A stretch of 64,000 nt of DNA, from NCBI GenBank assembly GCA_038150265.1, contig JAYOTF010000001.1, positions 126,690 through 190,689 of the forward strand. Direction: 5' to 3'. The stretch is from Deltaproteobacteria bacterium (GTDB lineage Bacteria; SAR324; NAC60-12). Both the position numbers and the translations under genes were made by a program. The notes beneath the pieces are model-generated. The model saw nothing but the letters and a program-made list of their open reading frames with translations. It had not been told where the DNA came from and ran no database searches. Below, piece by piece: positions 1-64,000 of the stretch (its first letter is position 1; the number at the start of each line of letters is the position of its first letter).

Positions 1-1
1 G

Positions 2-1312
2 CGACGCTTTCAGCTGCTCTTCGACCGCATTGGCGCCAAGCTGCATCACTACCAGACCCTGCTTTCCCACCCGTCTGGACTCTCTCGGATGGCGCGCATT
101 GCAGAAACCAGCGAGATGCTCTGGAATTACCTCATCAACCACCTTGAGCTGCTGGAGCAACTTGATTCGCCAGTGGACCTCTCTCAGGCAGACTGGGCGC
201 AGCAGCTCGCCGAAGGGCTGGCTGCACTTGATGACGAAGAGAGCAAGATTGACTTCCTCCGTCAGTTCAAGCACATGCACACCTTCCTCATTGGAAGTGC
301 CGAGCTGGAGGGCCTGCTTCCCTATGAAGAGGCACGCCGGGGCCTCACTGCACTGGCAGAGGTCATCACTCAGGGGGCACTGGAATTGACCATGACGCTC
401 CTCGGGCCTCGCTTTGGAGAACTGGAACCTGAAGGCGAAACGCCCATTCAGTTTGGAATCATCGGCATGGGGAAACTGGGCGGGTATGAGCTGACCTATC
501 ACTCGGACCTCGACCTGATCTTCATCTACAACGGCTCTGGCACCACCAACGGAAAGCGGGAGGTCGGCGCCCAGGAGTACTGGGTCAAGGTGGTCCAGCG
601 CCTCATCTCCATTTTGGGAACCATGACCCGGACCGGCTATGCCTACAAGCTCGATACCCGCTTGCGGCCTTCCGGAAACGCGGGCGTCCTCGTGACCCCT
701 CTTCAGGCGTACGTCCGCTATCACGAAAGCTCCCAACCCTGGGAGCACCAGGCGCTGATCAAGGGGCGGCTCGTGGGCGGAGTCGGAGGTCCGGAATGGA
801 CCCAGGAAATTCAGGGGCACCTGGAACACGCCGTTTACGAGTGGACGCTTCCGGAAGGCTTGCGGGAACAGATCACGCACCTGCGGCTTCGCAAGGAAAA
901 CGAGCTTTCCGGCGAGACGAAGACCCGCCGCAACCTCAAGGAAGGACGCGGAGGCCTGCTGGACATCGAATTTTTGGTGCAGTACCTCCAGCTGCTCCAT
1001 GGCCGACCGCATCCGGAGCTGCGAACGCCTCAGACGCTGGAAGCTCTGCACACCCTTGGGCAACTGGGCCTCTTGACACCGGAGGAGGCTCAGGCACTGG
1101 CGCAGGGCTACCGGCTGCTCCGGCTCGTCGAGAATGTTCTCCGTTTGCTGTATGATGAATCAACCAACACGCTCAACCTGGAGCAGTTGCCTGAGGACGT
1201 CCTCATGCCCATGCTTCGGCGGCAGGGTTATGAAACCGAGAACCTGCCCCAGTTGCTGTTGGACTCCACTGAAACCATCCGCTCCATCTATGAGCGGGTG
1301 ATGATCGCCTAA
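2..1312 (+). CDS. glnE: Glutamine synthetase adenylyltransferase, C-terminal part (runs off the window start)
   Basis: Frame open from nt 2; motifs GMGKLGGYELTYHSDLDLIF, DTRLRPSGNAG, WEHQAL, NLKEGRGGLLDIEF. Confidence 0.93.
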   Translation, partial: RRFQLLFDRIGAKLHHYQTLLSHPSGLSRMARIAETSEMLWNYLINHLELLEQLDSPVDLSQADWAQQLAEGLAALDDEESKIDFLRQFKHMHTFLIGSAELEGLLPYEEARRGLTALAEVITQGALELTMTLLGPRFGELEPEGETPIQFGIIGMGKLGGYELTYHSDLDLIFIYNGSGTTNGKREVGAQEYWVKVVQRLISILGTMTRTGYAYKLDTRLRPSGNAGVLVTPLQAYVRYHESSQPWEHQALIKGRLVGGVGGPEWTQEIQGHLEHAVYEWTLPEGLREQITHLRLRKENELSGETKTRRNLKEGRGGLLDIEFLVQYLQLLHGRPHPELRTPQTLEALHTLGQLGLLTPEEAQALAQGYRLLRLVENVLRLLYDESTNTLNLEQLPEDVLMPMLRRQGYETENLPQLLLDSTETIRSIYERVMIA

Positions 1313-1334
1313 ACGCTTCCACCGTCTTCACCCC

Positions 1335-3020
1335 ATGCTGCTCAGCCTGAAGCTGCAAAACCTGGCCACCATCAAGGAGCTTGACGTCGAGTTCAGCTCC
1401 GGATTTTCCATCATGACCGGAGAAACCGGAGCCGGGAAGTCCATCATGATTGACGCGATCCTGCTGGTTCTTGGAGGCAAGGGAGACCCCGGCATGGTCC
1501 GCTCGGGTGAAGAGAAGGCCACCATTGAAGCCGTGTTTGACCTGAACCGGCTCAAGGGGCTCCGGGAGCACCTGAAGGAGTCTGGAATTGAAGCCGATGA
1601 AGAGCTGATCATCCGCTGCCTCGTGCCCCGGCAGGGACGCCAACGGCGCTACGTCAACGGCGCCACTGTCACCGCTGAGTTCCTGCGGTCTCTGGGCAAA
1701 CGGTTGGTCAACATCCACGGCCAGCACGACAACCAGGCCCTGCTGCAGGTTTCCTCTCACCTCGACTTCCTCGACGGCTTCGGCCAGCTGTTTCCCCTCC
1801 GGGAAACCGTCACACAGCTTCACCAGCAGCACCAGCACCTGCTGCAGGAACAAAAGCGCCTCCTCAAGCGACTGGAAGCCCGGAATGCCCGCATGGAAGA
1901 ACTGGGGTGGGTCATTGAAGAGCTGGAGGAGCTGCAACTGCAGCGCGGAGAAGAGGAAGAGCTGCAGCAGGAGGCCCACCGACTTTCGCACACCGAGAAG
2001 CTGTCCCTGTGGTTTGGGCAGATCCTGGCGCAGCTCAATGATGCCGAGGGGTCGGTTCTTGAGCAGCTGGAATCCGTCCGCCGGGCGCTGGAAGATGCCG
2101 AACGCGTGGACCCCAAGTGCAGCGAAATGAAGAACGCCCTGGAGTCCGCCCTCTTTCAGGTGGAAGACGTCCACCGCCTCGCGGGTCGCTACACGGACAG
2201 CATTGAGGAGGATCCGGAGCGGCTGGCCTGGCTCAACGAACGGCTCAGCCGCATTCAACGCATCCAGCGCAAGCACCGGCGGGACACCTCTGACGCATTG
2301 ATCGACCTGCTGGAGCGCTCCCGGGAGGAACTTGCTGAGCTGAGCCACCTGGATGAAGACGGGCTGGAACTGCAACGACAGGTCGATGCCACCACCCAGG
2401 AGCTACGACTCAAGGCCCAGGAGCTTTCTGCAGCTCGACAGGAGCAGGCCGTTCAGCTGGACCAACAAATCGTTCACCAGCTGCAGGAGTTGGGGATGGA
2501 GAAGGCCCGCTTCCAGACTCAAATTGAAGCAGCTGATCCGGAAGAGGAGCTGAATGCCATTGGACCAACCGGTTCCGACGCTGTGGAGTTCCTGCTCTCC
2601 GTCAACCCAGGGCAGGACCTACGAAGCCTCGTCAAGGTCGCCTCCGGAGGAGAGCTGTCGCGCATCATGCTGGCGCTCAAGACGGTTCTGACGTCTTTGG
2701 ATACGGTGGAGATCTTGATCTTTGATGAGGTGGATACCGGCATCAGTGGGCGGGTCGCTGAGATCGTCGGCCTGAAGCTCCGGGAGCTGGGTTCTAGGCA
2801 CCAGACGCTCTGCATCACGCACCTGCCCCAGATTGCGGCCTTCTCCCAACAGCACTACGTGGTCACCAAAGAGGTCAAGGGCGAGCAGACCTTTACCCAC
2901 ATCCGCCTCCTGAAAACCACTGAGGAGAAGGCTCAGGAGCTGGCGCAGCTCATGGGTGGACAGGAGATCAGCTCCAACACGCTGCAACTGGCGCGGGAGA
3001 TGCTGACGCGTGCTTCCTGA
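1335..3020 (+). CDS. recN: DNA repair protein RecN
   Basis: Walker A TGETGAGKS, IHGQHD, ASGGELSR signature, FDEVDTG, CITHLPQ. Confidence 0.97.
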   Translation: MLLSLKLQNLATIKELDVEFSSGFSIMTGETGAGKSIMIDAILLVLGGKGDPGMVRSGEEKATIEAVFDLNRLKGLREHLKESGIEADEELIIRCLVPRQGRQRRYVNGATVTAEFLRSLGKRLVNIHGQHDNQALLQVSSHLDFLDGFGQLFPLRETVTQLHQQHQHLLQEQKRLLKRLEARNARMEELGWVIEELEELQLQRGEEEELQQEAHRLSHTEKLSLWFGQILAQLNDAEGSVLEQLESVRRALEDAERVDPKCSEMKNALESALFQVEDVHRLAGRYTDSIEEDPERLAWLNERLSRIQRIQRKHRRDTSDALIDLLERSREELAELSHLDEDGLELQRQVDATTQELRLKAQELSAARQEQAVQLDQQIVHQLQELGMEKARFQTQIEAADPEEELNAIGPTGSDAVEFLLSVNPGQDLRSLVKVASGGELSRIMLALKTVLTSLDTVEILIFDEVDTGISGRVAEIVGLKLRELGSRHQTLCITHLPQIAAFSQQHYVVTKEVKGEQTFTHIRLLKTTEEKAQELAQLMGGQEISSNTLQLAREMLTRAS

Positions 3021-3029
3021 AGCCGAAGC

Positions 3030-4979
3030 CTACTCTTCTGGTTTGGCCTTGGAGAAATCAAACTCCGGAGAATCCAACGCTGCTGCCGAGACCTGGCGGA
3101 TCTTGTCGATGGGCTTGTCTGCCACCCGGTTCCCTCGGGCCTGAGCGCCCTTGACCAGCAGGCTGTCAAACAGCACCAGCTCCCGGGTCTTGCGCAGGCG
3201 GGGCGCCGGAACAAACAGCGCCTCCAGCATCAGCCCGGCTCCCTGGCTGAAGTGCATGATCTTTGCGCCCCGAGCCTTGGGAAAGAGGCGGTATTCCTTG
3301 TCCAGAATGAACTTCTCCACCCGGAACCGCTTCGCGTAGCAGATCTGACTCTCTCCTTCCGAGTAGATGAGGTTGTACACCAGCTTGGGATCATGCAGGT
3401 CCAGCCGGTTCACGTCCTTTCCCACAAACAGCTTCTCTGGCACCTTGATCACCTGGTACCGCCCATCTTTCCGGAAGAGCACAATGCGGTCGAATTCCGA
3501 GCAGGTCAGCGTGTGGTTGCTCTTCACGGTGGTCCCAATGAAGCCGGACTGCTTGTCCCACCCCAGCTGCAGCGTCTCAGCGACATCCTTCATGCGGATC
3601 TCGTCAAAAGACGCAATTTCCGTCCGCCTTGGGTACAGCTCCCCGTAACTCTTGATGAGCCCCTCGAGGTAGGCGATGGCGTAAGCCGTCAGTTCCTTGA
3701 GGTGCTTCTTGACCTCCCGGATGCGTTTCTGCAGCTTCTTCAGGTTGGCTTCTGCCTCTTTTTGGTCAAAGCGGGAGATGCGCTTGATGGGAATGGCCAG
3801 CAGGGCTTCCAGGTCGTCCTTGGCAATGGGCAACTCCAGGTCCGGAAGGAGGGGCTGCATGCGCACCTCAACCTCCTTCAGAACCTCCTCATACGAGTCG
3901 CACTGCTCCAGCACCTGGTAGACGCGTTCCCTCAGGAAGTACAGCTCCAGCCGCCCCCGGTGCCACTTGTGCCGCAGCTGCTCCAGCTCCAGCTCCAGCT
4001 CCAGGCGCAGGAGGTGCAGCAGGCGGTCTGTCGCATGCGCCACCACCTCGCGGGTCGTCATCTGAACCGGCTGGTTGCCGCGAATCACCAAGAGGTTGAC
4101 CGAAATGGAGACCTCACACTGGGTAAAGGCAAACAGGGGCTTGAGCAGGTCCTTCGCCTGCACTCCACGCATCGCCTTCAGCTCCACAGCCACTTCTTCG
4201 GTGGTGAAGTCGTTGATGGACGCCACCTTGAGCTTCCCCTTGTTGGCTGCATCCTGAACCGACTGAATCAGGCTCTCTGTGGTCACACCAAAGGGGACGT
4301 CCTTGATGAGCAGCGTTTTGTCGTCCTGCACTTCCACCCGAGCTCGGATCCGGACCTTGCCGTTTCCATTCTGATACTGCTCCGGATCCATGATCCCGCC
4401 TGTAAGGAAGTCCGGAAGCAGGTCCCGCTGCTCTCCCTGAAGCCATGCGATCTGCGCCTGAAGCACCTCATTGAAGTTGTGCGGCAGGATCCGGGTCGAC
4501 ATGCCAACGGCGATTCCTTCGGCTCCCAGCAGCAGCGTCGCTGGAATCTTGCAGGGCAGGCGGACGGGTTCCTTGTTTCGACCGTCATAGCTTTCGACAA
4601 ACTCCGTCAGCTGCGGATTGAAGAGAACCTCGCGAGCCAGCGGGGTCAGGCGAGCCTCAATGTACCGGACCGCCGAGGCGGGATCCCCCGTGAAGAGGTT
4701 CCCGAAGTTCCCCTGCTTCTCAATGAAGTACTCCTTGTTTGCAATGACCACGAGCGCCGAGCCGATGGAGGCGTCTCCATGCGGGTGCAGCTTCATTGCC
4801 TCTCCGACGATGTTGGCCACCTTGCTGAACTTCCCGTCGTCCATCGTCCACATCGTGTGAAGGATGCGCCGCTGGACGGGCTTCAGGCCATCATCAACAT
4901 CGGGAATCGCCCGTTCCTTGATGACGTACGAGGCGTATTCCAGAAAATTCTGGTCCATCAAGGGTTTGAGATTCTGCAT
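3030..4979 (-). CDS. parC: Type IIA topoisomerase subunit A, short ParC-like form
   Basis: RAIPDVDDGLKPVQRR, HPHGD, catalytic RYIEARL, GIAVGM; 649 aa with no GyrA-box. Confidence 0.85.
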   Translation of the reverse strand: MQNLKPLMDQNFLEYASYVIKERAIPDVDDGLKPVQRRILHTMWTMDDGKFSKVANIVGEAMKLHPHGDASIGSALVVIANKEYFIEKQGNFGNLFTGDPASAVRYIEARLTPLAREVLFNPQLTEFVESYDGRNKEPVRLPCKIPATLLLGAEGIAVGMSTRILPHNFNEVLQAQIAWLQGEQRDLLPDFLTGGIMDPEQYQNGNGKVRIRARVEVQDDKTLLIKDVPFGVTTESLIQSVQDAANKGKLKVASINDFTTEEVAVELKAMRGVQAKDLLKPLFAFTQCEVSISVNLLVIRGNQPVQMTTREVVAHATDRLLHLLRLELELELEQLRHKWHRGRLELYFLRERVYQVLEQCDSYEEVLKEVEVRMQPLLPDLELPIAKDDLEALLAIPIKRISRFDQKEAEANLKKLQKRIREVKKHLKELTAYAIAYLEGLIKSYGELYPRRTEIASFDEIRMKDVAETLQLGWDKQSGFIGTTVKSNHTLTCSEFDRIVLFRKDGRYQVIKVPEKLFVGKDVNRLDLHDPKLVYNLIYSEGESQICYAKRFRVEKFILDKEYRLFPKARGAKIMHFSQGAGLMLEALFVPAPRLRKTRELVLFDSLLVKGAQARGNRVADKPIDKIRQVSAAALDSPEFDFSKAKPEE

Positions 4980-5011
4980 CCGTCAACCTTCCTGAAGCCG
5001 TCAGTGGGAGT

Positions 5012-6592
5012 TCAAAGAGAAATTTTTCGGGCGGAGGTAATTCCGGGACGATTGCGCAACTCGTCCACCACCGCTTCAGAGATGCCGTCATCCACGCGGA
5101 TCAGCGCCATGGCTTCGCCACCTTTGGTGTTTCGCGCCAGCTCAAACTGGTCGATGTTCACCCCCTGTGTCCCCAGCAGGGTTCCGATGACGCCCACCAT
5201 TCCGGGCTGATCCTGGTTGGTGGTGAGCAGAATGGTGCCCGTTGGTTCAATTTCACAAACGAACTCATTGACGAGCGTGATCCGGGAGTGCTGTCCACTG
5301 AAGACCACTCCTCCAATCTGAAACTTTCCTTCCGGACCCTGCAGCGTACACTTGAGGGCACTTTCGTAATCCGTGAAGCCCGGATCTGCCGTCTCCTCAA
5401 CCCGCAGGCCAGCAGCCACGGCACACTGGTCCGCGTTGACGTAGCTGACGTGCTCGTGCTTGTTTTCCAGGAATCCCTTGAGGAAGCTCAAGCGGAGCAG
5501 GGATCCTTCATGCCGAGCCAGGCTCCCCCGGAGCTTCAGCTCCAGCTGGTTGGGGGTGATGGTGGTGGCTTGTGAGGCAAAGCGTCCCAGGTTTTCTGCC
5601 AGCGCGGCATAGGTCCGGACCTGTGGATTGTCCAGCACCTGAACATTGGGCATGTTGACTGGAGAGTCCACGACCTCTCCCCGAAGCGCCCGAGGCACTT
5701 GTGTCCCGACTGACTCGGCAATCCGCATCTGGGCTTCCAGCGTCGAGGCTCCAATGTGCGGCGTCATCACCACGTTCGGAAAATCCTTGAATGCGTTTTC
5801 CTTGGGAGGCTCAATCTCCCAGGTGTCCACTCCTGCTGCTGCGACCCGTCCGGACTCAATGCCCTTCAGCAGGGCGGCTTCGTCAATCACTCCCCCACGA
5901 GCGGCGTTGAGGATGATCACGCCCTTTTTCATGCGGGCAAACTCATTGGCACCGAGCATGCCGGTGGTTTCCTTGTTTTTCGGAACGTGCAGGGTGATGA
6001 CGTCGGATTCCTCGACAAGCTCATCCCACGTGACCTTCTTGGCGTTGTGCCGCTCAAAGACCTCATCGGAGATGTAGGGGTCATAAGCATGGACCGTCAT
6101 GTCAAAGGCAGTGGCAAACCGGGCCACACGGTGTCCCACGTTTCCCAGTCCAATGATGCCAATGGTCTTCCCGAGCAGCTCAATGCCGGTGAAGGTGTGG
6201 CGGTCCCAGCGCAGGTTCTCCATGTGCTTGTGAGCCGGAATGACCTTCCGGATCGCATTGAGGAGCAGCCCCATCGTCAGTTCGGCGGCAGAGTTGGTGT
6301 TCTTGGCCGGCGTATTGAAGACCAGGATGCCCTTCTCAGTGGCATAATCGACATCGATGTTGCCGATGCCGACTGCTGCGCGGGCGATCACTTTCAGATT
6401 CGGTGCATGGTCAATCAACTCCCGAGTGATGGGAGTTTCTGAGCGAGACAGCACGCAGTGGTAGGGTTCCACAACGGAAAGGATCTCCTGGTACGGAAGA
6501 TCCGGAGAGTACGTCACCTCCAAATCCGGTTCCTGGTTGAGGAGCGTCAGGCCCACCTCATGGATGGATCCGGTAATCAGCACTTTGTACAT
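5012..6592 (-). CDS. serA: D-3-phosphoglycerate dehydrogenase with C-terminal ACT domain
   Basis: GIIGLGNVG, NAARGG, TPHIGAST; ACT motif DQPGMVG. Confidence 0.95.
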   Translation of the reverse strand: MYKVLITGSIHEVGLTLLNQEPDLEVTYSPDLPYQEILSVVEPYHCVLSRSETPITRELIDHAPNLKVIARAAVGIGNIDVDYATEKGILVFNTPAKNTNSAAELTMGLLLNAIRKVIPAHKHMENLRWDRHTFTGIELLGKTIGIIGLGNVGHRVARFATAFDMTVHAYDPYISDEVFERHNAKKVTWDELVEESDVITLHVPKNKETTGMLGANEFARMKKGVIILNAARGGVIDEAALLKGIESGRVAAAGVDTWEIEPPKENAFKDFPNVVMTPHIGASTLEAQMRIAESVGTQVPRALRGEVVDSPVNMPNVQVLDNPQVRTYAALAENLGRFASQATTITPNQLELKLRGSLARHEGSLLRLSFLKGFLENKHEHVSYVNADQCAVAAGLRVEETADPGFTDYESALKCTLQGPEGKFQIGGVVFSGQHSRITLVNEFVCEIEPTGTILLTTNQDQPGMVGVIGTLLGTQGVNIDQFELARNTKGGEAMALIRVDDGISEAVVDELRNRPGITSARKISL

Positions 6593-6695
6593 AAGGACTT
6601 CTGGGGAAAGGGCAATACGGGAACTTTGGTTCGGTCAAACCTAGTACTTTCCCACACTTTCCGGGACGAATAAAGACGGAACCTCGCGGAGAGGC

Positions 6696-7016
6696 TTACA
6701 AAGAGGAGGAATTTTTGTAGAACGGAGTGGGCTTGAGGAAGAGGCGGGAGCGCTTGGGCTGAACCCGTTCCTGCAGAAAATCGATGCCGCTCAGCAGTTC
6801 AGAGGAGGCAGGGGTGGACCGGGAAGCAGACGAGGGGGGTGGTGACGTGGGCTGGTGCATGCGCTGCTCCAGCGCATCGATGACCCGCATCATTTCCCGA
6901 CGCTCCTGTTGGTCCTGAGACCGTTGTTGAATGAGTTGCTCGCTCATGGAAACCAGGCGTTCACTCATGTCAATCAGGCGATCGTAGCGTTCTTCGAAAG
7001 TCTTTCGGGTACTCAT
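6696..7016 (-). CDS. Hypothetical protein (coiled-coil N-terminus, Pro/Ser linker)
   Basis: 106-aa ORF with GGAG RBS; protein-like composition. Confidence 0.6.
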   Translation of the reverse strand: MSTRKTFEERYDRLIDMSERLVSMSEQLIQQRSQDQQERREMMRVIDALEQRMHQPTSPPPSSASRSTPASSELLSGIDFLQERVQPKRSRLFLKPTPFYKNSSSL

Positions 7017-7171
7017 TTCTCCATCAACAACTCAGGTTCACTGCTGATGAGTCTAAGCCGGGAACAAACGAGCGCAAGCGTAAAAGGGCAACTCCTCGCT
7101 CCGGCCCCCCACACGCAATGGAGGCAGCCAGGAGCGGAAGCATCCGGAACCAAGCGTTCCGGGAACTGAGT

Positions 7172-7209
7172 GATTGATTATTGACAATAATAATTCAATC
7201 GTCTATAAA
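7172..7209 (+). promoter_or_regulatory. Near-consensus sigma70 promoter overlapped by an AT-rich inverted repeat
   Basis: TTGACA (7181-7186), 17 bp spacer, TATAAA (7204-7209); TTATTG-A-CAATAA and GATTGA...TCAATC dyads. Confidence 0.7.
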
Positions 7210-7215
7210 ACCGAG

Positions 7216-7425
7216 TTCAGAACCCCTTACGTGCCATCACTTCTTCTGGGGTCAGGCGATGAAAACAACGCGCGCGATTGACCAGCCGGCGATTCGGCAA
7301 GAAGCTTGCAGTCTTCTGTTTCATGGAATGCTCCTGGAAAGGGTGAATCAGTCAGTCACCGGACTCCCCATGACTCCGCGACTGGCTCTTACCTTTCCTT
7401 ATCGGCACCTCATCGACTTTCTTTA
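7216..7425 (+). ncRNA. Candidate structured sRNA or 5' leader, family not recognised
   Basis: Downstream of the promoter; long hairpin 7336-7398, two smaller hairpins near 7285-7318, U-rich end. Confidence 0.35.
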
Positions 7426-7433
7426 ACGGTTCA

Positions 7434-7685
7434 ATGCCCAGAGGCGGCTACAGAGAAGGAGCAGGGCGTAAAAAAGAGTACAACGAGCCCGTCAAAAAGA
7501 TCTTGCTGGGGCTGCCCCAATCCGTGTTGGACCAGCTGGATCAGTATGCGGCTCAGCAGAACCTCTCACGCCCTAAGGCCGTTGCGGCCCTGCTCAAACA
7601 GGTACAAAATCAGACCACTGGGACGAAGAAGGCCAAGATGCTGGAGGAACTCAAGTCCCTGAAGATGGAGTTGCGCCGGAACTAG
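7434..7685 (+). CDS. Small DNA-binding protein, CopG/ribbon-helix-helix-like with RGGxRxGAGRK N-terminus
   Basis: MPRGGYREGAGRKK then KKILLGLPQSVLDQLDQYAAQQNLSRPKAVAALL (RHH pattern). Confidence 0.7.
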   Translation: MPRGGYREGAGRKKEYNEPVKKILLGLPQSVLDQLDQYAAQQNLSRPKAVAALLKQVQNQTTGTKKAKMLEELKSLKMELRRN

Positions 7686-7824
7686 GAGGCGGATCATCTA
7701 GCGACTGATCGATCTCCCGAAGCTTCCTGGAGGCCTCCTCGTATTTTTTTTCGGCACGCCGCTGTTCCCAGACCCCCAGCAGCACCATGGCTCCAAATGC
7801 CATCAGGAGCAGAATCAGGCCCAT
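7651..7824 (-). CDS. Small single-TM hypothetical protein (57 aa)
   Basis: GGAGG RBS before ATG 7824; MGLILLLMAFGAMVLLGVW followed by a charged tail. Confidence 0.55.
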   Translation of the reverse strand: MGLILLLMAFGAMVLLGVWEQRRAEKKYEEASRKLREIDQSLDDPPPSSGATPSSGT

Positions 7825-7826
7825 CG

Positions 7827-8093
7827 CTACTTCCTCCGGTCTTGCCAGTACGCGAACCCGCGCAAAAGCACTTCCAGCCCCAGCAGCATTCCGAGCCCAA
7901 CGACGACAGAGAGTACGGCGACTTCTTCCCGCTCCCACCCCAGGGACCACAGGACCAGCGCCGACAGATAAACCGCTCCCACCACGAGGATGATGACATC
8001 CACGAGCCGGGAGAAGCGCTCCTTCCAGCCCCGCTTGCGCCACATCCAGCGCAGGCCCCAAAGCAAGAGGATGGGCAGCAGCAGCTTAAGCAT
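7827..8093 (-). CDS. Small membrane protein (about 3 TM)
   Basis: 88-aa hydrophobic ORF ending 2 nt before the next ORF. Confidence 0.6.
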   Translation of the reverse strand: MLKLLLPILLLWGLRWMWRKRGWKERFSRLVDVIILVVGAVYLSALVLWSLGWEREEVAVLSVVVGLGMLLGLEVLLRGFAYWQDRRK

Positions 8094-8184
8094 GAACGCT
8101 TTGCTGTTTGAGATTTTCGGAATTCCGTGGAATCATCCCTGTATTCAAACAGTTCCCTCTCAACAGAGCCCTGGACCAAAAAGC

Positions 8185-8391
8185 ATGAACGCCACCATTC
8201 TCAATGATGCCATCCGCCTCCTCAGTCATGAAATGACAAAACGAGGACACAAGCCGTTTGACAACGACCTCATCACCGCTCAACTGGAACGAGTGGAGAC
8301 GCATCTGAGCAAGGATCACCGCAATGAGCTGATCACCATGTTTCACCTGGATACCCCCAACGTGGACGGAGCCTGCTGGGAGCGGATCTAA
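8185..8391 (+). CDS. Hypothetical protein (68 aa)
   Basis: ATG 8185, MNATILNDAIRLLSHEM...WERI; fills the gap between neighbouring genes. Confidence 0.55.
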   Translation: MNATILNDAIRLLSHEMTKRGHKPFDNDLITAQLERVETHLSKDHRNELITMFHLDTPNVDGACWERI

Positions 8392-8693
8392 TCCTTCTGG
8401 GTCAGCCCCATGAAGCGGTCTTCAAGCGAGTTGACCTCGACAATCCGGGCCGCTAGCAGGCCATTTTCCTTGGTGACGGCCTCAGCGGTGGCAATGGGCC
8501 GCTCGTTGACCAGCAGTTCCAGCTGCGACTGATTCGGCGCTTCCAGCTGAATCACGGACCCCTGTCCAAGGTTCAGGATGCTGCCGATTTCCATGTCGCA
8601 CCGCCCAAGCACAAGCCGAACCGTTAGGGGCATGTCCATCAATCGACCCAGCTTTCCACTGAGGCCGGGTCCTTGCTGTTGCTTCTGACTCAC
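8388..8693 (-). CDS. fliN: FliM/FliN C-terminal (SpoA) domain protein
   Basis: LMDMPLTVRLVLGRCDMEIGSILNLGQGSVIQL...LLVNERPIATAEAV...AARIVEV; GTG start inferred. Confidence 0.75.
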   Translation of the reverse strand: MSQKQQQGPGLSGKLGRLMDMPLTVRLVLGRCDMEIGSILNLGQGSVIQLEAPNQSQLELLVNERPIATAEAVTKENGLLAARIVEVNSLEDRFMGLTQKD

Positions 8694-8801
8694 AATTCCC
8701 TGTAGAAAAAAGTAGCGAAGTCCAAAGAGATTTGGTACTCTTGGCTGTTTCTCACAAGCATAACGTTTGGTCTCCGAAGAACAAGCAGAAATAAAGGCGC
8801 C

Positions 8802-8948
8802 ATGTCCCCGAAGCAAAAAACCGAGCTGCAACGCAAAAAGAAAGATCGCCCGAACAAGGCCAACTGCAAGAAGCGCGAGCAGCAGAACCGAGCCAATCTC
8901 CTGATCATCCGGGAATTGACCTCGGATGCAAGCCAAGCCGATGCCTGA
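8802..8948 (+). CDS. Small basic protein (48 aa), absent from the ORF track
   Basis: MSPKQKTELQRKKKDRPNKANCKKREQQNRANLLIIRELTSDASQADA; AAGG before ATG; stop overlaps the xth ATG (ATGCCTGA). Confidence 0.6.
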   Translation: MSPKQKTELQRKKKDRPNKANCKKREQQNRANLLIIRELTSDASQADA

Positions 8949-9972
8949 GCGGCACTCGCCGGATTCTCAACTCAAGCACCGACTCCGGGAGGGCGTTCAA
9001 CTGTCCTCCCTCCTCTCCGAGTTCCCTCAAGCCCAACTCATTCCCGAGCTTTACGAAGGCTGGCGGCAAGGAACCCTCAACGTCCTGCGGACCTGGGGGC
9101 ACGCTGAGCCCACCCAGGCTTTCTACCGAGCGGAAGAGTGCCTGCTTCCCAGCGATCACCTGACCTTGCAGGACGCCCCTTCGCCTCCGGAGCGCCTGAC
9201 CGTGGTCACCTGGAACGTCAACTCCATTCGGTCTCGCTTTCCGCTGCTGGAAGCCTTCCTCCGCGAGCACGCCCCCGACATCCTGTGTCTGCAGGAAACC
9301 AAAACAACCGATGACCGGTTTCCCTACCGGGAGTTGGAAGCACTGGGGTACCGCAGCGTGCACTACGGCCAAAAGACCTACAACGGGGTCGCCATTTTGA
9401 CCAGGCACCCCCTTCAGGAAGAAGCTGCCGGATTTCACAATGGCTGGGATCCTGAAAATGCTCGCCTCATCATGGCCTCCATTGCCGGACTCCGGATCGT
9501 CAATGTGTACGTCCCGCAAGGAAGTCAGGTTGGATCTGATAAATTCCATTACAAACTTGAGTTTCTGGACCAATTGCGCGAAGAGTTGAAGCGACAATTG
9601 CACGAACACTCAAACGTAGTGGTGGTGGGAGACCTGAACATTGCCCCGGATGCTCGTGATGTGGTTTCTGCCGAAGACATGAAGGACCAGGTCAGCTTTC
9701 ACCCGCAAGAGCATCAGCGTTTTGAGCGCCTGCTGGCGCTGGGACTCATCGACCTCTTCCGTGCCGTTGAGCCCGGAATCGCCCTTTACAGCTGGTGGGA
9801 CTTCCGAACCCGAGGCTTTGAGCGAGGCGAGGGCATGCGCATTGATCACATTCTGGGAAGTCCGTCCGTCTCTACTCGTGTAGAGAGGTGCTGGATTGAC
9901 CTGGAAAACCGGGCTCAGCCCAAACCTTCCGACCACGCTCCCGTCCTCTGCACCCTCAAACCAAGTTGTTAA
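8941..9972 (+). CDS. xth: Exodeoxyribonuclease III with ~85-aa N-terminal extension
   Basis: TWNVNSIR, LCLQETK, YNGVAIL, GDLNIAP, YSWWDFR, RIDHIL, PSDHAPV. Confidence 0.93.
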   Translation: MPERHSPDSQLKHRLREGVQLSSLLSEFPQAQLIPELYEGWRQGTLNVLRTWGHAEPTQAFYRAEECLLPSDHLTLQDAPSPPERLTVVTWNVNSIRSRFPLLEAFLREHAPDILCLQETKTTDDRFPYRELEALGYRSVHYGQKTYNGVAILTRHPLQEEAAGFHNGWDPENARLIMASIAGLRIVNVYVPQGSQVGSDKFHYKLEFLDQLREELKRQLHEHSNVVVVGDLNIAPDARDVVSAEDMKDQVSFHPQEHQRFERLLALGLIDLFRAVEPGIALYSWWDFRTRGFERGEGMRIDHILGSPSVSTRVERCWIDLENRAQPKPSDHAPVLCTLKPSC

Positions 9973-10284
9973 ATGATGCCTTGGACCAAGAAAGCCCTCG
10001 CTATTTTTCTGATTAGTTGCTCGCTTTTTGCATGGACTGCATCACCAATCTGGGCCGCTCCCGGAGAAACTCCTGGAGCCATGGCCATGGTGGTCGATGT
10101 GCCCCTCCGGATGCTGAGCCTGGGCATTTCCGTTGTCACTTCAGCGGTATTTGTGGTCGCTCTACCGTTTGCTCTCACTTCCGGAAGTACTGGAAGCGCT
10201 TGGGACACCCTGGTGGTCGAGCCCTTCGAGTTCACTTTCACTCGTCCTCTGGGTCAGTTTGACGACTGGCGCACGAGGAACTGA
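9973..10284 (+). CDS. Small exported/membrane hypothetical protein
   Basis: Signal peptide then hydrophobic segment; C-terminal FTFTRPLG. Confidence 0.7.
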   Translation: MMPWTKKALAIFLISCSLFAWTASPIWAAPGETPGAMAMVVDVPLRMLSLGISVVTSAVFVVALPFALTSGSTGSAWDTLVVEPFEFTFTRPLGQFDDWRTRN

Positions 10285-10306
10285 CTTTACTTCAAAAAGG
10301 TAAGCC

Positions 10307-10828
10307 ATGCGTACACTCGCAAAAGCCCTCACCGTTGTTTTTGGAAGCCTGCTGATCGCTTCCACGGCCTCCGCCGAGTTGTTCTCCGTTAGTGTTGGCA
10401 TACCCGTCAGCCACACGTTCAGCGATGATGCCGTTGAATCCGACGGCACCAGCGGTGTCTTCGCCGCAGTCAAGCTCCCGATCCTGGTGGGCCTGGGTGT
10501 GGAGAACTACAGCACCGACATCAAGGGCCAGGACACGAAGCTCAACACCACGATGTATGACGTCTTCTACCTGCTCCCGATTCCGATCATCAACTTCACC
10601 CTCGGCGTGGGCATGGGCACCACGGAGCTCGACTGTGCAACCTGTTCAGCCCAGTATGATACCGGAACCGCAACCCAGTGGTACGGAAGCCTCGGCTTTC
10701 CTTTCCTCGGAATTGCAGACCTGCACGTGAGTTACCGCTCCGTCAGCTCCAAGATCGAAGACAGCAGCGGCAACAAGACCGACGTCAGCGGCAACGTTAC
10801 TGGCATTGGCGTCAGCGTCGGATTTTAA
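10307..10828 (+). CDS. Small outer-membrane beta-barrel protein
   Basis: Signal peptide (ASA), amphipathic strands, terminal Phe (GVSVGF). Confidence 0.75.
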   Translation: MRTLAKALTVVFGSLLIASTASAELFSVSVGIPVSHTFSDDAVESDGTSGVFAAVKLPILVGLGVENYSTDIKGQDTKLNTTMYDVFYLLPIPIINFTLGVGMGTTELDCATCSAQYDTGTATQWYGSLGFPFLGIADLHVSYRSVSSKIEDSSGNKTDVSGNVTGIGVSVGF

Positions 10829-10840
10829 TCAGGTTTGGTC

Positions 10841-11455
10841 ATGAAACAGCTCAAGAAACTGGTACTGATCAGCATGGGCTTGCTGATTGGTGCGGGAGTC
10901 ACGCAGGCTCAGTTCATTGGCATCAGCGTTGATGGAGCCATCGGCTACACGGCCACGGAGAGCACGGTTTCCGGAGGCAGTGTTGACCTTTCTCATCCGG
11001 TCCCCTTCGTCCCAAACTTCGGTTACAGTGCCTTGAGCTTCATTGACGAAGCCGATCTGCTTCCCAGCACCGGATCCGAATCGTTGAACACGAAGACGAC
11101 CCTGGCGCTGCAGAGCTACCACCTCTTCTACCATGTTCCCTTTCCGGTCGTCTCCATGGCCCTCGGCTTTGGGTTGGGCAGCGCTACCGTCAAAAGTGAA
11201 CTGGCCATGACCAACAGTGGCAGCACGATCAGCAGTGAGGCGACCCAGGTGGTTCCAATCAGTGAAGCCTTCATTCACATCGGCTTGCCCGTCTGGAGCA
11301 TTCTGGAGTTTCACATCGGCTACCACGCTTATTCGCTCTCCAAAGTCGATTTGACGAAAAATGCGGACTTCAATCCAGCGGACTACAACTTTAGCGTTGA
11401 AGAGAAGAACTACACGGGGGGCATGACCACCGTGGGGTTGCAAATCGCGTTTTGA
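10841..11455 (+). CDS. Outer-membrane beta-barrel protein, paralog of the upstream gene
   Basis: Signal peptide, terminal Phe (GLQIAF), collinear motifs with 10307-10828. Confidence 0.75.
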   Translation: MKQLKKLVLISMGLLIGAGVTQAQFIGISVDGAIGYTATESTVSGGSVDLSHPVPFVPNFGYSALSFIDEADLLPSTGSESLNTKTTLALQSYHLFYHVPFPVVSMALGFGLGSATVKSELAMTNSGSTISSEATQVVPISEAFIHIGLPVWSILEFHIGYHAYSLSKVDLTKNADFNPADYNFSVEEKNYTGGMTTVGLQIAF

Positions 11456-12106
11456 GTGTTCCCCTCCCCCTTTCCGGCAACGGTTGGATTTCACACCCAG
11501 CCGTGCCACGCCCCCAGCGACTGCTTTCCTGAAGAAATCGAATCGGTCTCACACTTCCGATCCGCAAGCCGGCGTCAGGAGTTCTTCGCAGGACGTACCT
11601 GTGCGCATCGAGCATTGGAGCAACTGGGCCTCACGCCCGTCCCTCTTCTTCATGATCCCGAAACCCGCATCCCGGCCTGGCCTCCGGAGACCAGAGGCAG
11701 CCTCACCCACTCCGGAGGCGTAGCGGCAGCAGCGGTGGCCTGGTCCCGAGACGCCTTTGGAATCGGAATCGACCTCGAGCACCTTCCCCGAAAGATCAAC
11801 CCTGGCATCACCCGACACGTGTGTACGCCTCGGGAACTCGCAACGTGGCAAGGGCTTCCCGCCAGCGAGCAGGATGCTTTTCTCAAGCGTTTGTTCTCGG
11901 CAAAGGAAACCATCTACAAGAGCCTCTTTCCCCAGCTGCGGGTGCCCATTGGCTTTCAAGACGCCGACCTTGAGTTTGCCCCGAGCACCTTTTGCTTCAC
12001 GCTCACCCGCTCCCTTGACCCCGGATTCCCTGCAGGATTCACGGCCACTGGTCACTGGCAGCAAACTCCGGAATTCGTCCTCACGTCGCTTCTGATTCCC
12101 CAGTAA
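11456..12106 (+). CDS. 4'-phosphopantetheinyl transferase (EntD/Sfp type)
   Basis: RRQEFFAGR, PAWP, GSLTHS, GIGIDLE, FSAKETIYK. Confidence 0.9.
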   Translation: MFPSPFPATVGFHTQPCHAPSDCFPEEIESVSHFRSASRRQEFFAGRTCAHRALEQLGLTPVPLLHDPETRIPAWPPETRGSLTHSGGVAAAAVAWSRDAFGIGIDLEHLPRKINPGITRHVCTPRELATWQGLPASEQDAFLKRLFSAKETIYKSLFPQLRVPIGFQDADLEFAPSTFCFTLTRSLDPGFPAGFTATGHWQQTPEFVLTSLLIPQ

Positions 12107-12352
12107 CTTCAGCTAATTAGCCTGGTTTTGAACAGGGTTTGAACCAACCTTCAACAGCTATCAACAATTTATCGACACCCTTTGGGAGAGTATTGGGTTT
12201 TTCCCGATGATTTGGTATCTTGATGGGTCTCAATTGTTGATATCAACATCCCTTCAAAAATCAGGATTCCCCAAAAATCGTTTGAGTTCAGATTGTTGAA
12301 GAGTTTTCGACAGAATCGACAGCCTCTACTGACACTAACCTAACAAGGACTA
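12107..12352. other. Probable replication origin (oriC) with variant DnaA-like boxes
   Basis: AT-rich gap upstream of dnaN with about nine 9-mers related to TTWTCRACA (12126, 12148, 12158, 12169, 12235 rev, 12240, 12294 rev, 12304, 12313). Confidence 0.65.
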
Positions 12353-13468
12353 ATGGAAATCTTAATCAAACAGGAAGTACTGAAGGGGGCTCTTCAGAAC
12401 CTGATCTCGGTGATTGATAAAAGCTCCGCGAAACCGATCCTGTCGAATTTCCTCATGCAAGCGCTTCCGGAACAGGGAATGGTGGAGTTCCAGGCAACGG
12501 ATCATGAGCTGTCCTTGATTGAACGCTTCCCGGCTCAGGTGAAGTCGGGAGGAAGCATGTGTGTCAATGCCCGGAAGATGTACGACATCAGCCGGGAGTT
12601 CCAGGAAGACGAGGTCAAGATTCAGTCGACCGAGCAGCTCTGGATTCACGTCAGTTGCGGCAAGTCCCAGCTTCGTCTGCCTTCAGTAGATGTCGGGCTC
12701 TATCCCCAGACTTCCATGTAAGACATTTCGGGCAAGGTGACGGTCACGGTGTAAGCCATCAAGCGAGCAATTGACATGACGCTGTTTGCCGCTCAGACCA
12801 ACGAGTCCCGCCGCAACCTGATGGGCGTGAACCTCTCTTCCAAGGAAGGTTCCACCCGCTGGCTGGCAACGGACGGCCATCGGCTCGCTCAGATGCTGCT
12901 GCCAGTGGAGTCGCTGACCATGGGAGACGTTGAGGATGTGATCATTCCCCGGAAGGCCCTGAACGAGGTCCGGCGCTCGGCAGACCTTTTTGGGGAGCAG
13001 GTCCAGGTTTCGTTTGATGAGCGCGTGATGCAGTTTTCAGGGGAGTCGATTGTTTACAAGGCGAGCCTCATTGTAGGGAACTTACCGAAGTGCGACCCGA
13101 TAATTGCGAAAGACAAACCTCTGGTGGCCAACGTGGACCGCGAGCGCCTGATGAACTCCCTCCGCATTGTCTCATCCATCAGCGCTGAGAAGCTCAAGCC
13201 CGTCAAGATCACACTGGGGCCAAACCGGATGCTGCTGGAGAGCGAAAAGACGGACTATGGCGAGGTGAGTGACGAACTGGAGGCCACGTATGAAGGCGAG
13301 GACTTCCAGATTGGTTTCAACTCCCGCTACCTGCTGGATGTGCTGAGCGTGATGGAAGCCGAGAAGGTCCAGATGGAGTTCAAGAATCCAATGAGCCCCA
13401 CGGTGCTGCGGGAGTCCGGAAAGAACGAGTTTCTCTCCGTGATCATGCCGTTGCGAATTGAATGGTAA
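12353..13468 (+). pseudogene. dnaN: DNA polymerase III beta clamp, interrupted as given by two in-frame TAA (12719, 12752); probably consensus errors
   Basis: ORFs 12353-12721 and 12776-13468 share one frame; motifs KPILSN, ATDHE, ATDGHRL, IIPRK, IGFNSRYLLD, VIMPLR. Confidence 0.9.
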
Positions 13469-14526
13469 TTCGGGAACTGGAACTTTCCTGCTTCCGGAAC
13501 TACCAGCAGCAGCAGATTCAGTTCAGTCCAGGGGTAAACTGGATCTCTGGGCGACACGGTCAGGGCAAGACCAACTTGGTGGAGGCCGTCCATTACCTCT
13601 GCAACCTGGAGTCCTTCCGGACCCGGAAGCTCACCCAGCTCATTCTGAGTAACAGCTCACTGGCTGCCCTGTCGGCTCAGATTGAGAGCCGGGAGGTGCT
13701 GCGTCACTGCCGCATTGCCATCACGTCCAAGGGGCGTCAGGTGTTTTTGGATCGGCAACCCCTCCAGCGGGTTTCCGAGTACGTGCTGGCCTTCATGGCG
13801 CTGATCTTCACTCCGGAAGACGTCAACCTGTTCCGGAGCCTGCCTGGAGAACGCCGGAGGTTCTTCAACCGCATCCTTTCGTTTCTCGATCCTGTTCACC
13901 TGGAGGCCCTGCAGCAGTACGCTCAGGCCCTGGCGCAGAAGAATGCCCTGCTCAAGCAGCATCAGCCAGCCGACCTTTCGATCTGGAATGAGCTGCTCGC
14001 GCGCTATGGAACGGTGCTGACGCACAAGCGCCGCGCCTTTGTGGAGGTGCTGAATCCGTTGCTGAGTGATGCCTTCCGGAGCATGTCGAACCGACCCGAA
14101 ACCCTGCTGCTGGAGTACCTGCCCAGCTTTTCTGAAGACGAAAATCAGGCCCAAAAGCAACTTGAAGAAGGACTCCCGCGAGAGCGGCACTATGGACACG
14201 CGTTGCTGGGACCCCACCGGGATGATTTTCGATTAAGCCTTGATGGAAAACCGGATCGCGAATTCTTTTCCCAGGGGGAGTTTCGCCTCACAAATTTGTC
14301 TTTGAAGATTGCCATAAATGCGGTATTATCAGAAAGATATGGTTATCAGCCAGCCTTGATTCTGGACGATCTCTTTTCTGAGTTGGATCCTTTGATCTGT
14401 CAAGGGGTGCTCGCTCATTTGGGACAGTTGAACAATCAGGTCTTCATCACTTCCACGAGTCATCCTTCATCACAGTCCTTCCCGATTCAGACCTTTCGTA
14501 TCGAGCACGGCTTTTTGCAATCCTGA
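13462..14526 (+). CDS. recF: DNA replication/repair protein RecF
   Basis: GRHGQGKTNLVEA, RRRFF, GPHRDD, SQGE, LDDLFSELD. Confidence 0.95.
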   Translation: MVIRELELSCFRNYQQQQIQFSPGVNWISGRHGQGKTNLVEAVHYLCNLESFRTRKLTQLILSNSSLAALSAQIESREVLRHCRIAITSKGRQVFLDRQPLQRVSEYVLAFMALIFTPEDVNLFRSLPGERRRFFNRILSFLDPVHLEALQQYAQALAQKNALLKQHQPADLSIWNELLARYGTVLTHKRRAFVEVLNPLLSDAFRSMSNRPETLLLEYLPSFSEDENQAQKQLEEGLPRERHYGHALLGPHRDDFRLSLDGKPDREFFSQGEFRLTNLSLKIAINAVLSERYGYQPALILDDLFSELDPLICQGVLAHLGQLNNQVFITSTSHPSSQSFPIQTFRIEHGFLQS

Positions 14527-14557
14527 GGAGTCAGGAAAGCCGCTTCGGCAACCCTAG

Positions 14558-16989
<2,432 letters not shown>

Positions 16990-16990
<1 letters not shown>

Positions 16991-18342
16991 TGTCAAAAAG
17001 CTATGCCGTGGTCGCCATTGTTGGGCGACCCAACGTGGGAAAATCCTCCCTGTTCAATCGCTTGGTCGGACGTCGCACAGCCATCGTGGAGGATACTCCA
17101 GGGGTGACGCGGGACCGCAACTACGGAATGGCCAAGTATGGGCCTCATCGATTTCTGGTGATCGACACCGGAGGATTCGAGCCCCTTTCTGAAGACAACG
17201 TCATGCGGCAGATGCGCGAGCAGGCGTTGCTGGCGGTTGAAGAGGCCGACGCCATCATTCAGTTGGTAGACGCTCGCGAAGGCATGACCCCAGCGGATGA
17301 AGAAGTCTATCGGGCGCTGAGTCAGTCGGAAAAGCCCCTGGTGGTTGCGGCCAACAAGGTGGACAACTCGCGTCTGGAAGACGAAAGTACCGAGTTTTAT
17401 TCACTGGGGCTTGAGCGGTTGTTTTCCATTTCGGTCCTTCACAACACCGGAATTCTGGAGCTGCTCGACGAGGTTCACTTCTGGGTGCCGCTGAAGGGGC
17501 GCAAGGAACAGGTTGAGGAGGGAACGGTCCGGGTCGCGGTCATTGGAAAGCCCAATGCCGGAAAGTCGTCGCTGGTCAATGCGATGCTCCGGGAAGAGCG
17601 CATGGTCGTCGATGCGATTGCTGGAACCACCCGAGATGCTGTCGACTCGTTTTGCCGCTACCACGGCCGGGAGTTCAAGCTGGTGGACACCGCCGGGATT
17701 CGTCGAAAGGGACGGGTCAGTCAGAAGATTGAAACCTACAGTGTGGTTTCAGCCCTGAAGTCCATGGAGCGTGCCGAAGTTGCAGTGCTGGTGATTGATG
17801 CCACTGAAGGGGTGACCGATCAGGTCGCTCACATCGCGGGCTATGCACTGGAACGGAAGCGAGCCCTTGTGCTGGTGGTCAACAAGTGGGACCTGATTGA
17901 AAAAGACGGGAAGACCATGAAGCACTTTGAGGAGGAGGTCCGGGACCGCCTCGCGTTTGTGGACTTTGCCCCGATGCTGTTCGTCAGCGCCAAGACGCTC
18001 CAGCGGGTTCCCAAGGTGTTTGAGGCGATCCTCAGCGTGCATGAGCAGTTTTATCGGCGCATCCAGACCTCTGACCTCAACACTGTGCTTGAGATGGTTG
18101 TCGGGAAGCACCCCCCGCCTTCCATGTATGGGCGGCAGACGAAGGTTTACTTTGGAAGTCAGGTCAGTGTGGCGCCGCCTACGTTTGTGCTGATGACCAA
18201 CCATCCGGAGAAGACCAACTACTCCTACGAGCGCTACATGATCAATCAGTTCCGTTACCACTTCGGGTTCGAGGGGACGCCGCTGAGCATCATCTGGCGC
18301 AAGAAACACACAGACCGCCAACGCCCTCCCAAGAAGCAGTAG
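16990..18342 (+). CDS. der: Ribosome biogenesis GTPase Der
   Basis: Two G domains: GRPNVGKS/DTGG/NKVD and GKPNAGKS/DTAG/NKWD; TGATG coupling to gyrB. Confidence 0.97.
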
Positions 18343-18345
18343 GCC

Positions 18346-19509
18346 ATGACGCACTTTCTCTGGAAAGGATCCGATTTCTCTGGAAGGGACCTGGAAGGGG
18401 CAGAAGAAAGTGCATCAGCGTTCACCCTCCGAAACGCCCTTCACGCCCAAGGGGTGTACCGCATTCAGCTGGTCCCCCTTCATGCCTTTTCCTGGAAACA
18501 GCCCCTCTCCGAAGCACAGATTGTGGACTGGCTGGAGCAGCTTCAGCAGTTGCTCCAGGCTCACCTGCGCTTGGCCGAAGCGATCAGTCTGATTGCAGAA
18601 ACGAGTCGGAAGTTGCCGCTGCGGTACCGCTGGCGTCGGGTGCATCAGGCGCTGCACGCGGGGCGGTCCTTCAGCCAGGCTCTTGAGCAATTTGGCGGCA
18701 TGCCGGGGTGGGTGACCCAGCTCATCCGGGTGGCTGAGGCAACCGATCGGCTTCCGGAAGTCCTGCGAGGGCTGGTGGAGTTTTATCAGTTCAAGCGAGA
18801 GGTTGCGCAGGAGCGTCAGAAGGTCGCAAGCTACCCACTGCTGGTGCTGACCAGCTTCCTCTTCATCACTCTGGGGATTCTCCTCTTCATCATTCCGATG
18901 TTTCACCGAGTCTATCAGCGTTTTGGCGAAGACTTGTTTTGGGGCACCGCCGTGCTGCAAGCCCTCAGTGAGGGGCTCCGGAATCATCCTGGAGTTGCCT
19001 TCGGAATCCTGGGTGCGCTGGGAGGAGCCGGAATCTGGTACCACCGTCAGGGAGAGGGCTTCTGGAAGCTCCTTCCCGGGGGAGCGACCATTGTCCGAGA
19101 GAGCCAGCTGATGTTTTACAGCACCGCGATGAACCTGCTGCTGCGCTCTCGGCTGAACCTGCAGGAAGCCCTTCCTCTGGCATCTGAGTTGCTGTTGGGG
19201 CGTCAGCAGCACTCTCTGGAGAGGGTCCGGGAAGAACTGCTCTCCGGAATTGCCCCAGCAGATGCCTTCCGTCACGCTTCCTGGGCGTCGGCTTCCTTTC
19301 TGAGGATGGTGGCACTTGCTGATGAGAGCGGAAACCTTGCAGAAGGCTTCCGGCAGCATAGCCTCTCCCTCAAGGACCACCTGAAGGTGCGTCTGAACTG
19401 GATGAACGCCTTGTTGGGTCCCTTGCTGATGCTGCTGGTTGCGCTTGGGGTGCTGTTTGTGTTGCTTTCGGTGTACCTGCCTCTGTTCCGGGTGGTGGAC
19501 TACTACTAA
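18346..19509 (+). CDS. Type II secretion F family / PilC-like platform protein
   Basis: Two T2SSF repeats (GRSFSQAL...AEATDRL; ADESGNL), YP motif, three TM segments. Confidence 0.85.
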   Translation: MTHFLWKGSDFSGRDLEGAEESASAFTLRNALHAQGVYRIQLVPLHAFSWKQPLSEAQIVDWLEQLQQLLQAHLRLAEAISLIAETSRKLPLRYRWRRVHQALHAGRSFSQALEQFGGMPGWVTQLIRVAEATDRLPEVLRGLVEFYQFKREVAQERQKVASYPLLVLTSFLFITLGILLFIIPMFHRVYQRFGEDLFWGTAVLQALSEGLRNHPGVAFGILGALGGAGIWYHRQGEGFWKLLPGGATIVRESQLMFYSTAMNLLLRSRLNLQEALPLASELLLGRQQHSLERVREELLSGIAPADAFRHASWASASFLRMVALADESGNLAEGFRQHSLSLKDHLKVRLNWMNALLGPLLMLLVALGVLFVLLSVYLPLFRVVDYY

Positions 19510-19570
19510 AGGAGTGAGCGTTCAATAGATATCGAAGTGCTCTGGTTACTGAGTTCCAGTTCCCTGGCCG

Positions 19571-20461
19571 TCAGGGAGTGGCTTGGTTGACCTTGCTTTG
19601 AGAAGGCTTTCCAATGGCGTCGCAGATGAAGCGTCCGGTCTCAATGAGTTGAGGGAGGTCCAGATTGGTCGCAATTCCGAGGCCTTCGAGGAGGTAAACG
19701 ACATCTTCGGTGGCCACGTTTCCGCTAGCTCCTTGAGCATAGGGGCATCCACCGAGTCCGGAAACGGAAGCGTCAATGACCTGAACGCCCATTTCCAGTC
19801 CGGCATAGAGGTTGGCGAGCGCCTGTCCCCGAGTATCGTGAAAGTGCAGAGCGATTTGCTCCAGTGGAATTTCTTGCGCAACGGCTTCGATGAGGCATTG
19901 CGCCTTCCGGGGCGTGCCCAGGCCAATGGTGTCGCCGAGTGAGATTTCGTAACAGCCTTGCCGAGTCAACTCCTGTGCGAGTTCCACCACGGCTTGAGGG
20001 GCAACTTCTCCTTGATACGGACACCCAAGGACACAGGAAATGTACCCCCGGACGGGAAGATCGAGCCCCTTCGCCTGCTCCAGAATCGGGCGGAAGCGCT
20101 CCAGGGATTCCTCAATGGAGCAGTTGAGGTTTTTTTGAGAAAACGCTTCGGACGCCGCTGCAAACACGGCCACCTCCTGAGCGTCTGCTTCCAGCGCGCG
20201 CTGAAATCCCTGCAGGTTGGGGGTCAGGACCGAAAGCCGGACCTCCGGAAGCGGTCCGACTTGCTGAAGCACCTGAGAGGCGTCGCGCATCTGGGGCACC
20301 CACTTGGGGCTGACGAAGCTGGCGGCTTCAATGGCCGTCAAACCACACTGAGCCAACTTCCGGATGAACTCAACCTTGGTGTCGGTTGGAACCCAGACCG
20401 GCTCATTCTGCAATCCATCTCGGGGCCCCACCTCAACGATTTTGACAAATTCAGGCAACAT
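19571..20461 (-). CDS. hmgL: Hydroxymethylglutaryl-CoA lyase
   Basis: EVGPRDGLQNE, SFVSPKWVPQM, GDTIG, HFHDT, GLGGCPYA. Confidence 0.95.
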   Translation of the reverse strand: MLPEFVKIVEVGPRDGLQNEPVWVPTDTKVEFIRKLAQCGLTAIEAASFVSPKWVPQMRDASQVLQQVGPLPEVRLSVLTPNLQGFQRALEADAQEVAVFAAASEAFSQKNLNCSIEESLERFRPILEQAKGLDLPVRGYISCVLGCPYQGEVAPQAVVELAQELTRQGCYEISLGDTIGLGTPRKAQCLIEAVAQEIPLEQIALHFHDTRGQALANLYAGLEMGVQVIDASVSGLGGCPYAQGASGNVATEDVVYLLEGLGIATNLDLPQLIETGRFICDAIGKPSQSKVNQATP

Positions 20462-20671
20462 GGCGGTTTTTTTGATTAACGATATTGAAAAAATCTCAGC
20501 AAGAGGCTCGTCTGTTGGTGCAGAACCTCAGAGGAATGGCCGAGCCACGCAGGTCCCGGTTTTTTGAAAAAGCTTGAAGCTCTCCCGGATATTTCTTAAA
20601 AATCAATGTTTGCCTCCGTTTATTTTTACAGAATATCCTGTCCCTGACCTCACTTCCGTAAACGGGCTCCC

Positions 20672-22177
20672 TTGCTCTGTCGAGACACACTTTCAAAAGC
20701 ATTCCTTACCCTTACGCTGATCCTCTCCATATCGCCAGCTTTGAGTTACGCCCAAACGAACTTCATCCCACTGGAGCGAGGAGACGTTCGGGAGCGAGAG
20801 GAGCGCCTCATGTTCACGCCCGGAGTTCAGCTTTCCGGGGACTTCCGCTTCCGGACCAGCCTGTTGAGTGGGTCAGAGCTGCCGACTTCCCGTCCGGGAA
20901 CCAACTCTCCGGAAGAGTTCGCGTTTGACCAGGACATCCGCCTGAAGATGCAGACCATTGTGCATCCGATGACCACGATGGTTCTGGAACTGGCCACCGC
21001 TCAGGAGCCTTACTTTCAATCGGATCTGCGGGACTCCAGCGCCAACCAGGTAGGTGAGCCCGACTCACAAACCATTGCCTTGACGGCCCGCCAGTCGTAC
21101 CTGGACCTGAACTTCAACCCCCGCAACACCCTGAGGATCGGGAAGCAGGAGGTCAACGTGGGGGACCGGCGGGGGAAGGTCTTCAATGGCGTCCTCACCG
21201 GATTTGCGCAGCCGAAGTGCCGGACGGGCACCTGGTGTTACGAGTTCGGCGGTTACAAGCTTTCCAGCGCTGATTCCGATTGGCTCTACAGCCTTTCCCT
21301 GGATTACCCTTTTGTGTATGAAGTGGATGCGAGCCAGAACCCGCTGAATGTGATCCGGGCCGAGCTGTTCCGCATCAAGTACACGGAGCATGACATTCCA
21401 GTGGGGACGCGCCTGCACCCCACCGTGAGGCCAACAGACAACAGCACCGATACCCTGCTCACCAACAGCTCTGGAGAGGCGCTCTATTACAATGCTCATG
21501 AGCAGGAGTACTACGGAATCCGCTTCCTCTGGGACACCTCAAGCTTCCGCATCTACTTTGATGCCACCTCGAACATCGGGAACCGGCGGTACTTCACTCA
21601 GTCAGATCGCAACACGCAGGAGCCGTACAAGGTCCGGGGCGTGGCCACGGAGTGGGAGCTGACCTACAAGACCGGGAACGGTGAGCTGAGCCTGCTCTAC
21701 ATGGGCGCGCAGGGAGATGAGGAGCTGGACAACCAAACCGCCAACTACCAGAGGGAGCTTCAGGGGTACTACGAAATTGTTCCCGGAACCTACCAGGGCA
21801 CCCAGTTTTACTTCAATGGCGGCAGCACTGCCCTCAACAGTGGAACCGGACTGGGGCACTCCATCAACAACACCCAGTTGCTGGGGCTCCGCTACCTCTA
21901 CCGAGTTCCGGAAAGTGATTTGGTGTACCGCTTTGGCCTCTACCAGCTCAAGCACATGCAGCCGGTTCTCAGCGCCGAAGGAAACCCCGTCAAGGAAATT
22001 GGGGTAGAATGGGACAACACCTTCTCCTTCCCCCTCGCGAAGCACGTTCAGGCTGACCTCGACCTCAATGTCTTCCAACTGGCTCCGGCCTTTCGGTATG
22101 ACGAAACCAGTGCGCCTCTCGGAAAGAACGGCGAGCTGTTGACCCATGTGGCCGGACGCCTGATCTACTCCTTCTGA
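20672..22177 (+). CDS. Large exported protein, probable outer-membrane beta-barrel
   Basis: Signal peptide, Tyr/Gly-rich strands, terminal RLIYSF; start uncertain. Confidence 0.7.
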   Translation: MLCRDTLSKAFLTLTLILSISPALSYAQTNFIPLERGDVREREERLMFTPGVQLSGDFRFRTSLLSGSELPTSRPGTNSPEEFAFDQDIRLKMQTIVHPMTTMVLELATAQEPYFQSDLRDSSANQVGEPDSQTIALTARQSYLDLNFNPRNTLRIGKQEVNVGDRRGKVFNGVLTGFAQPKCRTGTWCYEFGGYKLSSADSDWLYSLSLDYPFVYEVDASQNPLNVIRAELFRIKYTEHDIPVGTRLHPTVRPTDNSTDTLLTNSSGEALYYNAHEQEYYGIRFLWDTSSFRIYFDATSNIGNRRYFTQSDRNTQEPYKVRGVATEWELTYKTGNGELSLLYMGAQGDEELDNQTANYQRELQGYYEIVPGTYQGTQFYFNGGSTALNSGTGLGHSINNTQLLGLRYLYRVPESDLVYRFGLYQLKHMQPVLSAEGNPVKEIGVEWDNTFSFPLAKHVQADLDLNVFQLAPAFRYDETSAPLGKNGELLTHVAGRLIYSF

Positions 22178-22186
22178 CGGAACTTC

Positions 22187-22777
22187 ATGACCGATCGCAT
22201 TGCCGAGCTGGAGCGCACCACCAAGGAAACCCGCATCCGCGTCAAAGTGAACCTCGACGGCACCGGGCAGCAGAACATCCACACCGGAATCGGATTCCTC
22301 GACCACATGCTCCAGCAGCTTGCTTTTCATGGCCTGCTCGACCTGGAAGTGGAATGTGAGGGCGACCTGCACATCGATGGGCACCACACCACCGAAGACA
22401 TTGCGCTGGCACTGGGACAGGCTGTGCTGGACGCCCTTGGCTCCAAGCAGGGGATTCAGCGCTATGGGCACGCCTACGTTCCGATGGACGAAGCCCTGCT
22501 CCGGTGCGTCCTGGATCTCTCCGGACGTCCGGACTTTGTGATGCAGGGTCAGTTCACGCAGCCGATGATTGGGCAGCTGGATACCCAGCTGATTTCGCAC
22601 TTCTTCAAGTCGTTCGCCATTGCGTCCAAGACGACCCTGCACCTGTCCATTCTTTATGGAGAAAACGATCATCACAAATGCGAGGGGCTCTTCAAGGCGT
22701 TTGCCCGGGCCCTGCGACAGGCTGTGGAAGCAGATCCTCGCCGCACCGAGGTGACGTCTACCAAGGGAGTGCTCTGA
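22187..22777 (+). CDS. hisB: Imidazoleglycerol-phosphate dehydratase
   Basis: RTTKET, FLDHML, DGHHTTED, PMDE, NDHHKCE, STKG. Confidence 0.97.
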   Translation: MTDRIAELERTTKETRIRVKVNLDGTGQQNIHTGIGFLDHMLQQLAFHGLLDLEVECEGDLHIDGHHTTEDIALALGQAVLDALGSKQGIQRYGHAYVPMDEALLRCVLDLSGRPDFVMQGQFTQPMIGQLDTQLISHFFKSFAIASKTTLHLSILYGENDHHKCEGLFKAFARALRQAVEADPRRTEVTSTKGVL

Positions 22778-22778
22778 C

Positions 22779-23384
22779 ATGACGAATGTCATCATTGACT
22801 ACAACGTCGGAAACCTCGCCAATCTGAAAAATGCCCTGGATTTCATTGAGGCCGATGTCGAGGTGGTCAAGACGCCAGAGCCGATCCTGAAGGCATCCCG
22901 GATTCTGCTTCCGGGCGTGGGAGCATTTGGTCCGGCGATGCAACACCTGCGGGACTCCGGAATGCTGGAGGCCATTGAAGCCCGTCGGCAGGCTGGCATC
23001 CCCCTGCTGGGAATCTGTGTTGGCGCACAGCTGCTTCTGGAAGAAGGCGAGGAAGATGGCCCCTTCGCTGGGCTGGGGTGGATTCCGGGAACCGTTCAGC
23101 GCTTTCGGCATGAGCTCAAGGTGCCGCAGATTGGCTGGAATGCGGTCCAGCCCCTTCGTGACGATCCATTGTTTACCGACCTTGCCCCCGGAAGCTTCTT
23201 TTACTTTGTGCATTCCTACCACATGCACCCGACGCATCCGGAACAGGTGCTGGCAGAAACCAACTACGGCTACGCCTTTGCGTCAGTTGTTCGGCGTGAA
23301 AACGTCTGGGGGGTGCAGTTTCATCCGGAGAAGAGCCAAAATGCAGGGCTTCAGCTCCTCAAGAACTTTTGTACGCTGACCTGA
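22779..23384 (+). CDS. hisH: Imidazole glycerol phosphate synthase glutaminase subunit
   Basis: LPGVGAF, LGICVGAQ, YFVHSY, QFHPEKS. Confidence 0.96.
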   Translation: MTNVIIDYNVGNLANLKNALDFIEADVEVVKTPEPILKASRILLPGVGAFGPAMQHLRDSGMLEAIEARRQAGIPLLGICVGAQLLLEEGEEDGPFAGLGWIPGTVQRFRHELKVPQIGWNAVQPLRDDPLFTDLAPGSFFYFVHSYHMHPTHPEQVLAETNYGYAFASVVRRENVWGVQFHPEKSQNAGLQLLKNFCTLT

Positions 23385-23401
23385 GTGGGTCAGTTTTTTT
23401 T
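23376..23401 (+). terminator. Rho-independent terminator after hisH
   Basis: CTGACCT-GAGT-GGGTCAG stem-loop followed by T8. Confidence 0.7.
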
Positions 23402-23424
23402 AACTCTAGCCAATCAATCCGAAA

Positions 23425-23856
23425 ATGGCCATTGAGCAAACCCTTTCGATCATCAAGCCTGATGGTGTGGAACGCAACCTGGTAGGATCCATCCTGCAGC
23501 GCTTTGAGCAAAACGGACTGCGCATTGTCGCAACCAAGATGAAGCACCTCTCGCTTCGGGAAGCCGAAGGGTTTTACGACGTCCACCGCGAGCGCCCATT
23601 CTTTGGCGAACTGACGGAGTTCATGACCCGGAGTGCCGTTGTGGTGACGGTTCTGGAAGGAGAGAATGCGGTGGCCAAGCACCGTGAAGTGATGGGCGCC
23701 ACCAATCCCGCCGATGCCGCTGAGGGCACCATCCGCAAGGATTTTGCCCAGAGCATTGGCGAGAACACCGTTCATGGCTCCGACAGCCTGGAGAATGCCG
23801 CAATTGAAATTGCGTACTTCTTTTCAAAGACGGAGCTGGTGAACTCCGGCCAGTAA
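23425..23856 (+). CDS. ndk: Nucleoside diphosphate kinase
   Basis: [20 protein letters not shown]. Confidence 0.98.
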
Positions 23857-23860
23857 GCCT

Positions 23861-23890
23861 GAGCCGGTTCTTCTGTGGAGGAGCCGGTTT
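23861..23890. terminator. Hairpin between convergent ndk and yihA
   Basis: GAGCCGGTTCTTC-TGTG-GAGGAGCCGGTTT can pair with G-U pairs. Confidence 0.4.
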
Positions 23891-24494
23891 ACGCCGAGTC
23901 CTCCCGAACCCCCGCCAACCCAAGCCAGGGACCCAGTGCCTGCCAGATGTCGGCTCGCCCCATTTTGGCCAGCGATGAGTGCTTGAGCGGTGGCTCGGGA
24001 AGGCTCAGGGTTTCTCGGATGAGCTTCATCTGCTTGGGGATGTCGTTTTTGCGAAGCTTATCAATTTTGTTGGCGACCACCAAGGTGGGACGCTGATGGA
24101 AGTCGAGCCACTCCTTGAGTTGCAGGTCCTGCTTGGTGGGGCCGTGGCGACTGTCGATGATCAGGACCACTCCGGTCAGCTGTTCCCTCTGAGAGAGATA
24201 AGCTTCAATGAGCTTCCGCCATCCGGAACTGACTGAGTCCGGCACCTTGGCGTAGCCGTAACCGGGCAGGTCCACGCAGTGGAACTGCTGATTGATGATG
24301 AAAAAGTTGATCAGCTGAGTCTTTCCCGGAGTGGCACTGGTCTTGACCAGCCCCTTGCGGTTGAGCAGGGAGTTGATCAGCGTGGACTTCCCCACGTTCG
24401 AACGACCTGCAAATGCCACCTCCGGAAGTGTGGTGGCCGGAAACTGATGAGGGGCAGCGGCGCTGAGTACCAGCTCGGAGGAGTTGATTTTCAC
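23889..24494 (-). CDS. yihA: GTP-binding protein YihA/EngB
   Basis: GRSNVGKS, PGKTQ, DLPGYG, NKID. Confidence 0.96.
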   Translation of the reverse strand: MKINSSELVLSAAAPHQFPATTLPEVAFAGRSNVGKSTLINSLLNRKGLVKTSATPGKTQLINFFIINQQFHCVDLPGYGYAKVPDSVSSGWRKLIEAYLSQREQLTGVVLIIDSRHGPTKQDLQLKEWLDFHQRPTLVVANKIDKLRKNDIPKQMKLIRETLSLPEPPLKHSSLAKMGRADIWQALGPWLGLAGVREDSA

Positions 24495-25630
24495 GAAGGA
24501 TCCTTTTCCGAACGAGAAGGCCCTTCTGAACCAGAGCCCGGTTTTGCTGAACCTTCCTGTTCGGGCGCCGTGGGTTCGACGGGTGGATCAGGGCGAGGAG
24601 CCTCAGCAGAGGTCTCCGGAGCAGCAGCCTCTGGCTGCAGAGGCCCTTCCGGAGCGTTCGGGTGGAGCTCTGTGGTTTCAGCGGATTTCTCCGACTCGGC
24701 AGCCGGAGCCTCTGGCGTTTCCGGGACAGGCTGCTGGGCGGCCTCAGAAAGTTCTACCGTGTCTTCCGACGGAGCCGAGGTGCGCAGGGAGGCACCAAAC
24801 AGCTGCTGGGCGGCCTGGTCCAGTGACTGAAGCGGGAAGTCCGGCTCTCGGTGAGCAAGGTCAAAGTACAGCAGCGCGGAGAGCAGAGCCGCAAACGGGG
24901 CAAAGATCAGGGCTGTCAGGTGCTGAGCCCAGCTGATCGACTGCAGAAATCCGGAGCTGGTGAGCAGCTGCTCCAGCATCGACACTTGTTGCTCATCCAT
25001 TTCCATGGTCAAATTCTGGGCAGAATCGAGGCTGGGGAGAAAGAGCTGCAGGACCAGAAACAAGATTCCGATTTGCACCGCGTAGCTGAACAAGGTAACA
25101 CTAAACACTCGGGGCAGGTTCTGACGGACCAGCCGGAAGCTCCGGATGAGGGCCTGTAGCCCACGGAGGCCTTCAATGGCATACACCTGCTGAGCAAGCG
25201 CAAAGAAGAAGTGGCTCAGCATCCAGAAGGCGACCAGCAGGAAGTTCATCGGAAAGGGGAGCATGACCCCAGTGAGTCCAAGAAAGCGGATCATGTACAG
25301 CAGCACCGCAATGTGGACGGCCCCGAAGAACATCCGAGACCGCAGGAGGTTCAGCAGCTTGCCCGTCGGAAAAATGGTTCCGGCTGCCAGCGCGATCACT
25401 CCCAGGGCCATGGTGGCCTCAAGCACCCCCATCATGAGGGTCATGGCAAGTTGCTCCATCTGAAAGAGGGAGCCTCCATCAGCCTGCATGCCTCCGACAA
25501 TGGCGAGCAGCATGGAAGGCATCAACAGGACCAGCGTCAGCGTCAGCATGGCCAGCCAGTGGTTCTGGTACAGCCGGAAGCTGATGCGTAGAAGCGTGCC
25601 GACCGAGTGCGGGTAAGTAAGGAGGTTCAT
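24491..25630 (-). CDS. Multi-TM membrane protein with Pro/Glu/Ala-rich disordered C-tail
   Basis: About 6 hydrophobic segments, ALIRSFRLVR and LLYFDL motifs, ~100-aa low-complexity tail. Confidence 0.75.
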   Translation of the reverse strand: MNLLTYPHSVGTLLRISFRLYQNHWLAMLTLTLVLLMPSMLLAIVGGMQADGGSLFQMEQLAMTLMMGVLEATMALGVIALAAGTIFPTGKLLNLLRSRMFFGAVHIAVLLYMIRFLGLTGVMLPFPMNFLLVAFWMLSHFFFALAQQVYAIEGLRGLQALIRSFRLVRQNLPRVFSVTLFSYAVQIGILFLVLQLFLPSLDSAQNLTMEMDEQQVSMLEQLLTSSGFLQSISWAQHLTALIFAPFAALLSALLYFDLAHREPDFPLQSLDQAAQQLFGASLRTSAPSEDTVELSEAAQQPVPETPEAPAAESEKSAETTELHPNAPEGPLQPEAAAPETSAEAPRPDPPVEPTAPEQEGSAKPGSGSEGPSRSEKDPS

Positions 25631-25710
25631 TCAGTTCCAGTTAGTTTGTTGCGGATCAATTAGGAGACGTGATGAAGAACACTCTACCAAACCTAAAGTT
25701 TTCATGACAA

Positions 25711-26706
25711 GTGGAAGCATCTGAACGGATCCTCTTGGACGAAACCGATCTGCTGGTTGAGAACCTCCGTCAGGAGGTTTCTCGTCTGCGAGAGGAGTTG
25801 ACGTCCCTTCAGCGTGAGTCGCGCTATCGGCTGGAAGAAGAGCGAGAACAGCACCGTCGGGTTCTGAAAGAAGAGCGGACCTCCATTGAAGAACGGCTCC
25901 GGGCGCAGCAGCAGCGCTTCGCGGAGGAACTTGCCGAGCAGCACAAACTGTTCCGGACGCTGCAAGAGCGCGTGGCGACCTATGAAGCAGCAGTGCACAC
26001 CGAAAGTCCACAGGTGCTGATGGAGCATCATCCGGGGCAGGCGCTGGGGCATCTGTTGCTTCAGCTGGACCCTCAACTGGTTCGCATCAGTGAGCAGTTG
26101 GCGCGTGCAGGGCTCAAGGAGGCCCACCCGGATGTGGTGGGGCTGCTTCACAACTGCCGCAAGGAGGCGGATCACACCCTCCAGCAGGTCCGGAGGCTTC
26201 AGGCGTACACAGAAGACTGGGAAACCGCTCCGGAGCTGCATCCGGGGGAAGTGGAGCTGCTGGCCTTCTTCAAGGAACTGGCGCGTCAGCAAAACTGGAT
26301 GGGGCAGCACGTTCGGCTCTTTGCGTCTCCGAAGCTGCCTCAGGTCGCTCATTTTGACGAGGCGCTGCTCCGGGAAGCGCTGCTGACCCTCCTGAAGCAG
26401 ATCCACCTCTTTGTTCCGGAAGCCCCGGTCCGGATCACCCTGAAGCGCAGCCTGGTTCCGGAGTCGGAAGTTCCGCGCATGCACATCCTGCTGATCAGTG
26501 ACCAGCCCTGGAGGTTTTCAGATGCCAGCCCCCTGCGGTCGTTGCTGCAGGAAACGCTGGTTCGCTCAGAGCTGCTGGGGTTGGACTTCCTTGTGGCCTA
26601 CCAGTACATCACGCTCCACGAAGGGGCCCTGCACTTTTTGGAAGAAGAGGGCCAGGTGGTGGGCTTTGAGGTCCTCATTCCCCTGCACGATCCTCCGGAA
26701 GAGTAG
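25711..26706 (+). CDS. Coiled-coil protein with a degenerate histidine-kinase-like ATPase domain
   Basis: E/R/Q-rich coiled coil; C-terminal half follows the HATPase_c pattern without N/G1/G2 residues. Confidence 0.6.
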   Translation: MEASERILLDETDLLVENLRQEVSRLREELTSLQRESRYRLEEEREQHRRVLKEERTSIEERLRAQQQRFAEELAEQHKLFRTLQERVATYEAAVHTESPQVLMEHHPGQALGHLLLQLDPQLVRISEQLARAGLKEAHPDVVGLLHNCRKEADHTLQQVRRLQAYTEDWETAPELHPGEVELLAFFKELARQQNWMGQHVRLFASPKLPQVAHFDEALLREALLTLLKQIHLFVPEAPVRITLKRSLVPESEVPRMHILLISDQPWRFSDASPLRSLLQETLVRSELLGLDFLVAYQYITLHEGALHFLEEEGQVVGFEVLIPLHDPPEE

Positions 26707-28231
26707 CCGGTTTCGGCAAGCGTCCATAGGTCCGGGTGATCAACCGCAACCAGTCGGCCGGCACGCGCTCGAGGTCTCCTTCCTGATAACGCCACCTCCA
26801 GTTGGAGCCCCCGACGGTTCCGGGAGTGTTCATGCGGGCGGTGGTGTCCAATCCCAGTAAATCCTGAAGTGGAACCAGCGCCAGCTGAGCGGTGGTGGAC
26901 CAGGTGGTCCGGATCAGCTCATAGCAGACGTTTTCCTCGTGGAGGTCTCGGCTGAGGTAGTGGTTGAGGAACTCCCGCTCCGGCGTCTCCAGCGTCCGGA
27001 ACCACCCGAGGAGGGTATCGTTGTCGTGGGTGCCGGTGTAAGCGACTGAGTCCGCGCCTGTGATGTTGTGAGGAAGGTAGAGGTTGTCTGGATCCGAGAA
27101 GGCAAATTGCAGGATCTTCATTCCCGGAAACGCGCACTGCTGACGCAGGGCATGGACTTCTTCCGTGATGAGCCCCAGGTCTTCGGCAATCACCGGCAGC
27201 TTCCCGAGGTCCTGCTGCACCCGCTTGAAGAAGGCAAACCCGGGTCCGGGCTTCCAGCTACCGTTCATGGCAGTCGGCTCCGAAGCCGGGATCTCCCAGT
27301 ACGACTCAAAGCCTCGAAAGTGATCGATCCGGATGAGGTCGAACTGACTCAGCAGGCTACCGAGCCGTTGCCGCCACCAGAGGAACCCGGTTTTGGCCAG
27401 CTTGTCCCAGCGGTAAAGCGGGTTTCCCCAGCGTTGCCCTGTTTCGCTGAAGTAGTCCGGAGGCACGCCAGCGATTACGTTGGGCTGCCCGGAGTCGTCG
27501 AGCTCAAACAACTCCGGATGTGCCCAGACATCGGCGCTTTCGTGAGAAACGAAGATGGGCAGGTCTCCGATGATCCGGACGCCCAGCTGGTTGGCGTGCT
27601 GCTTCAGCGCCTGCCACTGTTCGGCGCCTACCCACTGCACAAAGCGCTGGAAGTCCAGGGCCTCGGCCTGCTCGTTCCGGAAGGTCCGCATGGCTGTGAT
27701 GCGCCGCTTTCGTGAGCCCTCGGGCCACTGCGTCCAGGAACCCTCGCCGTGGAGCTCCTTGAGGACCATGAATGCCGCATAATCTTCGAGCCAGTACGCC
27801 TGTTCCTCGCACCACTGTCGCCACGCTTGCTGATCGGCAGCCGTTCCGGTTTCCAGGAAGCCGTCAAATGCGGTCCGGAGGAGCCTGGTTTTTCGGACCT
27901 CTGCTTCAGCAAAGTGAGCCGCCCCAGCCGGAAGCGGCTCCAGCGCCTCCAGGGTTTCTGCCGGAAGCCATCCGGTTTCAGCGAGCTTCTCCAAGCTGAT
28001 GAGCAGGGGGTTGAGGGCAAAGGCGGATGGGCTTTGGTACGGAGAAAACCCGTAGCCGACTGGGCCAAGAGGAAGGACCTGCCAGAGGGTCTGGTTCCAC
28101 TCCGCCAGCTTTTCCACAAACTGAAAGGCCGCAGGGCCGAGGTCTCCCAGTCCGTGGGGACCCGGCAGAGAGGTGGGGTGCAGCAGAACTCCGGAGCAGC
28201 GCTCCTGAAGCCAGGAATTGGGCGACGACAT
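26675..28231 (-). CDS. malQ: 4-alpha-glucanotransferase (amylomaltase, GH77)
   Basis: GVLLHPTSLP, WQVLPLGP, GVPPDYFS, RIDHFRG, AEDLG, YTGTHDN. Confidence 0.97.
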   Translation of the reverse strand: MSSPNSWLQERCSGVLLHPTSLPGPHGLGDLGPAAFQFVEKLAEWNQTLWQVLPLGPVGYGFSPYQSPSAFALNPLLISLEKLAETGWLPAETLEALEPLPAGAAHFAEAEVRKTRLLRTAFDGFLETGTAADQQAWRQWCEEQAYWLEDYAAFMVLKELHGEGSWTQWPEGSRKRRITAMRTFRNEQAEALDFQRFVQWVGAEQWQALKQHANQLGVRIIGDLPIFVSHESADVWAHPELFELDDSGQPNVIAGVPPDYFSETGQRWGNPLYRWDKLAKTGFLWWRQRLGSLLSQFDLIRIDHFRGFESYWEIPASEPTAMNGSWKPGPGFAFFKRVQQDLGKLPVIAEDLGLITEEVHALRQQCAFPGMKILQFAFSDPDNLYLPHNITGADSVAYTGTHDNDTLLGWFRTLETPEREFLNHYLSRDLHEENVCYELIRTTWSTTAQLALVPLQDLLGLDTTARMNTPGTVGGSNWRWRYQEGDLERVPADWLRLITRTYGRLPKPATLPEDRAGE

Positions 28232-28334
28232 GACGTGAACGATGATGAGCCAGTGGGAAAAATTGAAGGGAATGGAGGCTTAAACCAAGCCGGATTCAAA
28301 TCCTGCTACAGGATCTGGAAAGGCGGGGTGGACG

Positions 28335-28356
28335 AGAGCCGTTCGGTGACGGCTCT
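28335..28356 (-). terminator. Stem-loop downstream of the 28364 gene
   Basis: AGAGCCGT-N6-ACGGCTCT perfect 8-bp stem; no clear U-tract. Confidence 0.35.
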
Positions 28357-28363
28357 GACGGTT

Positions 28364-29104
28364 TTACAGATCCCGTGAGTACTTGAGGGCAAAGCCAACG
28401 TTGAAGTTCTTCGTCTCGAAAGTCTCTCCTCCCACGTTGATTTTTCCTTCGGAAAGTTCCTTGAAGAGATCGAAGTGGAAGTTGCTTCGCTTGTCAGCAG
28501 ACGGAACAATGTAGGAGCCTCCAAAGGCGTAGATGGTTCCGTCGTAGGTCGCGGTTTCTCGGGTGTAGCGTTGGCCGCTGTCGTTTTCACCTGTCAGGAA
28601 GAAGTTGAAATCCGGTGTGAGGATCTTGGTGACTTTTCCAAACGGATAGAAGCCCAGAACCTGAATGGGGCCTTTTTCCAAGGCCAGTTCCAGCTCTCCT
28701 CCATAGAGCAGCGAGGTTCCATCAAGGGCCGTGTTGTCTGTTTCAGCCTCCAGCGTCAACAGACCTCCCACAACGCCATAACGAAGGGCAAGGGACTGAT
28801 CGAAGAGGCCAATTTGGCCCCCATACCCAATCCGGAGCATCCCAACCACCGGCGTGAGTTGATCATAGAACTTATCAGACGTGGCGTTGTCGTAACGGGA
28901 ATCAATGTCCGAAACAGACGAACAGGTAGAAGGGTCTGAGACCTTGTCAAAGGCACAGAAGTCCACCGAGTCTGCACTGGTCCCAAATTTGGTGACCGTG
29001 GCAATGGAGCCTGAGTTGGCCGTGTAGGTCAGGCTCAGGTAATCCGCAAAGGCCCACGGGACAAAACCAAACAGGCCAATGAGAAAAATTCCAAGTTGCT
29101 TCAT
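28364..29104 (-). CDS. Exported hypothetical protein, possible beta-barrel
   Basis: Signal peptide MKQLGIFLIGLFGFVPWAFA; C-terminal NFNVGFALKY. Confidence 0.7.
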   Translation of the reverse strand: MKQLGIFLIGLFGFVPWAFADYLSLTYTANSGSIATVTKFGTSADSVDFCAFDKVSDPSTCSSVSDIDSRYDNATSDKFYDQLTPVVGMLRIGYGGQIGLFDQSLALRYGVVGGLLTLEAETDNTALDGTSLLYGGELELALEKGPIQVLGFYPFGKVTKILTPDFNFFLTGENDSGQRYTRETATYDGTIYAFGGSYIVPSADKRSNFHFDLFKELSEGKINVGGETFETKNFNVGFALKYSRDL

Positions 29105-29291
29105 GGGAAACATCCTTGTTGGAGAAACAGGATCAGGCTGGGGGCAGCACTGTTGGGATATCCCTCTTTTCGGCATTTTGGGGTAAAACTTTAGTGGGTT
29201 CCGGGAAAAGCAACGTAGGGGGCCACTGCAGGGACCCCGAGAAGGGATTCATTTGGCCTGGAAAGAGGCATTCACTAAACACGGAGGGAGT

Positions 29292-29693
29292 GTGATGAGA
29301 GCACTTTGGGCGAGCCTGCTGCTGCTTGGGGCAAGCACACTGAGCGCTGCTGAGTATTACTGCCAGACCGAGTTTTACCTTGGGTTCAACTCGCAAGAAG
29401 ATGGGACGGCGACCACGTACCGGTTGCTGTCAGACAACCGCTACATCCTCAACACCCAGCAGGAACAGCTTTCGGTCTTTCGTCCAAATGACGATGCTGA
29501 TCTGTGCGCCTCCTCATGGCCTGACTGGGAGGTGGGCATCTGTCAGTGCCTGCGGACGAGCGAGAACGGGCCGACCCTCATGGGCTACGTCTCCTTCAAT
29601 CCCAAGAACCTCAAGTTTTCGGTGATGTCGTTGGAAAGAGTGGGATACGAGACCCTCCATGGCGGACTCTGCCGCAGGGTGGAGGGCTCGTAG
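29292..29693 (+). CDS. Exported Cys-containing hypothetical protein
   Basis: GGAGG RBS, signal peptide MRALWASLLLLGASTLSA. Confidence 0.65.
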   Translation: MMRALWASLLLLGASTLSAAEYYCQTEFYLGFNSQEDGTATTYRLLSDNRYILNTQQEQLSVFRPNDDADLCASSWPDWEVGICQCLRTSENGPTLMGYVSFNPKNLKFSVMSLERVGYETLHGGLCRRVEGS

Positions 29694-29699
29694 GCTCGC

Positions 29700-31016
29700 C
29701 TACTGCTTGGGCAGGCGCAGGTCAATGAGGTGGGTGGAGCACGAGATGCAGGGGTCGTACGCCCGGGCCAGCCGCTCCAGGTTGGCCTTGAGCAGTGTCT
29801 CTCCGCCTTCCCGGTCGTGCTCGAGCCAGTGCTGCACCGTCTGGCGAATGTCAGCCTCAATCTGGGCAAGGTTCTGTGCAGTGGGCGTGACAATATCTGC
29901 ATCAATCACCACCCCGCCCGTGTTGAGGGTGTAGCTGTGGAAGAGCGTCCCCCGAGGCACCTCCATGGCTGCAGTTCCCGTTCGGTCTTCCTTTGGCAGC
30001 GAAATGGAAACGGGCGGAGGGGGTTCCGGAAGGCTTCCCAGCTCCTGGCACAGCTCAATGGCCTGCTCACAGCAGTGAACCAGTTCAATGAACTGTCCGG
30101 CGTTGTTCAGCAACGGATTGGGCGGAACCTGCGCCCCGAAGAGTCGGTCGGCCACGCGAGCGGCTTCCCCCTTGAGCTGATCCCGGTGATGCGTCAGGCG
30201 CGCCAGGGATCCGACCATGAAGGGCTGATCGGAGTAGAGCGACTGCTTGGCCGTGGAGTGCTTGACCACGCTCTCATTCACAAACTTCCGGAACTCCGCA
30301 ACAGGAACGGCTTCTGAAGCACTGGCGTGGATGGTGCGGCCAATGCCGAGTCCCAGGTCGTTGCGTTCCGGAGCCAGTGCCACAAAGGTCCGGTCTGACT
30401 GAGCGAAGTTCGGGTTTTCCAAAGAGGCCACCAGTGGCTCCATGCTTTCAAGAATCCGCAGGCACGCCTCGGCTTCCTTGCGGATTTCGTCAAAGACCTT
30501 CTTTGCCGGCCAGGTGCCGACTCCGCCCACCAGCATGTTGACCGGATGGATGGCCCGTCCGCCAATGCGTTCCTGAATCAGGTTCCCAAATTTCTTCAGC
30601 CGGAGGGCTCCCTTGACTTCGTTGCCGTGCTGCTGCTGCATGTCCAGCACACTGGGCAGGCCGAGGTAGTCGGGAACTGCCAGCATGAAGAAGTGCAGGG
30701 CATGAGACTCGATCATCTCGCCATGGTTGAGGAGGTCCCGCAACCGCAGAACCGGCTCCGGAACCTCAATCTGGAGGGCGTCTTCCAGGGCCGTGATGGA
30801 GCAGAGTGCGTGCGCCGCCGAGCAGATGGCACAAACGCGGCAGACGATTCCCGGAACCTCGCGGTAAGGGTGCCCCCGCAGGAGCGCCTCGTAGAAGCGA
30901 GAGCCTTCGAAGATGCCCATCTGACAGGAAACCTGGTCCTGCTCATCCAATGTGACCTGAATGCCCCCATGCCCTTCGACGCGATAGAGGTGGGGAATTT
31001 CAATAACCTGTCCCAT
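29700..31016 (-). CDS. hydA: [NiFe]-hydrogenase group 3b large (alpha) subunit
   Basis: RVEGHG, L1 RVCAIC, EVPRG, L2 DPCISCSTH with cleavable C-tail. Confidence 0.93.
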   Translation of the reverse strand: MGQVIEIPHLYRVEGHGGIQVTLDEQDQVSCQMGIFEGSRFYEALLRGHPYREVPGIVCRVCAICSAAHALCSITALEDALQIEVPEPVLRLRDLLNHGEMIESHALHFFMLAVPDYLGLPSVLDMQQQHGNEVKGALRLKKFGNLIQERIGGRAIHPVNMLVGGVGTWPAKKVFDEIRKEAEACLRILESMEPLVASLENPNFAQSDRTFVALAPERNDLGLGIGRTIHASASEAVPVAEFRKFVNESVVKHSTAKQSLYSDQPFMVGSLARLTHHRDQLKGEAARVADRLFGAQVPPNPLLNNAGQFIELVHCCEQAIELCQELGSLPEPPPPVSISLPKEDRTGTAAMEVPRGTLFHSYTLNTGGVVIDADIVTPTAQNLAQIEADIRQTVQHWLEHDREGGETLLKANLERLARAYDPCISCSTHLIDLRLPKQ

Positions 31017-31018
31017 GC

Positions 31019-31849
31019 TTATGCTGACTCGGAAGAAGAAATGCGTTGACGTCCACGGCGCTCTGGATCTTCGGCCCATTCACGTCGCAGGTGGTGATTG
31101 ACCCAGGCAGGTGCCGAGTACCGTTGGATCTGCTCAATGACATCGGCCTTGGACAGCCCATGCTCGCTGAACAGCTGGGCGGTGGCATCGTAGTGCGGCT
31201 CATCAACCGGTCCCCGGCATCCGTAGCACGGCACTCCCAGGCTGGGACAACGTGCCTTGCAGCCTCCGGCGCTGATGGGGCCACAGCAGACAATGCCCCG
31301 GGTCTTGACCAGGCAGAGGTTTTCGGCGATGCGGCACTCGGAGCAAACCGAGTAGTCGTGCCGCTCCGGAGTGGTTCGTTGCAAAATGGCAATCAGGGTC
31401 CGGAGGAACTCTTCCTTCTCAATGGGACACCCGGGCACCGCAAAGTCGACGGGGACAAAGTCACTGACCGGGTGGGCCTGATCCAGGTTGACCTCGTCGA
31501 GATCCTTGCCCTGATAGACCAGCTTGTGAAGCAGCTCCAGCGGTAGCTCGTTCCGCATCGCCGGAATGCCTCCCCAAACGGCACAGGTCCCGATGGCCAG
31601 CAGGTTTTCCGCATGCGAGCGGACGTTGAGCAGCAGGTCGAGGTCGCGTTGGGTGCAGACCGATCCTTCCACAATGGCGAGGTCCAGGCGCTCCTCCAGG
31701 CCTTCTGCCGAAGATGCCATGCCGAACTTGATGATCTCGATCCGGCTGGCAAGCTCCACCAACTCATCCTCGCAGTTGAGGATAACGAGCTGGTCACCTG
31801 CACAACCCGTCAAGCCAAAGATGCCCACACGGGGTTTGATTCGTTTCAT
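31019..31849 (-). CDS. hydD: [NiFe]-hydrogenase group 3b small (delta) subunit
   Basis: TGCAGD, VEGS, GTCAVWGG, PGCP, C-terminal Cys clusters. Confidence 0.92.
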   Translation of the reverse strand: MKRIKPRVGIFGLTGCAGDQLVILNCEDELVELASRIEIIKFGMASSAEGLEERLDLAIVEGSVCTQRDLDLLLNVRSHAENLLAIGTCAVWGGIPAMRNELPLELLHKLVYQGKDLDEVNLDQAHPVSDFVPVDFAVPGCPIEKEEFLRTLIAILQRTTPERHDYSVCSECRIAENLCLVKTRGIVCCGPISAGGCKARCPSLGVPCYGCRGPVDEPHYDATAQLFSEHGLSKADVIEQIQRYSAPAWVNHHLRREWAEDPERRGRQRISSSESA

Positions 31850-32811
31850 CGCCAGCCTCCGAGGTAGGGGTCGTCAGTGCCAGAAGGAGGCTGCCAGGCT
31901 TCCCTCAGCCCTCGTGCTTCCCACACGGAGAAGACGGGGCCATCGGTACAGGTGTACCGGTAGCCGATGGCGCAGTGGCCACACTTGCCAATCGCACACT
32001 CCATGCGCCGCTCCAGACTGACGTAAATGTGTTCCGGAAAGACTTCCATCTCCCGGAGCCGATCGGTCACGTATCCATACATCACAGGCGGTCCGCAGAT
32101 CGCAAACCGGGTCCTGGTTCGCTCCAGGGGCAGGTCGGCCAGGAGGTCCAGCAGGTTGCCCTGAATGAGCGGAAGCCCTGCTGCTGATTCGTCTCGGGCC
32201 GGAAGCCGGTCGCACGCCAGGTGCACCTGAACGCCACCAGACTGGTTGATCTGCTTGAGGACTTCCGGATAGAGCAGTTGTCCAACGGCTCGGGTGCCAT
32301 AGAGGAGGTGGACCTCTTCGCCGAAGCGCTCTCGGTGGAGGTTCGCATACTCCAGCAACGAACGCAGCGGCGCCATGCCGAGCCCGCCGGCCATCATCAC
32401 CAGGCTGTTGCCATGCAGGTCATCCAGTGGGAAGCCCCGTCCATAGGGTCCCCGGAGTCCAACACGCGCCCCCGGAGTGAGGTCAAACAGCGCTCGGGTG
32501 ACCCGTCCAACGCGACGGATGGTCAGGTGCAGCTCGCGTTCTTCCGCCGGAACCGCTGAGGAAACCGGGGCGTGGCAGATGGAAATGGGCACCTCGCCCA
32601 CCCCAATGACCGACAGCATGACAAATTGCCCCGGGCGGTGGTTCGAGCCGTCAGGCCCAGTTTCTCCGGGCTTGAGGCGAAACCGAAACATCATGTGGTC
32701 CGGAAGCAGCTCTTCCTTGCCAACCAGCCAGGCCGTGCTCGGGAGCATGGGGTCTCGCGCCGGTAACCGCTTCAGGGAGGGGGAGACGGGTGAGGAGAGT
32801 TCAGCGTTCAC
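31846..32811 (-). CDS. hydG: Hydrogenase group 3b gamma subunit (FAD/NAD(P), 2Fe-2S)
   Basis: PGQF, GEVPISI, RGPYGRGF, AGGLGMAP, CGP, CAIGKCGHC; start uncertain. Confidence 0.9.
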   Translation of the reverse strand: MNAELSSPVSPSLKRLPARDPMLPSTAWLVGKEELLPDHMMFRFRLKPGETGPDGSNHRPGQFVMLSVIGVGEVPISICHAPVSSAVPAEERELHLTIRRVGRVTRALFDLTPGARVGLRGPYGRGFPLDDLHGNSLVMMAGGLGMAPLRSLLEYANLHRERFGEEVHLLYGTRAVGQLLYPEVLKQINQSGGVQVHLACDRLPARDESAAGLPLIQGNLLDLLADLPLERTRTRFAICGPPVMYGYVTDRLREMEVFPEHIYVSLERRMECAIGKCGHCAIGYRYTCTDGPVFSVWEARGLREAWQPPSGTDDPYLGGWR

Positions 32812-33841
32812 AGCTTCCACGGACTTTCGCAAAGACTTGGGTGATGTCAATTCCAGCGGTGCAGGCATCCACGCAGCGTCCGCAGCCCGTACAGGACGGC
32901 ATGCCAAACTGCTCCACGAAGCCTTGCTCCTTGTGATAGTAACGGTTGCTGACCCGGGCCGCACGGTCCGGACGCATCAGCTCATCTCCTGCAATCCGGG
33001 TGAAGTCCCGGAACAGGCAGGAGTCCCAGCGCCGGACCCGCTCGCCCTGCTCTCCGGAAAGATCCGTCCGGTCAAAGACCGTGAAGCAGGTGCAGGTGGG
33101 GCAGACCATGCTGCAGGCTCCGCAGGCAAAGCACGAATCGCCCAACTCCTTCCAGGCCGGGCTGTCTTCTTCAAAGCGCAGCAATTGGGGCAGGTCGCTG
33201 ATGGGCAAGACGCGGTTGAAGGAGTTGCGCCGGACTTCGAGCTTCTTTTGGTGCTCCACGATCTGGTCCCGCTGGATGTGTGAGAACAGCGCTCGGTCCA
33301 GGTGCACCAGCGAGTGTCCGGCAGGAGTCCGGACCATGGTCACGAATCCGGCCTCGATTTCCCAGAGGAAGAGGTCGTAGACATCTTCAATGTGATCGGT
33401 TCCGGTGCTCGGACAGAAGCACTTGTCATCCGGCATGCAGCCCAGCCCAATGATCCGGGCTCCTTCGCGACGGCGCTCGTAGTGATAATCACCATAGCCG
33501 TCGGTGAAGAACTTGTCGGTGACCCGGAGCCCATGCAGCTCACACGGGTGGGGCCCAAACAGAATGGGCGGCTCCTCATCCAGAGGAGCTTCCTGGTAAC
33601 CGTCCTGTTCCGAGTAAGTCGAGAGGACCTCTTCTGCCGGAAAGAAGTACTTCTTCAGCGGAAGGGCCGTCCGGAGAAACTCCAGGGCCACCTCTTCTGG
33701 ACCCGGGAGGTCGGCATACTCGACGTACCGGTACTGGCCTGCTCCCGACGCAGCCGGAACCACGAGGCGTCCATGCGCATGCAGCGCCTCCAGAAAGGCA
33801 GGCAGGTTGGTTTTGGGGAGAAAAAGGATTTCCATTGGCAT
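32801..33841 (-). CDS. hydB: Hydrogenase group 3b beta subunit (4Fe-4S)
   Basis: CFACGACSMVCPTCTC, RRWDSC, CTGCGRCVDAC. Confidence 0.9.
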   Translation of the reverse strand: MPMEILFLPKTNLPAFLEALHAHGRLVVPAASGAGQYRYVEYADLPGPEEVALEFLRTALPLKKYFFPAEEVLSTYSEQDGYQEAPLDEEPPILFGPHPCELHGLRVTDKFFTDGYGDYHYERRREGARIIGLGCMPDDKCFCPSTGTDHIEDVYDLFLWEIEAGFVTMVRTPAGHSLVHLDRALFSHIQRDQIVEHQKKLEVRRNSFNRVLPISDLPQLLRFEEDSPAWKELGDSCFACGACSMVCPTCTCFTVFDRTDLSGEQGERVRRWDSCLFRDFTRIAGDELMRPDRAARVSNRYYHKEQGFVEQFGMPSCTGCGRCVDACTAGIDITQVFAKVRGSCER

Positions 33842-34022
33842 CAATTCGATGGTTAACACTCACAGAGGTCACCATACCGGACTGAAACCCCCGGCAACAA
33901 TCGGTAGTTTCCCTAGGTATGTTTGCGGGTACTCTAATCGCTTTGGAGCGCTATGATCAAGGCAAGTGCACCGTTCTTGTTCAAAAAGCAATTAAACCGC
34001 TCACTCGATGGAAGGGGGTTCT

Positions 34023-36608
<2,586 letters not shown>

Positions 36609-36810
36609 GAACTCCGTTTTTCCGGGGGTGGCTCTTCAGCGGCCGCCCCTCCTTCCTCAAAACCGGGAGCGCTTCGCTCGAGAGGCGCTCCCAACCGCTG
36701 CCCCTTTTTCCCTCAATCATCTGCTGGCACTTCCGGAACATTCACGGTAGCGTGGATTTTGCGCCTTTTTTACTCCGGGGCCTGTGTCCCCTTTCAGATT
36801 GAGGAAATTC

Positions 36811-38871
36811 ATGATCATTGGTGTTGACGTCGGTGGAACCTTTACCGATGTGTTTTTTCTGGATGAAGCCCAGCAGACCATCCGTGTGGCAAAGGTGCCG
36901 TCTACCCCAGCAGACCAGTCCGTCGGGTTTCTGGAGGGCCTGCACGCGCACGCGCCCCAGTTGGCGCAGGTCAAGACGGTGGTGCATGGAACAACCGTTG
37001 GAACCAACGCCCTGCTCAGTCGCGGTGGCGCAAAAACCGGGTTGCTGACCACCGAGGGCTTCCGGGACGTGCTGGAGATGCGCCGGCGAGACCGACCCCA
37101 CACCTGGGGCCTGTGGGGGCAGTATGAGCCCGTGGTTCCGCGGAACCTGCGCCTTGAGGTGCCGGAGCGGGTGCTGGCCGATGGGACCCTTCACACCGAG
37201 GTGGACTTGGAAGCCGTGGAGGCTCAGGTGCAGGCGTTGCTGGAGCAAGGCGTGGAGGCGGTGTCGGTGTTCTTCATCAATGCCTACGCCAATCCGGAAA
37301 ATGAACGCCGCGCTGTGGAGCGCGTCCGGGCGCTTTGGCCCAACGCCCACGTCAGCGCCAGTCATGAGATTCTTCCGGAAATCCGCGAGTTTGAACGCAT
37401 TTCCACCACCACCCTGAACGCCTACCTGCAGCCCCGGGTCAGCCGCTACCTGGAGAACCTGAACCAGGGAATGCGCTCGGAGGGCTTTGAGGGGGAGCTG
37501 CTGATTGTGCAAAGCAACGGCGGAGTGATGAGTGTGAACACGGCAGAGCAGTTTCCGGTGCGGACGGCGCTTTCCGGACCAGCCGCCGGCGTCATTGCCA
37601 GCGCCTACATTGGGGCCGAGGCCGGCTTTCCGAATGTCATCAGCTGCGACATGGGAGGAACCAGCTTCGACGTGTCGCTGGTGAACGGCGGCGAAAGCGC
37701 GCTTGCTGCTCAGACGTCCATCGGCTTCGGCATGGTCGTCCGGACCCCGATGATCCAAATCACCACCATCGGGGCCGGTGGCGGCTCCATTGCGTCGGTT
37801 GACCGGGGCGGCCTGCTCGAAGTGGGACCCGAGTCCGCAGGCTCGGATCCCGGACCCGTGTGTTACGGACTGGGGAACACGCGCCCAACGGTGACGGATG
37901 CGAATGTGGTGCTGGGCCGCATCAATGCAGACCGTCCGATCGGAGGAAAGCTGGACCGACTGGACGTGGAGGCAGCAAAGGCTGCGATTGAGGAACACGT
38001 TGCCGCACCGCTGGGGCTTGACGTGATGGAGGCTGCTGAGGCCATTATCCGAGTGGCCAATTCCAAAATGGCTGGGGCCATTCGTCTGGTTTCCATTGAG
38101 CAGGGCCACAACCCGAGGGAGTTTGCGGCCATGCCCTTCGGTGGCGGAGGCTCTCTGCACGTCTGTGCGATGATCCGGGAAGTGGGCCTCGCCAAGGCGT
38201 TGGTGCCGCGCTACCCCGGGGTGACCAGTGCGCTCGGCTGCGTCATTGCAGACATGCGCCACGACCGGGTCCAGACCTTCAACACCCTGTTGACGGACCT
38301 CAATGAGGCCTCGCTCCAGAACGCCATGGAAGCCTTTGCGCAAGAAGGCGCTCGGCTGCTGCAGGCCTCCGGAGTGGTCTTTGAGGGGCAGGAGGTTCGC
38401 TTTGAACTCGACATGTCCTACCTCGGCCAGACCCACACGGTGGAGGTGCCCATCATCCAGCAGTCGGTCTCCTCCTCCAGCACCACGCTCCGCGTTTCCG
38501 CTTCCCGCATTCAGGACGCCTTTGAATCACGCTATCGTGAAATCTATGGCCGGACCCTGGAAAACCTGCCGATTCGGGTGCTCAACCTCCGGGGGGCGGT
38601 GATTGGGAAGCGTCCCAAGCTCGACCTGACCCTGCTGGCTCCAGACGAAGCGGTTGCTCCGGAAGCCTGCCGCATCGGTGAACGTCCGGTCTGGGTGGAG
38701 GGAGGCTGGCAGACCGCCATCCGTTACGAGCGTCTGCGCCTGCCCATCGGGGCCCAGGTTGCGGGACCGGCCCTCTTTGAGCAACCCGACACGACCATCT
38801 TTCTCGAACCCAACATGACGGCAGAGGTGGACCGCTTTGGCAACCTCATCATTCACCCGGAGGCCCCATGA
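36811..38871 (+). CDS. Hydantoinase/oxoprolinase subunit A (ATP-binding)
   Basis: DVGGTFTD, HGTT, SGPAAG, DMGGTSFD, GAGGGS, GPESAG. Confidence 0.93.
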   Translation: MIIGVDVGGTFTDVFFLDEAQQTIRVAKVPSTPADQSVGFLEGLHAHAPQLAQVKTVVHGTTVGTNALLSRGGAKTGLLTTEGFRDVLEMRRRDRPHTWGLWGQYEPVVPRNLRLEVPERVLADGTLHTEVDLEAVEAQVQALLEQGVEAVSVFFINAYANPENERRAVERVRALWPNAHVSASHEILPEIREFERISTTTLNAYLQPRVSRYLENLNQGMRSEGFEGELLIVQSNGGVMSVNTAEQFPVRTALSGPAAGVIASAYIGAEAGFPNVISCDMGGTSFDVSLVNGGESALAAQTSIGFGMVVRTPMIQITTIGAGGGSIASVDRGGLLEVGPESAGSDPGPVCYGLGNTRPTVTDANVVLGRINADRPIGGKLDRLDVEAAKAAIEEHVAAPLGLDVMEAAEAIIRVANSKMAGAIRLVSIEQGHNPREFAAMPFGGGGSLHVCAMIREVGLAKALVPRYPGVTSALGCVIADMRHDRVQTFNTLLTDLNEASLQNAMEAFAQEGARLLQASGVVFEGQEVRFELDMSYLGQTHTVEVPIIQQSVSSSSTTLRVSASRIQDAFESRYREIYGRTLENLPIRVLNLRGAVIGKRPKLDLTLLAPDEAVAPEACRIGERPVWVEGGWQTAIRYERLRLPIGAQVAGPALFEQPDTTIFLEPNMTAEVDRFGNLIIHPEAP

Positions 38872-39488
38872 AACTGACCCTCTCTCAGGAGCGTCCGGAA
38901 ACGCTGGCGCTGGTGCTGGTGGATCTGCAAAACGACTTCATTCACCCTGAAGGCGCCTACGGTCGTGCCGGCCAGAAGTCGGCGGCCATTGCGGCGCTTC
39001 CCGAACGGCTGCAGCCGTTGGTGGAGGTGGTCCGCCAAAAAGGCGGGTGGATCGTTTCCACGCACTTCACCCTGGTTCCGGGAAAAGGCGGAGCGCCCTT
39101 CATTCTGGATCACCTCAGGCAGCTCCGGCCCTTTCTGGGGAAGGGCGACTTTGCTCCGGGCTCGTGGGGACAGCAGCTGGTGGAGGAGCTTCAGCCTCCG
39201 GACCTGAGCGTTGAGAAGGTGGCGTACAATGCGTTTTACATGAGCCGCCTGGAGTGGGTGCTGCGGCGGGCCGGAGTGGAGGCCCTGCTCTTTTCCGGAA
39301 TTGTCACCAACGGCGGAGTGGCCTCCACGGTTCGGGAAGCACATGTTCGGGACTTCCGGACCGCTGTGTTGAGCGACGGCTGTGGCGCCTTTTCGGAAGA
39401 GACGCACGAGGCGTCCATTCGGGACCTCTCCACCCTCTCCACGATCATGACCTGCGCTGAAGCGAAGCAGGTGCTGGAGGCGGCATGA
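38868..39488 (+). CDS. Isochorismatase-fold protein lacking the catalytic Cys
   Basis: VDLQNDF and VEK present; GIVTNGGVASTVREA where TNxCV is expected. Confidence 0.88.
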   Translation: MKLTLSQERPETLALVLVDLQNDFIHPEGAYGRAGQKSAAIAALPERLQPLVEVVRQKGGWIVSTHFTLVPGKGGAPFILDHLRQLRPFLGKGDFAPGSWGQQLVEELQPPDLSVEKVAYNAFYMSRLEWVLRRAGVEALLFSGIVTNGGVASTVREAHVRDFRTAVLSDGCGAFSEETHEASIRDLSTLSTIMTCAEAKQVLEAA

Positions 39489-40897
39489 GCGTGCTTGCGG
39501 CGTCTGGAGAAGCGTTTGAGGTTCATGTTCCGGTGCTGGTGGTGGGAGCCGGGGCGTGTGGCCTCACGGCCGCATTGGCTGCTGCTGAACAGGGAGCCGA
39601 GGTGCTGGTTCTGGAACGAGATCCGAAGCCCAGTGGTTCCACATCGCTTTCCTCTGGACTCATTCCAGCAGCTGGAACCCGCTGGCAGCAGCACCTGGGG
39701 GTCTCTGACTCGCCGGAGCAGTTTGCCTCCGACATTCAGCACAAGGCGAAGGGGCAGGCAAATCCGAGCCTGGTGGCACGCATGACGACTGAGGCGGGTC
39801 CCACGCTGGAGTGGCTCGCAGCGGCGCATGGGCTTGAGTTTGAGCTGCTGCAAGGGTTCCTCTACCCCGGACACTCGGTACTGCGCATGCACGCGGTTCC
39901 GGAGCACACGGGAACCGCTTTGCTGCAACGCTTGCTCGCAGCCACTCAGGCCCAGCCCATTGACGTGCTCACCGAGGCGACGGTGACGGATTTGTTTGTT
40001 GATGCGCATCAGCGGGTTCGGGGCGTCCGGGTGGCGCGCTCAGATGGTTCGACCGAAACCGTCGGCTGTGATGCGCTTGTGCTGGCGTGCAACGGCTACG
40101 GCGGAAACCCGCAGCTGCTCCAGCGCTTCATTCCGGAACTCGCGGGCATGGAGTACTTTGGGCACACCGGGAATCAGGGAGACGCCGCTTTGTGGGGAGA
40201 AGCCCTGGGCGCCGAGCTGAGCGACATGGGCGCGTTTCAGGGGCACGGCTCGGTGGCGCATCCGCACGGGGTGCTGATCACCTGGGCCTTGATGATGGAG
40301 GGAGGAATTCAGGTCAACCTCGATGGCCAGCGATTTTCCAATGAACACCAGGGGTACTCCGAGCAGTCCATCTCGGTGTGGGCGCAGCCGGATCATCTGG
40401 CATGGAACCTCTACGATGAGCGGCTCCACCAGCTGGGGATGGAGTTTGATGATTACCGCAATGCCGAATCAATGGGCGCCATTCTTCAGGCGGCCGACCT
40501 CCCCGAGCTGGCTCAGGTGACCGGGCTTCCCGAGCCGGCGCTCCGGGAGACGCTGGATGCGGTGCGGGCCTTTCAAGCGGGAGAGGCGACGGACGCCTTT
40601 GGCCGAGACTTTACCACCAAGCCTCCGCTCACGCCGCCGTACCATGCGGTCCGGGTGACCTGTGCCCTCTTTCACACGCAGGGCGGGTTGGTGGTCAATG
40701 ACGAGGCGCGGGTGATGCGGTCCGACGGTTCGGGCCTGCCCAACCTGTTTGCCGGTGGAGGCGCAGCCCAGGGGGTTTCCGGACCTGCCGTGTGGGGGTA
40801 CCTTTCAGGGAATGGCTTGCTGACCGCCGTGACTCTGGGGAGGCTTGCGGGAGTGGCGGCTGCACAGGTGGTCCGAGACGCTTCTGGTGGAGAGTGA
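39485..40897 (+). CDS. FAD-dependent oxidoreductase (flavocytochrome c/TcuA/KstD-like)
   Basis: VVGAGACG, GSTSLSSG, GQRFSNE, HTQGGL, YLSGNGL. Confidence 0.88.
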   Translation: MSVLAASGEAFEVHVPVLVVGAGACGLTAALAAAEQGAEVLVLERDPKPSGSTSLSSGLIPAAGTRWQQHLGVSDSPEQFASDIQHKAKGQANPSLVARMTTEAGPTLEWLAAAHGLEFELLQGFLYPGHSVLRMHAVPEHTGTALLQRLLAATQAQPIDVLTEATVTDLFVDAHQRVRGVRVARSDGSTETVGCDALVLACNGYGGNPQLLQRFIPELAGMEYFGHTGNQGDAALWGEALGAELSDMGAFQGHGSVAHPHGVLITWALMMEGGIQVNLDGQRFSNEHQGYSEQSISVWAQPDHLAWNLYDERLHQLGMEFDDYRNAESMGAILQAADLPELAQVTGLPEPALRETLDAVRAFQAGEATDAFGRDFTTKPPLTPPYHAVRVTCALFHTQGGLVVNDEARVMRSDGSGLPNLFAGGGAAQGVSGPAVWGYLSGNGLLTAVTLGRLAGVAAAQVVRDASGGE

Positions 40898-40978
40898 GCA
40901 GGATTTAACCAAACGTTAACCCGGCTCCAACAAAGCGTTCCTACGATAGAGCTTTTCCCCTAAGCGAAAGGCTCGTCC

Positions 40979-41263
40979 ATGAAAAAGACTGCATACCTGC
41001 TGACGCTGGCCGCCAGCGCACTTCTCCTCTCTGCCTGCAACCAGGCCGGAAAGACGGCCTCCCTGAAGCCCAAAGGCCAGGACGCCTGGTGCCAGGAGCA
41101 TCCGAATTCAGCAGTGTGTCCTCAGGGGCAGGCTGCACTCCAGCAGAAAAATTCCTGGTGCGAAGAGAATCCGATGTCGGCTGTTTGCCCGCAGGGCAAG
41201 GCGGCCGTGGAGAAGAAGGCCAGCTGGTGCGCGGATTACCCCGACTCTGCCGTCTGCTCCTGA
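40979..41263 (+). CDS. Lipoprotein with three WCxxxPxSAVC repeats
   Basis: Lipobox LLLSAC; 69-nt repeat units starting 41087, 41156, 41225. Confidence 0.8.
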   Translation: MKKTAYLLTLAASALLLSACNQAGKTASLKPKGQDAWCQEHPNSAVCPQGQAALQQKNSWCEENPMSAVCPQGKAAVEKKASWCADYPDSAVCS

Positions 41264-42901
41264 TCAGCCAGAAACCAGCCCCAGCTCCTGGTCCCGTTGA
41301 GAGGCTGCAGGGCTCCGCTCAGCGGGGTCACCGTAGCCTCCTCCTCCCGGAGTCTCCAGCCGGAGCCGCTGTCCCTTCTTGAGCTGAATCCCCACCATTT
41401 TGGAGGCCATGGGAGGTTCATGGAATCCGTCTTCCTGCTCATAATAAAACCGGTTGGGCGCCGCAGCGTGCCCGCCGACCACGCCCGGAGGCGCGTACCG
41501 TCCTCGTTCGCCAAACAGGAAGACATCGGCGTGTTCTTCCAGCAGCTCCAGCTCATAGATGGCTCCCAGTCCACCCCGGTGCCTTCCGGGGCCTCCGGAG
41601 TCGGGACGTAGGGCCCACTGCGTGAAGCGGACCGGGTAGGCGGCTTCCAAAATTTCAAGGGGCGGGATCGTGGCTGTGGAGATGGGGGCATTGCCATGAT
41701 TCAGCCCATCGCCTTCCGGGTGCCCCCCGTGTCCGCCTCCGAAGAAGGAAAACATCACCCAGCGGCGCCCGTCCTTGCGGAACCCAGCCAGCGAGAGGGC
41801 ATTGATGGTTCCATACGCACAGCCGTTGGACCGCTCTGGTGCAACCTGGGCAATGGCCTGAAAGACCACGTCAATGACCCGCAAAATGGTCTCGGTGTAT
41901 CCTCCGACCGGTTTTGGCGCCCGCGCATCAAGCAGGCTGCCATCTGGAATGATGAACTCAATGGGCTCCAGCACGCCGGAGTTGGCGGGCACCTCCTGAA
42001 AGAGGTGCTTGAGGGCCACGTAACAGGCGGCAATGGTTGTGGACCGCGAAATGTTGACGGGTCCGGCGCAGGCGGGAGACGTCCGGGAGAAGTCGAGGGT
42101 CATCGTTTCTCCGGAAATCGTCAGGTCGAGTCCCAGCCGGAGGGGTTCATCGCGGATGCCGTCGTTGTCGAGGTAGTCTTCACAGGCAATGGACCCGTCC
42201 GGAAGTTCCTGCAGGTTGGCGCGCATCAGCTGCTCGGCCCGGTTCTTCAGCTCCCGGAAGGCCTGCTGCACCGATTCTGGGCCATGCTCTTCCAACAGGG
42301 TCCGGAGGCGTTTTTCTCCAAGATCCAGGGCATTGAGCTGCCCGTTCAGGTCGCCGTAGAGGCTCCCGGGTTGCCGGGAGTTGCACTGGAGGATGTCAAT
42401 GATGTCCGGGTTGAGGACCCCCTGCTGGATCAGCCGAACCGGTGGGATGTGCATGCCCTCCTGAAAGCTCTCGGTGGCCACTGGGTTGTAGTTGCCCGGG
42501 ACGTTGCCGCCGACGTCATGCCAGTGCCCAACGGAGGCCAGGTAGCAAAACAGCTTTCCGTTGTGATAAAACGGACGGACCAGCTTGAAGTCCGAAAGGT
42601 GCGTCCCGCCTTCATACGGGTCATTGAAGATCCAGGTGTCTCCTTCCTGAATGCCTCCGCGCTCAGCGGACTTGTCGATAACGGCCTTCACGGCAAACGC
42701 CATTGCCCCAACAAATACCGGAAGTCCGGATTTGCCCTGAATCAGCGTTTCGCCGGTGACCGCATCATAGAGGCCGTGAGAGGCATCGTGGGCCTCTGCG
42801 ATGATGGGGTTGAAGGCGCTCCGGAACAAGGTGGCGTCCATTTCATCCGCAATCTGTTCCAGCCGTCCCTTGAGGACCGCGAGCGTAACAGGATCCATCA
42901 T
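41264..42901 (-). CDS. Hydantoinase B/oxoprolinase catalytic subunit
   Basis: NDPYEGGTHLSD, HWHDVGG, DSGGPGRHRGG, TPGGGGYG. Confidence 0.93.
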   Translation of the reverse strand: MMDPVTLAVLKGRLEQIADEMDATLFRSAFNPIIAEAHDASHGLYDAVTGETLIQGKSGLPVFVGAMAFAVKAVIDKSAERGGIQEGDTWIFNDPYEGGTHLSDFKLVRPFYHNGKLFCYLASVGHWHDVGGNVPGNYNPVATESFQEGMHIPPVRLIQQGVLNPDIIDILQCNSRQPGSLYGDLNGQLNALDLGEKRLRTLLEEHGPESVQQAFRELKNRAEQLMRANLQELPDGSIACEDYLDNDGIRDEPLRLGLDLTISGETMTLDFSRTSPACAGPVNISRSTTIAACYVALKHLFQEVPANSGVLEPIEFIIPDGSLLDARAPKPVGGYTETILRVIDVVFQAIAQVAPERSNGCAYGTINALSLAGFRKDGRRWVMFSFFGGGHGGHPEGDGLNHGNAPISTATIPPLEILEAAYPVRFTQWALRPDSGGPGRHRGGLGAIYELELLEEHADVFLFGERGRYAPPGVVGGHAAAPNRFYYEQEDGFHEPPMASKMVGIQLKKGQRLRLETPGGGGYGDPAERSPAASQRDQELGLVSG

Positions 42902-43752
42902 TCGTACCTCTTTCCTTCTTCGAGTAGGGTATCGGTCCCGAGCAGCTCATTGAGCTGGGTAAAGTTGAGCATCTCATCCCGGAACGGTTCTGTGGTGCCA
43001 TGTGTGTGCAGCGAGGCAAAGTAACGCTGGGCCATGTGGGTCAGGGCACGGACGAAGCCTCCGGGGAAGATCACCAGCGAGTACCCGATCTGCTCCAGCT
43101 CAGCGGCAGGCAGCAGCGGCGTCTTGCCCCCTTCTACCATGTTGGCCATGGTGGGAAGGCGGTCTCGGAAGCGGTCGTTGACGAGCCGCATCTGCCCGGT
43201 TGTGTTCAGGGCTTCCACAAACAGCAGGTCCACTCCGGTGGCAACGTAGGCTTCGGCGCGCTCCAGAGCCGCTTCGAATCCCTCCACCGCGACGGCATCG
43301 GTCCGGGCAATGATGAGCGTCTCTTCCGACTGCCGAGCGTCAAGAGCCGCCTGAAGCTTCCCCACCATTTCCCGCTGCGGAACCAGGGTCTTGTCCTTGA
43401 GGTGCCCGCAGCGTTTGGGAAAGGACTGGTCTTCGAGTTGAAGCGCCGAGGCGCCCGCCCGTTCCAGCAGGCGAACGGTCCGCTGCGTGTTGAGGGCGTT
43501 GCCAAATCCGGTGTCGGCATCCACCACCAGCGGAAGGTCGGTCCGCTCCCGGATGAGGCCAACGGTGTCGGCGACTTCCGTGAGCGTCACCAGCCCCAGG
43601 TCCGGACGTCCATGACGGGTGTAGGCGACACTGGCCCCAGAGAGGTAGGCGGCTTCAAATCCGGCCTGTTCCACAAGGACGGCTCCCAGCGCATCGTAAA
43701 TGCCAGGGGCCACCACAATGCCTGCTTCGGAAAAACGGGTCTTCCAGCTCAT
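42898..43752 (-). CDS. Isocitrate lyase/PEP mutase family C-C lyase (dimethylmalate or methylisocitrate lyase-like)
   Basis: PGIYD, YLSGA, DADTGFG, EDQ, KRCGH, ARTDA, NMVEGGKTP. Confidence 0.92.
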   Translation of the reverse strand: MSWKTRFSEAGIVVAPGIYDALGAVLVEQAGFEAAYLSGASVAYTRHGRPDLGLVTLTEVADTVGLIRERTDLPLVVDADTGFGNALNTQRTVRLLERAGASALQLEDQSFPKRCGHLKDKTLVPQREMVGKLQAALDARQSEETLIIARTDAVAVEGFEAALERAEAYVATGVDLLFVEALNTTGQMRLVNDRFRDRLPTMANMVEGGKTPLLPAAELEQIGYSLVIFPGGFVRALTHMAQRYFASLHTHGTTEPFRDEMLNFTQLNELLGTDTLLEEGKRYE

Positions 43753-44246
43753 GTTGCTTTCTGCTGTTTGAGTTTACGCTCCAGGTGAGGAACCAGCCCC
43801 CCGTCTTCCAGCATGGCCATCAGGAACTCCGGAACCGGCACACAGCTCAGTGTTTCCTCTGTGGTTTGGTTGCTAATGGTTCCGGACCGGGGGTCGACCT
43901 CCAGTTGATCGCCTTCGTGGAGGCGGAAGGCCTCCGGACACTCGAGCACCAGCAGCCCCAGGTTGTAGGCGTTGCGCTGAAAGATGCCGGCAAAGGAGGG
44001 CGCAATGACGGCCTTCACCCCAAGGTGCACCAGCGCCTGTGCCGCCTGTTCGCGCGACGAGCCCATGCCAAAGTTTTTACCTGCCACAATGAAGTCTCCG
44101 GGGGCGACCTCTTGTGGAAATTCCGGACGGACCCCCGCGAGGCAGTGCCGCGCCAACTCGTCCAGCGGGCTCTTCATGAGAGCACCGGGCGCAAGCTGAT
44201 CGGTGTCCACGTTTTCGCCAAAGGCCCAAACTCTTCCGTGTGCCAT
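43749..44246 (-). CDS. LeuD/DmdB-like hydro-lyase small subunit
   Basis: FGENVDTD, NFGMGSSREQA, SFAGIFQRN. Confidence 0.9.
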   Translation of the reverse strand: MAHGRVWAFGENVDTDQLAPGALMKSPLDELARHCLAGVRPEFPQEVAPGDFIVAGKNFGMGSSREQAAQALVHLGVKAVIAPSFAGIFQRNAYNLGLLVLECPEAFRLHEGDQLEVDPRSGTISNQTTEETLSCVPVPEFLMAMLEDGGLVPHLERKLKQQKAT

Positions 44247-45526
44247 CAGGCCTCCTCCAGAAACTCGCGGGGATCCATGATGCGTCCCGCCCGGGCCGAA
44301 GCCGCCAGGGTGTAAGGCGAGCACAGGTACACCTGAGACGTGGGGTCGCCCATGCGGCCCTTGAAGTTCCGGGCTGTGGACGAAAGGCACACCTGGCCCG
44401 GACCCAACCGCTGCGGGCCATATCCGGCACAGAGCCCACAGGCGCTGGGGAGGATGGAGGCGCCGGCGTCTTCCAGGATCCGGAGGGTTCCTTCCTCGGT
44501 AGCCTGCTGCCGGTCCCGGACGGAAGCCGGGGCGACCCAGAGCTGCATCGGTGAGCGCACACGCTGTCCCTTCAGCAAACGCGCTGCTGCCCGGAGGTCT
44601 TCCAGCTTGGCCCCGGTGCAGGCGCCAAGGTAGAGCACCTCGGGCACCACGTCATGAAACTCGGCAACGGGTGCAGCATTGGCCGGGCTGTGCGGAGCGG
44701 CCACCTGAGGGCTGAGGGCGGGGGCGTCAAAGTGGTGCTGCTCGGCAAACGTCGCTCCGGGGTCGCTGTGCCACAAGGCCCAGTCGCCGGGGTCGCTTCC
44801 GTGTGCCTGAAGCCACTGGGCGGTGGTTTCGTCCGGAGGCACCAGCCCAGCCTGGCCCCCGAGTTCAGCAGTCATGTTACTGAGGGTCATGCGTTCCTGC
44901 ATCGAAAGACGCGCCACTGCTGAGCCGGCGTATTCCACCGCCTGGTAGCGTCCCCCGTCCATGCCCAGCTGGCCGCAGAGGAAGAGCATCACGTCCTTGG
45001 CCAGCACGCCGGGTCCGAAGGTGCCGTCCCATTCGATGCGGAGGGTCTCCGGAACCCGGAGCCAGATCTCTCCGGTTGCCAGGACGCCTGCCATTTCTGT
45101 GGCACCAATGCCAAACATGTAGCACCCGAAGGCGCCTCCGGTTGGAGAGTGGCTGTCTCCGCCCACCACCAGCATCCCGGGACGCAGGTGGCCCCTTTCC
45201 GGAAGCACCACATGGCAGATGCCCTGCTGGTCGTAAAAGCGGGAGATGCCCTGTTCCCGGACCCAGTCTCGTGTGAGGGCAAGGATCTGCTCGGAGTCGG
45301 CATCAAAAGTGGGAACGTAGTGATCGGTGATGACAACGACGCGCTCCGGATCCCACACCGGCACTCCCAGGCGCTGCAGAATTGGACTCACCCGCCGGGG
45401 CCCGCCGGAGTCGTGGATCATGGCGAGGTCCACCTGCCCGGTGACGATGGCTCCAGGCTGCACCACCGAAGCTCCGGAGGCACGGGAGAGGATTTTTTCA
45501 GCGAGGGTCTGTGGACGGGAATTCAT
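44246..45526 (-). CDS. LeuC/DmdA-like [4Fe-4S] hydro-lyase large subunit
   Basis: TLAEKIL, GICH, GDSHS, GACTG, CGLC, STARNFKGRMG. Confidence 0.92.
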   Translation of the reverse strand: MNSRPQTLAEKILSRASGASVVQPGAIVTGQVDLAMIHDSGGPRRVSPILQRLGVPVWDPERVVVITDHYVPTFDADSEQILALTRDWVREQGISRFYDQQGICHVVLPERGHLRPGMLVVGGDSHSPTGGAFGCYMFGIGATEMAGVLATGEIWLRVPETLRIEWDGTFGPGVLAKDVMLFLCGQLGMDGGRYQAVEYAGSAVARLSMQERMTLSNMTAELGGQAGLVPPDETTAQWLQAHGSDPGDWALWHSDPGATFAEQHHFDAPALSPQVAAPHSPANAAPVAEFHDVVPEVLYLGACTGAKLEDLRAAARLLKGQRVRSPMQLWVAPASVRDRQQATEEGTLRILEDAGASILPSACGLCAGYGPQRLGPGQVCLSSTARNFKGRMGDPTSQVYLCSPYTLAASARAGRIMDPREFLEEA

Positions 45527-45633
45527 TGCAAACGATTGCGGGATTGGTCAGTATCTTGGTGATCGAATTTTGACACACGAAACCCGGAGCGCACAAGGCC
45601 TCCGGTTTTTCTTGACCCTCTGGAGGCCAATTC

Positions 45634-47013
45634 ATGGAAATGCACACCCCTTCTTACCTGAAGGAATTGACGGAGTTTCTGGTTCAGACCACCCCTCAGG
45701 ACATTGATGCCGCTGCCTGGGAGCGAGCCCGCTGGGTCCTGGCAGACAGCATTGCCGCCATTGCCGGAGGGGCAGCGGAGCCCGAGGTGCAGGAACTGAC
45801 GCGGCGTCTGGTTCCGGAAGCATCAGGCCCTGCGACGGTGATCGGAACACCACTCCGGACAGACCTGCGAACCGCAGCACTGGTCAATGGCACCGCTGGC
45901 ACCTTTCTGGAGCTTGACGAGGGCAACCAGTTTGGGCGTGGGCATCCGGGCATTCATGTGGTGCCGGCTCTGCTGGCCCTGGCGGAGCAACAAGGCTCCG
46001 GAGGCGCCGAGGTGCTGCGGGCGCTGATCCTTGGCTATGAAGTGGGCACCCGCATCGGAATGGCCTGCAAGCTCCGGATGTCGATGCACCCGCACGGCAC
46101 CTGGGGCACCGTGGGCGCCGCCGTTAGCGTGGGCGTGCTCGCCGGGTGCAGCGCGGCTGAGTTGGGGACCCTCATCAACATCAGCTCCTCACTGGGGCTG
46201 GCGACCAGCCGCAAGACGATGCTGGAAGGAGGCACTGTCCGGAACACCTTTGCTGGCGTGAGCAACCAGATGGGCCTGCTGGCTCATGACCTCCTGCGGT
46301 CGGGCTTTACGGGAGAGCAGGATGGCCTCACGACGGTCTTCGGGAGCGTCGTCTCCGATGAGTTTGACCCGGGTGAGATGACCCGGGAGCTGGGAACCCG
46401 CTGGGAGATCGCCCGGAATTACTTCAAGCTGCACGCCTGCTGCCGCTACAACCATGGCGCCCTGGACGCGCTGGACCAGATCCTCCAGGCGCATGCGGTG
46501 GCTCCGGAAACGGTGACGGACGTCCGGGTGGAGACCTACTCGCTTGCGGCACAGCTGGCCGACCGCCACCCCCAGAACACCCTCGCCGGCAAGTTCTCGG
46601 TTCCCTTTGCCATTGCGACCACGCTGACCAACCAAAGCAGTGGCGTCGCCAGCTTCACATGGGACCAGATTCGGCGTGAGCAGGTTCAGCGCCTGGCGGA
46701 CAAGGTGACCGTTGTGGAGGATCCGGAGCTGACGGCGCTGATGCCGGACTTCCGACCGGCTCGGGTTTCCCTCACGTTGCAGGATGGCACCCGGCTACAG
46801 GCGGAAACCCGAACCAATCGCGGAGACACCGAGGACCCCTACACCCCTGAGGAGCTCCGGGAGAAGTTTGTCAACCTGACTCAGCGCGTGTGGCCCCTGG
46901 CCGACTGCGCTTCGCTGCACCAGCGGCTCCTCCAGATTGAGGAGCAGCCTGACCTGGGGGCGTTGATGGCCGACCTCCGGAAGCTGGCACAGGCCAAGGG
47001 GGCTCATGCTTGA
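45634..47013 (+). CDS. MmgE/PrpD family protein
   Basis: AALVNG, ELDEG, GHPG, HPHGTWG, FKLHACC, KFSVPF. Confidence 0.92.
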   Translation: MEMHTPSYLKELTEFLVQTTPQDIDAAAWERARWVLADSIAAIAGGAAEPEVQELTRRLVPEASGPATVIGTPLRTDLRTAALVNGTAGTFLELDEGNQFGRGHPGIHVVPALLALAEQQGSGGAEVLRALILGYEVGTRIGMACKLRMSMHPHGTWGTVGAAVSVGVLAGCSAAELGTLINISSSLGLATSRKTMLEGGTVRNTFAGVSNQMGLLAHDLLRSGFTGEQDGLTTVFGSVVSDEFDPGEMTRELGTRWEIARNYFKLHACCRYNHGALDALDQILQAHAVAPETVTDVRVETYSLAAQLADRHPQNTLAGKFSVPFAIATTLTNQSSGVASFTWDQIRREQVQRLADKVTVVEDPELTALMPDFRPARVSLTLQDGTRLQAETRTNRGDTEDPYTPEELREKFVNLTQRVWPLADCASLHQRLLQIEEQPDLGALMADLRKLAQAKGAHA

Positions 47014-47389
47014 TGCTGCCGAGCTGGAGGCGCTGGTTGAAGCCTACTTTGCTGCGGTTGACGCCAAGGACTGGTCTCGCCTCCGGCAGGTTCTTGCACC
47101 TGAGTGTTCCCTCCGGATCCAGACGCACCAGGTGGAGCGAGTCGGACGGGACCACGCGGTCCGGAATGTGTTTGCCGCGCTGTTTGAGCGCTATGCTGGC
47201 ATCTGGCATGGCGACTTCCGGCATGTCCCTGATCCGGCGCACCAGCGGATTGCGTCGCAGTTTCAGGTCCGGAACACGTTGGCCGACGGCTCGGAGCGGT
47301 TCAAGAGCAACTGCAACTTCTTCACAGTCCGGGAGGGACGCTTTGTGGAGATCGACGTCTACATGAGCGGCGACAACACGCTATACTGA
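47006..47389 (+). CDS. SnoaL/NTF2-like protein
   Basis: VEAYFAAVDAKDW...LAPE pattern; overlaps the prpD-like stop. Confidence 0.8.
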   Translation: MLDAAELEALVEAYFAAVDAKDWSRLRQVLAPECSLRIQTHQVERVGRDHAVRNVFAALFERYAGIWHGDFRHVPDPAHQRIASQFQVRNTLADGSERFKSNCNFFTVREGRFVEIDVYMSGDNTLY

Positions 47390-47390
47390 T

Positions 47391-48092
47391 TCAAAGCCCC
47401 AGGTACGAGCGCTTCAGTTCCGGATCAGCAGCAAGCTCGCGGGCGGATCCGGAAAGCGCCACCACGCCGTTTTCAATCACATACGCCCGGTGAGCCAGCT
47501 CGAGTGACTGCACGACGTTTTGCTCCACCAGCAGGACGCTGACGCCTTGCTGGTTGATGGTGGCAATGAGTTTGAACATCTCCTCCACCAGCAGGGGCGA
47601 CAGCCCGAGGGAGGGCTCATCGAAGATCAGCAGCTTGGGCTCAGCCATGAGGCTCCGGCCAATGGCCACCATCTGCTGCTCGCCTCCGGAGAGGGTTCCG
47701 GCCAGTTGAGCGCGCCGTTCCCGGAGCTTCGGGAAGCTGGAAAAGACGCGTTCCAGGTTCTGGGCGCGGTTCGGCTTTCCCCGTCGGTAACTTCCCATCT
47801 CCAGATTTTCCAACACCGTCAGATTCGGAAACAGCTTCCGACCTTCCGGAACCTGCAGGAGGCCGAGGTCCACAATGCGGTTGGGGCGCCAGCCCGTGAT
47901 GTCCTGGCCCTCAAAGCGAATGGTGCCCTGAAAGGGACGGTAGAGGCCGCAGACGTTGTGATTGAGGGTGGTCTTGCCCACGCCGTTGCTGCCGAGGACC
48001 GCGACGATTTCTCCTGGCCGCAGGTTGAGGTCGATGCCGCGGAGGACGGTGACGTGCCCGTAGCCTGCGTGGAGTCCGGTGACTTCAAGCAT
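47391..48092 (-). CDS. livF: HAAT-type ABC transporter ATPase (LivF-like)
   Basis: GSNGVGKT, VPEGR, LSGGEQQM, DEPSLGL, VEQN. Confidence 0.92.
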   Translation of the reverse strand: MLEVTGLHAGYGHVTVLRGIDLNLRPGEIVAVLGSNGVGKTTLNHNVCGLYRPFQGTIRFEGQDITGWRPNRIVDLGLLQVPEGRKLFPNLTVLENLEMGSYRRGKPNRAQNLERVFSSFPKLRERRAQLAGTLSGGEQQMVAIGRSLMAEPKLLIFDEPSLGLSPLLVEEMFKLIATINQQGVSVLLVEQNVVQSLELAHRAYVIENGVVALSGSARELAADPELKRSYLGL

Positions 48093-48831
48093 GCGGCTCC
48101 CTGGCGTTCAGGCGTTCAGCAGCGCCGTGTCCGAGGTAGGCTTCCACCACATGCGGGTTGGAGGCCACTTCCCTGGGCACTCCGGCGGCAATGAGTTCGC
48201 CGTTGTTGAGGACGTAGGTGTAATCGGAGAGGCTCATCACCGCCTGCATGACGTGTTCAATCAGAAAGATGGTCACCCCGGCGTCTCGGATGCTGCGGAT
48301 GGTGGTGAGGATTTCCTCGACTTCGCTGGGGTTGAGCCCCGCCATGACTTCGTCCAGCAGCAGGAGCTTCGGCTGGGTCGCCAGGGCCCGGGCGAGTTCC
48401 AGGCGCTTGCGTCCGGCAACAGTCAGGTCGTCTGCCGGAGCATCCAGGCTCATGCGCATGCCCACGCGTTGCGCGATGGCCTCGGCGTGCTCCGAAGCCT
48501 TCTGGGGGTTGTCGGTGTGGTGGTAGGCCCCCACCATGATGTTTTCACGGATGCTGAGCTTGGCAAACGGCTGAGTGATCTGAAAGGTCCGGACCATTCC
48601 CAACTCGCAAATCTTGTGAGGCTTGAGGCCAACCAACGATTCCCCCTGCAGGAGGATCTTGCCCGAGTTGGGTTTGAGGAACCCGGCGACCATGGCAAAG
48701 AGGGTCGTCTTGCCTGCGCCGTTGGGGCCAATGAGGGAGACGATCTTCCCTTCCGGAACCTCAAGGGACACGTCGGAGACCGCTTTCAGGCCTCCGAAGC
48801 TCTTGGACACCTGTTCAACCTTGAGCATCAT
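48085..48831 (-). CDS. livG: HAAT-type ABC transporter ATPase (LivG-like)
   Basis: FGGL, GPNGAGKTT, RTFQ, LLDE, IEH, AYLG. Confidence 0.92.
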   Translation of the reverse strand: MMLKVEQVSKSFGGLKAVSDVSLEVPEGKIVSLIGPNGAGKTTLFAMVAGFLKPNSGKILLQGESLVGLKPHKICELGMVRTFQITQPFAKLSIRENIMVGAYHHTDNPQKASEHAEAIAQRVGMRMSLDAPADDLTVAGRKRLELARALATQPKLLLLDEVMAGLNPSEVEEILTTIRSIRDAGVTIFLIEHVMQAVMSLSDYTYVLNNGELIAAGVPREVASNPHVVEAYLGHGAAERLNAREPHA

Positions 48832-49774
48832 CCCCCTTGGGTTTGCGTTTGAAGAGGCCGATCAGCCCATCGGGCAGGAAGCCGATGATCAGCACCAGGA
48901 TGACGCCGTAAACGATGAGGCTCAGGCCGGGGGTGTCGATGTAGTGCCGGGAGATTTCGTTGATGGTGTGCAGCACGAGTGAGCCGATGAACGGACCCAA
49001 CACGGTGCCCATGCCGCCAATGATCGAGACGAGCAGCATTTCCACCGACTTGTCCACCCCATAGGCAATGTAGGGGTCGATGTAGAGGTAGTACTGGGCG
49101 TAAAAGGTCCCTCCGGCTGCGCCAATGCCTCCTGAGATCATGATCGCCTTCATCTTGTGCCCGAAGGTATCGACGCCCAGCGCTTCAGCCGCGTCTTCAT
49201 TCTCACGGACGGCCATCAGGCGTGAGCCAAAGCGGGTCCGCTCGAGCCGGAGGGCAATGGCGACGGAGATCACGAAGAAGACGAGGATGACGTAGTAGAA
49301 GCCCGTCCGGCCTTCAAACTGAAAATTCAGGGGGTGCTGGTCCAGCGGAATGTAAATGCCCATGCCCGCCTGGGTGAACTCGACGGAGTTGGAGATGATC
49401 CGGAAGGCTTCGGCAAAGGCAAGGGTGATGAGCGCAAAGTACGACCCCCGGAGCCCGAAGCGGAAGCTGAGGAAGCCGACAAAGGCCCCGACCAGCATGC
49501 CCATGAGGATGCCGGCGACCAAACCGATCCACGGATTGATGCCGTAAGTGACGTGCAGGATGGACGAGGTGTAGGCCCCGGTTCCAAAGAAGAGCACGCT
49601 GCCAAAGGAAAACTGCCCCGCGTAGCCGCCCAGGATGTTCCAGGACTGCCCAAGGGTGGCCGAGTAGAGCACAATGATGGCGAAGCTGATGAGGAATTCG
49701 GAGCCGACCACCCACGGCAGCAGCACCAGAATCAGCACTCCCGCCAGCAGGAGACGTGGGTGGTGTGCGGTCAT
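48815..49774 (-). CDS. livM: HAAT-type ABC permease (LivM-like)
   Basis: GYAGQFSFG, YFALITL, VRENEDAAEALG. Confidence 0.9.
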   Translation of the reverse strand: MTAHHPRLLLAGVLILVLLPWVVGSEFLISFAIIVLYSATLGQSWNILGGYAGQFSFGSVLFFGTGAYTSSILHVTYGINPWIGLVAGILMGMLVGAFVGFLSFRFGLRGSYFALITLAFAEAFRIISNSVEFTQAGMGIYIPLDQHPLNFQFEGRTGFYYVILVFFVISVAIALRLERTRFGSRLMAVRENEDAAEALGVDTFGHKMKAIMISGGIGAAGGTFYAQYYLYIDPYIAYGVDKSVEMLLVSIIGGMGTVLGPFIGSLVLHTINEISRHYIDTPGLSLIVYGVILVLIIGFLPDGLIGLFKRKPKGDDAQG

Positions 49775-50643
49775 GCCTTCGCTCCAAAGAGTCCGGTGGG
49801 ACGGAAGAGGAGGATGAGCACAAAGATCAGTGGAACCCCGATCTGCCCCAGGCTTTCTCCCAGGAACAGCCCTCCGATGGATTCGGTGATGCCGATGATG
49901 AAGCCTCCCACCAGTGCGCCGACGAAGCTGCCCATTCCCCCCAGCACCACGGTGGTGAAGGCAATGACGACAAACACGTGCCCGATGGTGGGGGTGACGT
50001 AGAAGGACGGCATGAGCAGGCAGGCTGCTGCGCCGAGGCAGGCGATCCCGATGCCGTAGCTCATCGCAAAAATGTGATCCACGTCAATGCCCATCAGGCG
50101 TGCGCCCACGCGTTCCTTGGCCACGGCCCGGATGGCCTTCCCCAGGTCCGTCTTGGCCATCAGGGCCCAGAGGGCCAGGCCAATGACAATGGAGGCGCCA
50201 AAGGAGATCATCTTCGGAAGCGTCACAAGCGCTGGACCAATCTCAATCATGTCATAGGCATACGACAGGTTGAGGGTTTGGGTGTCGGCCTTGAAGAAGA
50301 ACAGCGCCGCGTTTTCAAACACCACACTCAGCCCCAGGGTGACGAGCAGGATGTTCTGGTCCTTGCCCTTGGCCAGCTTGCCGATCACGTGGCGGTACAG
50401 CAGGTACCCAAACGCAAAGGATCCGGGAATGACCACCACAAGCGCCAGGTAGGGGTCGACCCCCCACTTGGAGAAGAGGAAGAAGACCGCATACATGGCC
50501 AGCATCAACAGGGCTCCATGAGCGAAGTTGATGATGTGCAGCACGCCGTAGATCAGGGTGAGTCCCAGGGCCAGCAGCGAATAGATGGCTCCGAACATCA
50601 GCCCATTGATCAACGCCGTGGTAAGAATCACGGGTTCGAACAT
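49771..50643 (-). CDS. livH: HAAT-type ABC permease (LivH-like)
   Basis: LGLTLIYG, INFAHG, GKAIRAVA, VLGGMG. Confidence 0.92.
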   Translation of the reverse strand: MFEPVILTTALINGLMFGAIYSLLALGLTLIYGVLHIINFAHGALLMLAMYAVFFLFSKWGVDPYLALVVVIPGSFAFGYLLYRHVIGKLAKGKDQNILLVTLGLSVVFENAALFFFKADTQTLNLSYAYDMIEIGPALVTLPKMISFGASIVIGLALWALMAKTDLGKAIRAVAKERVGARLMGIDVDHIFAMSYGIGIACLGAAACLLMPSFYVTPTIGHVFVVIAFTTVVLGGMGSFVGALVGGFIIGITESIGGLFLGESLGQIGVPLIFVLILLFRPTGLFGAKA

Positions 50644-50659
50644 GAAGACCGGGAACAGG

Positions 50660-50680
50660 TTCCGGGGGCCGGCCCCGGAA
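50660..50680. other. Intercistronic stem-loop after the binding-protein gene
   Basis: TTCCGGGG-GCCGG-CCCCGGAA. Confidence 0.5.
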
Positions 50681-50690
50681 GTTCAGAAGG

Positions 50691-51935
50691 TTAGGCTGGT
50701 CGAGGGAAGATCGGGCCCGCCGAGGCAAACTCCGATGGGAAGACCACCTGCGCATCCACCTTGCCTCCAGACTTTTGAGCCTGAATGGCAACGGCCCGGG
50801 AGCCTTCGTTTTGCCCGTTCACCATCTTGGTGGGGCCATACGGCATGATGAGCGGATCAAGGGTGCTGCTGGCGAGCGCCTCGTTGACGGCATCCGGATC
50901 GGTGGTGCCTGCCCGCTCAAACGCGTCGGCCAGGAGGCGGATGGAGTTGTAGGTGCAGTAGACCTCAAAGGTAAAGTACCCGCCCTGCCCTTCAACCATC
51001 TGACGCATCTCCTGCGCCTTGGGGGAGTTCGGGTTGTACCAGTGGTTGAAGTCGATCATGTTTTCCGCCACTTCCGGCTGCTCGTTGATGAACTTGAAGT
51101 TGAAGCCTCCTCCCAGCACCGAGTAGCTGGCCATGAACGGCACCCGTTGCTGTCGCAGGGTCTGAGCCAGCAGGATGTACTCGCCCGGGTAGTTGACCGG
51201 GATGATGACGTCCGGCTTCATGGAACGCACCCGCAGGGCGATGTTGTCGAAGTTCCGGGTGGGGTTGGCGTGCTTGATGGTGTCCTTGACGTCCCAGCCC
51301 GTCTCCTTCAGCTTGCTGGAGAGCAGCTTTGCGGTGCCTGTGCCGAATTCGGATTCTTCGTGGATGATCACCGCGCTTCCTGCCGGAGAACCGGCGGCCT
51401 TGTTGATCAGGTTCAGGTTGTCCACCGCGTCGCTGGTGATGCGTCCGTAGCCGTCGGCCATCCGGAAGACGTTCTTCAGGCCACGCTGGACGATGCGGTC
51501 GGAAACGCCGACGTCAATGGAAAACGGAAGGCTGTACTTGGCTGCCGCCTGAGTGGCAGCCAGGCAGACGGCACTCTGGTAGCAACCCGTGAAGGCGTGC
51601 ACCCCTGCTTCGGCCATCTTCTCGACTTCGGCAGAGCCGATCTCGGGCTTGCCCTGGGTATCCCCCAGCACCGCTTCCAGCTTGGCGCCAAGGGACTTGA
51701 TCCCTCCGGCCGCGTTGATGTCGTTGATGGCCATCTGTCCGCCGAGTCGCGACTGGGCTCCCGGGTAGGCGAGCCCTCCGGATGCCGGGTGGATGAAGCC
51801 GATTTTCACCGTGTTGGATTGAGCCTTGAGGATCGCCGGGAAGCCGGTGATGCCAGTGGCCAGAGCCGTCCCTGCAGCGGCCTGGGCCAGCAGACGACGT
51901 CGGGTGATTTCGGTGGCGGAAGTGCGTTTCTTCAT
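50691..51935 (-). CDS. ABC substrate-binding protein (LivJ/K fold), Tat-exported
   Basis: ITRRRLL twin-arginine signal; INAAGGI motif. Confidence 0.9.
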   Translation of the reverse strand: MKKRTSATEITRRRLLAQAAAGTALATGITGFPAILKAQSNTVKIGFIHPASGGLAYPGAQSRLGGQMAINDINAAGGIKSLGAKLEAVLGDTQGKPEIGSAEVEKMAEAGVHAFTGCYQSAVCLAATQAAAKYSLPFSIDVGVSDRIVQRGLKNVFRMADGYGRITSDAVDNLNLINKAAGSPAGSAVIIHEESEFGTGTAKLLSSKLKETGWDVKDTIKHANPTRNFDNIALRVRSMKPDVIIPVNYPGEYILLAQTLRQQRVPFMASYSVLGGGFNFKFINEQPEVAENMIDFNHWYNPNSPKAQEMRQMVEGQGGYFTFEVYCTYNSIRLLADAFERAGTTDPDAVNEALASSTLDPLIMPYGPTKMVNGQNEGSRAVAIQAQKSGGKVDAQVVFPSEFASAGPIFPRPA

Positions 51936-52105
51936 GGTTCTTTCCTACTGAAGGTTGCGACCAGTCGCGAGATCGGGCTTTGCAGGCCCGTCGAAAACGG
52001 TTAAATCATGTTAGGCACGATTTTTCCGTGTTGACCAGCAGTTTTTTTCAGAGCCCAGGAAAAAGTAGCGGGCGATTCTTTCTGAACCTCAACGAGTTTT
52101 CGATC

Positions 52106-52669
52106 ATGCCAGTCATTCAAGCCACGCTCATCGAAGGGTACGATGAAGCGACGCGTCGCCACCTCTGTGAACGCCTAACAGACGCGGTGATGGGATGCAT
52201 CGCGGCCCCTCCGGACGGGGTGACCATCTTGCTGAACGAGGTTCCGCCGGCCAACTACATGCGGGGGCGTCAGTCTCGGGTTCCGGGTCCGCCCAGCCCC
52301 GGACCTGTCGCATGCGTCCGGGCGTACCTTGATGCGATGGAGCGTCGGGAGCTGGAAGCCGCCCAGCAGTTTTTGGCCCCGGAGTTCACCATGACCTTTC
52401 CGGGAGGAGTGGAGTTGACGCGTCCGGAAGAGGTGGTGCGTTGGGGAAAGGAGCGGTACCGCAGCATCCGCAAAACCTACGACGCTTGGGACGAGTCGTT
52501 CAATGCCCAGGGCTGGGTGGTGAGCTGTCAGGGGACCCTTTCCGGAGAGTGGCCAGACGGAACGCCCTTCTCGGGAATCCGCTTTGTCGATCGCTTTCAG
52601 GGGGTGGGCCGCCTGCTGCACCGCCAGCAGGTCTGGAACGACCTGGCGGAGGTCCGGAGCCGTTTGTGA
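52106..52669 (+). CDS. 4-oxalocrotonate tautomerase-family domain fused to a SnoaL-like domain
   Basis: M-P-V-I start (catalytic Pro1 pattern); second domain VRAYLDAMERR...FVDRF. Confidence 0.82.
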   Translation: MPVIQATLIEGYDEATRRHLCERLTDAVMGCIAAPPDGVTILLNEVPPANYMRGRQSRVPGPPSPGPVACVRAYLDAMERRELEAAQQFLAPEFTMTFPGGVELTRPEEVVRWGKERYRSIRKTYDAWDESFNAQGWVVSCQGTLSGEWPDGTPFSGIRFVDRFQGVGRLLHRQQVWNDLAEVRSRL

Positions 52670-52672
52670 GGG

Positions 52673-54463
52673 TTAGGCCGCCGTGCGAGTGACTTCCGGG
52701 GTCCGGAACTGCAACTCGGCGAGGCGGGCATAGAGGGGAGAAGTCTGGAGCAGCTCGCTGTGGGTGCCCAGCGCCACGACCTGGCCCTGATCCATGACGG
52801 CAATGCGGTCGGCATCCATGACCGTAGCGAGCCGGTGGGCAATGACGAGGGTGGTGCGGCCCCGCATGAGGGGCGTGAGGGCTTCTTGCACCACGCGCTC
52901 GCTTTCGGCATCCAGGGCGCTGGTGGCTTCGTCCAGCAGCAGCAGCGTTGGGTCCCGCAGGATCGCCCGAGCGATGGCCAGGCGTTGCCGTTGCCCTCCA
53001 GAGAGGCGGACGCCCTGTTCCCCGAGGAAGCTGTCGTAGCCCTCCGGAAGCGCGCTGAGGAAATCGTGCGCATGGGCGGCGCGGGTGGCTGCAAGGATTT
53101 CCGCCTCGCTGGCCTCCGGTTTTCCGTACCGGAGGTTTTCCCAGACGGTGGTGCTGAACAGCGTTGGCTGTTGCGGCACGAGGGCCAGGTGCTCTCGCAG
53201 ATCGGCCATCCGGAGGTCCCGCAGGTCTAGGCCCTCAAAGCGAATCTGCCCCTGCTGAGGATCATAAAAACGAATGAGGAGGTCCAGCAGCGTTGACTTT
53301 CCGGCTCCGGAGGGGCCCACCAGCGCCAGCGTCATTCCGGCCTCCACGTGTAGGCTCAGGTTGCGGAGCGCCTGAACGTCCGGACGAGACGGGTAGGCAA
53401 AGGTCACGTTTTCCAGAGCAACCTCGCCCCGCACCGGCTGAGGAAGGACGCGTGGAGTGGCCGGGTCCTGAATGGCCGGCTCGGCTTCCAGCAACTCCAT
53501 GAGCCGCTCGGTGGCGCCGGCAGCACGCTGGAGGTCGCCAATGACTTCACTGAGGAAGCCGAGGGAGCTGGCGACAATGAGGGCATAGAACACAAAGGCC
53601 GCGAGCTCTCCGGGGGTGATGCGTCCGGCGAGGACGTCTTGGCCACCGACCCAGAGCATGCCGCCGATGGCTCCCATGACGAGGGTCATCACGACTGCGA
53701 TCAGGACCGCCCGCTGGCGGATCCGTTGCAGTCCGGCTCCAAACGCGGCCTCCACATGCTGGGTGAAGGCCGTTTCATCGTAAGGCTGGTGGTTGGTGGC
53801 CTGAACGATCTTGATGTGCTGCAGCGCCTCGCCGACGTACGCACCCACAGAAGCGACCTTGTCCTGACTGGTCCGGGACAGGCGCCGGACGCGTCTGCCA
53901 AAGATGACGATTGGAGACACCAGCAGCGGCACGGCAACCAGAACGATCGCCGTCAGCTTCGGGTTCGTCCAAAACAGCCACCCGATGCCGCCAAGGAGCA
54001 TGAGGGCATTCCGCAGGGCTACTGAAAGCGAGGAGCCGATGACCGTCTGCAGCACCGTAGTATCGGCGGTGATGCGGGCCTGAATTTCGCCGCTGAGGTT
54101 GGTTTCAAAGAATCCGGGGTGCAGGCGCAACAGGTGCGAAAAGACCGCTTTGCGCAGGTCGGCGCTGACCCGCTCGCCCAGCCAGGAGACGAGGTAGAAG
54201 CGCGCAAAGGTGCCGCCGGCCATGAGGACAACCAGCGTCAGGAAGATCAGCAGCGTCTGGGTGAGGGCCTCTGGAGAGCCAGCGACAAATCCCTGGTCAA
54301 TGAGTAACCGGACGCCTTGCCCCAGTGAGAGTGAGATGCCTGCGGTGAAGATCAGGGCCGTCGCGGCGCCGATCAAGCGGAGCGTGTAGCGCTTCAGGAA
54401 GCGCAGGGCGGGGAGGAAGTTGGAAAGCCGTTTGCTCTTCGCCCGACCAGAGGGGTCCATCAC
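52673..54463 (-). CDS. ABC exporter, fused permease/ATPase (MsbA-related)
   Basis: GERVSADLR, FAYPSRP, GPSGAGKST, LSGGQRQR, DEATSALD, IAHRL. Confidence 0.93.
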   Translation of the reverse strand: MMDPSGRAKSKRLSNFLPALRFLKRYTLRLIGAATALIFTAGISLSLGQGVRLLIDQGFVAGSPEALTQTLLIFLTLVVLMAGGTFARFYLVSWLGERVSADLRKAVFSHLLRLHPGFFETNLSGEIQARITADTTVLQTVIGSSLSVALRNALMLLGGIGWLFWTNPKLTAIVLVAVPLLVSPIVIFGRRVRRLSRTSQDKVASVGAYVGEALQHIKIVQATNHQPYDETAFTQHVEAAFGAGLQRIRQRAVLIAVVMTLVMGAIGGMLWVGGQDVLAGRITPGELAAFVFYALIVASSLGFLSEVIGDLQRAAGATERLMELLEAEPAIQDPATPRVLPQPVRGEVALENVTFAYPSRPDVQALRNLSLHVEAGMTLALVGPSGAGKSTLLDLLIRFYDPQQGQIRFEGLDLRDLRMADLREHLALVPQQPTLFSTTVWENLRYGKPEASEAEILAATRAAHAHDFLSALPEGYDSFLGEQGVRLSGGQRQRLAIARAILRDPTLLLLDEATSALDAESERVVQEALTPLMRGRTTLVIAHRLATVMDADRIAVMDQGQVVALGTHSELLQTSPLYARLAELQFRTPEVTRTAA

Positions 54464-54645
54464 ACTCCATCAGAAGAAGCACCGGCGTTGGGAGGGCGGG
54501 TGGCCAGCACCTGCAGCGCCTGGGCGCTTCCGTAAAGCAGGGAGCAGCGGTTGGAGGCTCCGCACGCCTGGTTCATCTCCTTCAGCCACGCCAACTCCTG
54601 CAGACGTTGCTGCACCATCCAGCGCCAATAAGTTTTTGACATCAC
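54460..54645 (-). CDS. Small hypothetical protein
   Basis: GGAG RBS; GTGA overlap with the ABC exporter start. Confidence 0.45.
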   Translation of the reverse strand: MMSKTYWRWMVQQRLQELAWLKEMNQACGASNRCSLLYGSAQALQVLATRPPNAGASSDGV

Positions 54646-54794
54646 ACTCTCCCTATGAGTAAAACCTTTTACTCAAGGTTAGCGGGTTTGTGTGAAAAAG
54701 AGAAACTTTGCGCGATCCCGGAAGAGACGCTTTTTTGATTAAAAACATCCTTAATCAATTTGAATTCATGCAACTTTCAGAAGGGAGTGGGGAC

Positions 54795-55088
54795 TTGCGT
54801 GTACTGTTGTGTGTCGTGGCCCTGTTGGCAACCGGACCTGGCCTGATGGCCAAGGGGCTGGACTATGCCAAGCTGCGGCAGTTCATTGAAGAGCGGCAAT
54901 CCCGGCAGATGGCGCGTTCCGAGGCTTCGGTGAGCAATCCGGTTTTGGACTATGAAAAGCTTCAGGAGATCGTCAAGACGCACCAGCGGGAGAAGCCGGA
55001 TCAGTTCCGGACCAAGCAGACGGTGTTCTGTCAGGGGTGTTACGTCAAGTCGGTGCTGATTTCCAGGCAGGAACGGCGAACGCGGTGA
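54795..55088 (+). CDS. Exported hypothetical protein with LDYxKL duplication and CxxC
   Basis: GGGAG RBS, inferred TTG start, signal-like N-terminus. Confidence 0.55.
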   Translation: MRVLLCVVALLATGPGLMAKGLDYAKLRQFIEERQSRQMARSEASVSNPVLDYEKLQEIVKTHQREKPDQFRTKQTVFCQGCYVKSVLISRQERRTR

Positions 55089-55098
55089 GGAGGAAGCA

Positions 55099-55851
55099 GT
55101 GGCAGACCTGAACTTCAAGGATTACTTCTCTCGGCAATCGGCGACTTACGCCCAGCACCGTCCGCGCTATCCGGAGGCGCTGTTTGCGTTTCTGGCTCAG
55201 CAGGTCGAGACCCGGACCCGGGCGTGGGATGCCGGGTGCGGCAACGGGCAGGCATCCTGTGGGCTGGCGCCGTTCTTTGAGCAGGTGGTGGCCACCGACC
55301 CAAGCCAGGCCCAGCTGGAGCAGGCAGCGGCCCCGGAGAACGTTCGCTTCCTGCAGGCGGCCGAAACCTGTGCGGCGCTGTCGGACGCCAGCGTGGATTT
55401 GGTGACCGTGGCCCAGGCGATTCATTGGTTTGACCGCCCCCGTTTTTATGAAGAAGTCCGGCGCGTGCTGCATCCAGGCGGGTGGGTGGCCTGCTGGACC
55501 TATGACCTGCCTCGTCTGGAATCAGGGGTAGACGCCCTGCTGGATCGGTTTTACCATGATCAGGTGGGGGCGTTCTGGAATGCGGAGCGCCGCCTGGTTG
55601 AGACGGGTTATGCGACCCTTGACTTTCCATTTCGGGAGGTTCAGGCTCCGCTTTTCGAGATCCGCACGCGGTGGCGGTTGGATCACCTGCTGGGGTACCT
55701 CAGGAGCTGGTCGGCCACCCGGCACTTCATGGATGCCTGTGGAGTGGATCCGGTGGTGGCGTATGAGGCCGAGTTTTCACGTGTTTGGGGAAGTCCGGAA
55801 ACGGAGCGTGAAGGTCGCTGGCCGGTGCATTTGCGTTTGGGGCAGCCATGA
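55099..55851 (+). CDS. Class I SAM-dependent methyltransferase
   Basis: YAQHRPRYP, WDAGCGNGQ, AQAIHWF, GYLRSWSA. Confidence 0.92.
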   Translation: MADLNFKDYFSRQSATYAQHRPRYPEALFAFLAQQVETRTRAWDAGCGNGQASCGLAPFFEQVVATDPSQAQLEQAAAPENVRFLQAAETCAALSDASVDLVTVAQAIHWFDRPRFYEEVRRVLHPGGWVACWTYDLPRLESGVDALLDRFYHDQVGAFWNAERRLVETGYATLDFPFREVQAPLFEIRTRWRLDHLLGYLRSWSATRHFMDACGVDPVVAYEAEFSRVWGSPETEREGRWPVHLRLGQP

Positions 55852-56057
55852 CGATCAATCAGTGGCTGGTGTTGCTGGCAGGAGCCGTGGGACTGGTGGC
55901 CGCAGGTTACGAGGTCTGGCATCGGTTCCGGCGCTGGAAGCAGAACCCGGAAGAACTCAATGAATTGGATCTGGACCGCATGGTACGGCTGGCAATCGTG
56001 TTCGCGGTACTGGTGGCCAGCATCTGGCTGGGGATGCCCGACATCTTCGGCACCTGA
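55848..56057 (+). CDS. Small 2-TM membrane protein
   Basis: ATGA coupling to the methyltransferase; two hydrophobic segments. Confidence 0.65.
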   Translation: MTINQWLVLLAGAVGLVAAGYEVWHRFRRWKQNPEELNELDLDRMVRLAIVFAVLVASIWLGMPDIFGT

Positions 56058-56093
56058 GCAGAATGCCCTGCTCATCAAAACAGGAGGACTCTT

Positions 56094-56348
56094 ATGAAAA
56101 TGTCACTGCTCAAGCAGTTCCCCTTGGAGGAGCTCAAGCTGATCTATCAGGTGCTGCACCGCAACCTGAAGCATGAGCCTGAGCTTTGGGATGCGATGAT
56201 GCTGGAACAGCTGCAGATGGAGCTGATGCAGCAGGCCTCTCACCAGGGCTACGACACTTCCATTCACCTGGAGTGGGAGCGCTTTCTTCAGAATGAACCC
56301 CGCCGCAACCCGCCGCAACTGAGGGTGTTGGAAGGCGGACTCGCCTAA
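56094..56348 (+). CDS. Hypothetical protein (84 aa)
   Basis: AGGAGG RBS; C-terminal LRVLEGG. Confidence 0.7.
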   Translation: MKMSLLKQFPLEELKLIYQVLHRNLKHEPELWDAMMLEQLQMELMQQASHQGYDTSIHLEWERFLQNEPRRNPPQLRVLEGGLA

Positions 56349-56929
56349 TCGTCCAGCGGTTGTTCCGGAGCCTGCTTCCGGAGCAGCTGCACCCGAATCG
56401 TCCCATACGTTTTTTCCCGCACCAGCTCGAGCCCGGAAGGCCGCTTCAGCTCCTTTTCCACCGGACTCTCCACCACCAGCCACGACCCCTCCGGAACCGA
56501 CGGCAGCGTTGCCAGCAGCAGCACGACCGAATCATACAGGTTGGACTGATAAGGTGGATCAAGGAAGACCACGCACGGGCGCTGATCGGGGTTGACGAAG
56601 GTGGGCAGCCACCGTTCCGCTCGGTCCTGAAGCACCTCTGCCTGGTCGGAGCCCACGCCCAGGGTGTCGAGGTTGTGGCGCAGCACCTGGAGGTGCTTGC
56701 GCGAGGAATCGAGCCAGATCACCCGCTCGGCTCCGCGGCTGAGCGCTTCCAGCCCCAGGGCGCCACTTCCGGCAAAGAGGTCCAGCACCAGCTTGTCCGA
56801 CCAACTCAGCGCATGATCAAGCATGCTGAAGAGGGCCTCCCGGACCCGGTCGGTGGTGGGGCGGACGCCTTTTCCCTCTGGGACCTGAAGCTTGCGTCCC
56901 CGCCAGGTTCCCGCAATAATGCGAAGCAT
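56345..56929 (-). CDS. rsmD: 16S rRNA m2G966 methyltransferase
   Basis: RIIAG, RPTTDRVRE, LDLFAGSG, EALSRGA, DPPY. Confidence 0.95.
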   Translation of the reverse strand: MLRIIAGTWRGRKLQVPEGKGVRPTTDRVREALFSMLDHALSWSDKLVLDLFAGSGALGLEALSRGAERVIWLDSSRKHLQVLRHNLDTLGVGSDQAEVLQDRAERWLPTFVNPDQRPCVVFLDPPYQSNLYDSVVLLLATLPSVPEGSWLVVESPVEKELKRPSGLELVREKTYGTIRVQLLRKQAPEQPLDD

Positions 56930-56954
56930 TGATACTCGTTACTGAAGCAAACGT

Positions 56955-57455
56955 TTGGAATCGTTCTTTTTAGGCTTGGGAAGCAACCTGGGCGATCGCC
57001 TGGGCTTCCTGAATCGGGCCTGTCACCTGCTGGAACAAACCCTGGGCCCGTTGCAGGGGTCGCCTGTTTACGAAAGCATCCCGCTCCTGGGAATGGATCA
57101 GCCGCTGTACTGCAACCAGGTGGTGTCAGGAACCACCACCCTTCCGCCTCAGGTGCTCCTGCAACTGTGCCTGGAGGTGGAGCAGCAGCTCGGACGCGTC
57201 CGGACGGAACACTGGGGCCCGCGGACCATTGACATTGATGTGCTGGCGTATGGCGCCCACATCATTGAGGAGCCCGGCCTGAAGGTGCCGCATCCGGGGG
57301 TGGAGCAACGGAGCTTCGTGCTGCTGCCGTGGATGAGCCTGGATCCGGACTGGCAGCACCCCCGAAGCGGGCTCAGTGTGGCGCAGCTTTGGGCGAAGTG
57401 GCAAGCGCAGGCCACCGAAGCGCTTCCGCAGCCTGTGAGCGGTTCCTCTAGCTGA
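56955..57455 (+). CDS. folK: 2-amino-4-hydroxy-6-hydroxymethyldihydropteridine pyrophosphokinase
   Basis: LGLGSNLG, WGPRTIDID, VPHP, RSFVL. Confidence 0.95.
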   Translation: MESFFLGLGSNLGDRLGFLNRACHLLEQTLGPLQGSPVYESIPLLGMDQPLYCNQVVSGTTTLPPQVLLQLCLEVEQQLGRVRTEHWGPRTIDIDVLAYGAHIIEEPGLKVPHPGVEQRSFVLLPWMSLDPDWQHPRSGLSVAQLWAKWQAQATEALPQPVSGSSS

Positions 57456-58167
57456 ACAGGTCTGGCTGCTGCGGGGGCAGGGGCAGGCTGCGAGGAGCAG
57501 ACTCCGGAACCGGATCCAGCAGGCCGGGGAGGTCCTGAGCCACCGAGTTCACGGCTGTGGAAACCGGCCACGCCTGCAGCCATGCGTCCGGACAGGGCTT
57601 CAGCAGCTTCAGCCACTCGGCATCCGGGCGCCGACGTTCCTCCAGCCACTCCCACAGCTGAGCCTCATTGAGCAGCGCGGGCATGCGCTCATGCAGCGGC
57701 GCCATGAAGCCGTTGGCCGCAGTCGTCACAATCGCGACGGTGTGCTTGCGCGTCTGAGACGCCTGATCGACCCAGGTGTCGCAAATCCCTGCCAACCCCA
57801 TGGGCTTCCCGGATTTCAGAGAGATGAAGTGAGGCTGCTTGCCGGAGGGCTTCGTTTTCCACTCGTAAAAACCGGAGGCGGGAACCACGCACCGTTGCCT
57901 CCGAAGCGGTACCCGGAAGGAAGGCTTCTCCGCCAGCGTTTCAGCACGAGCGTTGATGAGGGGGCGGAATCCGGGCTTGGCCCACGCGGGGAGGAGCCCC
58001 CACTCACGCGTCTCCAGCCGACGGAGCCCATCTTGCTGGAGGATCACGGAAATGTCCTGGGTGGGGGCGCGGTTGAAGCCGGTGTGGACGGGCGACTCCG
58101 CGACCTGCACGGAGAAGTGCTCCATGAGGTCGGGCTCACGTTCATTGAGGACAAACCGACCGCACAT
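57448..58167 (-). CDS. SRAP/YedK abasic-site crosslinking protein
   Basis: MCGRF start, INARAET, GFYEW, HERMP. Confidence 0.93.
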   Translation of the reverse strand: MCGRFVLNEREPDLMEHFSVQVAESPVHTGFNRAPTQDISVILQQDGLRRLETREWGLLPAWAKPGFRPLINARAETLAEKPSFRVPLRRQRCVVPASGFYEWKTKPSGKQPHFISLKSGKPMGLAGICDTWVDQASQTRKHTVAIVTTAANGFMAPLHERMPALLNEAQLWEWLEERRRPDAEWLKLLKPCPDAWLQAWPVSTAVNSVAQDLPGLLDPVPESAPRSLPLPPQQPDLFS

Positions 58168-58169
58168 GG

Positions 58170-59264
58170 TCAGGAGGCGAGGTTCAGCAGGGTGGCCCGG
58201 GAGCCCCCGAGCGCTTCCATGGAAAGAAGGATTTGCTCCCAGGTGGTGTCATCAATCGGGATGCCCTCGGCTTCCCGAAGGGCCCGGGTGGCGCGTTCCG
58301 GATCGCCTGCAACCTGCACCGGAGTACCGGCCTGAGCAGCCGGAGACTCCTTGAAGTACTGCACCAGGGAGGCAACGCCTTGCTCCATCCATCCGGAATC
58401 GACGAGCCGGTTGGGGTCAATGAGCAGGGTCATCATGTTGTTGATGATGCTTCCTTCCCGGGGGTGATCGGGCGCAATGGTACCGCCGCCACTGAGAAGC
58501 CCGCCGAGCAGCTCGCAGAACATCGCCAGCCCGTAGCCCTTGTAATCGCCCATGGGGGTCAGGGCGCCTTTGGGGGGAAGGGAGGGCTGTTCCGGAAAGA
58601 GGTAGGCGCCCATGACGGCAGGGTCCTGGCTGGGCTGCCCCTGGTGGTCAATGACCAGGCCTTCGCGGAGGGTCTCGCCTTTGTTGAGCGCGACCCGGAC
58701 CTTCCCGAGCGCGACCCGGCTGGTCGCCATGTCCAGCAGCAGCGGAGGTTGCTGTTCAGAGCCTGGCATGGCGAGGCACACGGGGTTGGTGGCAAAGCGT
58801 GCATCGGAGCCGCCGTACGGAGCAACCAGCGGGGAGTGATCGGTGACATTGACAAAATGCAGCGATACCAGTCCGGCAGCAATGGCCTGCTCCCCGTAGG
58901 TGCCGATGCGTCCGATGTGGTGGGCGTTCCGGAGGGTCATGAGGACGAGTCCGGACTGCTGGCAGTGCGCAATGGCCTGCTCCATCGCCTGACGCGCCAC
59001 GGCCTGTCCGTACCCGCGTTGCCCGTCAAACATGAGGATCGATCCATCTTGCTTGACGCGAGCCACGGTTTGGTTCGGGGTCAGAAGCCCGGCCTGCAGG
59101 TTCCGGACGTAGATCGGCAGCATGCCGACGCCATGGCTGTCGTGACCCGTCAGGTTGGCGCCGACGAGGTGACGGGCGACGACCTCTGCCTCGGTAGAGG
59201 TGCTGCCTCCTTGCTGAAGGAGGGCAACCACCACCTGGGTGAGCGATTCAGGAGACAGGAGCAT
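58170..59264 (-). CDS. Ldh_2 family (malate/lactate/ureidoglycolate) dehydrogenase, YbiC-like
   Basis: GHDSHG, HHIGRIG, TNP, LDMATS, YKGYGL. Confidence 0.9.
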   Translation of the reverse strand: MLLSPESLTQVVVALLQQGGSTSTEAEVVARHLVGANLTGHDSHGVGMLPIYVRNLQAGLLTPNQTVARVKQDGSILMFDGQRGYGQAVARQAMEQAIAHCQQSGLVLMTLRNAHHIGRIGTYGEQAIAAGLVSLHFVNVTDHSPLVAPYGGSDARFATNPVCLAMPGSEQQPPLLLDMATSRVALGKVRVALNKGETLREGLVIDHQGQPSQDPAVMGAYLFPEQPSLPPKGALTPMGDYKGYGLAMFCELLGGLLSGGGTIAPDHPREGSIINNMMTLLIDPNRLVDSGWMEQGVASLVQYFKESPAAQAGTPVQVAGDPERATRALREAEGIPIDDTTWEQILLSMEALGGSRATLLNLAS

Positions 59265-59294
59265 GGCGCCCTCCGCTGGAGTTGAGGAACCGCT

Positions 59295-60488
59295 TCACGC
59301 TCCCGTGAAGGCCTGGAGTCCGGTCTGAGCGCGTCCGAGGATCAGCGCGTGGATGTCGTGGGTGCCTTCGTAGGTGTTGACGGTCTCGAGGTTGATGAGG
59401 TGCCGCATGACGTGGTACTCGTCGGAAATGCCATTGCCGCCGTGCATGTCTCGGGACTGCCTGGCGGCGTCCAGGGCCTTGCCGCAGTTGTTGCGCTTCA
59501 TCATCGAAATCAGTTCCGGAGGGCACTGCCCTTCGTCCATGAGCCGAGCCATGCGCAGGCATCCCTGCAGGCCCAGGGTGATTTCGGTTTGCAGGTCGGC
59601 CAGCTTCTTCTGGATGAGCTGGTTGGCGGCCAGGGGGCGTCCGAACTGGCTGCGGTCCAGGGTGTACTGCCGGGCGGCATGCCAGCAGAATTCGGCGGCG
59701 CCCAGGGTGCCCCAGGCGATTCCGAAGCGGGCCTTGTTGAGGCAGCCGAACGGACCCTTCAGGCCTTCCACGTTGGGCAGCTCATTTTCTGCTGGAACAA
59801 AGACCTCGTTCATGACGATCTCGCCTGTGATGGAGGCCTTGAGAGAAAGCTTCCCCCCGATCTTGGGGGCACTGAGTCCGTCCATGCCCTTCTCCAAAAT
59901 GTAGCCCCGGATCTTCCCAGCGTCGTTTTTGGCCCACACGACAAAGACATCCGCAATGGGCGAGTTGGTGATCCACATCTTGGCACCCGTTAGCTGAAAG
60001 CCACCGTCTACGGTCTTGGCGCGGGTCTCCATGCCACCCGGATCAGAGCCGTGGTCGGGTTCGGTCAGGCCAAAGCAGCCCACCCATTCGCCGGTGGCAA
60101 GCTTCGGAAGGTACTTCTGCCGCTGCGCTTCCGAGCCGTAGGCGTAGATGGGGTGCATGACGAGGCTGGACTGAACGCTCATGGCCGATCGGTACCCGGA
60201 GTCAACGCGCTCCACCTCGCGAGCAATGAGGCCATAGGCCACATGGTTGGCCCCGACGCCGCCGTATTCCTCCGGGATGGTTGCTCCCAGGAAACCCAAC
60301 TCCCCGAGTTCAGTCATGATGTCTCGGTCGAAGTACTCCTGGCGGGTGGCTTCCAGGATGCGGGGCATGAGTTTGGACTGGCAGTACTCGTGGGCGGTGT
60401 CACGAATCAACCGCTCCTCTTCAGTCAGCTGATCATTCAGCGACAGGGGATCGGACCAATCAAAGGTAGCGCGAGCAGACTGAGACAT
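59295..60488 (-). CDS. gcdH: Glutaryl-CoA dehydrogenase
   Basis: [48 protein letters not shown]. Confidence 0.95.
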
Positions 60489-60684
60489 ACGGGAACCTCC
60501 GGAATGCAGTAAGAATTTAACAACACTTCATGTTAGGGGGCCTGTCGGGGTTTCGCAACGGAAATCACCGGGTTTCAGAGGGGAGCGAACCCGGCGGCGG
60601 TGGGGGATTCGCATTGAAAGCCTTGGGGGAATGCACTATTCTGCAACCCTTGAATCGACAACTTCACAGCAAGGTGTGCTCCTC

Positions 60685-61158
60685 ATGCGATGGACAAAAT
60701 CAATAGTGGCTTTTTGTGGACTCCTGCTCTTCTCCGGATCCCTGGTTTGGGGCCTGACGGACGCCGAATTCGAGAAGCGCTTTCTGGCCCTCTCCGACGC
60801 GTTGCGGTGTCCCACTTGCCAGGGTTTGTCCGTCAAAGACTCTGAGGCCGGTTTTTCGGAGCACATGAAGCAGAAGATTGAAGAGATGATCCGGGCCGGA
60901 AAGACGGATGAGGAGGTGAAGGCGTTCTTTGTGGACCGTTACGGACAGTGGATCCTCCGGGAGCCTCCCAAAACGGGCTTCAACTTGTTGCTTTGGGTGC
61001 TTCCGGGCGCAGGGTTGGTGCTGGGGCTGGTGGTGGTGCTGATGCGGTCCCGGAAGTGGGTCAGGGAGCCAGAAGCGGAGCTGCCTGAGGAAGATGCCCT
61101 GAGCCCGGAAGAGCGGGCTCGCATTGCGAAGGACCTGGAGCGCTATGAAAATAGCTAG
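60685..61158 (+). CDS. ccmH: Cytochrome c-type biogenesis protein CcmH
   Basis: LRCPTCQ, FFVDRYG, PP-LLWVLP plus TM segment. Confidence 0.9.
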   Translation: MRWTKSIVAFCGLLLFSGSLVWGLTDAEFEKRFLALSDALRCPTCQGLSVKDSEAGFSEHMKQKIEEMIRAGKTDEEVKAFFVDRYGQWILREPPKTGFNLLLWVLPGAGLVLGLVVVLMRSRKWVREPEAELPEEDALSPEERARIAKDLERYENS

Positions 61159-61164
61159 GCCCAT

Positions 61165-62193
61165 TCAAGGCTTGAGGCGGAAGGCGTTGAAGTTGTCGAA
61201 GTTGATGCGGAAGTCAAAGCGATCCTCAGCCTGATGCTCCTTCAGGTAGCTCTGGTAGAGGTGCCCTTCGCGCTTGAGGTAAGACTCCACAAAGGAGTCG
61301 TCAAACGGCTCGCGGCTGTCAATTTCAAACATCCGGGACGCAGCCTCCTTGGGAGACACATCCAGGTGAATCCGGAGGTCAAAGAGGTTCTCGAAGTCCG
61401 GCAGGAACAGGGTGGAGCCCCAGACGAGGAAGATGCTTTCCGGAGGCGCGTAGAAGGGGAACATCGTGACCTCAAGGGCTTCCAGAAACGAAGGGCTTTT
61501 CTCCTGAAGCACCACCTCGCCTCGGGAGAAGGGGTGGAGGACACCGTCCAGCACCCAGGAGCGGGCTTCCGGAGAGTGCCAGTACCCGGAGTGGGCAAAC
61601 TCCAGCCCGAGCAGCTCAGTGAGGTCCAGTCCGGCAACAAGGAGGCCGAACTCTTCCAGAGCCTCCACGAGTTCGCCGACAAAAAAGGCGTGCCCACAGT
61701 CTTCCGGCCCACCAATTCCAAGGGTCAGCGGCATCTGCGGAGATGCCTCCTTGAGGTCTCGAAGCCGGATTGCCAGTTCGAGGGCGGTGTTGCGGCTGGG
61801 GTGGAAGATTTCCAGCAGGTCGTTGAGGTACTGGTATTGCAACCCTCCGTGTTCGCGCACGGCCTCTTCTCCTCCGCCAAAGCGGAGTTGCTGCTGGGCC
61901 AGCCACTCCAGGGCGACGGGCGCATGAGAGATCCAGAAGGTGTCCGGAGCCTGCAGCTGAGGGTTCTGAGTGGCCACCTCTTGCGGGGTGCCCTTCACCA
62001 CAGACAGGTGATCCAGGTCTCCCCAGGTCGTCAGGTCCGGCTCCTCGGAAAGCAGCAGCAGTCGGAATCCCCGCTCATCGAGAATCCGGAGGATTTCCCG
62101 GAAGTTCAACAGACGATCTCCAGAAAGCTCGGTTCCAAGGCTGTCTAAGTCAAATGCGAGTTGTTGGATCTGATTGGGGTGAAAATCGTCCAT
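61165..62193 (-). CDS. Hypothetical protein: degenerate HAD-like plus uridine-kinase-like fusion
   Basis: LAFDLDSL N-terminal motif; TLGIGGPEDCGHAF altered P-loop; FDLRIHLDV. Confidence 0.6.
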   Translation of the reverse strand: MDDFHPNQIQQLAFDLDSLGTELSGDRLLNFREILRILDERGFRLLLLSEEPDLTTWGDLDHLSVVKGTPQEVATQNPQLQAPDTFWISHAPVALEWLAQQQLRFGGGEEAVREHGGLQYQYLNDLLEIFHPSRNTALELAIRLRDLKEASPQMPLTLGIGGPEDCGHAFFVGELVEALEEFGLLVAGLDLTELLGLEFAHSGYWHSPEARSWVLDGVLHPFSRGEVVLQEKSPSFLEALEVTMFPFYAPPESIFLVWGSTLFLPDFENLFDLRIHLDVSPKEAASRMFEIDSREPFDDSFVESYLKREGHLYQSYLKEHQAEDRFDFRINFDNFNAFRLKP

Positions 62194-62248
62194 AAACGTG
62201 AAGGTTTGCTTGTGGGTGGGAAATAATGCCTAAAACCAACAGTTTTTC

Positions 62249-63652
62249 ATGCTGAAGCGGCACAACCAAGTCTTCTTTTCCCTGCTCCGTGTGGGCGATG
62301 GCGCTCTCGCTTTTCTGGCGTGGGAGCTGGCCTACCAGCTGCGGTTTTTGTGGATCAACTGGCCTGCGGCACCTGTGCCTCCGAGTCATCATGCCTACCT
62401 GGTCGCGGCAGGCGTGGTGGCCCTGTTGGCAATGGTGGCATTTGGAGCCGCCGGAGTGTATGAGGCGCACGGCAAACGCACCTGGAGGCAGGAGCTGTGG
62501 ACGCTGATCCAGGGCACCCTGGCGCTGGTGGTGCTGGGTGTGGGCGCCGCTTTCTTTTACCGGGATTTTTCCTACTCCCGGGTCCACATTGTGTACTTCA
62601 CCGGCACCATGTTTGCCCTGCTGGTGGTCCTGCGGATGCTCATCCGGGGCCTCATGGGGTGGCTGCATGCCCGAGGCAAGCACCTTGAGCGGGTGCTGGT
62701 GATCGGGTCCGGAAGCTCGGCAGCAGAGCTGGTCCGGAAGCTTCAGGGGCTGCAGTCCGCCGGCTTGCGCCTGGAAGGGGTGGTGGAGGTCAAGGAATCG
62801 ACACAGTCGCAGATTCCGGAAGGCGTCCGCCGACTGGGAAGCCTGGACAGCGTGAACAGCGTGATTGTGCAAAATCGGATTGATCAGGTCTTTGTGGCTC
62901 TGTCTGCAGATGAGCAGCACCGCCTCAGTGAGCTGCAGGAAATCCTGGCCGAGCAGTGGGTCGACGTCCGGATTGTCCCCGACCTGGGAGGCTTCCGGAC
63001 GCTGCATGTCGCTGCAGAGGACTTTGAGGGGATCCCGATGATCACCGTGGTGCAGAGTCCCCTGGAAGGCTGGAACCGTGTTCTCAAGCGGACACTGGAC
63101 CTGCTGGGCGCAGTTGCGGCACTGATTCTCTTTGGGCCGATCATGCTGCTGGTGGCGGCCATGGTGAAGCTGACGTCACCGGGGCCGATCCTGTACCAGC
63201 AAGAGCGCATGGGGCTGGACGGCCGCATCTTTCAGGCGCTGAAGTTTCGCTCCATGCGGGTGGATGCAGAAACCAAGACCGGGGCTGTCTGGGCCACTGC
63301 CCATGACGACCGGCGGACTCCGATTGGCACCTTCTTGCGGAAAACCAGCCTTGACGAACTGCCCCAGCTCTTCAATGTGCTGCGGGGGGAGATGAGCCTC
63401 GTTGGGCCTCGTCCGGAGCGCCCGGTCTTCATTGAGCAATTCAAGAGCAAGATTCCGGACTACATGCTCCGGCACAAGGTCAAGGCCGGCATCACGGGTT
63501 GGGCTCAGATCAATGGCTGGCGGGGCAACACGTCTCTGGAAAAACGCATTGAGTGCGACCTCCACTACATCGAGCACTGGTCCCTCTGGTTCGATGTCAA
63601 AATCCTCCTCCTGACCCCCTTCAAGGGGTTCATTGACAAAAACGCCTATTAG
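62249..63652 (+). CDS. wcaJ: Undecaprenyl-phosphate glucose phosphotransferase
   Basis: KRTLD, KFRSM, LDELPQ, MSLVGPRPER, GITGWAQING. Confidence 0.93.
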   Translation: MLKRHNQVFFSLLRVGDGALAFLAWELAYQLRFLWINWPAAPVPPSHHAYLVAAGVVALLAMVAFGAAGVYEAHGKRTWRQELWTLIQGTLALVVLGVGAAFFYRDFSYSRVHIVYFTGTMFALLVVLRMLIRGLMGWLHARGKHLERVLVIGSGSSAAELVRKLQGLQSAGLRLEGVVEVKESTQSQIPEGVRRLGSLDSVNSVIVQNRIDQVFVALSADEQHRLSELQEILAEQWVDVRIVPDLGGFRTLHVAAEDFEGIPMITVVQSPLEGWNRVLKRTLDLLGAVAALILFGPIMLLVAAMVKLTSPGPILYQQERMGLDGRIFQALKFRSMRVDAETKTGAVWATAHDDRRTPIGTFLRKTSLDELPQLFNVLRGEMSLVGPRPERPVFIEQFKSKIPDYMLRHKVKAGITGWAQINGWRGNTSLEKRIECDLHYIEHWSLWFDVKILLLTPFKGFIDKNAY

Positions 63653-63850
63653 GCCGACCCCCTTGTGTGCCAGGCGCGGGTCCGGAATCTTCCGCCTGGG
63701 GGTCAGAGGCACGGAAAATCTTGAGCTCACCCCAGAGGTGTGGCATCTTCAAGACCGCCTTGACCGGCAGTAGGCACGATCGCTTACATTGACCTCCAAC
63801 CTGTTGCCTGCCTGAGACCGAGGTCGGACTTCTTGACGAAAAACATCCCA

Positions 63851-64000
63851 GTGCGCTCCACTTTACTCAGGGGGCTTCTGGCGCTGGCGTTCTGGAGCGC
63901 TAGCGGCGGAGTCGCTTTCAGCGAGGAATGGGTCGATGCGACCATGCCCGAGCGAATTGTCAACGTGGCCCAGGGATTTGGGTTTGCGACGCTAGACGTT
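63851..64000 (+). CDS. Partial exported protein, possibly YbjN-like (runs off the window end)
   Basis: GTG start, signal peptide, then VDATMPERIVNVAQGFGFATL; frame open to the end. Confidence 0.5.
   Translation, partial: MRSTLLRGLLALAFWSASGGVAFSEEWVDATMPERIVNVAQGFGFATLDV

What the first reader, a model, noticed from the sequence alone, without database searches (positions are those of the whole stretch)
671..63001. Highly iterated palindrome TCCGGA: a HIP1-like system outside cyanobacteria?
Seen: TCCGGA recurs across the window. By hand I count about 22 copies in nt 1-10000 (e.g. 671, 790, 850, 1012, 1398, 2213, 2537, 2643, 3064, 3470, 3841, 4349, 4381, 4411) and about 15 in 24200-27000. Base composition alone (~60% GC) predicts roughly 3 per 10 kb. 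Copies lie in genes on both strands and in all three codon phases (TCC-GGA Ser-Gly, CGG Arg, CCG-GAx Pro-Glu/Asp), so amino-acid need alone is an unlikely cause. One-off variants TCCGGG/CCCGGA are also common. Known: 6-bp palindromes are usually avoided in bacteria; the main exception is cyanobacterial HIP1 (GCGATCGC), linked to DNA methyltransferases. TCCGGA is the BspEI/AccIII/Kpn2I site. Inference: a methylation-coupled biased repair process, or a chromosome organisation or uptake signal, enriches this site in this lineage.
Basis: partly seen in the sequence, partly recalled or inferred. Interest (0 to 1): 0.85.

Follow-up and report, generated by a model that had tools for sequence, protein, structure and literature searches.

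The report
Hyper-abundant, helically phased TCCGGA palindrome
An uncultured SAR324-group bacterium and many of its relatives carry the six-letter palindrome TCCGGA about eight times more often than chance, in genes and between them, and space the copies by whole turns of the DNA helix, which suggests an unidentified protein reads the chromosome through this word.

Summary
TCCGGA occurs 193 times in the window (about 24 expected) and 9,711 times in the 3.39-Mb genome. It is the top hexamer under every null I tried, including synonymous codon shuffling (4.1x) and a 4th-order Markov model (rank 1 by z). Density is nearly equal in coding and intergenic DNA, and 41% of all places the proteins allow are written as TCCGGA.

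Copies are independent single sites. They avoid each other at 11-17 bp and prefer spacings of whole helical turns (10.4 bp), a signal the amino-acid sequence does not explain. The phasing replicates in two other genera, one with a ~4-bp offset.

The trait is patchy in the phylum. By ratio to a control palindrome, at least 32 of 72 genomes are enriched, and other lineages have almost purged the word.

The best reading is a selected binding word for an unidentified dimeric DNA-binding or bridging protein, a HIP-like system with a new property.

This scan had already noted the palindrome, the saturation and the phasing on another piece of this genome (e1-7657551). I re-tested and extended those claims. 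No paper describing it was found.

The parts
671..63686 (.). 193 dispersed single copies of the palindrome TCCGGA (179 inside called genes, 14 intergenic)
   Evidence: One search lists all coordinates (193 vs 23.6 expected). One search gives the coding/intergenic split and shows all six strand-by-phase classes occupied (16-42 each).
4349..4416 (.). Three sites at 4349, 4381 and 4411, spaced 32 and 30 bp (about 3 helical turns each)
   Evidence: An example of the in-phase spacing that is significant genome-wide.
43828..43938 (.). Three sites at 43828, 43881 and 43933, spaced 53 and 52 bp (5 helical turns each)
45813..45859 (.). Pair spaced 41 bp (4 turns)
63412..63459 (.). Pair spaced 42 bp (4 turns)
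16843..16856 (.). Close pair spaced 8 bp. It belongs to the short-range 6-10 bp class that precedes the 11-17 bp exclusion zone.
   Evidence: Genome-wide, 11-17 bp holds 39 pairs against 154 expected.
22520..22533 (.). Close pair spaced 8 bp
12107..12352 (.). Context only: a candidate replication origin spacer that holds no TCCGGA. The nearest sites are at 12067 and 12466, and the flanks have ordinary density.
Evidence: The GC-skew sign change near 12 kb agrees. Site list.

Best explanation
TCCGGA is a selected chromosomal 'word'. It is most likely the binding site of an abundant, symmetric (dimeric), sequence-specific DNA-binding protein that has not been identified. Bound copies would interact with one another along the helix by bridging, looping or short filaments. 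Weak selection keeps the density of sites high and places neighbouring sites in a fixed rotational register, while individual sites keep turning over.

Shown: the excess, its independence from coding, the phasing, the short-range exclusion, the turnover, the patchy phylogeny, and the lack of any tracking methyltransferase or Vsr. Inferred: that a protein reads the site, that it is dimeric, and that the function is nucleoid organisation.
For: 1. DNA-level signal. Intergenic density is close to coding density (2.41 vs 2.92 per kb). The excess is 4.1x over a synonymous shuffle. TCCGGA fills 8,639 of 21,036 synonymous opportunities, or 41%. A codon-order shuffle gives still fewer sites (1,263) than the synonymous shuffle (2,078), so dipeptide choice is also bent towards the word.

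2. The exact hexamer matters. O/E is 8.67 with both flanks, 1.4-2.3 with one and 0.66-0.89 with none. Flanking positions show only a weak preference (T at -1 in 32% of sites) and no longer motif.

3. Helical phasing in G000. The pair-distance spectrum peaks at 10.4-10.6 bp, with zero phase at 10.4. Power is 1,220 against a null of 54 +/- 46 (max 224 of 200 simulations) that fills amino-acid-permitted places at random. Against a null with 452 context-specific probabilities it is 1,220 vs 70 +/- 49 (max 271 of 300). Pairs in different codon phases carry the signal as strongly as same-phase pairs (power/mean 27.9 vs 23.3). Control hexamers lack it. It is strong to about 100 bp and detectable to about 300 bp.

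4. A footprint-like exclusion: 39 pairs at 11-17 bp against 154 expected.

5. Replication in other genera. G018 (GC 43%) has power/mean 25.7 at 10.4 bp with zero phase, peaks 3-4x the mean, and 323 close pairs against 212 for Poisson. G013 (GC 57%) has power 96.5 against a null of 3.8 +/- 3.7 (max 19.6 of 300), but its preferred distances are shifted by about -4 bp. G002 is weaker at 5.7.

6. Phased pairs are not repeat copies. Spacers are unrelated (mean best identity 0.31-0.36) and there is no information content outside the hexamers.

7. No phased A/T pattern surrounds isolated sites, so the signal is site-to-site and not general curvature.

8. Retention above codon level with heavy turnover. 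In 997 identical amino-acid contexts between G000 and G002, P(site|site) is 0.58 and P(site|no site) is 0.20. Excess retention is 0.25/0.48/0.30 against 0.13/0.31/0.13 for other encodings.

9. Even spread: 632 windows of 5 kb have mean 14.5, variance 16.4 and minimum 3.
Against: No reader gene was found, and no unbiased presence/absence screen could be run.

No operator-like arrays point to an autoregulated gene. The densest clusters hold 4 sites in 70-125 bp, and 17 of 21 of them are coding.

In-phase pairs are not detectably better conserved than out-of-phase pairs: 15/71 vs 7/43 both conserved, p = 0.63, underpowered. Lost and gained sites do not keep phase (100 hybrid pairs, power 0.18).

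Phasing among pairs that involve intergenic sites is only suggestive (483 pairs, power/mean 2.7-2.8). Within this window alone it is invisible (20 in-phase vs 18 out-of-phase pairs).

The different phase offset in G013 is unexplained.

Higher retention of sites is equally expected under a biased-conversion drive. A two-site enzyme that converts near-cognate sites next to an in-phase cognate site could in principle mimic the phasing. Gene calls are my own crude ones.
Confidence: 0.5

Rival explanations
1. Methylation-linked system, the HIP1-style or Dam/SeqA-style reading. An orphan methyltransferase marks TCCGGA, and a methyl-reading function selects for many sites. That function could be strand discrimination for mismatch repair (as Elhai proposed for HIP1), sequestration of new DNA, or self-recognition.
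For: HIP1 is tied to orphan methyltransferases (Elhai 2015, PMC4390886, abstract and passages). G000 has two methyltransferase-like genes with an SPPY motif IV, and I recall that motif being typical of N4-cytosine enzymes. I also recall that SeqA prefers GATC pairs on one helical face, which would fit the phasing.
Against: No PF00145, PF03852 or PF02384 in a 97.8%-complete genome. The C45 enzyme is in only 2 of 31 genomes.

The C51-type protein is intact in non-enriched genomes (G003, G014, G006, G019, G020, G023 and others). It carries degenerate motif IV (APPA, NPPM, RPPL, RPPF, HPPL) in five enriched genomes. It was not found in the Bdellovibrio-like genomes, and its weak family matches are as close to RNA methylases as to DNA methylases.

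All 30 proteins with a [DNS]PP[YFWH] motif were scanned, and the only extra candidate does not track the trait. Sites do not cluster at the candidate origin. A methyltransferase of an unrecognised family cannot be excluded.
Confidence: 0.15
2. Mutational drive. A sequence-specific repair or gene-conversion bias (VSP-like or another kind) turns near-cognate hexamers into TCCGGA, with no function for the sites themselves.
For: All codon phases and intergenic DNA are affected alike. Individual sites turn over rapidly. The distribution along the genome is near-Poisson. One of the 40 listed strain differences is TCTGGA to TCCGGA.
Against: No Vsr and no C5 methyltransferase. Single-difference variants between G000 and G002 fall mainly at third codon positions, with no dominant C/T class at the inner cytosines. 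The one-off neighbours TCTGGA/TCCAGA are not depleted (O/E 2.57). A site-by-site bias predicts neither the 10.4-bp phasing, nor the 11-17 bp exclusion, nor a lineage-specific phase offset.
Confidence: 0.12
3. DNA uptake or recombination tag. The word marks 'self' DNA for natural transformation or homologous exchange, like DUS/USS, or like the role recently suggested for HIP1.
For: The first lines of the abstract of bioRxiv 10.1101/2024.09.10.611283, and the title and first abstract lines of PMC13756078 (both seen only in the search listing), link HIP1 to transformation efficiency and horizontal transfer. The even genome-wide spread resembles that of uptake sequences, which I recall.
Against: A hexamer is a poor specific tag. 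As I recall, known uptake sequences are 9-12 bp, not palindromic, and not reported to be helically phased. Nothing in this analysis ties the sites to terminators or to competence genes, which were not searched.
Confidence: 0.07
4. By-product of restriction pressure on CCGG-containing sites. Other CCGG contexts are purged, and T/A-flanked copies survive because they are immune.
For: Other NCCGGN palindromes are rare in G013 (CCCGGG 0.16, GCCGGC 0.22, ACCGGT 0.25) and mildly so in G000 (0.66-0.68). Earlier scan notes describe phages that keep CCGG only as TCCGGA (e1-5953881 and e1-5739844, untested here). Other lineages of the phylum purge TCCGGA itself.
Against: Survival cannot raise a word to 8.7 times expectation or to 41% of all synonymous opportunities. 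In G018 the other CCGG contexts are not depleted (0.69-2.6), yet TCCGGA is at 8.7. It does not explain the phasing.
Confidence: 0.05
5. Intrinsic DNA mechanics. TCCGGA is a bendable or flexible element, and in-phase copies are selected for curvature or supercoil handling without a dedicated reader.
For: Same-face spacing is what phased bends would need.
Against: No accompanying phased A/T-G/C pattern. The specificity for one hexamer over its one-off relatives is extreme. The -4 bp offset in G013 is hard to reconcile with one fixed DNA property.
Confidence: 0.06

Closest known systems
HIP1 (GCGATCGC) of cyanobacteria
   Same: A short palindrome, hyper-abundant in coding and non-coding DNA, about one per gene or more. 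It is conserved somewhat above codon-level expectation but with selection thought to act on distribution more than on single instances. Its function is unknown, and it is patchy among relatives. Sources: Xu et al. 2018, PMC5861425 (abstract and passages); Elhai 2015, PMC4390886 (abstract and passages).
   Different: A different word, and a hexamer rather than an octamer. A different phylum. No associated orphan methyltransferase was found here. The published HIP1 periodicity is on a 10-90 kb scale, and the word 'helical' does not occur in that paper. Here the periodicity is one DNA turn (10.4 bp), with an 11-17 bp exclusion zone.
Alternate HIPs of cyanobacteria, notably RCCGGY in Oscillatoria PCC 10802 (Elhai 2015, passages)
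   Same: A CCGG-core 6-mer palindrome that replaces HIP1 as the dominant over-represented word in one lineage.
   Different: The flanks differ (R/Y, not T/A). It is reported in a single cyanobacterium, and the passages read report no helical phasing. TCCGGA itself occurs 0 times in that paper.
GATC/Dam with SeqA in enterobacteria (recalled, not tested here)
   Same: A palindromic word read by a protein that prefers two copies on the same helical face one to a few turns apart. This is the nearest known logic for phased pairs.
   Different: GATC is not several-fold over-represented. That system needs Dam methylation and clusters at the origin. Here no tracking methyltransferase was found and there is no clustering at the origin. 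SeqA itself was not searched for.
Helically phased operator pairs of DNA-looping repressors and two-site (tetrameric) CCGG-family restriction enzymes (recalled)
   Same: Two symmetric sites are bound together, and short-range cooperation depends on helical phase. The preferred phase depends on protein geometry, which could explain the G013 offset.
   Different: Those are local, at a few loci, or nucleolytic. Here roughly 10,000 sites are spread over the whole chromosome. PF07832, PF09015 and PF09019 were not detected in G000, but the controls for those searches were silent.
DNA uptake sequences (Neisseria DUS, Pasteurellaceae USS; recalled)
   Same: A lineage-specific short word, hundreds to thousands of copies, evenly spread, in genes and between them.
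   Different: Those are longer, not palindromic, and not known to be helically phased.

Membership tests
Highly iterated palindromes (HIP class, as described for cyanobacteria) | A short palindromic oligomer far above Markov expectation and the top word of its length in the genome | tested here: met
   O/E 8.67 to 2.39 for orders 0-3. Rank 1 by count, by synonymous-shuffle ratio and by order-4 z-score.
Highly iterated palindromes (HIP class, as described for cyanobacteria) | Present in coding and non-coding DNA, and not explained by codon usage | tested here: met
   2.92 vs 2.41 per kb, with intergenic O/E 7.75. 4.13x over a synonymous shuffle.
Highly iterated palindromes (HIP class, as described for cyanobacteria) | Instances conserved between relatives more than comparable sequences | tested here: met
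   Excess retention 0.25/0.48/0.30 against 0.13/0.31/0.13 for other encodings in 997 matched contexts. The effect is modest, with heavy turnover.
Highly iterated palindromes (HIP class, as described for cyanobacteria) | Co-occurrence with orphan DNA methyltransferases that recognise the word or its core | tested here: not met
   No C5 enzyme. Three methyltransferase-like genes do not track the trait. Their specificities are unknown, and an unrecognised enzyme family cannot be excluded.
Highly iterated palindromes (HIP class, as described for cyanobacteria) | Kilobase-scale (10-90 kb) periodicity along the chromosome | not tested
   The assembly is in 87 contigs. Only 5-kb window counts were examined.
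HIP1 proper | The octamer GCGATCGC | tested here: not met
   The word here is TCCGGA. CGATCG is under-represented in G000 (O/E 0.40).
Dcm/Vsr-type very-short-patch repair bias | A C5 cytosine methyltransferase together with a Vsr endonuclease | tested here: not met
   PF00145 and PF03852 were not found in the 97.8%-complete genome. Both searches rang in control genomes.
Dcm/Vsr-type very-short-patch repair bias | Depletion of the T-for-C one-off neighbours of the target | tested here: not met
   TCTGGA/TCCAGA have O/E 2.57.
DNA uptake sequences (DUS/USS) | A 9-12 bp non-palindromic word with a conserved extended context | tested here: not met
   A six-base palindrome with only weak flanking preferences.
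Dispersed repeat or mobile element (REP/MITE-like) | Copies share flanking or spacer sequence | tested here: not met
   No information content outside the hexamer. Spacers of phased pairs are unrelated.
Dam/SeqA-type sequestration system | A SeqA-family protein and site clustering at the origin | tested here: inconclusive
   No clustering at the candidate origin. The SeqA family was not searched.

The most novel reading that the evidence does not exclude
A whole family of SAR324-phylum bacteria uses TCCGGA as a sequence-programmed 'chromatin code'. In this reading, a still unknown symmetric DNA-binding protein bridges pairs of sites set whole helical turns apart. The protein might have been domesticated from the TCCGGA-directed restriction systems whose footprint (near-total purging of the word) is seen in sister lineages. 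Nucleoid architecture would then be written into about 40% of all permissible codons, and the protein's geometry would have shifted in one genus (the 4-bp offset in G013).
Probability: 0.3. Interest if true: 0.9.

Novelty: new variant of a known kind. Interest (0 to 1): 0.8.

Why it matters
Highly iterated palindromes have been a cyanobacterial puzzle for thirty years, with no agreed function.

This case sits in another phylum and uses another word. It has no tracking methyltransferase. It also has a property not reported for HIP1: spacing locked to the DNA helical repeat, with a footprint-sized exclusion zone. That narrows the mechanism to something that reads two sites in a fixed rotational register, which can be tested directly by pull-down, DAP-seq, methylome and Hi-C.

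The trait is on in some genera and off in others, and the word is purged in still others of the same phylum. Comparative genomics should therefore be able to name the responsible gene.

It also shows that a DNA-level constraint can dictate about 40% of the synonymous choices at Ser-Gly, X-Pro-Glu/Asp and [FILV]-Arg-X positions and bias dipeptide use. That matters for codon-usage models and for binning and annotation of these abundant marine bacteria.

Tried and rejected
1. Codon or amino-acid artefact: rejected.

2. Longer motif or repeat family: rejected.

3. C5 methyltransferase plus Vsr: not found. PF02384 was not found. PF02086 hit only the C51 protein.

4. C45 N6/N4 methyltransferase: sits next to a reverse transcriptase and occurs in only G000 and G001.

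5. C51-type methyltransferase-like protein: no correlation with the trait.

6. 830-aa C3 protein: no correlation.

7. Bacterial histone fold (PF00808): 0 matches in the enriched relatives, and only in G006.

8. CCGG-family restriction folds PF07832, PF09015 and PF09019: no match in G000, but the tool's control genomes were silent too, so this shows little.

9. Phased A/T pattern around sites: none.

10. Operator-like arrays that might flag a reader gene: none.

11. Motif-free 'foreign' islands: none.

12. Better conservation of in-phase pairs: not seen, underpowered.

13. Strain differences from public runs: all 19 runs are held only as contigs, so no modification signal could be sought. Of the 40 differences shown (292 in all), 0 lie in a site and 1 creates one, which is too few to interpret.

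14. Bdellovibrio-like genomes: whole-genome ratio 4.2-4.6 in four of them. In 475 kb of G033, however, the word is only rank 7 (O/E 4.5), all CCGG contexts are mildly raised, and 141 pairs show no exclusion and no phasing. I do not count this as the same phenomenon.

15. Rfam scan of the window: no match.

16. One search failed on a wrong reading frame and was re-sent without that item.
Full report
**Observation**

The window holds 193 copies of TCCGGA, against 23.6 +/- 5.1 (maximum 36) in 100 dinucleotide-preserving shuffles. The window is G000:C1:126690-190689 of a 3.39-Mb, 87-contig, 61% GC assembly rated 97.8% complete.

Genome-wide there are 9,711 sites, one per 349 bp, making TCCGGA the commonest hexamer on a single strand. 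Observed/expected is 8.67, 7.57, 3.95, 2.39 and 1.22 under Markov orders 0 to 4. The order-4 figure is close to 1 only because that model conditions on the 5-mers TCCGG and CCGGA. These are themselves the most over-represented 5-mers (3.1x), and 54% of them lie inside the hexamer. By z-score the hexamer is still first of 4,096 (z 35.2). Given a CCGG core, O/E is 8.67 with both a 5' T and a 3' A, 1.4-2.3 with one of them and 0.66-0.89 with neither. The flank odds ratio is 2.04. Beyond the hexamer there is only a weak preference (T at -1 in 32% of sites) and no longer motif.

**Not a coding artefact**

I made crude gene calls of my own: 2,766 genes covering 87.5% of the genome. With them, density is 2.92 per kb in genes and 2.41 per kb between them, and intergenic O/E is 7.75. 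Sites occupy all three codon phases (2,038/2,392/4,260) and both strands.

Shuffling synonymous codons within each gene keeps the proteins and the codon usage. It leaves 2,078 +/- 36 sites against 8,641 observed, a 4.13-fold excess that is the largest of 3,878 hexamers. Permuting whole codons leaves 1,263, so dipeptide usage is also bent towards the word.

Of 21,036 places where the protein sequence permits TCCGGA, 8,639 (41%) carry it. By class that is 34% of Ser-Gly, 38% of [FILV]-Arg-[IKMNRST] and 49% of X-Pro-Asp/Glu. The sites are spread evenly: 632 windows of 5 kb have mean 14.5, variance 16.4 and minimum 3, with no motif-free islands.

**Helical phasing**

I treated both claims as leads and re-tested them.

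The histogram of distances between sites peaks at 9, 19-20, 30-31, 41-42, 51-52, 61-63, 72, 81-84 and 93-95 bp. Spectral power peaks at 10.4-10.6 bp, with zero phase at 10.4 bp, and equals or exceeds the 3-bp coding signal. Eight control hexamers show at most a weak 10.5-10.9-bp peak, always below their own 3-bp signal.

Because protein alpha-helices could give a similar period, I built nulls that keep every amino-acid sequence and fill the permitted places at random. Observed power at 10.5 bp is 1,220. The per-phase null gives 54 +/- 46 (maximum 224 of 200 simulations). A null with 452 context-specific probabilities gives 70 +/- 49 (maximum 271 of 300). Pairs in different codon phases carry the signal as strongly as pairs in the same phase (27.9 vs 23.3).

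The phasing is strong to about 100 bp and detectable to about 300 bp. Sites avoid each other at 11-17 bp, with 39 pairs against 154 expected. Pairs that involve intergenic sites are too few to decide (483 pairs, power/mean 2.7-2.8). In this window alone the phasing is not visible (20 in-phase vs 18 out-of-phase pairs).

Spacers of phased pairs are unrelated, and no information lies outside the two hexamers. No phased A/T pattern surrounds isolated sites. There are no dense arrays.

**Relatives**

GyrB places the organism in the SAR324 / 'Lambdaproteobacteria' lineage (record titles). TCCGGA is among the top three hexamers in 18 of the 32 closest gyrB loci, at GC contents from 37% to 58%, and unremarkable in the other 14.

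Whole-genome counts against the equal-composition palindrome AGGCCT cover 72 genomes of the phylum:

| Group | Genomes with ratio >= 3 | Other values |
|---|---|---|
| Family f1 | 23 of 36 (12/12 in genus g11, 3/3 in g12, 3/3 in g1) | ~1 in 6 of 6 genomes of genus g2 |
| Family f2 | 0 of 15 | - |
| Family f7 | 8 of 16 | - |

The word is almost purged elsewhere: 15-267 sites against 1,435-1,882 controls in six genomes of f7, and likewise in G023, G059 and G060. The control palindrome is itself avoided in some genomes, so these ratios are rough.

Direct O/E on fetched DNA:

| Genome | GC | DNA examined | O/E |
|---|---|---|---|
| G002 | 60% | 260 kb | 7.7 |
| G013 | 57% | first 400 kb of 766 kb | 8.0 |
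| G018 | 43% | 662 kb | 8.7 |

Phasing replicates in the relatives:
- **G018** has power/mean 25.7 at 10.4 bp with zero phase. Peaks at 20-22, 30-33 and 41-43 bp reach 3-4 times the mean, and there are 323 close pairs against 212 for Poisson.
- **G013** has power 96.5 against a null of 3.8 +/- 3.7 (maximum 19.6 of 300) and 32% saturation. Its preferred distances (9, 27, 37.5, 48, 57.5, 68) are about 4 bp shorter than in G000. I cannot explain this offset.
- **G002** is weaker at 5.7.

Four Bdellovibrio-like genomes have ratios of 4.2-4.6. In 475 kb of one of them, however, the word is only seventh by O/E (4.5), all CCGG contexts are mildly raised, and 141 pairs show neither exclusion nor phasing. 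I do not count them as the same phenomenon.

**Turnover**

G002 is collinear with the window at 82% nucleotide identity. Over 179 of 182 genes of contig C1, amino-acid identity is 88% and four-fold-site identity is 51.5%. In that region G000 has 587 sites and G002 has 489, and 274 are shared.

In 997 places with identical amino-acid context, P(site|site) is 0.58 and P(site|no site) is 0.20. TCCGGA encodings are retained 1.5-2.3 times better than other synonymous encodings. Turnover is still heavy, and differences show no dominant C/T class at the inner cytosines. In-phase pairs are not detectably better conserved (p = 0.63, small sample).

**Methylation and repair**

No C5 methyltransferase, Vsr or PF02384 enzyme was found, and those searches rang in control genomes. 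All 30 predicted proteins with a [DNS]PP[YFWH] motif were scanned against Pfam. Three candidates emerged:
- **C45 enzyme.** A 258-aa N6/N4 enzyme beside a reverse transcriptase, found in only 2 of 31 genomes.
- **C51-type protein.** A conserved methyltransferase-like protein, cut by a contig end in G000 and 579-730 aa in relatives. Its motifs are intact in enriched and non-enriched genomes alike and degenerate in five enriched genomes.
- **C3 protein.** An 830-aa protein present in only 5 of 31 genomes.

None tracks the trait. The public runs that hold this DNA are kept only as contigs, so modification could not be examined. Strain differences were too few to interpret. Sites do not cluster at the candidate origin at 12.1-12.35 kb.

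**Interpretation**

The excess acts on DNA, not on proteins. It is specific to one exact symmetric hexamer, is maintained against turnover, and is coupled between neighbouring sites through the geometry of the double helix, with a footprint-sized exclusion zone. A repair or mutation bias that acts site by site does not predict that coupling.

The simplest model is a symmetric protein that binds the hexamer and interacts with a second bound copy in a fixed rotational register. Selection would act on density and spacing rather than on individual sites. The different register in G013 would then reflect a change in protein geometry. This is an inference: no reader gene was found. Histone folds and three CCGG-family restriction folds were sought without result, and the controls for the latter were silent.

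**Literature**

Six full-text searches found no description of TCCGGA over-representation in bacteria, SAR324 or Bdellovibrio. TCCGGA occurs 0 times in Elhai 2015. That paper does describe RCCGGY as an alternate HIP in one cyanobacterium. The published HIP1 periodicity is 10-90 kb, and 'helical' occurs 0 times in Xu et al. 2018. Papers outside the searched library, and supplements, were not seen.

Noticed in passing
window 12107-12352 and surroundings (gyrB at 14567-16990): Candidate replication origin. GC skew changes sign from negative to positive near 12 kb. The region holds no TCCGGA and shows no clustering of the word.
   Followed up: partly
L081:35-3159 (G000 contig C45): A reverse transcriptase (RVT_1, 469 aa) overlaps the start of a 258-aa N6/N4 DNA methyltransferase with an SPPY motif, followed by a 311-aa ORF with no Pfam match. 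The methyltransferase is found only in G000 and G001, so the module looks like a mobile defence-type element.
   Followed up: partly
L097-L102 and L162-L175 (C51-type gene in 20 genomes): A methyltransferase-like protein conserved across the order, in a housekeeping context (BacA and EamA neighbours in G013). It has motif I DPFMGGGT and motif IV (S/N)PPYPGTYDY, and a variable N-terminal extension. Five genomes carry motif IV variants that lack the aromatic residue (APPA, NPPM, RPPL, RPPF, HPPL). Its substrate is unknown.
   Followed up: partly
G070, G072-G076, G023, G059, G060: Other lineages of the same phylum have almost eliminated TCCGGA, for example 15, 25 and 31 sites in 3.1-3.4 Mb against about 1,400-1,700 of the control palindrome. 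This is as expected under a TCCGGA-directed restriction system.
   Followed up: no
G013 sample (L122-L161): The other NCCGGN palindromes are strongly avoided (CCCGGG 0.16, GCCGGC 0.22, ACCGGT 0.25), and AGGCCT is rare (254 in 3.4 Mb), while TCCGGA is at 8.0.
   Followed up: no
G000 genome-wide: CTAG-containing hexamers are extremely rare (CCTAGG and ACTAGT at O/E 0.03). GAGCTC is under-represented (order-4 O/E 0.43) while GAGCTG/CAGCTC is the second strongest order-4 excess (z 34.9). This hints at a second site-specific pressure.
   Followed up: no
G000 coding regions: The hexamers TCAATG/CATTGA and TCATTG are 2.4-2.8 times above the synonymous-shuffle expectation, an unexplained codon-pair or DNA-level bias.
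   Followed up: no
L190-L193 (G006 contigs C7 and C488): The 12-Mb genome G006 holds eight histone-fold matches in duplicated blocks. No other relative has any. This may be contamination or a repeated foreign element.
   Followed up: no
G002:C1:135090-137576: The G002 orthologue of the 830-aa methyltransferase-like protein has one in-frame TAG.
   Followed up: no

Follow-up and report, generated by a model that had tools for sequence, protein, structure and literature searches.

A fifteen-gene cluster with a possible role in the catabolism of a small carboxylated cyclic imide or lactam

Described systems with related components

Parts of the gene set considered here are familiar from described pathways. 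In the methylcitrate tail, PrpD, an aconitase and PrpB carry 2-methylcitrate through 2-methyl-cis-aconitate and 2-methylisocitrate to pyruvate and succinate. In the nicotinate fermentation of Eubacterium barkeri, DmdAB hydrates a substituted maleate, after which the ICL-family lyase Dml releases pyruvate. The creatinine/N-methylhydantoin pathway couples an ATP-dependent N-methylhydantoinase, HyuAB, to an isochorismatase-fold N-carbamoylsarcosine amidase.

The PuuE-like enzymes include two proven cyclic imidases, BpIH (PMC11424739) and HxnM (PMC9304392). As far as these accounts extend, cyclic-imide metabolism (BpIH; HxnM/HxnN of Aspergillus nidulans) leads from imide to half-amide to dicarboxylate and ammonia – a logic that the present cluster may share – and feeds directly into the TCA cycle or 2-hydroxyglutarate, with no flavoenzyme, LeuCD or lyase module. 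For uptake, the nearest described protein is SAR11_0655, a HAAT-family binding protein whose structure (PDB 8WCH) is described with bound L-pyroglutamate, a carboxylated cyclic amide (PMC11485210). In SAR11 this transporter is paired with a PxpABC 5-oxoprolinase and not, as here, with HyuAB and a C–C cleavage module.

We put at roughly 0.55 the probability that the 15 genes analysed here together break down a small carboxylated cyclic imide or lactam in a single pathway. We draw on gene content and synteny, on the replacement of modules and on residues of the active sites, and from these infer each chemical step and the substrate. A literature search found no characterised pathway with this gene set, in agreement with the first-pass annotation.

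Layout of the cluster and its relatives

The window – the 64,000-nucleotide stretch of DNA analysed – contains 15 tightly packed genes at 36811-52669, arranged as five alternating units (Table 1): hyuA-iso-FAD, hyuB-lyase-leuDC, prpD-like-snoaL, a five-gene HAAT ABC importer and a tautomerase-NTF2 fusion. Pfam places every domain named in the first-pass annotation within this interval, and the several alternating transcription units that it described number five. Same-strand neighbours overlap by 1-17 nt (4 nt at either end of iso, with hyuA and with the FAD gene), the exception being a 47-nt gap ahead of the binding-protein gene. The hyuA start proposed earlier is borne out by an ATG at 36811 with a GAGGAA ribosome site ahead of it; that of leuD is Met49 of a long open reading frame. 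Two antisense frames (41696-43024 and 43000-43788, both on the plus strand) match no Pfam family and are shadows. A consensus-based promoter scan of the leuC/prpD-like intergenic region returned nothing above chance. An unrelated pyruvate phosphate dikinase gene precedes the cluster, and an equally unrelated gene for an MsbA-like exporter follows it. Across the cluster all specific (equivalog) NCBIfam models fall below cutoff; the only four models passed are at family or subfamily level, all for LeuC and LeuD.

Table 1. Coordinates of genes and intergenic regions in the cluster (positions in the window)
Feature	Position	Strand	Evidence
hyuA, hydantoinase/oxoprolinase A-type subunit	36811..38871	+	Pfam Hydant_A_N, Hydantoinase_A, Hydant_A_C, E 5e-95
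iso, isochorismatase-fold protein	38868..39488	+	Pfam Isochorismatase 4.7e-38
Flavoenzyme, FAD_binding_2	39485..40897	+	Pfam
hyuB, hydantoinase B/oxoprolinase-type subunit	41264..42901	-	Pfam Hydantoinase_B 4.5e-169
PrpB-like C-C lyase, ICL/PEP-mutase family	42898..43752	-	Pfam PEP_mutase/ICL
leuD-like small subunit, aconitase-family hydratase	43749..44246	-	Pfam Aconitase_C
leuC-like large subunit, aconitase-family hydratase	44246..45526	-	Pfam Aconitase 1.4e-92
leuC/prpD-like divergent intergenic region, 107 bp; presumed promoters	45527..45633	.	gene coordinates
MmgE/PrpD-family protein	45634..47013	+	Pfam MmgE_PrpD_N and _C
SnoaL/NTF2-like small protein	47006..47389	+	Pfam SnoaL_2 4.3e-10
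HAAT-type importer ATPases	47391-48092, 48085-48831	-	Pfam ABC_tran x2
HAAT-type importer permeases	48815-49774, 49771-50643	-	Pfam BPD_transp_2 x2
Importer periplasmic substrate-binding protein	50691..51935	-	Pfam Peripla_BP_6
Binding-protein/tautomerase divergent intergenic region, 170 bp	51936..52105	.	sequence, coordinates
Tautomerase (Pro1) fused to NTF2/SnoaL-like domain	52106..52669	+	Pfam Tautomerase + DUF4440/SnoaL_2

Five alternating units, with no HTH or regulator domain detected by Pfam in 36.8-52.7 kb, might suggest independent operons that happen to be neighbours in one genome. We find this scarcely credible. The two halves of one enzyme, hyuA and hyuB, are split between two of the units, and comparison with 80 related loci (anchored on the PrpD-like protein) and 10 plasmid regions shows the same gene set in many bacteria and some archaea. 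The same genes form one or two operons under a HutC-type GntR gene in Bosea, Roseomonas, Azospirillum, Variovorax and Sulfitobacter. Flavoenzyme, ring-opener, amidase-type protein and C–C lyase occur together in 24 of the 80 loci, and in 20 of the 42 with full 21-kb flanks. Because the same families recur jointly in other genomes the grouping is far beyond chance. What the window splits into convergent and divergent units is joined into single operons in at least five other genera, so the genes belong together; the synteny already contradicts a reading as unrelated operons. On this comparison the 15 genes are one functional unit. The earlier remark that the cluster has no regulator holds for the window but not for its relatives, 32 of 80 of which carry the HutC-type GntR gene.

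Among the 80 loci the FAD gene is found in 60, a transporter in 68, a ring-opener in 56, an amidase-type protein in 40, a C–C lyase in 47 and LeuCD in 33; on plasmids, at least 27 of 53 FAD-gene records have the lyase within 12 kb (a hand cross-match, with 60 of 138 matches listed). Cupriavidus has LeuCD, lyase and GntR alone; Paraburkholderia has LeuCD, lyase, ABC transporter, HyuAB and Iso, with no FAD gene; Azospirillum, Variovorax and Sulfitobacter add FAD to that set; Roseomonas, Bosea and the window have both FAD and PrpD. The gene set behaves as nested modules – a LeuCD/lyase tail, HyuAB plus Iso for ring opening, the flavoenzyme, and an accessory MmgE/PrpD protein – and the nesting suggests the order of the pathway steps. 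The PrpD-like gene is missing from otherwise complete operons of Azospirillum, Variovorax, Sulfitobacter and Paraburkholderia. MmgE/PrpD and the flavoprotein are accessory modules, which some complete operons do without.

Uptake, ring opening and the flavoenzyme

The importer genes are LivF-, LivG-, LivM- and LivH-like, each below its NCBIfam cutoff. The nearest PDB entry to the binding protein is 8WCH (6.6e-34, next best 3.6e-13), a similarity that is moderate at 120.9 bits and nonetheless 20 orders of magnitude ahead of the Leu/Ile/Val binders; it points to a substrate bearing a carboxylate and a cyclic amide. Sulfitobacter has a TRAP system in place of the ABC importer, and at a lyase-only Roseivivax locus the transporter is of the tricarboxylate (TTT) type.

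The best NCBIfam model for HyuA is caprolactamase alpha (548 bits, below the cutoff of 1000), and HyuB matches PDB 6yra_B, a caprolactamase-type 'hydantoinase', at 2.9e-71 and the N-methylhydantoinase 7hk5 at 3.2e-70. HyuA is probably the ATP-binding half of a predicted ATP-dependent cyclic-amide hydrolase. Both subunits also match models of acetophenone carboxylase subunits (330 and 134 bits) and PDB 5l9w, as they would if HyuAB were an ATP-dependent ketone carboxylase of the acetone/acetophenone type that supplies a beta-keto acid to the hydratase and lyase. That is very unlikely: the caprolactamase and N-methylhydantoinase matches are far stronger (548 and 288 bits; 2.9e-71 versus 4.4e-37), additional carboxylase subunits are absent, and the imidase-type hydrolases that act as substitutes in other lineages favour hydrolysis.

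The isochorismatase-fold protein of the first-pass annotation has the fold and lacks the catalytic residue. Alignment to TrtA and 3kl2 shows that Asp19 and Lys117 are retained, with the catalytic Cys replaced by Gly150 (GIVTNGGV). The same Gly is present in 18 of 21 family members and in all four (4/4) HyuAB-linked plasmid copies, and the Cys-less form invariably accompanies hyuAB. Without its nucleophile Iso cannot be a classical amidase. An ATP-dependent HyuAB followed by an isochorismatase-fold protein is also the combination seen in creatinine breakdown, from which the cluster differs both in this Gly and in passing its predicted product on to a hydratase and a lyase in place of sarcosine oxidation.

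Could the substrate be a ureide ring? With a carboxylate of the dihydroorotate, hydantoin or dihydropyrimidine type as substrate, the flavoenzyme would resemble dihydroorotate dehydrogenase, HyuAB N-methylhydantoinase, and Iso either RutB or N-carbamoylsarcosine amidase acting on a ureido-acrylate-type product. RutB and biuret hydrolase are the top NCBIfam matches of Iso, HyuB is equally near N-methylhydantoinase and caprolactamase, the regulators are HutC-like, and four loci (L004, L007, L016, L028) hold a dihydropyrimidinase/allantoinase-like enzyme with a CN_hydrolase and a hydantoin-racemase-like gene. We nevertheless regard a ureide as quite improbable, given that Iso lacks the Cys used by RutB, BiuH and CSHase, that the flanks hold no conserved genes for handling urea or carbamate, and that aspartate or oxaloacetate-type products would need no LeuCD, PrpD or lyase.

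Elsewhere HyuAB and Iso are swapped for two PuuE-like CE4 proteins, or for Amidohydro_1 proteins, together with a Cys-bearing isochorismatase paralogue. In the B. plantarii and sphingomonad variants the slot is filled, as in known cyclic-imide metabolism, by PuuE-like CE4 proteins and a Cys amidase, whereas the window has ATP-dependent HyuAB and the Cys-less Iso. In the Desulfobacterota and Haloferax variants, the Amidohydro_1 protein belongs to the TRZ/ATZ deaminase type and is not a known imidase. Two points count against an imide as substrate: the characterised relative of the binding protein takes a lactam, and imide hydrolysis generally needs no ATP.

Another candidate substrate is an amino-acid-derived lactam of the substituted pyroglutamate type. 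In that case the flavoenzyme would form an enamide, HyuAB would open the lactam in the manner of 5-oxoprolinase, and Iso would hydrolyse the enamine, in which nitrogen takes the place of the enol-ether oxygen of isochorismate, to a 2-oxo acid and ammonia, with LeuCD and the lyase to follow. True isochorismatases such as PhzD and EntB have Asp and Lys and no Cys, as does Iso; the nearest solved relative of the binding protein binds L-pyroglutamate, ATP-dependent lactamases belong to the HyuAB family, and enamine/imine shifts would suit the tautomerase and SnoaL proteins. We still judge this substrate unlikely. An enamine route gives a 2-oxo acid and not the cis-alkene dicarboxylate required by LeuCD-type hydratases and PrpB-type lyases; the replacement of HyuAB and Iso by imidase-type enzymes and a Cys amidase fits a path from imide to half-amide to acid; and HyuAB and Iso persist in the FAD-less Paraburkholderia operon.

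The flavoprotein oxidoreductase noted earlier has the FAD_binding_2 domain; the fumarate-binding Arg/His set is missing. Its PDB matches include 1qo8 (1.2e-50) and urocanate reductase 6t85 (3.6e-46), and it shares with fumarate reductases, UrdA and the tricarballylate dehydrogenase TcuA a full-length fold and the equivalents of His365 and Thr377. It differs in that Fcc3 R402, H504 and R544 are replaced by Y291, F396 and Y439, residues that do not vary across 60 of 60 homologues, in having no haem or FMN-binding domain, and in falling short of the TcuA model (166.8, cutoff 369). It has a soluble fumarate-reductase/urocanate-reductase-like fold with an altered active site that lacks the dicarboxylate-binding Arg/His. 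Its step is ambiguous, since the gene is near-universal among the loci, though an already unsaturated imide would need none, and is found apart from the other modules: with PrpD and SnoaL, and no ring-opener or lyase within 10 kb, in L008, L014 and L015, and in Tistrella with PrpD, lyase and tautomerase, HyuAB and Iso being absent.

Hydration, C–C cleavage and the proposed route

The LeuD protein exceeds the cutoff of the LeuD/DmdB family model (170 bits, cutoff 108.95) and LeuC that of the homoaconitate hydratase family (441.7, cutoff 385.7). The adjacent lyase has the K-R-C-G-H motif reported previously and lies closer to PrpB (1o5q, 1.3e-55) than to Dml (3fa3, 7.9e-44). It retains the Mg ligands as well as R158, E188, N210 and R241, and also the F/I/P methyl pocket of PrpB, where E. 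coli ICL has W/F/T; retention of this pocket indicates pyruvate as a product. The substitutions T212V, F214G and R270F remodel the distal site.

The hydratase–lyase pair had been likened to DmdAB and Dml. The analogy of chemistry stands, a LeuCD-type hydratase being followed by an ICL-family lyase, and both the name of the LeuD model and the Dml match could be read as marking the tail of an E. barkeri-type nicotinate pathway. Membership in that system is highly improbable: the window and its conserved neighbours hold no domains of nicotinate dehydrogenase, 6-hydroxynicotinate reductase, enamidase, B12 mutase or methylitaconate isomerase, the lyase is nearer PrpB, and transporter and accessory evidence point to a carboxylated substrate and to a product that is probably a dicarboxylate, not propionate.

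The methylcitrate tail offers a closer parallel in the grouping of MmgE/PrpD, aconitase-family hydratase and PrpB-like lyase, and in the KRCGH motif, Mg ligands and methyl pocket of the lyase; the proposed chemistry would be its one-carbon-longer homologue, giving pyruvate and glutarate. The window has, however, no methylcitrate synthase or propionyl-CoA synthetase, its tail being apparently fed by ring-opening enzymes; the equivalog scores of PrpB (290.5, cutoff 354.4) and PrpD (38.8 versus 950) are not reached; and the distal-carboxylate residues of the lyase differ. The PrpD-like protein is nearest in the PDB to IDS epimerase (2hp0, 1.8e-30), with 20% identity to E. coli PrpD, and may act as a hydratase, isomerase or epimerase.

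Other loci carry alternative tails, either LeuCD with a CoA-transferase and a member of an HMG-CoA-lyase subfamily (305 bits against a cutoff of 246) or a SucCD-like thiokinase with a CitE-like protein; all three types are plausibly routes to alkyl-malate cleavage. A link to glutarate is supported by one plasmid, that of B. plantarii, where an IS-flanked island runs from the lyase gene through a porin and ETF beta and alpha to glutaryl-CoA dehydrogenase (PDB 3gnc, 1.8e-220) and a CoA-transferase best matched by succinate-glutarate CoA-transferase (542 bits, next 318). The gcdH gene of Azospirillum is hundreds of kb away from the cluster; that of the window, at 59295-60488, is 6.6 kb away next to an Ldh_2 gene and could belong to lysine catabolism.

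Of the smaller proteins, the tautomerase fusion begins MPVIQ, which gives an N-terminal Pro1; it has a full-length PDB relative (9MUA/9MUP, 1.1e-51) and shares 44% identity with the gene that opens the Sulfitobacter operon and 33% with the copy in Tistrella. In 9-10 of 80 loci the snoaL gene has prpD or the FAD gene as its neighbour.

Comparative evidence favours the outline drawn in the first-pass annotation – uptake of a cyclic imide or lactam, opening of its ring, conversion to a substituted maleate, hydration and C–C cleavage – the chemistry of which we infer. The HAAT ABC system would take up a ring acid, and the flavoenzyme would strip two hydrogens beside a carbonyl or carboxylate, desaturating either the ring (succinimide-type to maleimide-type) or a propionate side chain. 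HyuAB would open the ring at the expense of ATP, and the Cys-less Iso would aid release of the nitrogen as ammonia, leaving a cis-alkene tricarboxylate (2-methyl-3-carboxyalkyl-maleate). Water would be added by the LeuCD-type hydratase, the MmgE/PrpD protein or both, and the PrpB-like lyase would split the alkyl-malate into pyruvate and a dicarboxylic acid, probably glutarate; shifts of double bonds in side-branch substrates may fall to the tautomerase-NTF2 and SnoaL proteins. A route by way of an alkyl-maleate tricarboxylate to pyruvate and a dicarboxylate is our best reading of the cluster, and the boldest candidate for its substrate is (dihydro)hematinic acid imide, which would arise from the decay of tetrapyrroles.

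Gene content and recurrence of the cluster

The elements that the first-pass annotation had named in this region are all present where it placed them (ORF listing, Pfam): 15 genes spanning 36811-52669 of the window and arranged in five alternating units. Same-strand genes overlap by 1-17 nt, a 47-nt gap being the single exception; leuC, leuD and the lyase gene – the last encoding a PrpB-like member of the isocitrate lyase (ICL)/PEP-mutase family – are contiguous, with overlaps of 1-4 nt. The divergent gaps measure 107 and 170 bp, and the convergent gaps 366 and 1 bp. Two long antisense ORFs without a Pfam family are shadows, and Pfam found no regulator domain within the cluster. Scans of 36500-52800 for consensus promoters (3 sites, 1.7 expected) and consensus terminators (14 sites, 13.4 expected) did no better than chance. 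The flanking genes, encoding a pyruvate phosphate dikinase (PPDK) and an MsbA-like exporter, are both unrelated. None of the 16 proteins scanned, the flanking exporter included, reached an equivalog cutoff in NCBIfam; the models passed were four family or subfamily models (LeuC, LeuD) and a hypothetical-equivalog, MsbA-related model (flanking exporter).

Coordinates of the cluster genes and of other features discussed, in window positions
Feature	Position	Strand	Remark
dnaN (beta sliding clamp)	12353-13468	+	in-frame TAA at 12719-12721 and 12752-12754
gyrB	14567-16990	+	
HMG-CoA-lyase-like gene	19571-20461	-	alone, far from cluster
NiFe hydrogenase set	29700-33859	-	four genes
hyuA, unit 1	36811-38871	+	ATG at 36811 behind a GAGGAA site
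iso (isochorismatase fold), unit 1	38868-39488	+	
FAD_binding_2 gene, unit 1	39485-40897	+	
hyuB, unit 2	41264-42901	-	
PEP-mutase/ICL-family lyase, unit 2	42898-43752	-	
leuD, unit 2	43749-44246	-	start refined to Met49 of ORF
leuC, unit 2	44246-45526	-	
MmgE/PrpD gene, unit 3	45634-47013	+	
SnoaL gene, unit 3	47006-47389	+	
HAAT ABC importer, five genes, unit 4	47391-51935	-	complete: binding protein, two permeases, two ATPases
Tautomerase-NTF2 fusion, unit 5	52106-52669	+	begins MPVIQ
gcdH with Ldh_2-family gene	58170-60488	-	gcdH at 59295-60488

A critical issue is whether the alternating units belong together. HyuA and HyuB are halves of one enzyme encoded in convergent units, which ties those two units to each other. 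The proposal of a single pathway had been staked on the co-occurrence of these genes in other genomes, and the gene set does recur there. A scan with the PrpD-like protein, one genome per species, gave 178 pattern matches, of which 128 were confirmed and the best 80 taken as loci. With tblastn matches counted when covering at least half of the query, the window proteins were found in these 80 loci as follows: FAD_binding_2 protein (hereafter flavoenzyme) 62, ABC components 48-57, leuC 32, lyase 26, hyuB 24, hyuA 19, iso 19, snoaL 10 and tautomerase fusion 5; the flanking PPDK and MsbA were found in 2 and 1. Clustering of the ORFs, with recurrent families named by Pfam and NCBIfam and gene maps drawn, placed a transporter in 68 of the 80, the flavoenzyme in 60, a ring-opening hydrolase in 56, a C-C lyase in 47, an amidase-type hydrolase in 40 and LeuCD in 33. 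Of the 80 loci, 24 combine flavoenzyme, ring-opener, amidase-type hydrolase and C-C lyase; among the 42 with full 21-kb flanks the number is 20. Pfam scans of 41 + 61 neighbour ORFs from representative loci revealed no conserved families beyond those named.

Independent examples came from complete plasmids and chromids searched with the flavoenzyme and the lyase as anchors. The lyase lies within 12 kb of the flavoenzyme in at least 27 of 53 plasmid records, a lower bound given that the 53 flavoenzyme records were cross-matched by hand with 60 of the 138 lyase records. In Bosea, the genes from the binding protein (SBP) through FAD form a single operon.

Gene orders in relatives (FAD, flavoenzyme; perm, permease)
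Genome	Order
Bosea	leuD< leuC< GntR> SBP-perm-perm-ATPase-ATPase-prpD-lyase-hyuB-hyuA-iso-FAD
Roseomonas	as in Bosea, without LeuCD
Azospirillum oryzae	GntR-ABC-lyase-hyuB-hyuA-iso-FAD-leuC-leuD; PrpD absent
Variovorax	ABC-leuCD-hyuBA-iso-FAD-lyase
Sulfitobacter	TRAP-leuDC-GntR, divergent from tautomerase-hyuB-hyuA-iso-lyase-FAD

The gene set is spread across marine and plant-associated Alpha- and Betaproteobacteria, Desulfobacterota, haloarchaea and the SAR324-related genome examined here. The GyrB of the window is 67% identical to proteins of SAR324-cluster MAGs (other relatives 92% and 82%), whereas the cluster proteins share 60-77% identity with counterparts in Pelagibius, Thalassobaculaceae and other marine Alphaproteobacteria; to judge from this disparity, the cluster was probably acquired horizontally.

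Two further features of the window deserve mention. Read-through of both in-frame TAA codons of dnaN would give a full-length clamp. Recoding seems less likely than a pseudogene or an assembly error, since 8 of 43 window genes end normally in TAA. Just upstream of the PPDK gene lies a soluble NiFe hydrogenase set (large subunit, Oxidored_q6 small subunit, NAD-binding/FeS subunit, 4Fe-4S subunit).

Nested modules and interchangeable parts

The gene sets of relatives are nested. Cupriavidus EM10 has leuC-leuD-lyase-GntR only; Paraburkholderia largidicola has ABC-leuCD-hyuBA-iso-lyase, flavoenzyme and PrpD being absent; the flavoenzyme is present in addition in Azospirillum, Variovorax and Sulfitobacter, and PrpD in Roseomonas, Bosea and the window. 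In Roseivivax the lyase is accompanied only by a tricarboxylate (TTT) transporter and GntR, and on a leaf Comamonadaceae plasmid by a TauD-type dioxygenase and a TTT binding protein. This nesting identifies hydratase plus lyase as a common tail, and HyuAB plus Iso (the isochorismatase-fold protein) as an upstream ring-opening unit; flavoenzyme and PrpD are further, dispensable modules. It also hints at the sequence of reactions. In the mechanism with the best support, the substrate, a cyclic imide or lactam with a carboxylate, would be imported, optionally desaturated, opened at the expense of ATP with loss of ammonia to give a cis-alkene tricarboxylate, hydrated, and finally cleaved at a C-C bond to pyruvate and a dicarboxylate.

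In other relatives the slots are filled differently. Sphingomonad loci carry MFS-prpD-FAD, leuDC, GntR, a CoA-transferase and an HMG-CoA-lyase-like gene, followed by IsoB – a paralogue of Iso that bears the catalytic cysteine – and two PuuE-like CE4 genes. On a Burkholderia plantarii plasmid, GntR-leuC-leuD-FAD-lyase runs divergently from a group made up of MFS, IsoB and two PuuE-like genes. Desulfobacterota share with Haloferax volcanii pHV4 FAD-ABC-prpD(-prpD), IsoB, a TRZ/ATZ-type Amidohydro_1 protein and leuCD-CoA-transferase-HMG-CoA-lyase-like, and some loci of this type have a SucCD-like ligase and a CitE-like lyase as an alternative tail. Each of the three tail types would be a means of splitting a 2-alkyl-malate into a 2-oxo acid and an acid or acyl-CoA. 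The (R)-citramalyl-CoA lyase of Chloroflexus belongs to the HMG-CoA-lyase family and has a class III CoA-transferase as its partner.

PuuE-like genes occur in 10 of the 80 loci and on the B. plantarii plasmid, always with the Cys-bearing IsoB. The imidase (CE4/PuuE- or dihydropyrimidinase-like) and hydrolytic amidase of the cyclic imidase plus half-amidase pathway are absent from the window itself; in related clusters the equivalent slot holds PuuE-like proteins and IsoB. Proven cyclic imidases are known among PuuE-like enzymes: BpIH, 61% identical to PuuE, hydrolyses 3-isobutylglutarimide (PMC11424739), and Aspergillus HxnM opens a piperidine-2,6-dione ring (PMC9304392).

Several loci are of note in their own right. 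H. volcanii pHV4 (record 570870-588090) holds a complete archaeal version, adjoining hutU and in a genetically tractable host: leuDC, HMG-CoA-lyase-like, CoA-transferase, amidohydrolase, Cys-isochorismatase, LLM flavin oxidoreductase, NTF2, FAD, ABC, two PrpD and IclR. Tistrella mobilis pTM1 and Mesorhizobium have, in place of HyuAB and Iso, two tandem Asp/Glu-racemase-family genes with no NCBIfam match, adjoining prpD-lyase-tautomerase-FAD. Four loci from Desulfobacterota and related MAGs (L002, L016, L022, L045) contain 3-6 MmgE/PrpD paralogues each, a local radiation of the family. The window itself has a solitary gene of the HMG-CoA-lyase-like family that serves as the alternative tail in relatives.

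Departures from characterised enzymes

HyuA and HyuB are both full-length in their domains (Pfam coverage 1-290/291 and 1-519/519). Their nearest NCBIfam models are those of caprolactamase, at 548.2 and 288.2 bits against cutoffs of 1000, and the pair is therefore not CapAB at equivalog level. Among PDB structures HyuB is equally near to N-methylhydantoinase (3.2e-70) and caprolactamase (2.9e-71); the acetophenone and acetone carboxylases are far more distant.

Iso aligns with Asp19 and Lys117 in place and with Gly150 (in GIVTNGGV) at the position of the catalytic cysteine, so that the Asp-Lys-Cys triad of CSHase, NicF, RutB and BiuH is incomplete. Glycine occupies this position in 18 of 21 family members, the window's included, and cysteine in the other three; IsoB has cysteine in 15 of 15. 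The HyuAB-linked Iso proteins of Azospirillum, Roseomonas, Sulfitobacter and Paraburkholderia all have glycine, the isochorismatase-fold copies of B. plantarii and Haloferax – where HyuAB is absent – have cysteine, and HyuA was paired with IsoB in none of 17 loci. An ESM Atlas search with Iso returned generic isochorismatase/cysteine hydrolase clusters only. Many other polar residues are invariant, and Iso is on this account probably still an enzyme. True isochorismatases (PhzD, EntB) likewise lack the cysteine, and 2,3-dialkylmaleamic acids shed their amine by intramolecular catalysis; with such a substrate a nucleophile in Iso would be unnecessary.

The lyase scores 290.5 bits against the PrpB equivalog TIGR02317 (cutoff 354.4). 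Its Mg ligands, KRCGH, R158, E188, N210 and R241 are retained. At positions 186, 234 and 236 in PrpB numbering, where PrpB itself has F186, L234 and P236 and E. coli isocitrate lyase W/F/T, it has F/I/P; these positions form the pocket that takes up the methyl of pyruvate. The KRCGH loop, Mg ligands and methyl pocket are kept in 25-28 of 28 cluster lyases (P236 in 26; position 234 Ile in 25 and Leu in 3). The changes T212V, F214G and R270F are near-invariant (V212 in 27 of 28, F270 in 26). Of T212, R241 and R270, which in PrpB presumably surround the distal carboxylate of succinate, only R241 is thus retained (26 of 28).

The first-pass annotation had likened the tail to DmdAB/Dml of Eubacterium barkeri. 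There, as here, a two-subunit aconitase-family hydratase sits beside an ICL/PEP-mutase-family lyase, but the E. barkeri genes lie among nicotinate genes, whereas domains of nicotinate dehydrogenase, 6-hydroxynicotinate reductase, enamidase, 2-methyleneglutarate mutase and methylitaconate isomerase were found neither in the window nor in conserved neighbours of the 80 loci. LeuC passes the cutoff of the homoaconitate-hydratase family (441.7 against 385.7 bits) and LeuD that of the LeuD/DmdB family (NCBIfam); the Lys-Ser of the window's LeuD specificity loop is not conserved in close relatives.

The PrpD-like protein is far from PrpD proper (NF042438, 38.8 bits against a cutoff of 950; 20% identity to E. 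coli PrpD), and its nearest PDB entry is iminodisuccinate (IDS) epimerase. PrpD and LeuCD substitute for each other in Roseomonas and Azospirillum, so that the PrpD-like protein may be an alternative hydratase; a role as epimerase or isomerase is equally possible. In the tautomerase-NTF2 fusion, which recurs in Sulfitobacter and Tistrella operons, the Tautomerase domain covers residues 1-54 and the MPVIQ start provides an N-terminal catalytic Pro1 once Met is removed, so that the protein has the marks of the tautomerase superfamily (Pro1 and a beta-alpha-beta unit). A full-length relative (1.1e-51) is the 186-residue 'Tautomerase' of PDB 9MUA/9MUP, for which no publication was found in the CC-licensed literature searched, a sign that the family may be under study.

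The flavoenzyme aligns from end to end with flavocytochrome c3 (Fcc3) fumarate reductases (1.2e-50) and urocanate reductase (3.6e-46). We take H365, R402, H504 and R544 of Fcc3 to be its substrate-binding and catalytic residues. In the alignment His365 and Thr377 are kept as H254 and T266, but Arg402, His504 and the NRLGGN arginine (R544) are replaced by Tyr291, Phe396 and Tyr439, and Glu378 and Arg381 by Trp and Met, so that the substrate site matches neither Fcc3 fumarate reductase nor TcuA. All 60 homologues compared, the window's protein and 59 from the loci, have Y291, F396, H397 and Y439. As far as residues allow a judgement, the Tyr/Phe/Tyr replacement would make binding of a fumarate-like 1,4-dicarboxylate in the known mode impossible, and desaturation beside a single carboxylate or a ring carbonyl appears more likely. 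The enzyme may act on the ring, turning a succinimide into a maleimide, or on a propionate side chain, in a reversal of the urocanate reductase reaction. Placement of the step is ambiguous, since L008, L014, L015 and Tistrella combine the flavoenzyme with PrpD and SnoaL but have no ring-opener. Tyr291, Tyr439 and Ser441 can be likened to what we assume to be the catalytic residues of 3-ketosteroid dehydrogenase, a likeness not counted as evidence.

Substrate, products and meaning

The best PDB match of the importer's binding protein is 8WCH (6.6e-34; next entry 3.6e-13). This is SAR11_0655 with L-pyroglutamate, bound with Kd < 5 nM and assigned to a new ABC transporter class (PMC11485210). Roseobacter versions of the cluster have TRAP systems, and one lyase-only locus a tricarboxylate transporter; taken together with the 8WCH relationship, these transporters point to a carboxylate-bearing cyclic amide as the likely import. 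A substituted pyroglutamate-type lactam, which the ligand of 8WCH brings to mind, is in our estimation an unlikely substrate; a ureide ring, to be weighed with the nearness of HyuB to N-methylhydantoinase and to caprolactamase alike, we hold to be less likely still.

Evidence on the products comes from B. plantarii, where IS6 and IS481 elements bound the island that contains the cluster. Downstream of the lyase gene, and co-oriented with it, are genes for a porin, ETF beta, ETF alpha, glutaryl-CoA dehydrogenase (PDB 3gnc, 1.8e-220; human GCDH, 1.3e-171) and a CoA-transferase (best model succinate-glutarate CoA-transferase, 542 bits against a cutoff of 750; next model 318). This single case, thin support as it is, suggests glutarate as the lyase co-product. 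The window has a gcdH 72% identical to the B. plantarii copy and 6.6 kb from the cluster; among 88 loci tblastn found a close copy in these two only, and in Azospirillum gcdH is hundreds of kb from the cluster. Beside the Ldh_2-family gene, the window's gcdH could serve the cluster product or lysine/pipecolate catabolism.

Haem, bilins and coproporphyrin-type rings give rise to hematinic acid imide, 3-(2-carboxyethyl)-4-methylmaleimide; its saturated form, dihydrohematinic acid imide, comes from chlorophylls, whose ring D is reduced. The two are the classical monopyrroles obtained on oxidation of haem and bilins and from chlorophyll ring D. We put at about one in five the probability that the substrate is one or both of these end-products of tetrapyrrole decay, and the cluster the missing microbial route. 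The imide and its methyl group (pyruvate) and carboxyethyl group (glutarate, the homoaconitase-like hydratase, the enlarged distal pocket) would fit; the saturated dihydro form, with its stereocentres, would fit the flavoenzyme and the racemase-like and PrpD-like genes; and dialkyl substitution would fit a requirement for ATP and none for a nucleophile. Were a hematinic imide the substrate, the flavoenzyme would desaturate the succinimide, HyuAB would spend ATP because 2,3-dialkylmaleimides resist ring opening, and the Cys-less Iso would exploit spontaneous intramolecular hydrolysis of dialkylmaleamates; the homoaconitase-like LeuCD would then hydrate 'methyl-cis-homoaconitate', and the remodelled PrpB-like lyase would yield pyruvate and glutarate, with tautomerase-NTF2, SnoaL and racemase-like genes handling ethylidene/vinyl isomers and stereoisomers. 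The cluster is carried by microbes of salterns and sediments and by associates of plants and algae.

The view that no characterised pathway has this gene set holds for the CC-licensed literature searched, in which no description was found. The same literature held nothing on bacterial catabolism of hematinic acid or maleimides, and on cyclic imide catabolism nothing beyond the imidase papers (PMC11424739, PMC9304392). RefSeq product names of the cluster genes in plasmid records are generic throughout.

The enzyme families are all known; what is new is their combination, an Iso partner that lacks the cysteine, and a flavoenzyme with Tyr/Phe/Tyr in its substrate site. Iso – the obligate partner of HyuAB, with cysteine changed to glycine – and the flavoenzyme are new enzyme sub-types for which assays are clear and cheap. 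Whatever the substrate, culturable and genetically tractable carriers such as Azospirillum, Sulfitobacter and H. volcanii (pHV4) allow direct testing. To our knowledge the end-product part of the global pigment cycle has no known enzymes; were the substrate an imide derived from tetrapyrroles, the cluster would account for the return to metabolism of the nitrogen and carbon contained in the end-products of chlorophyll and haem.
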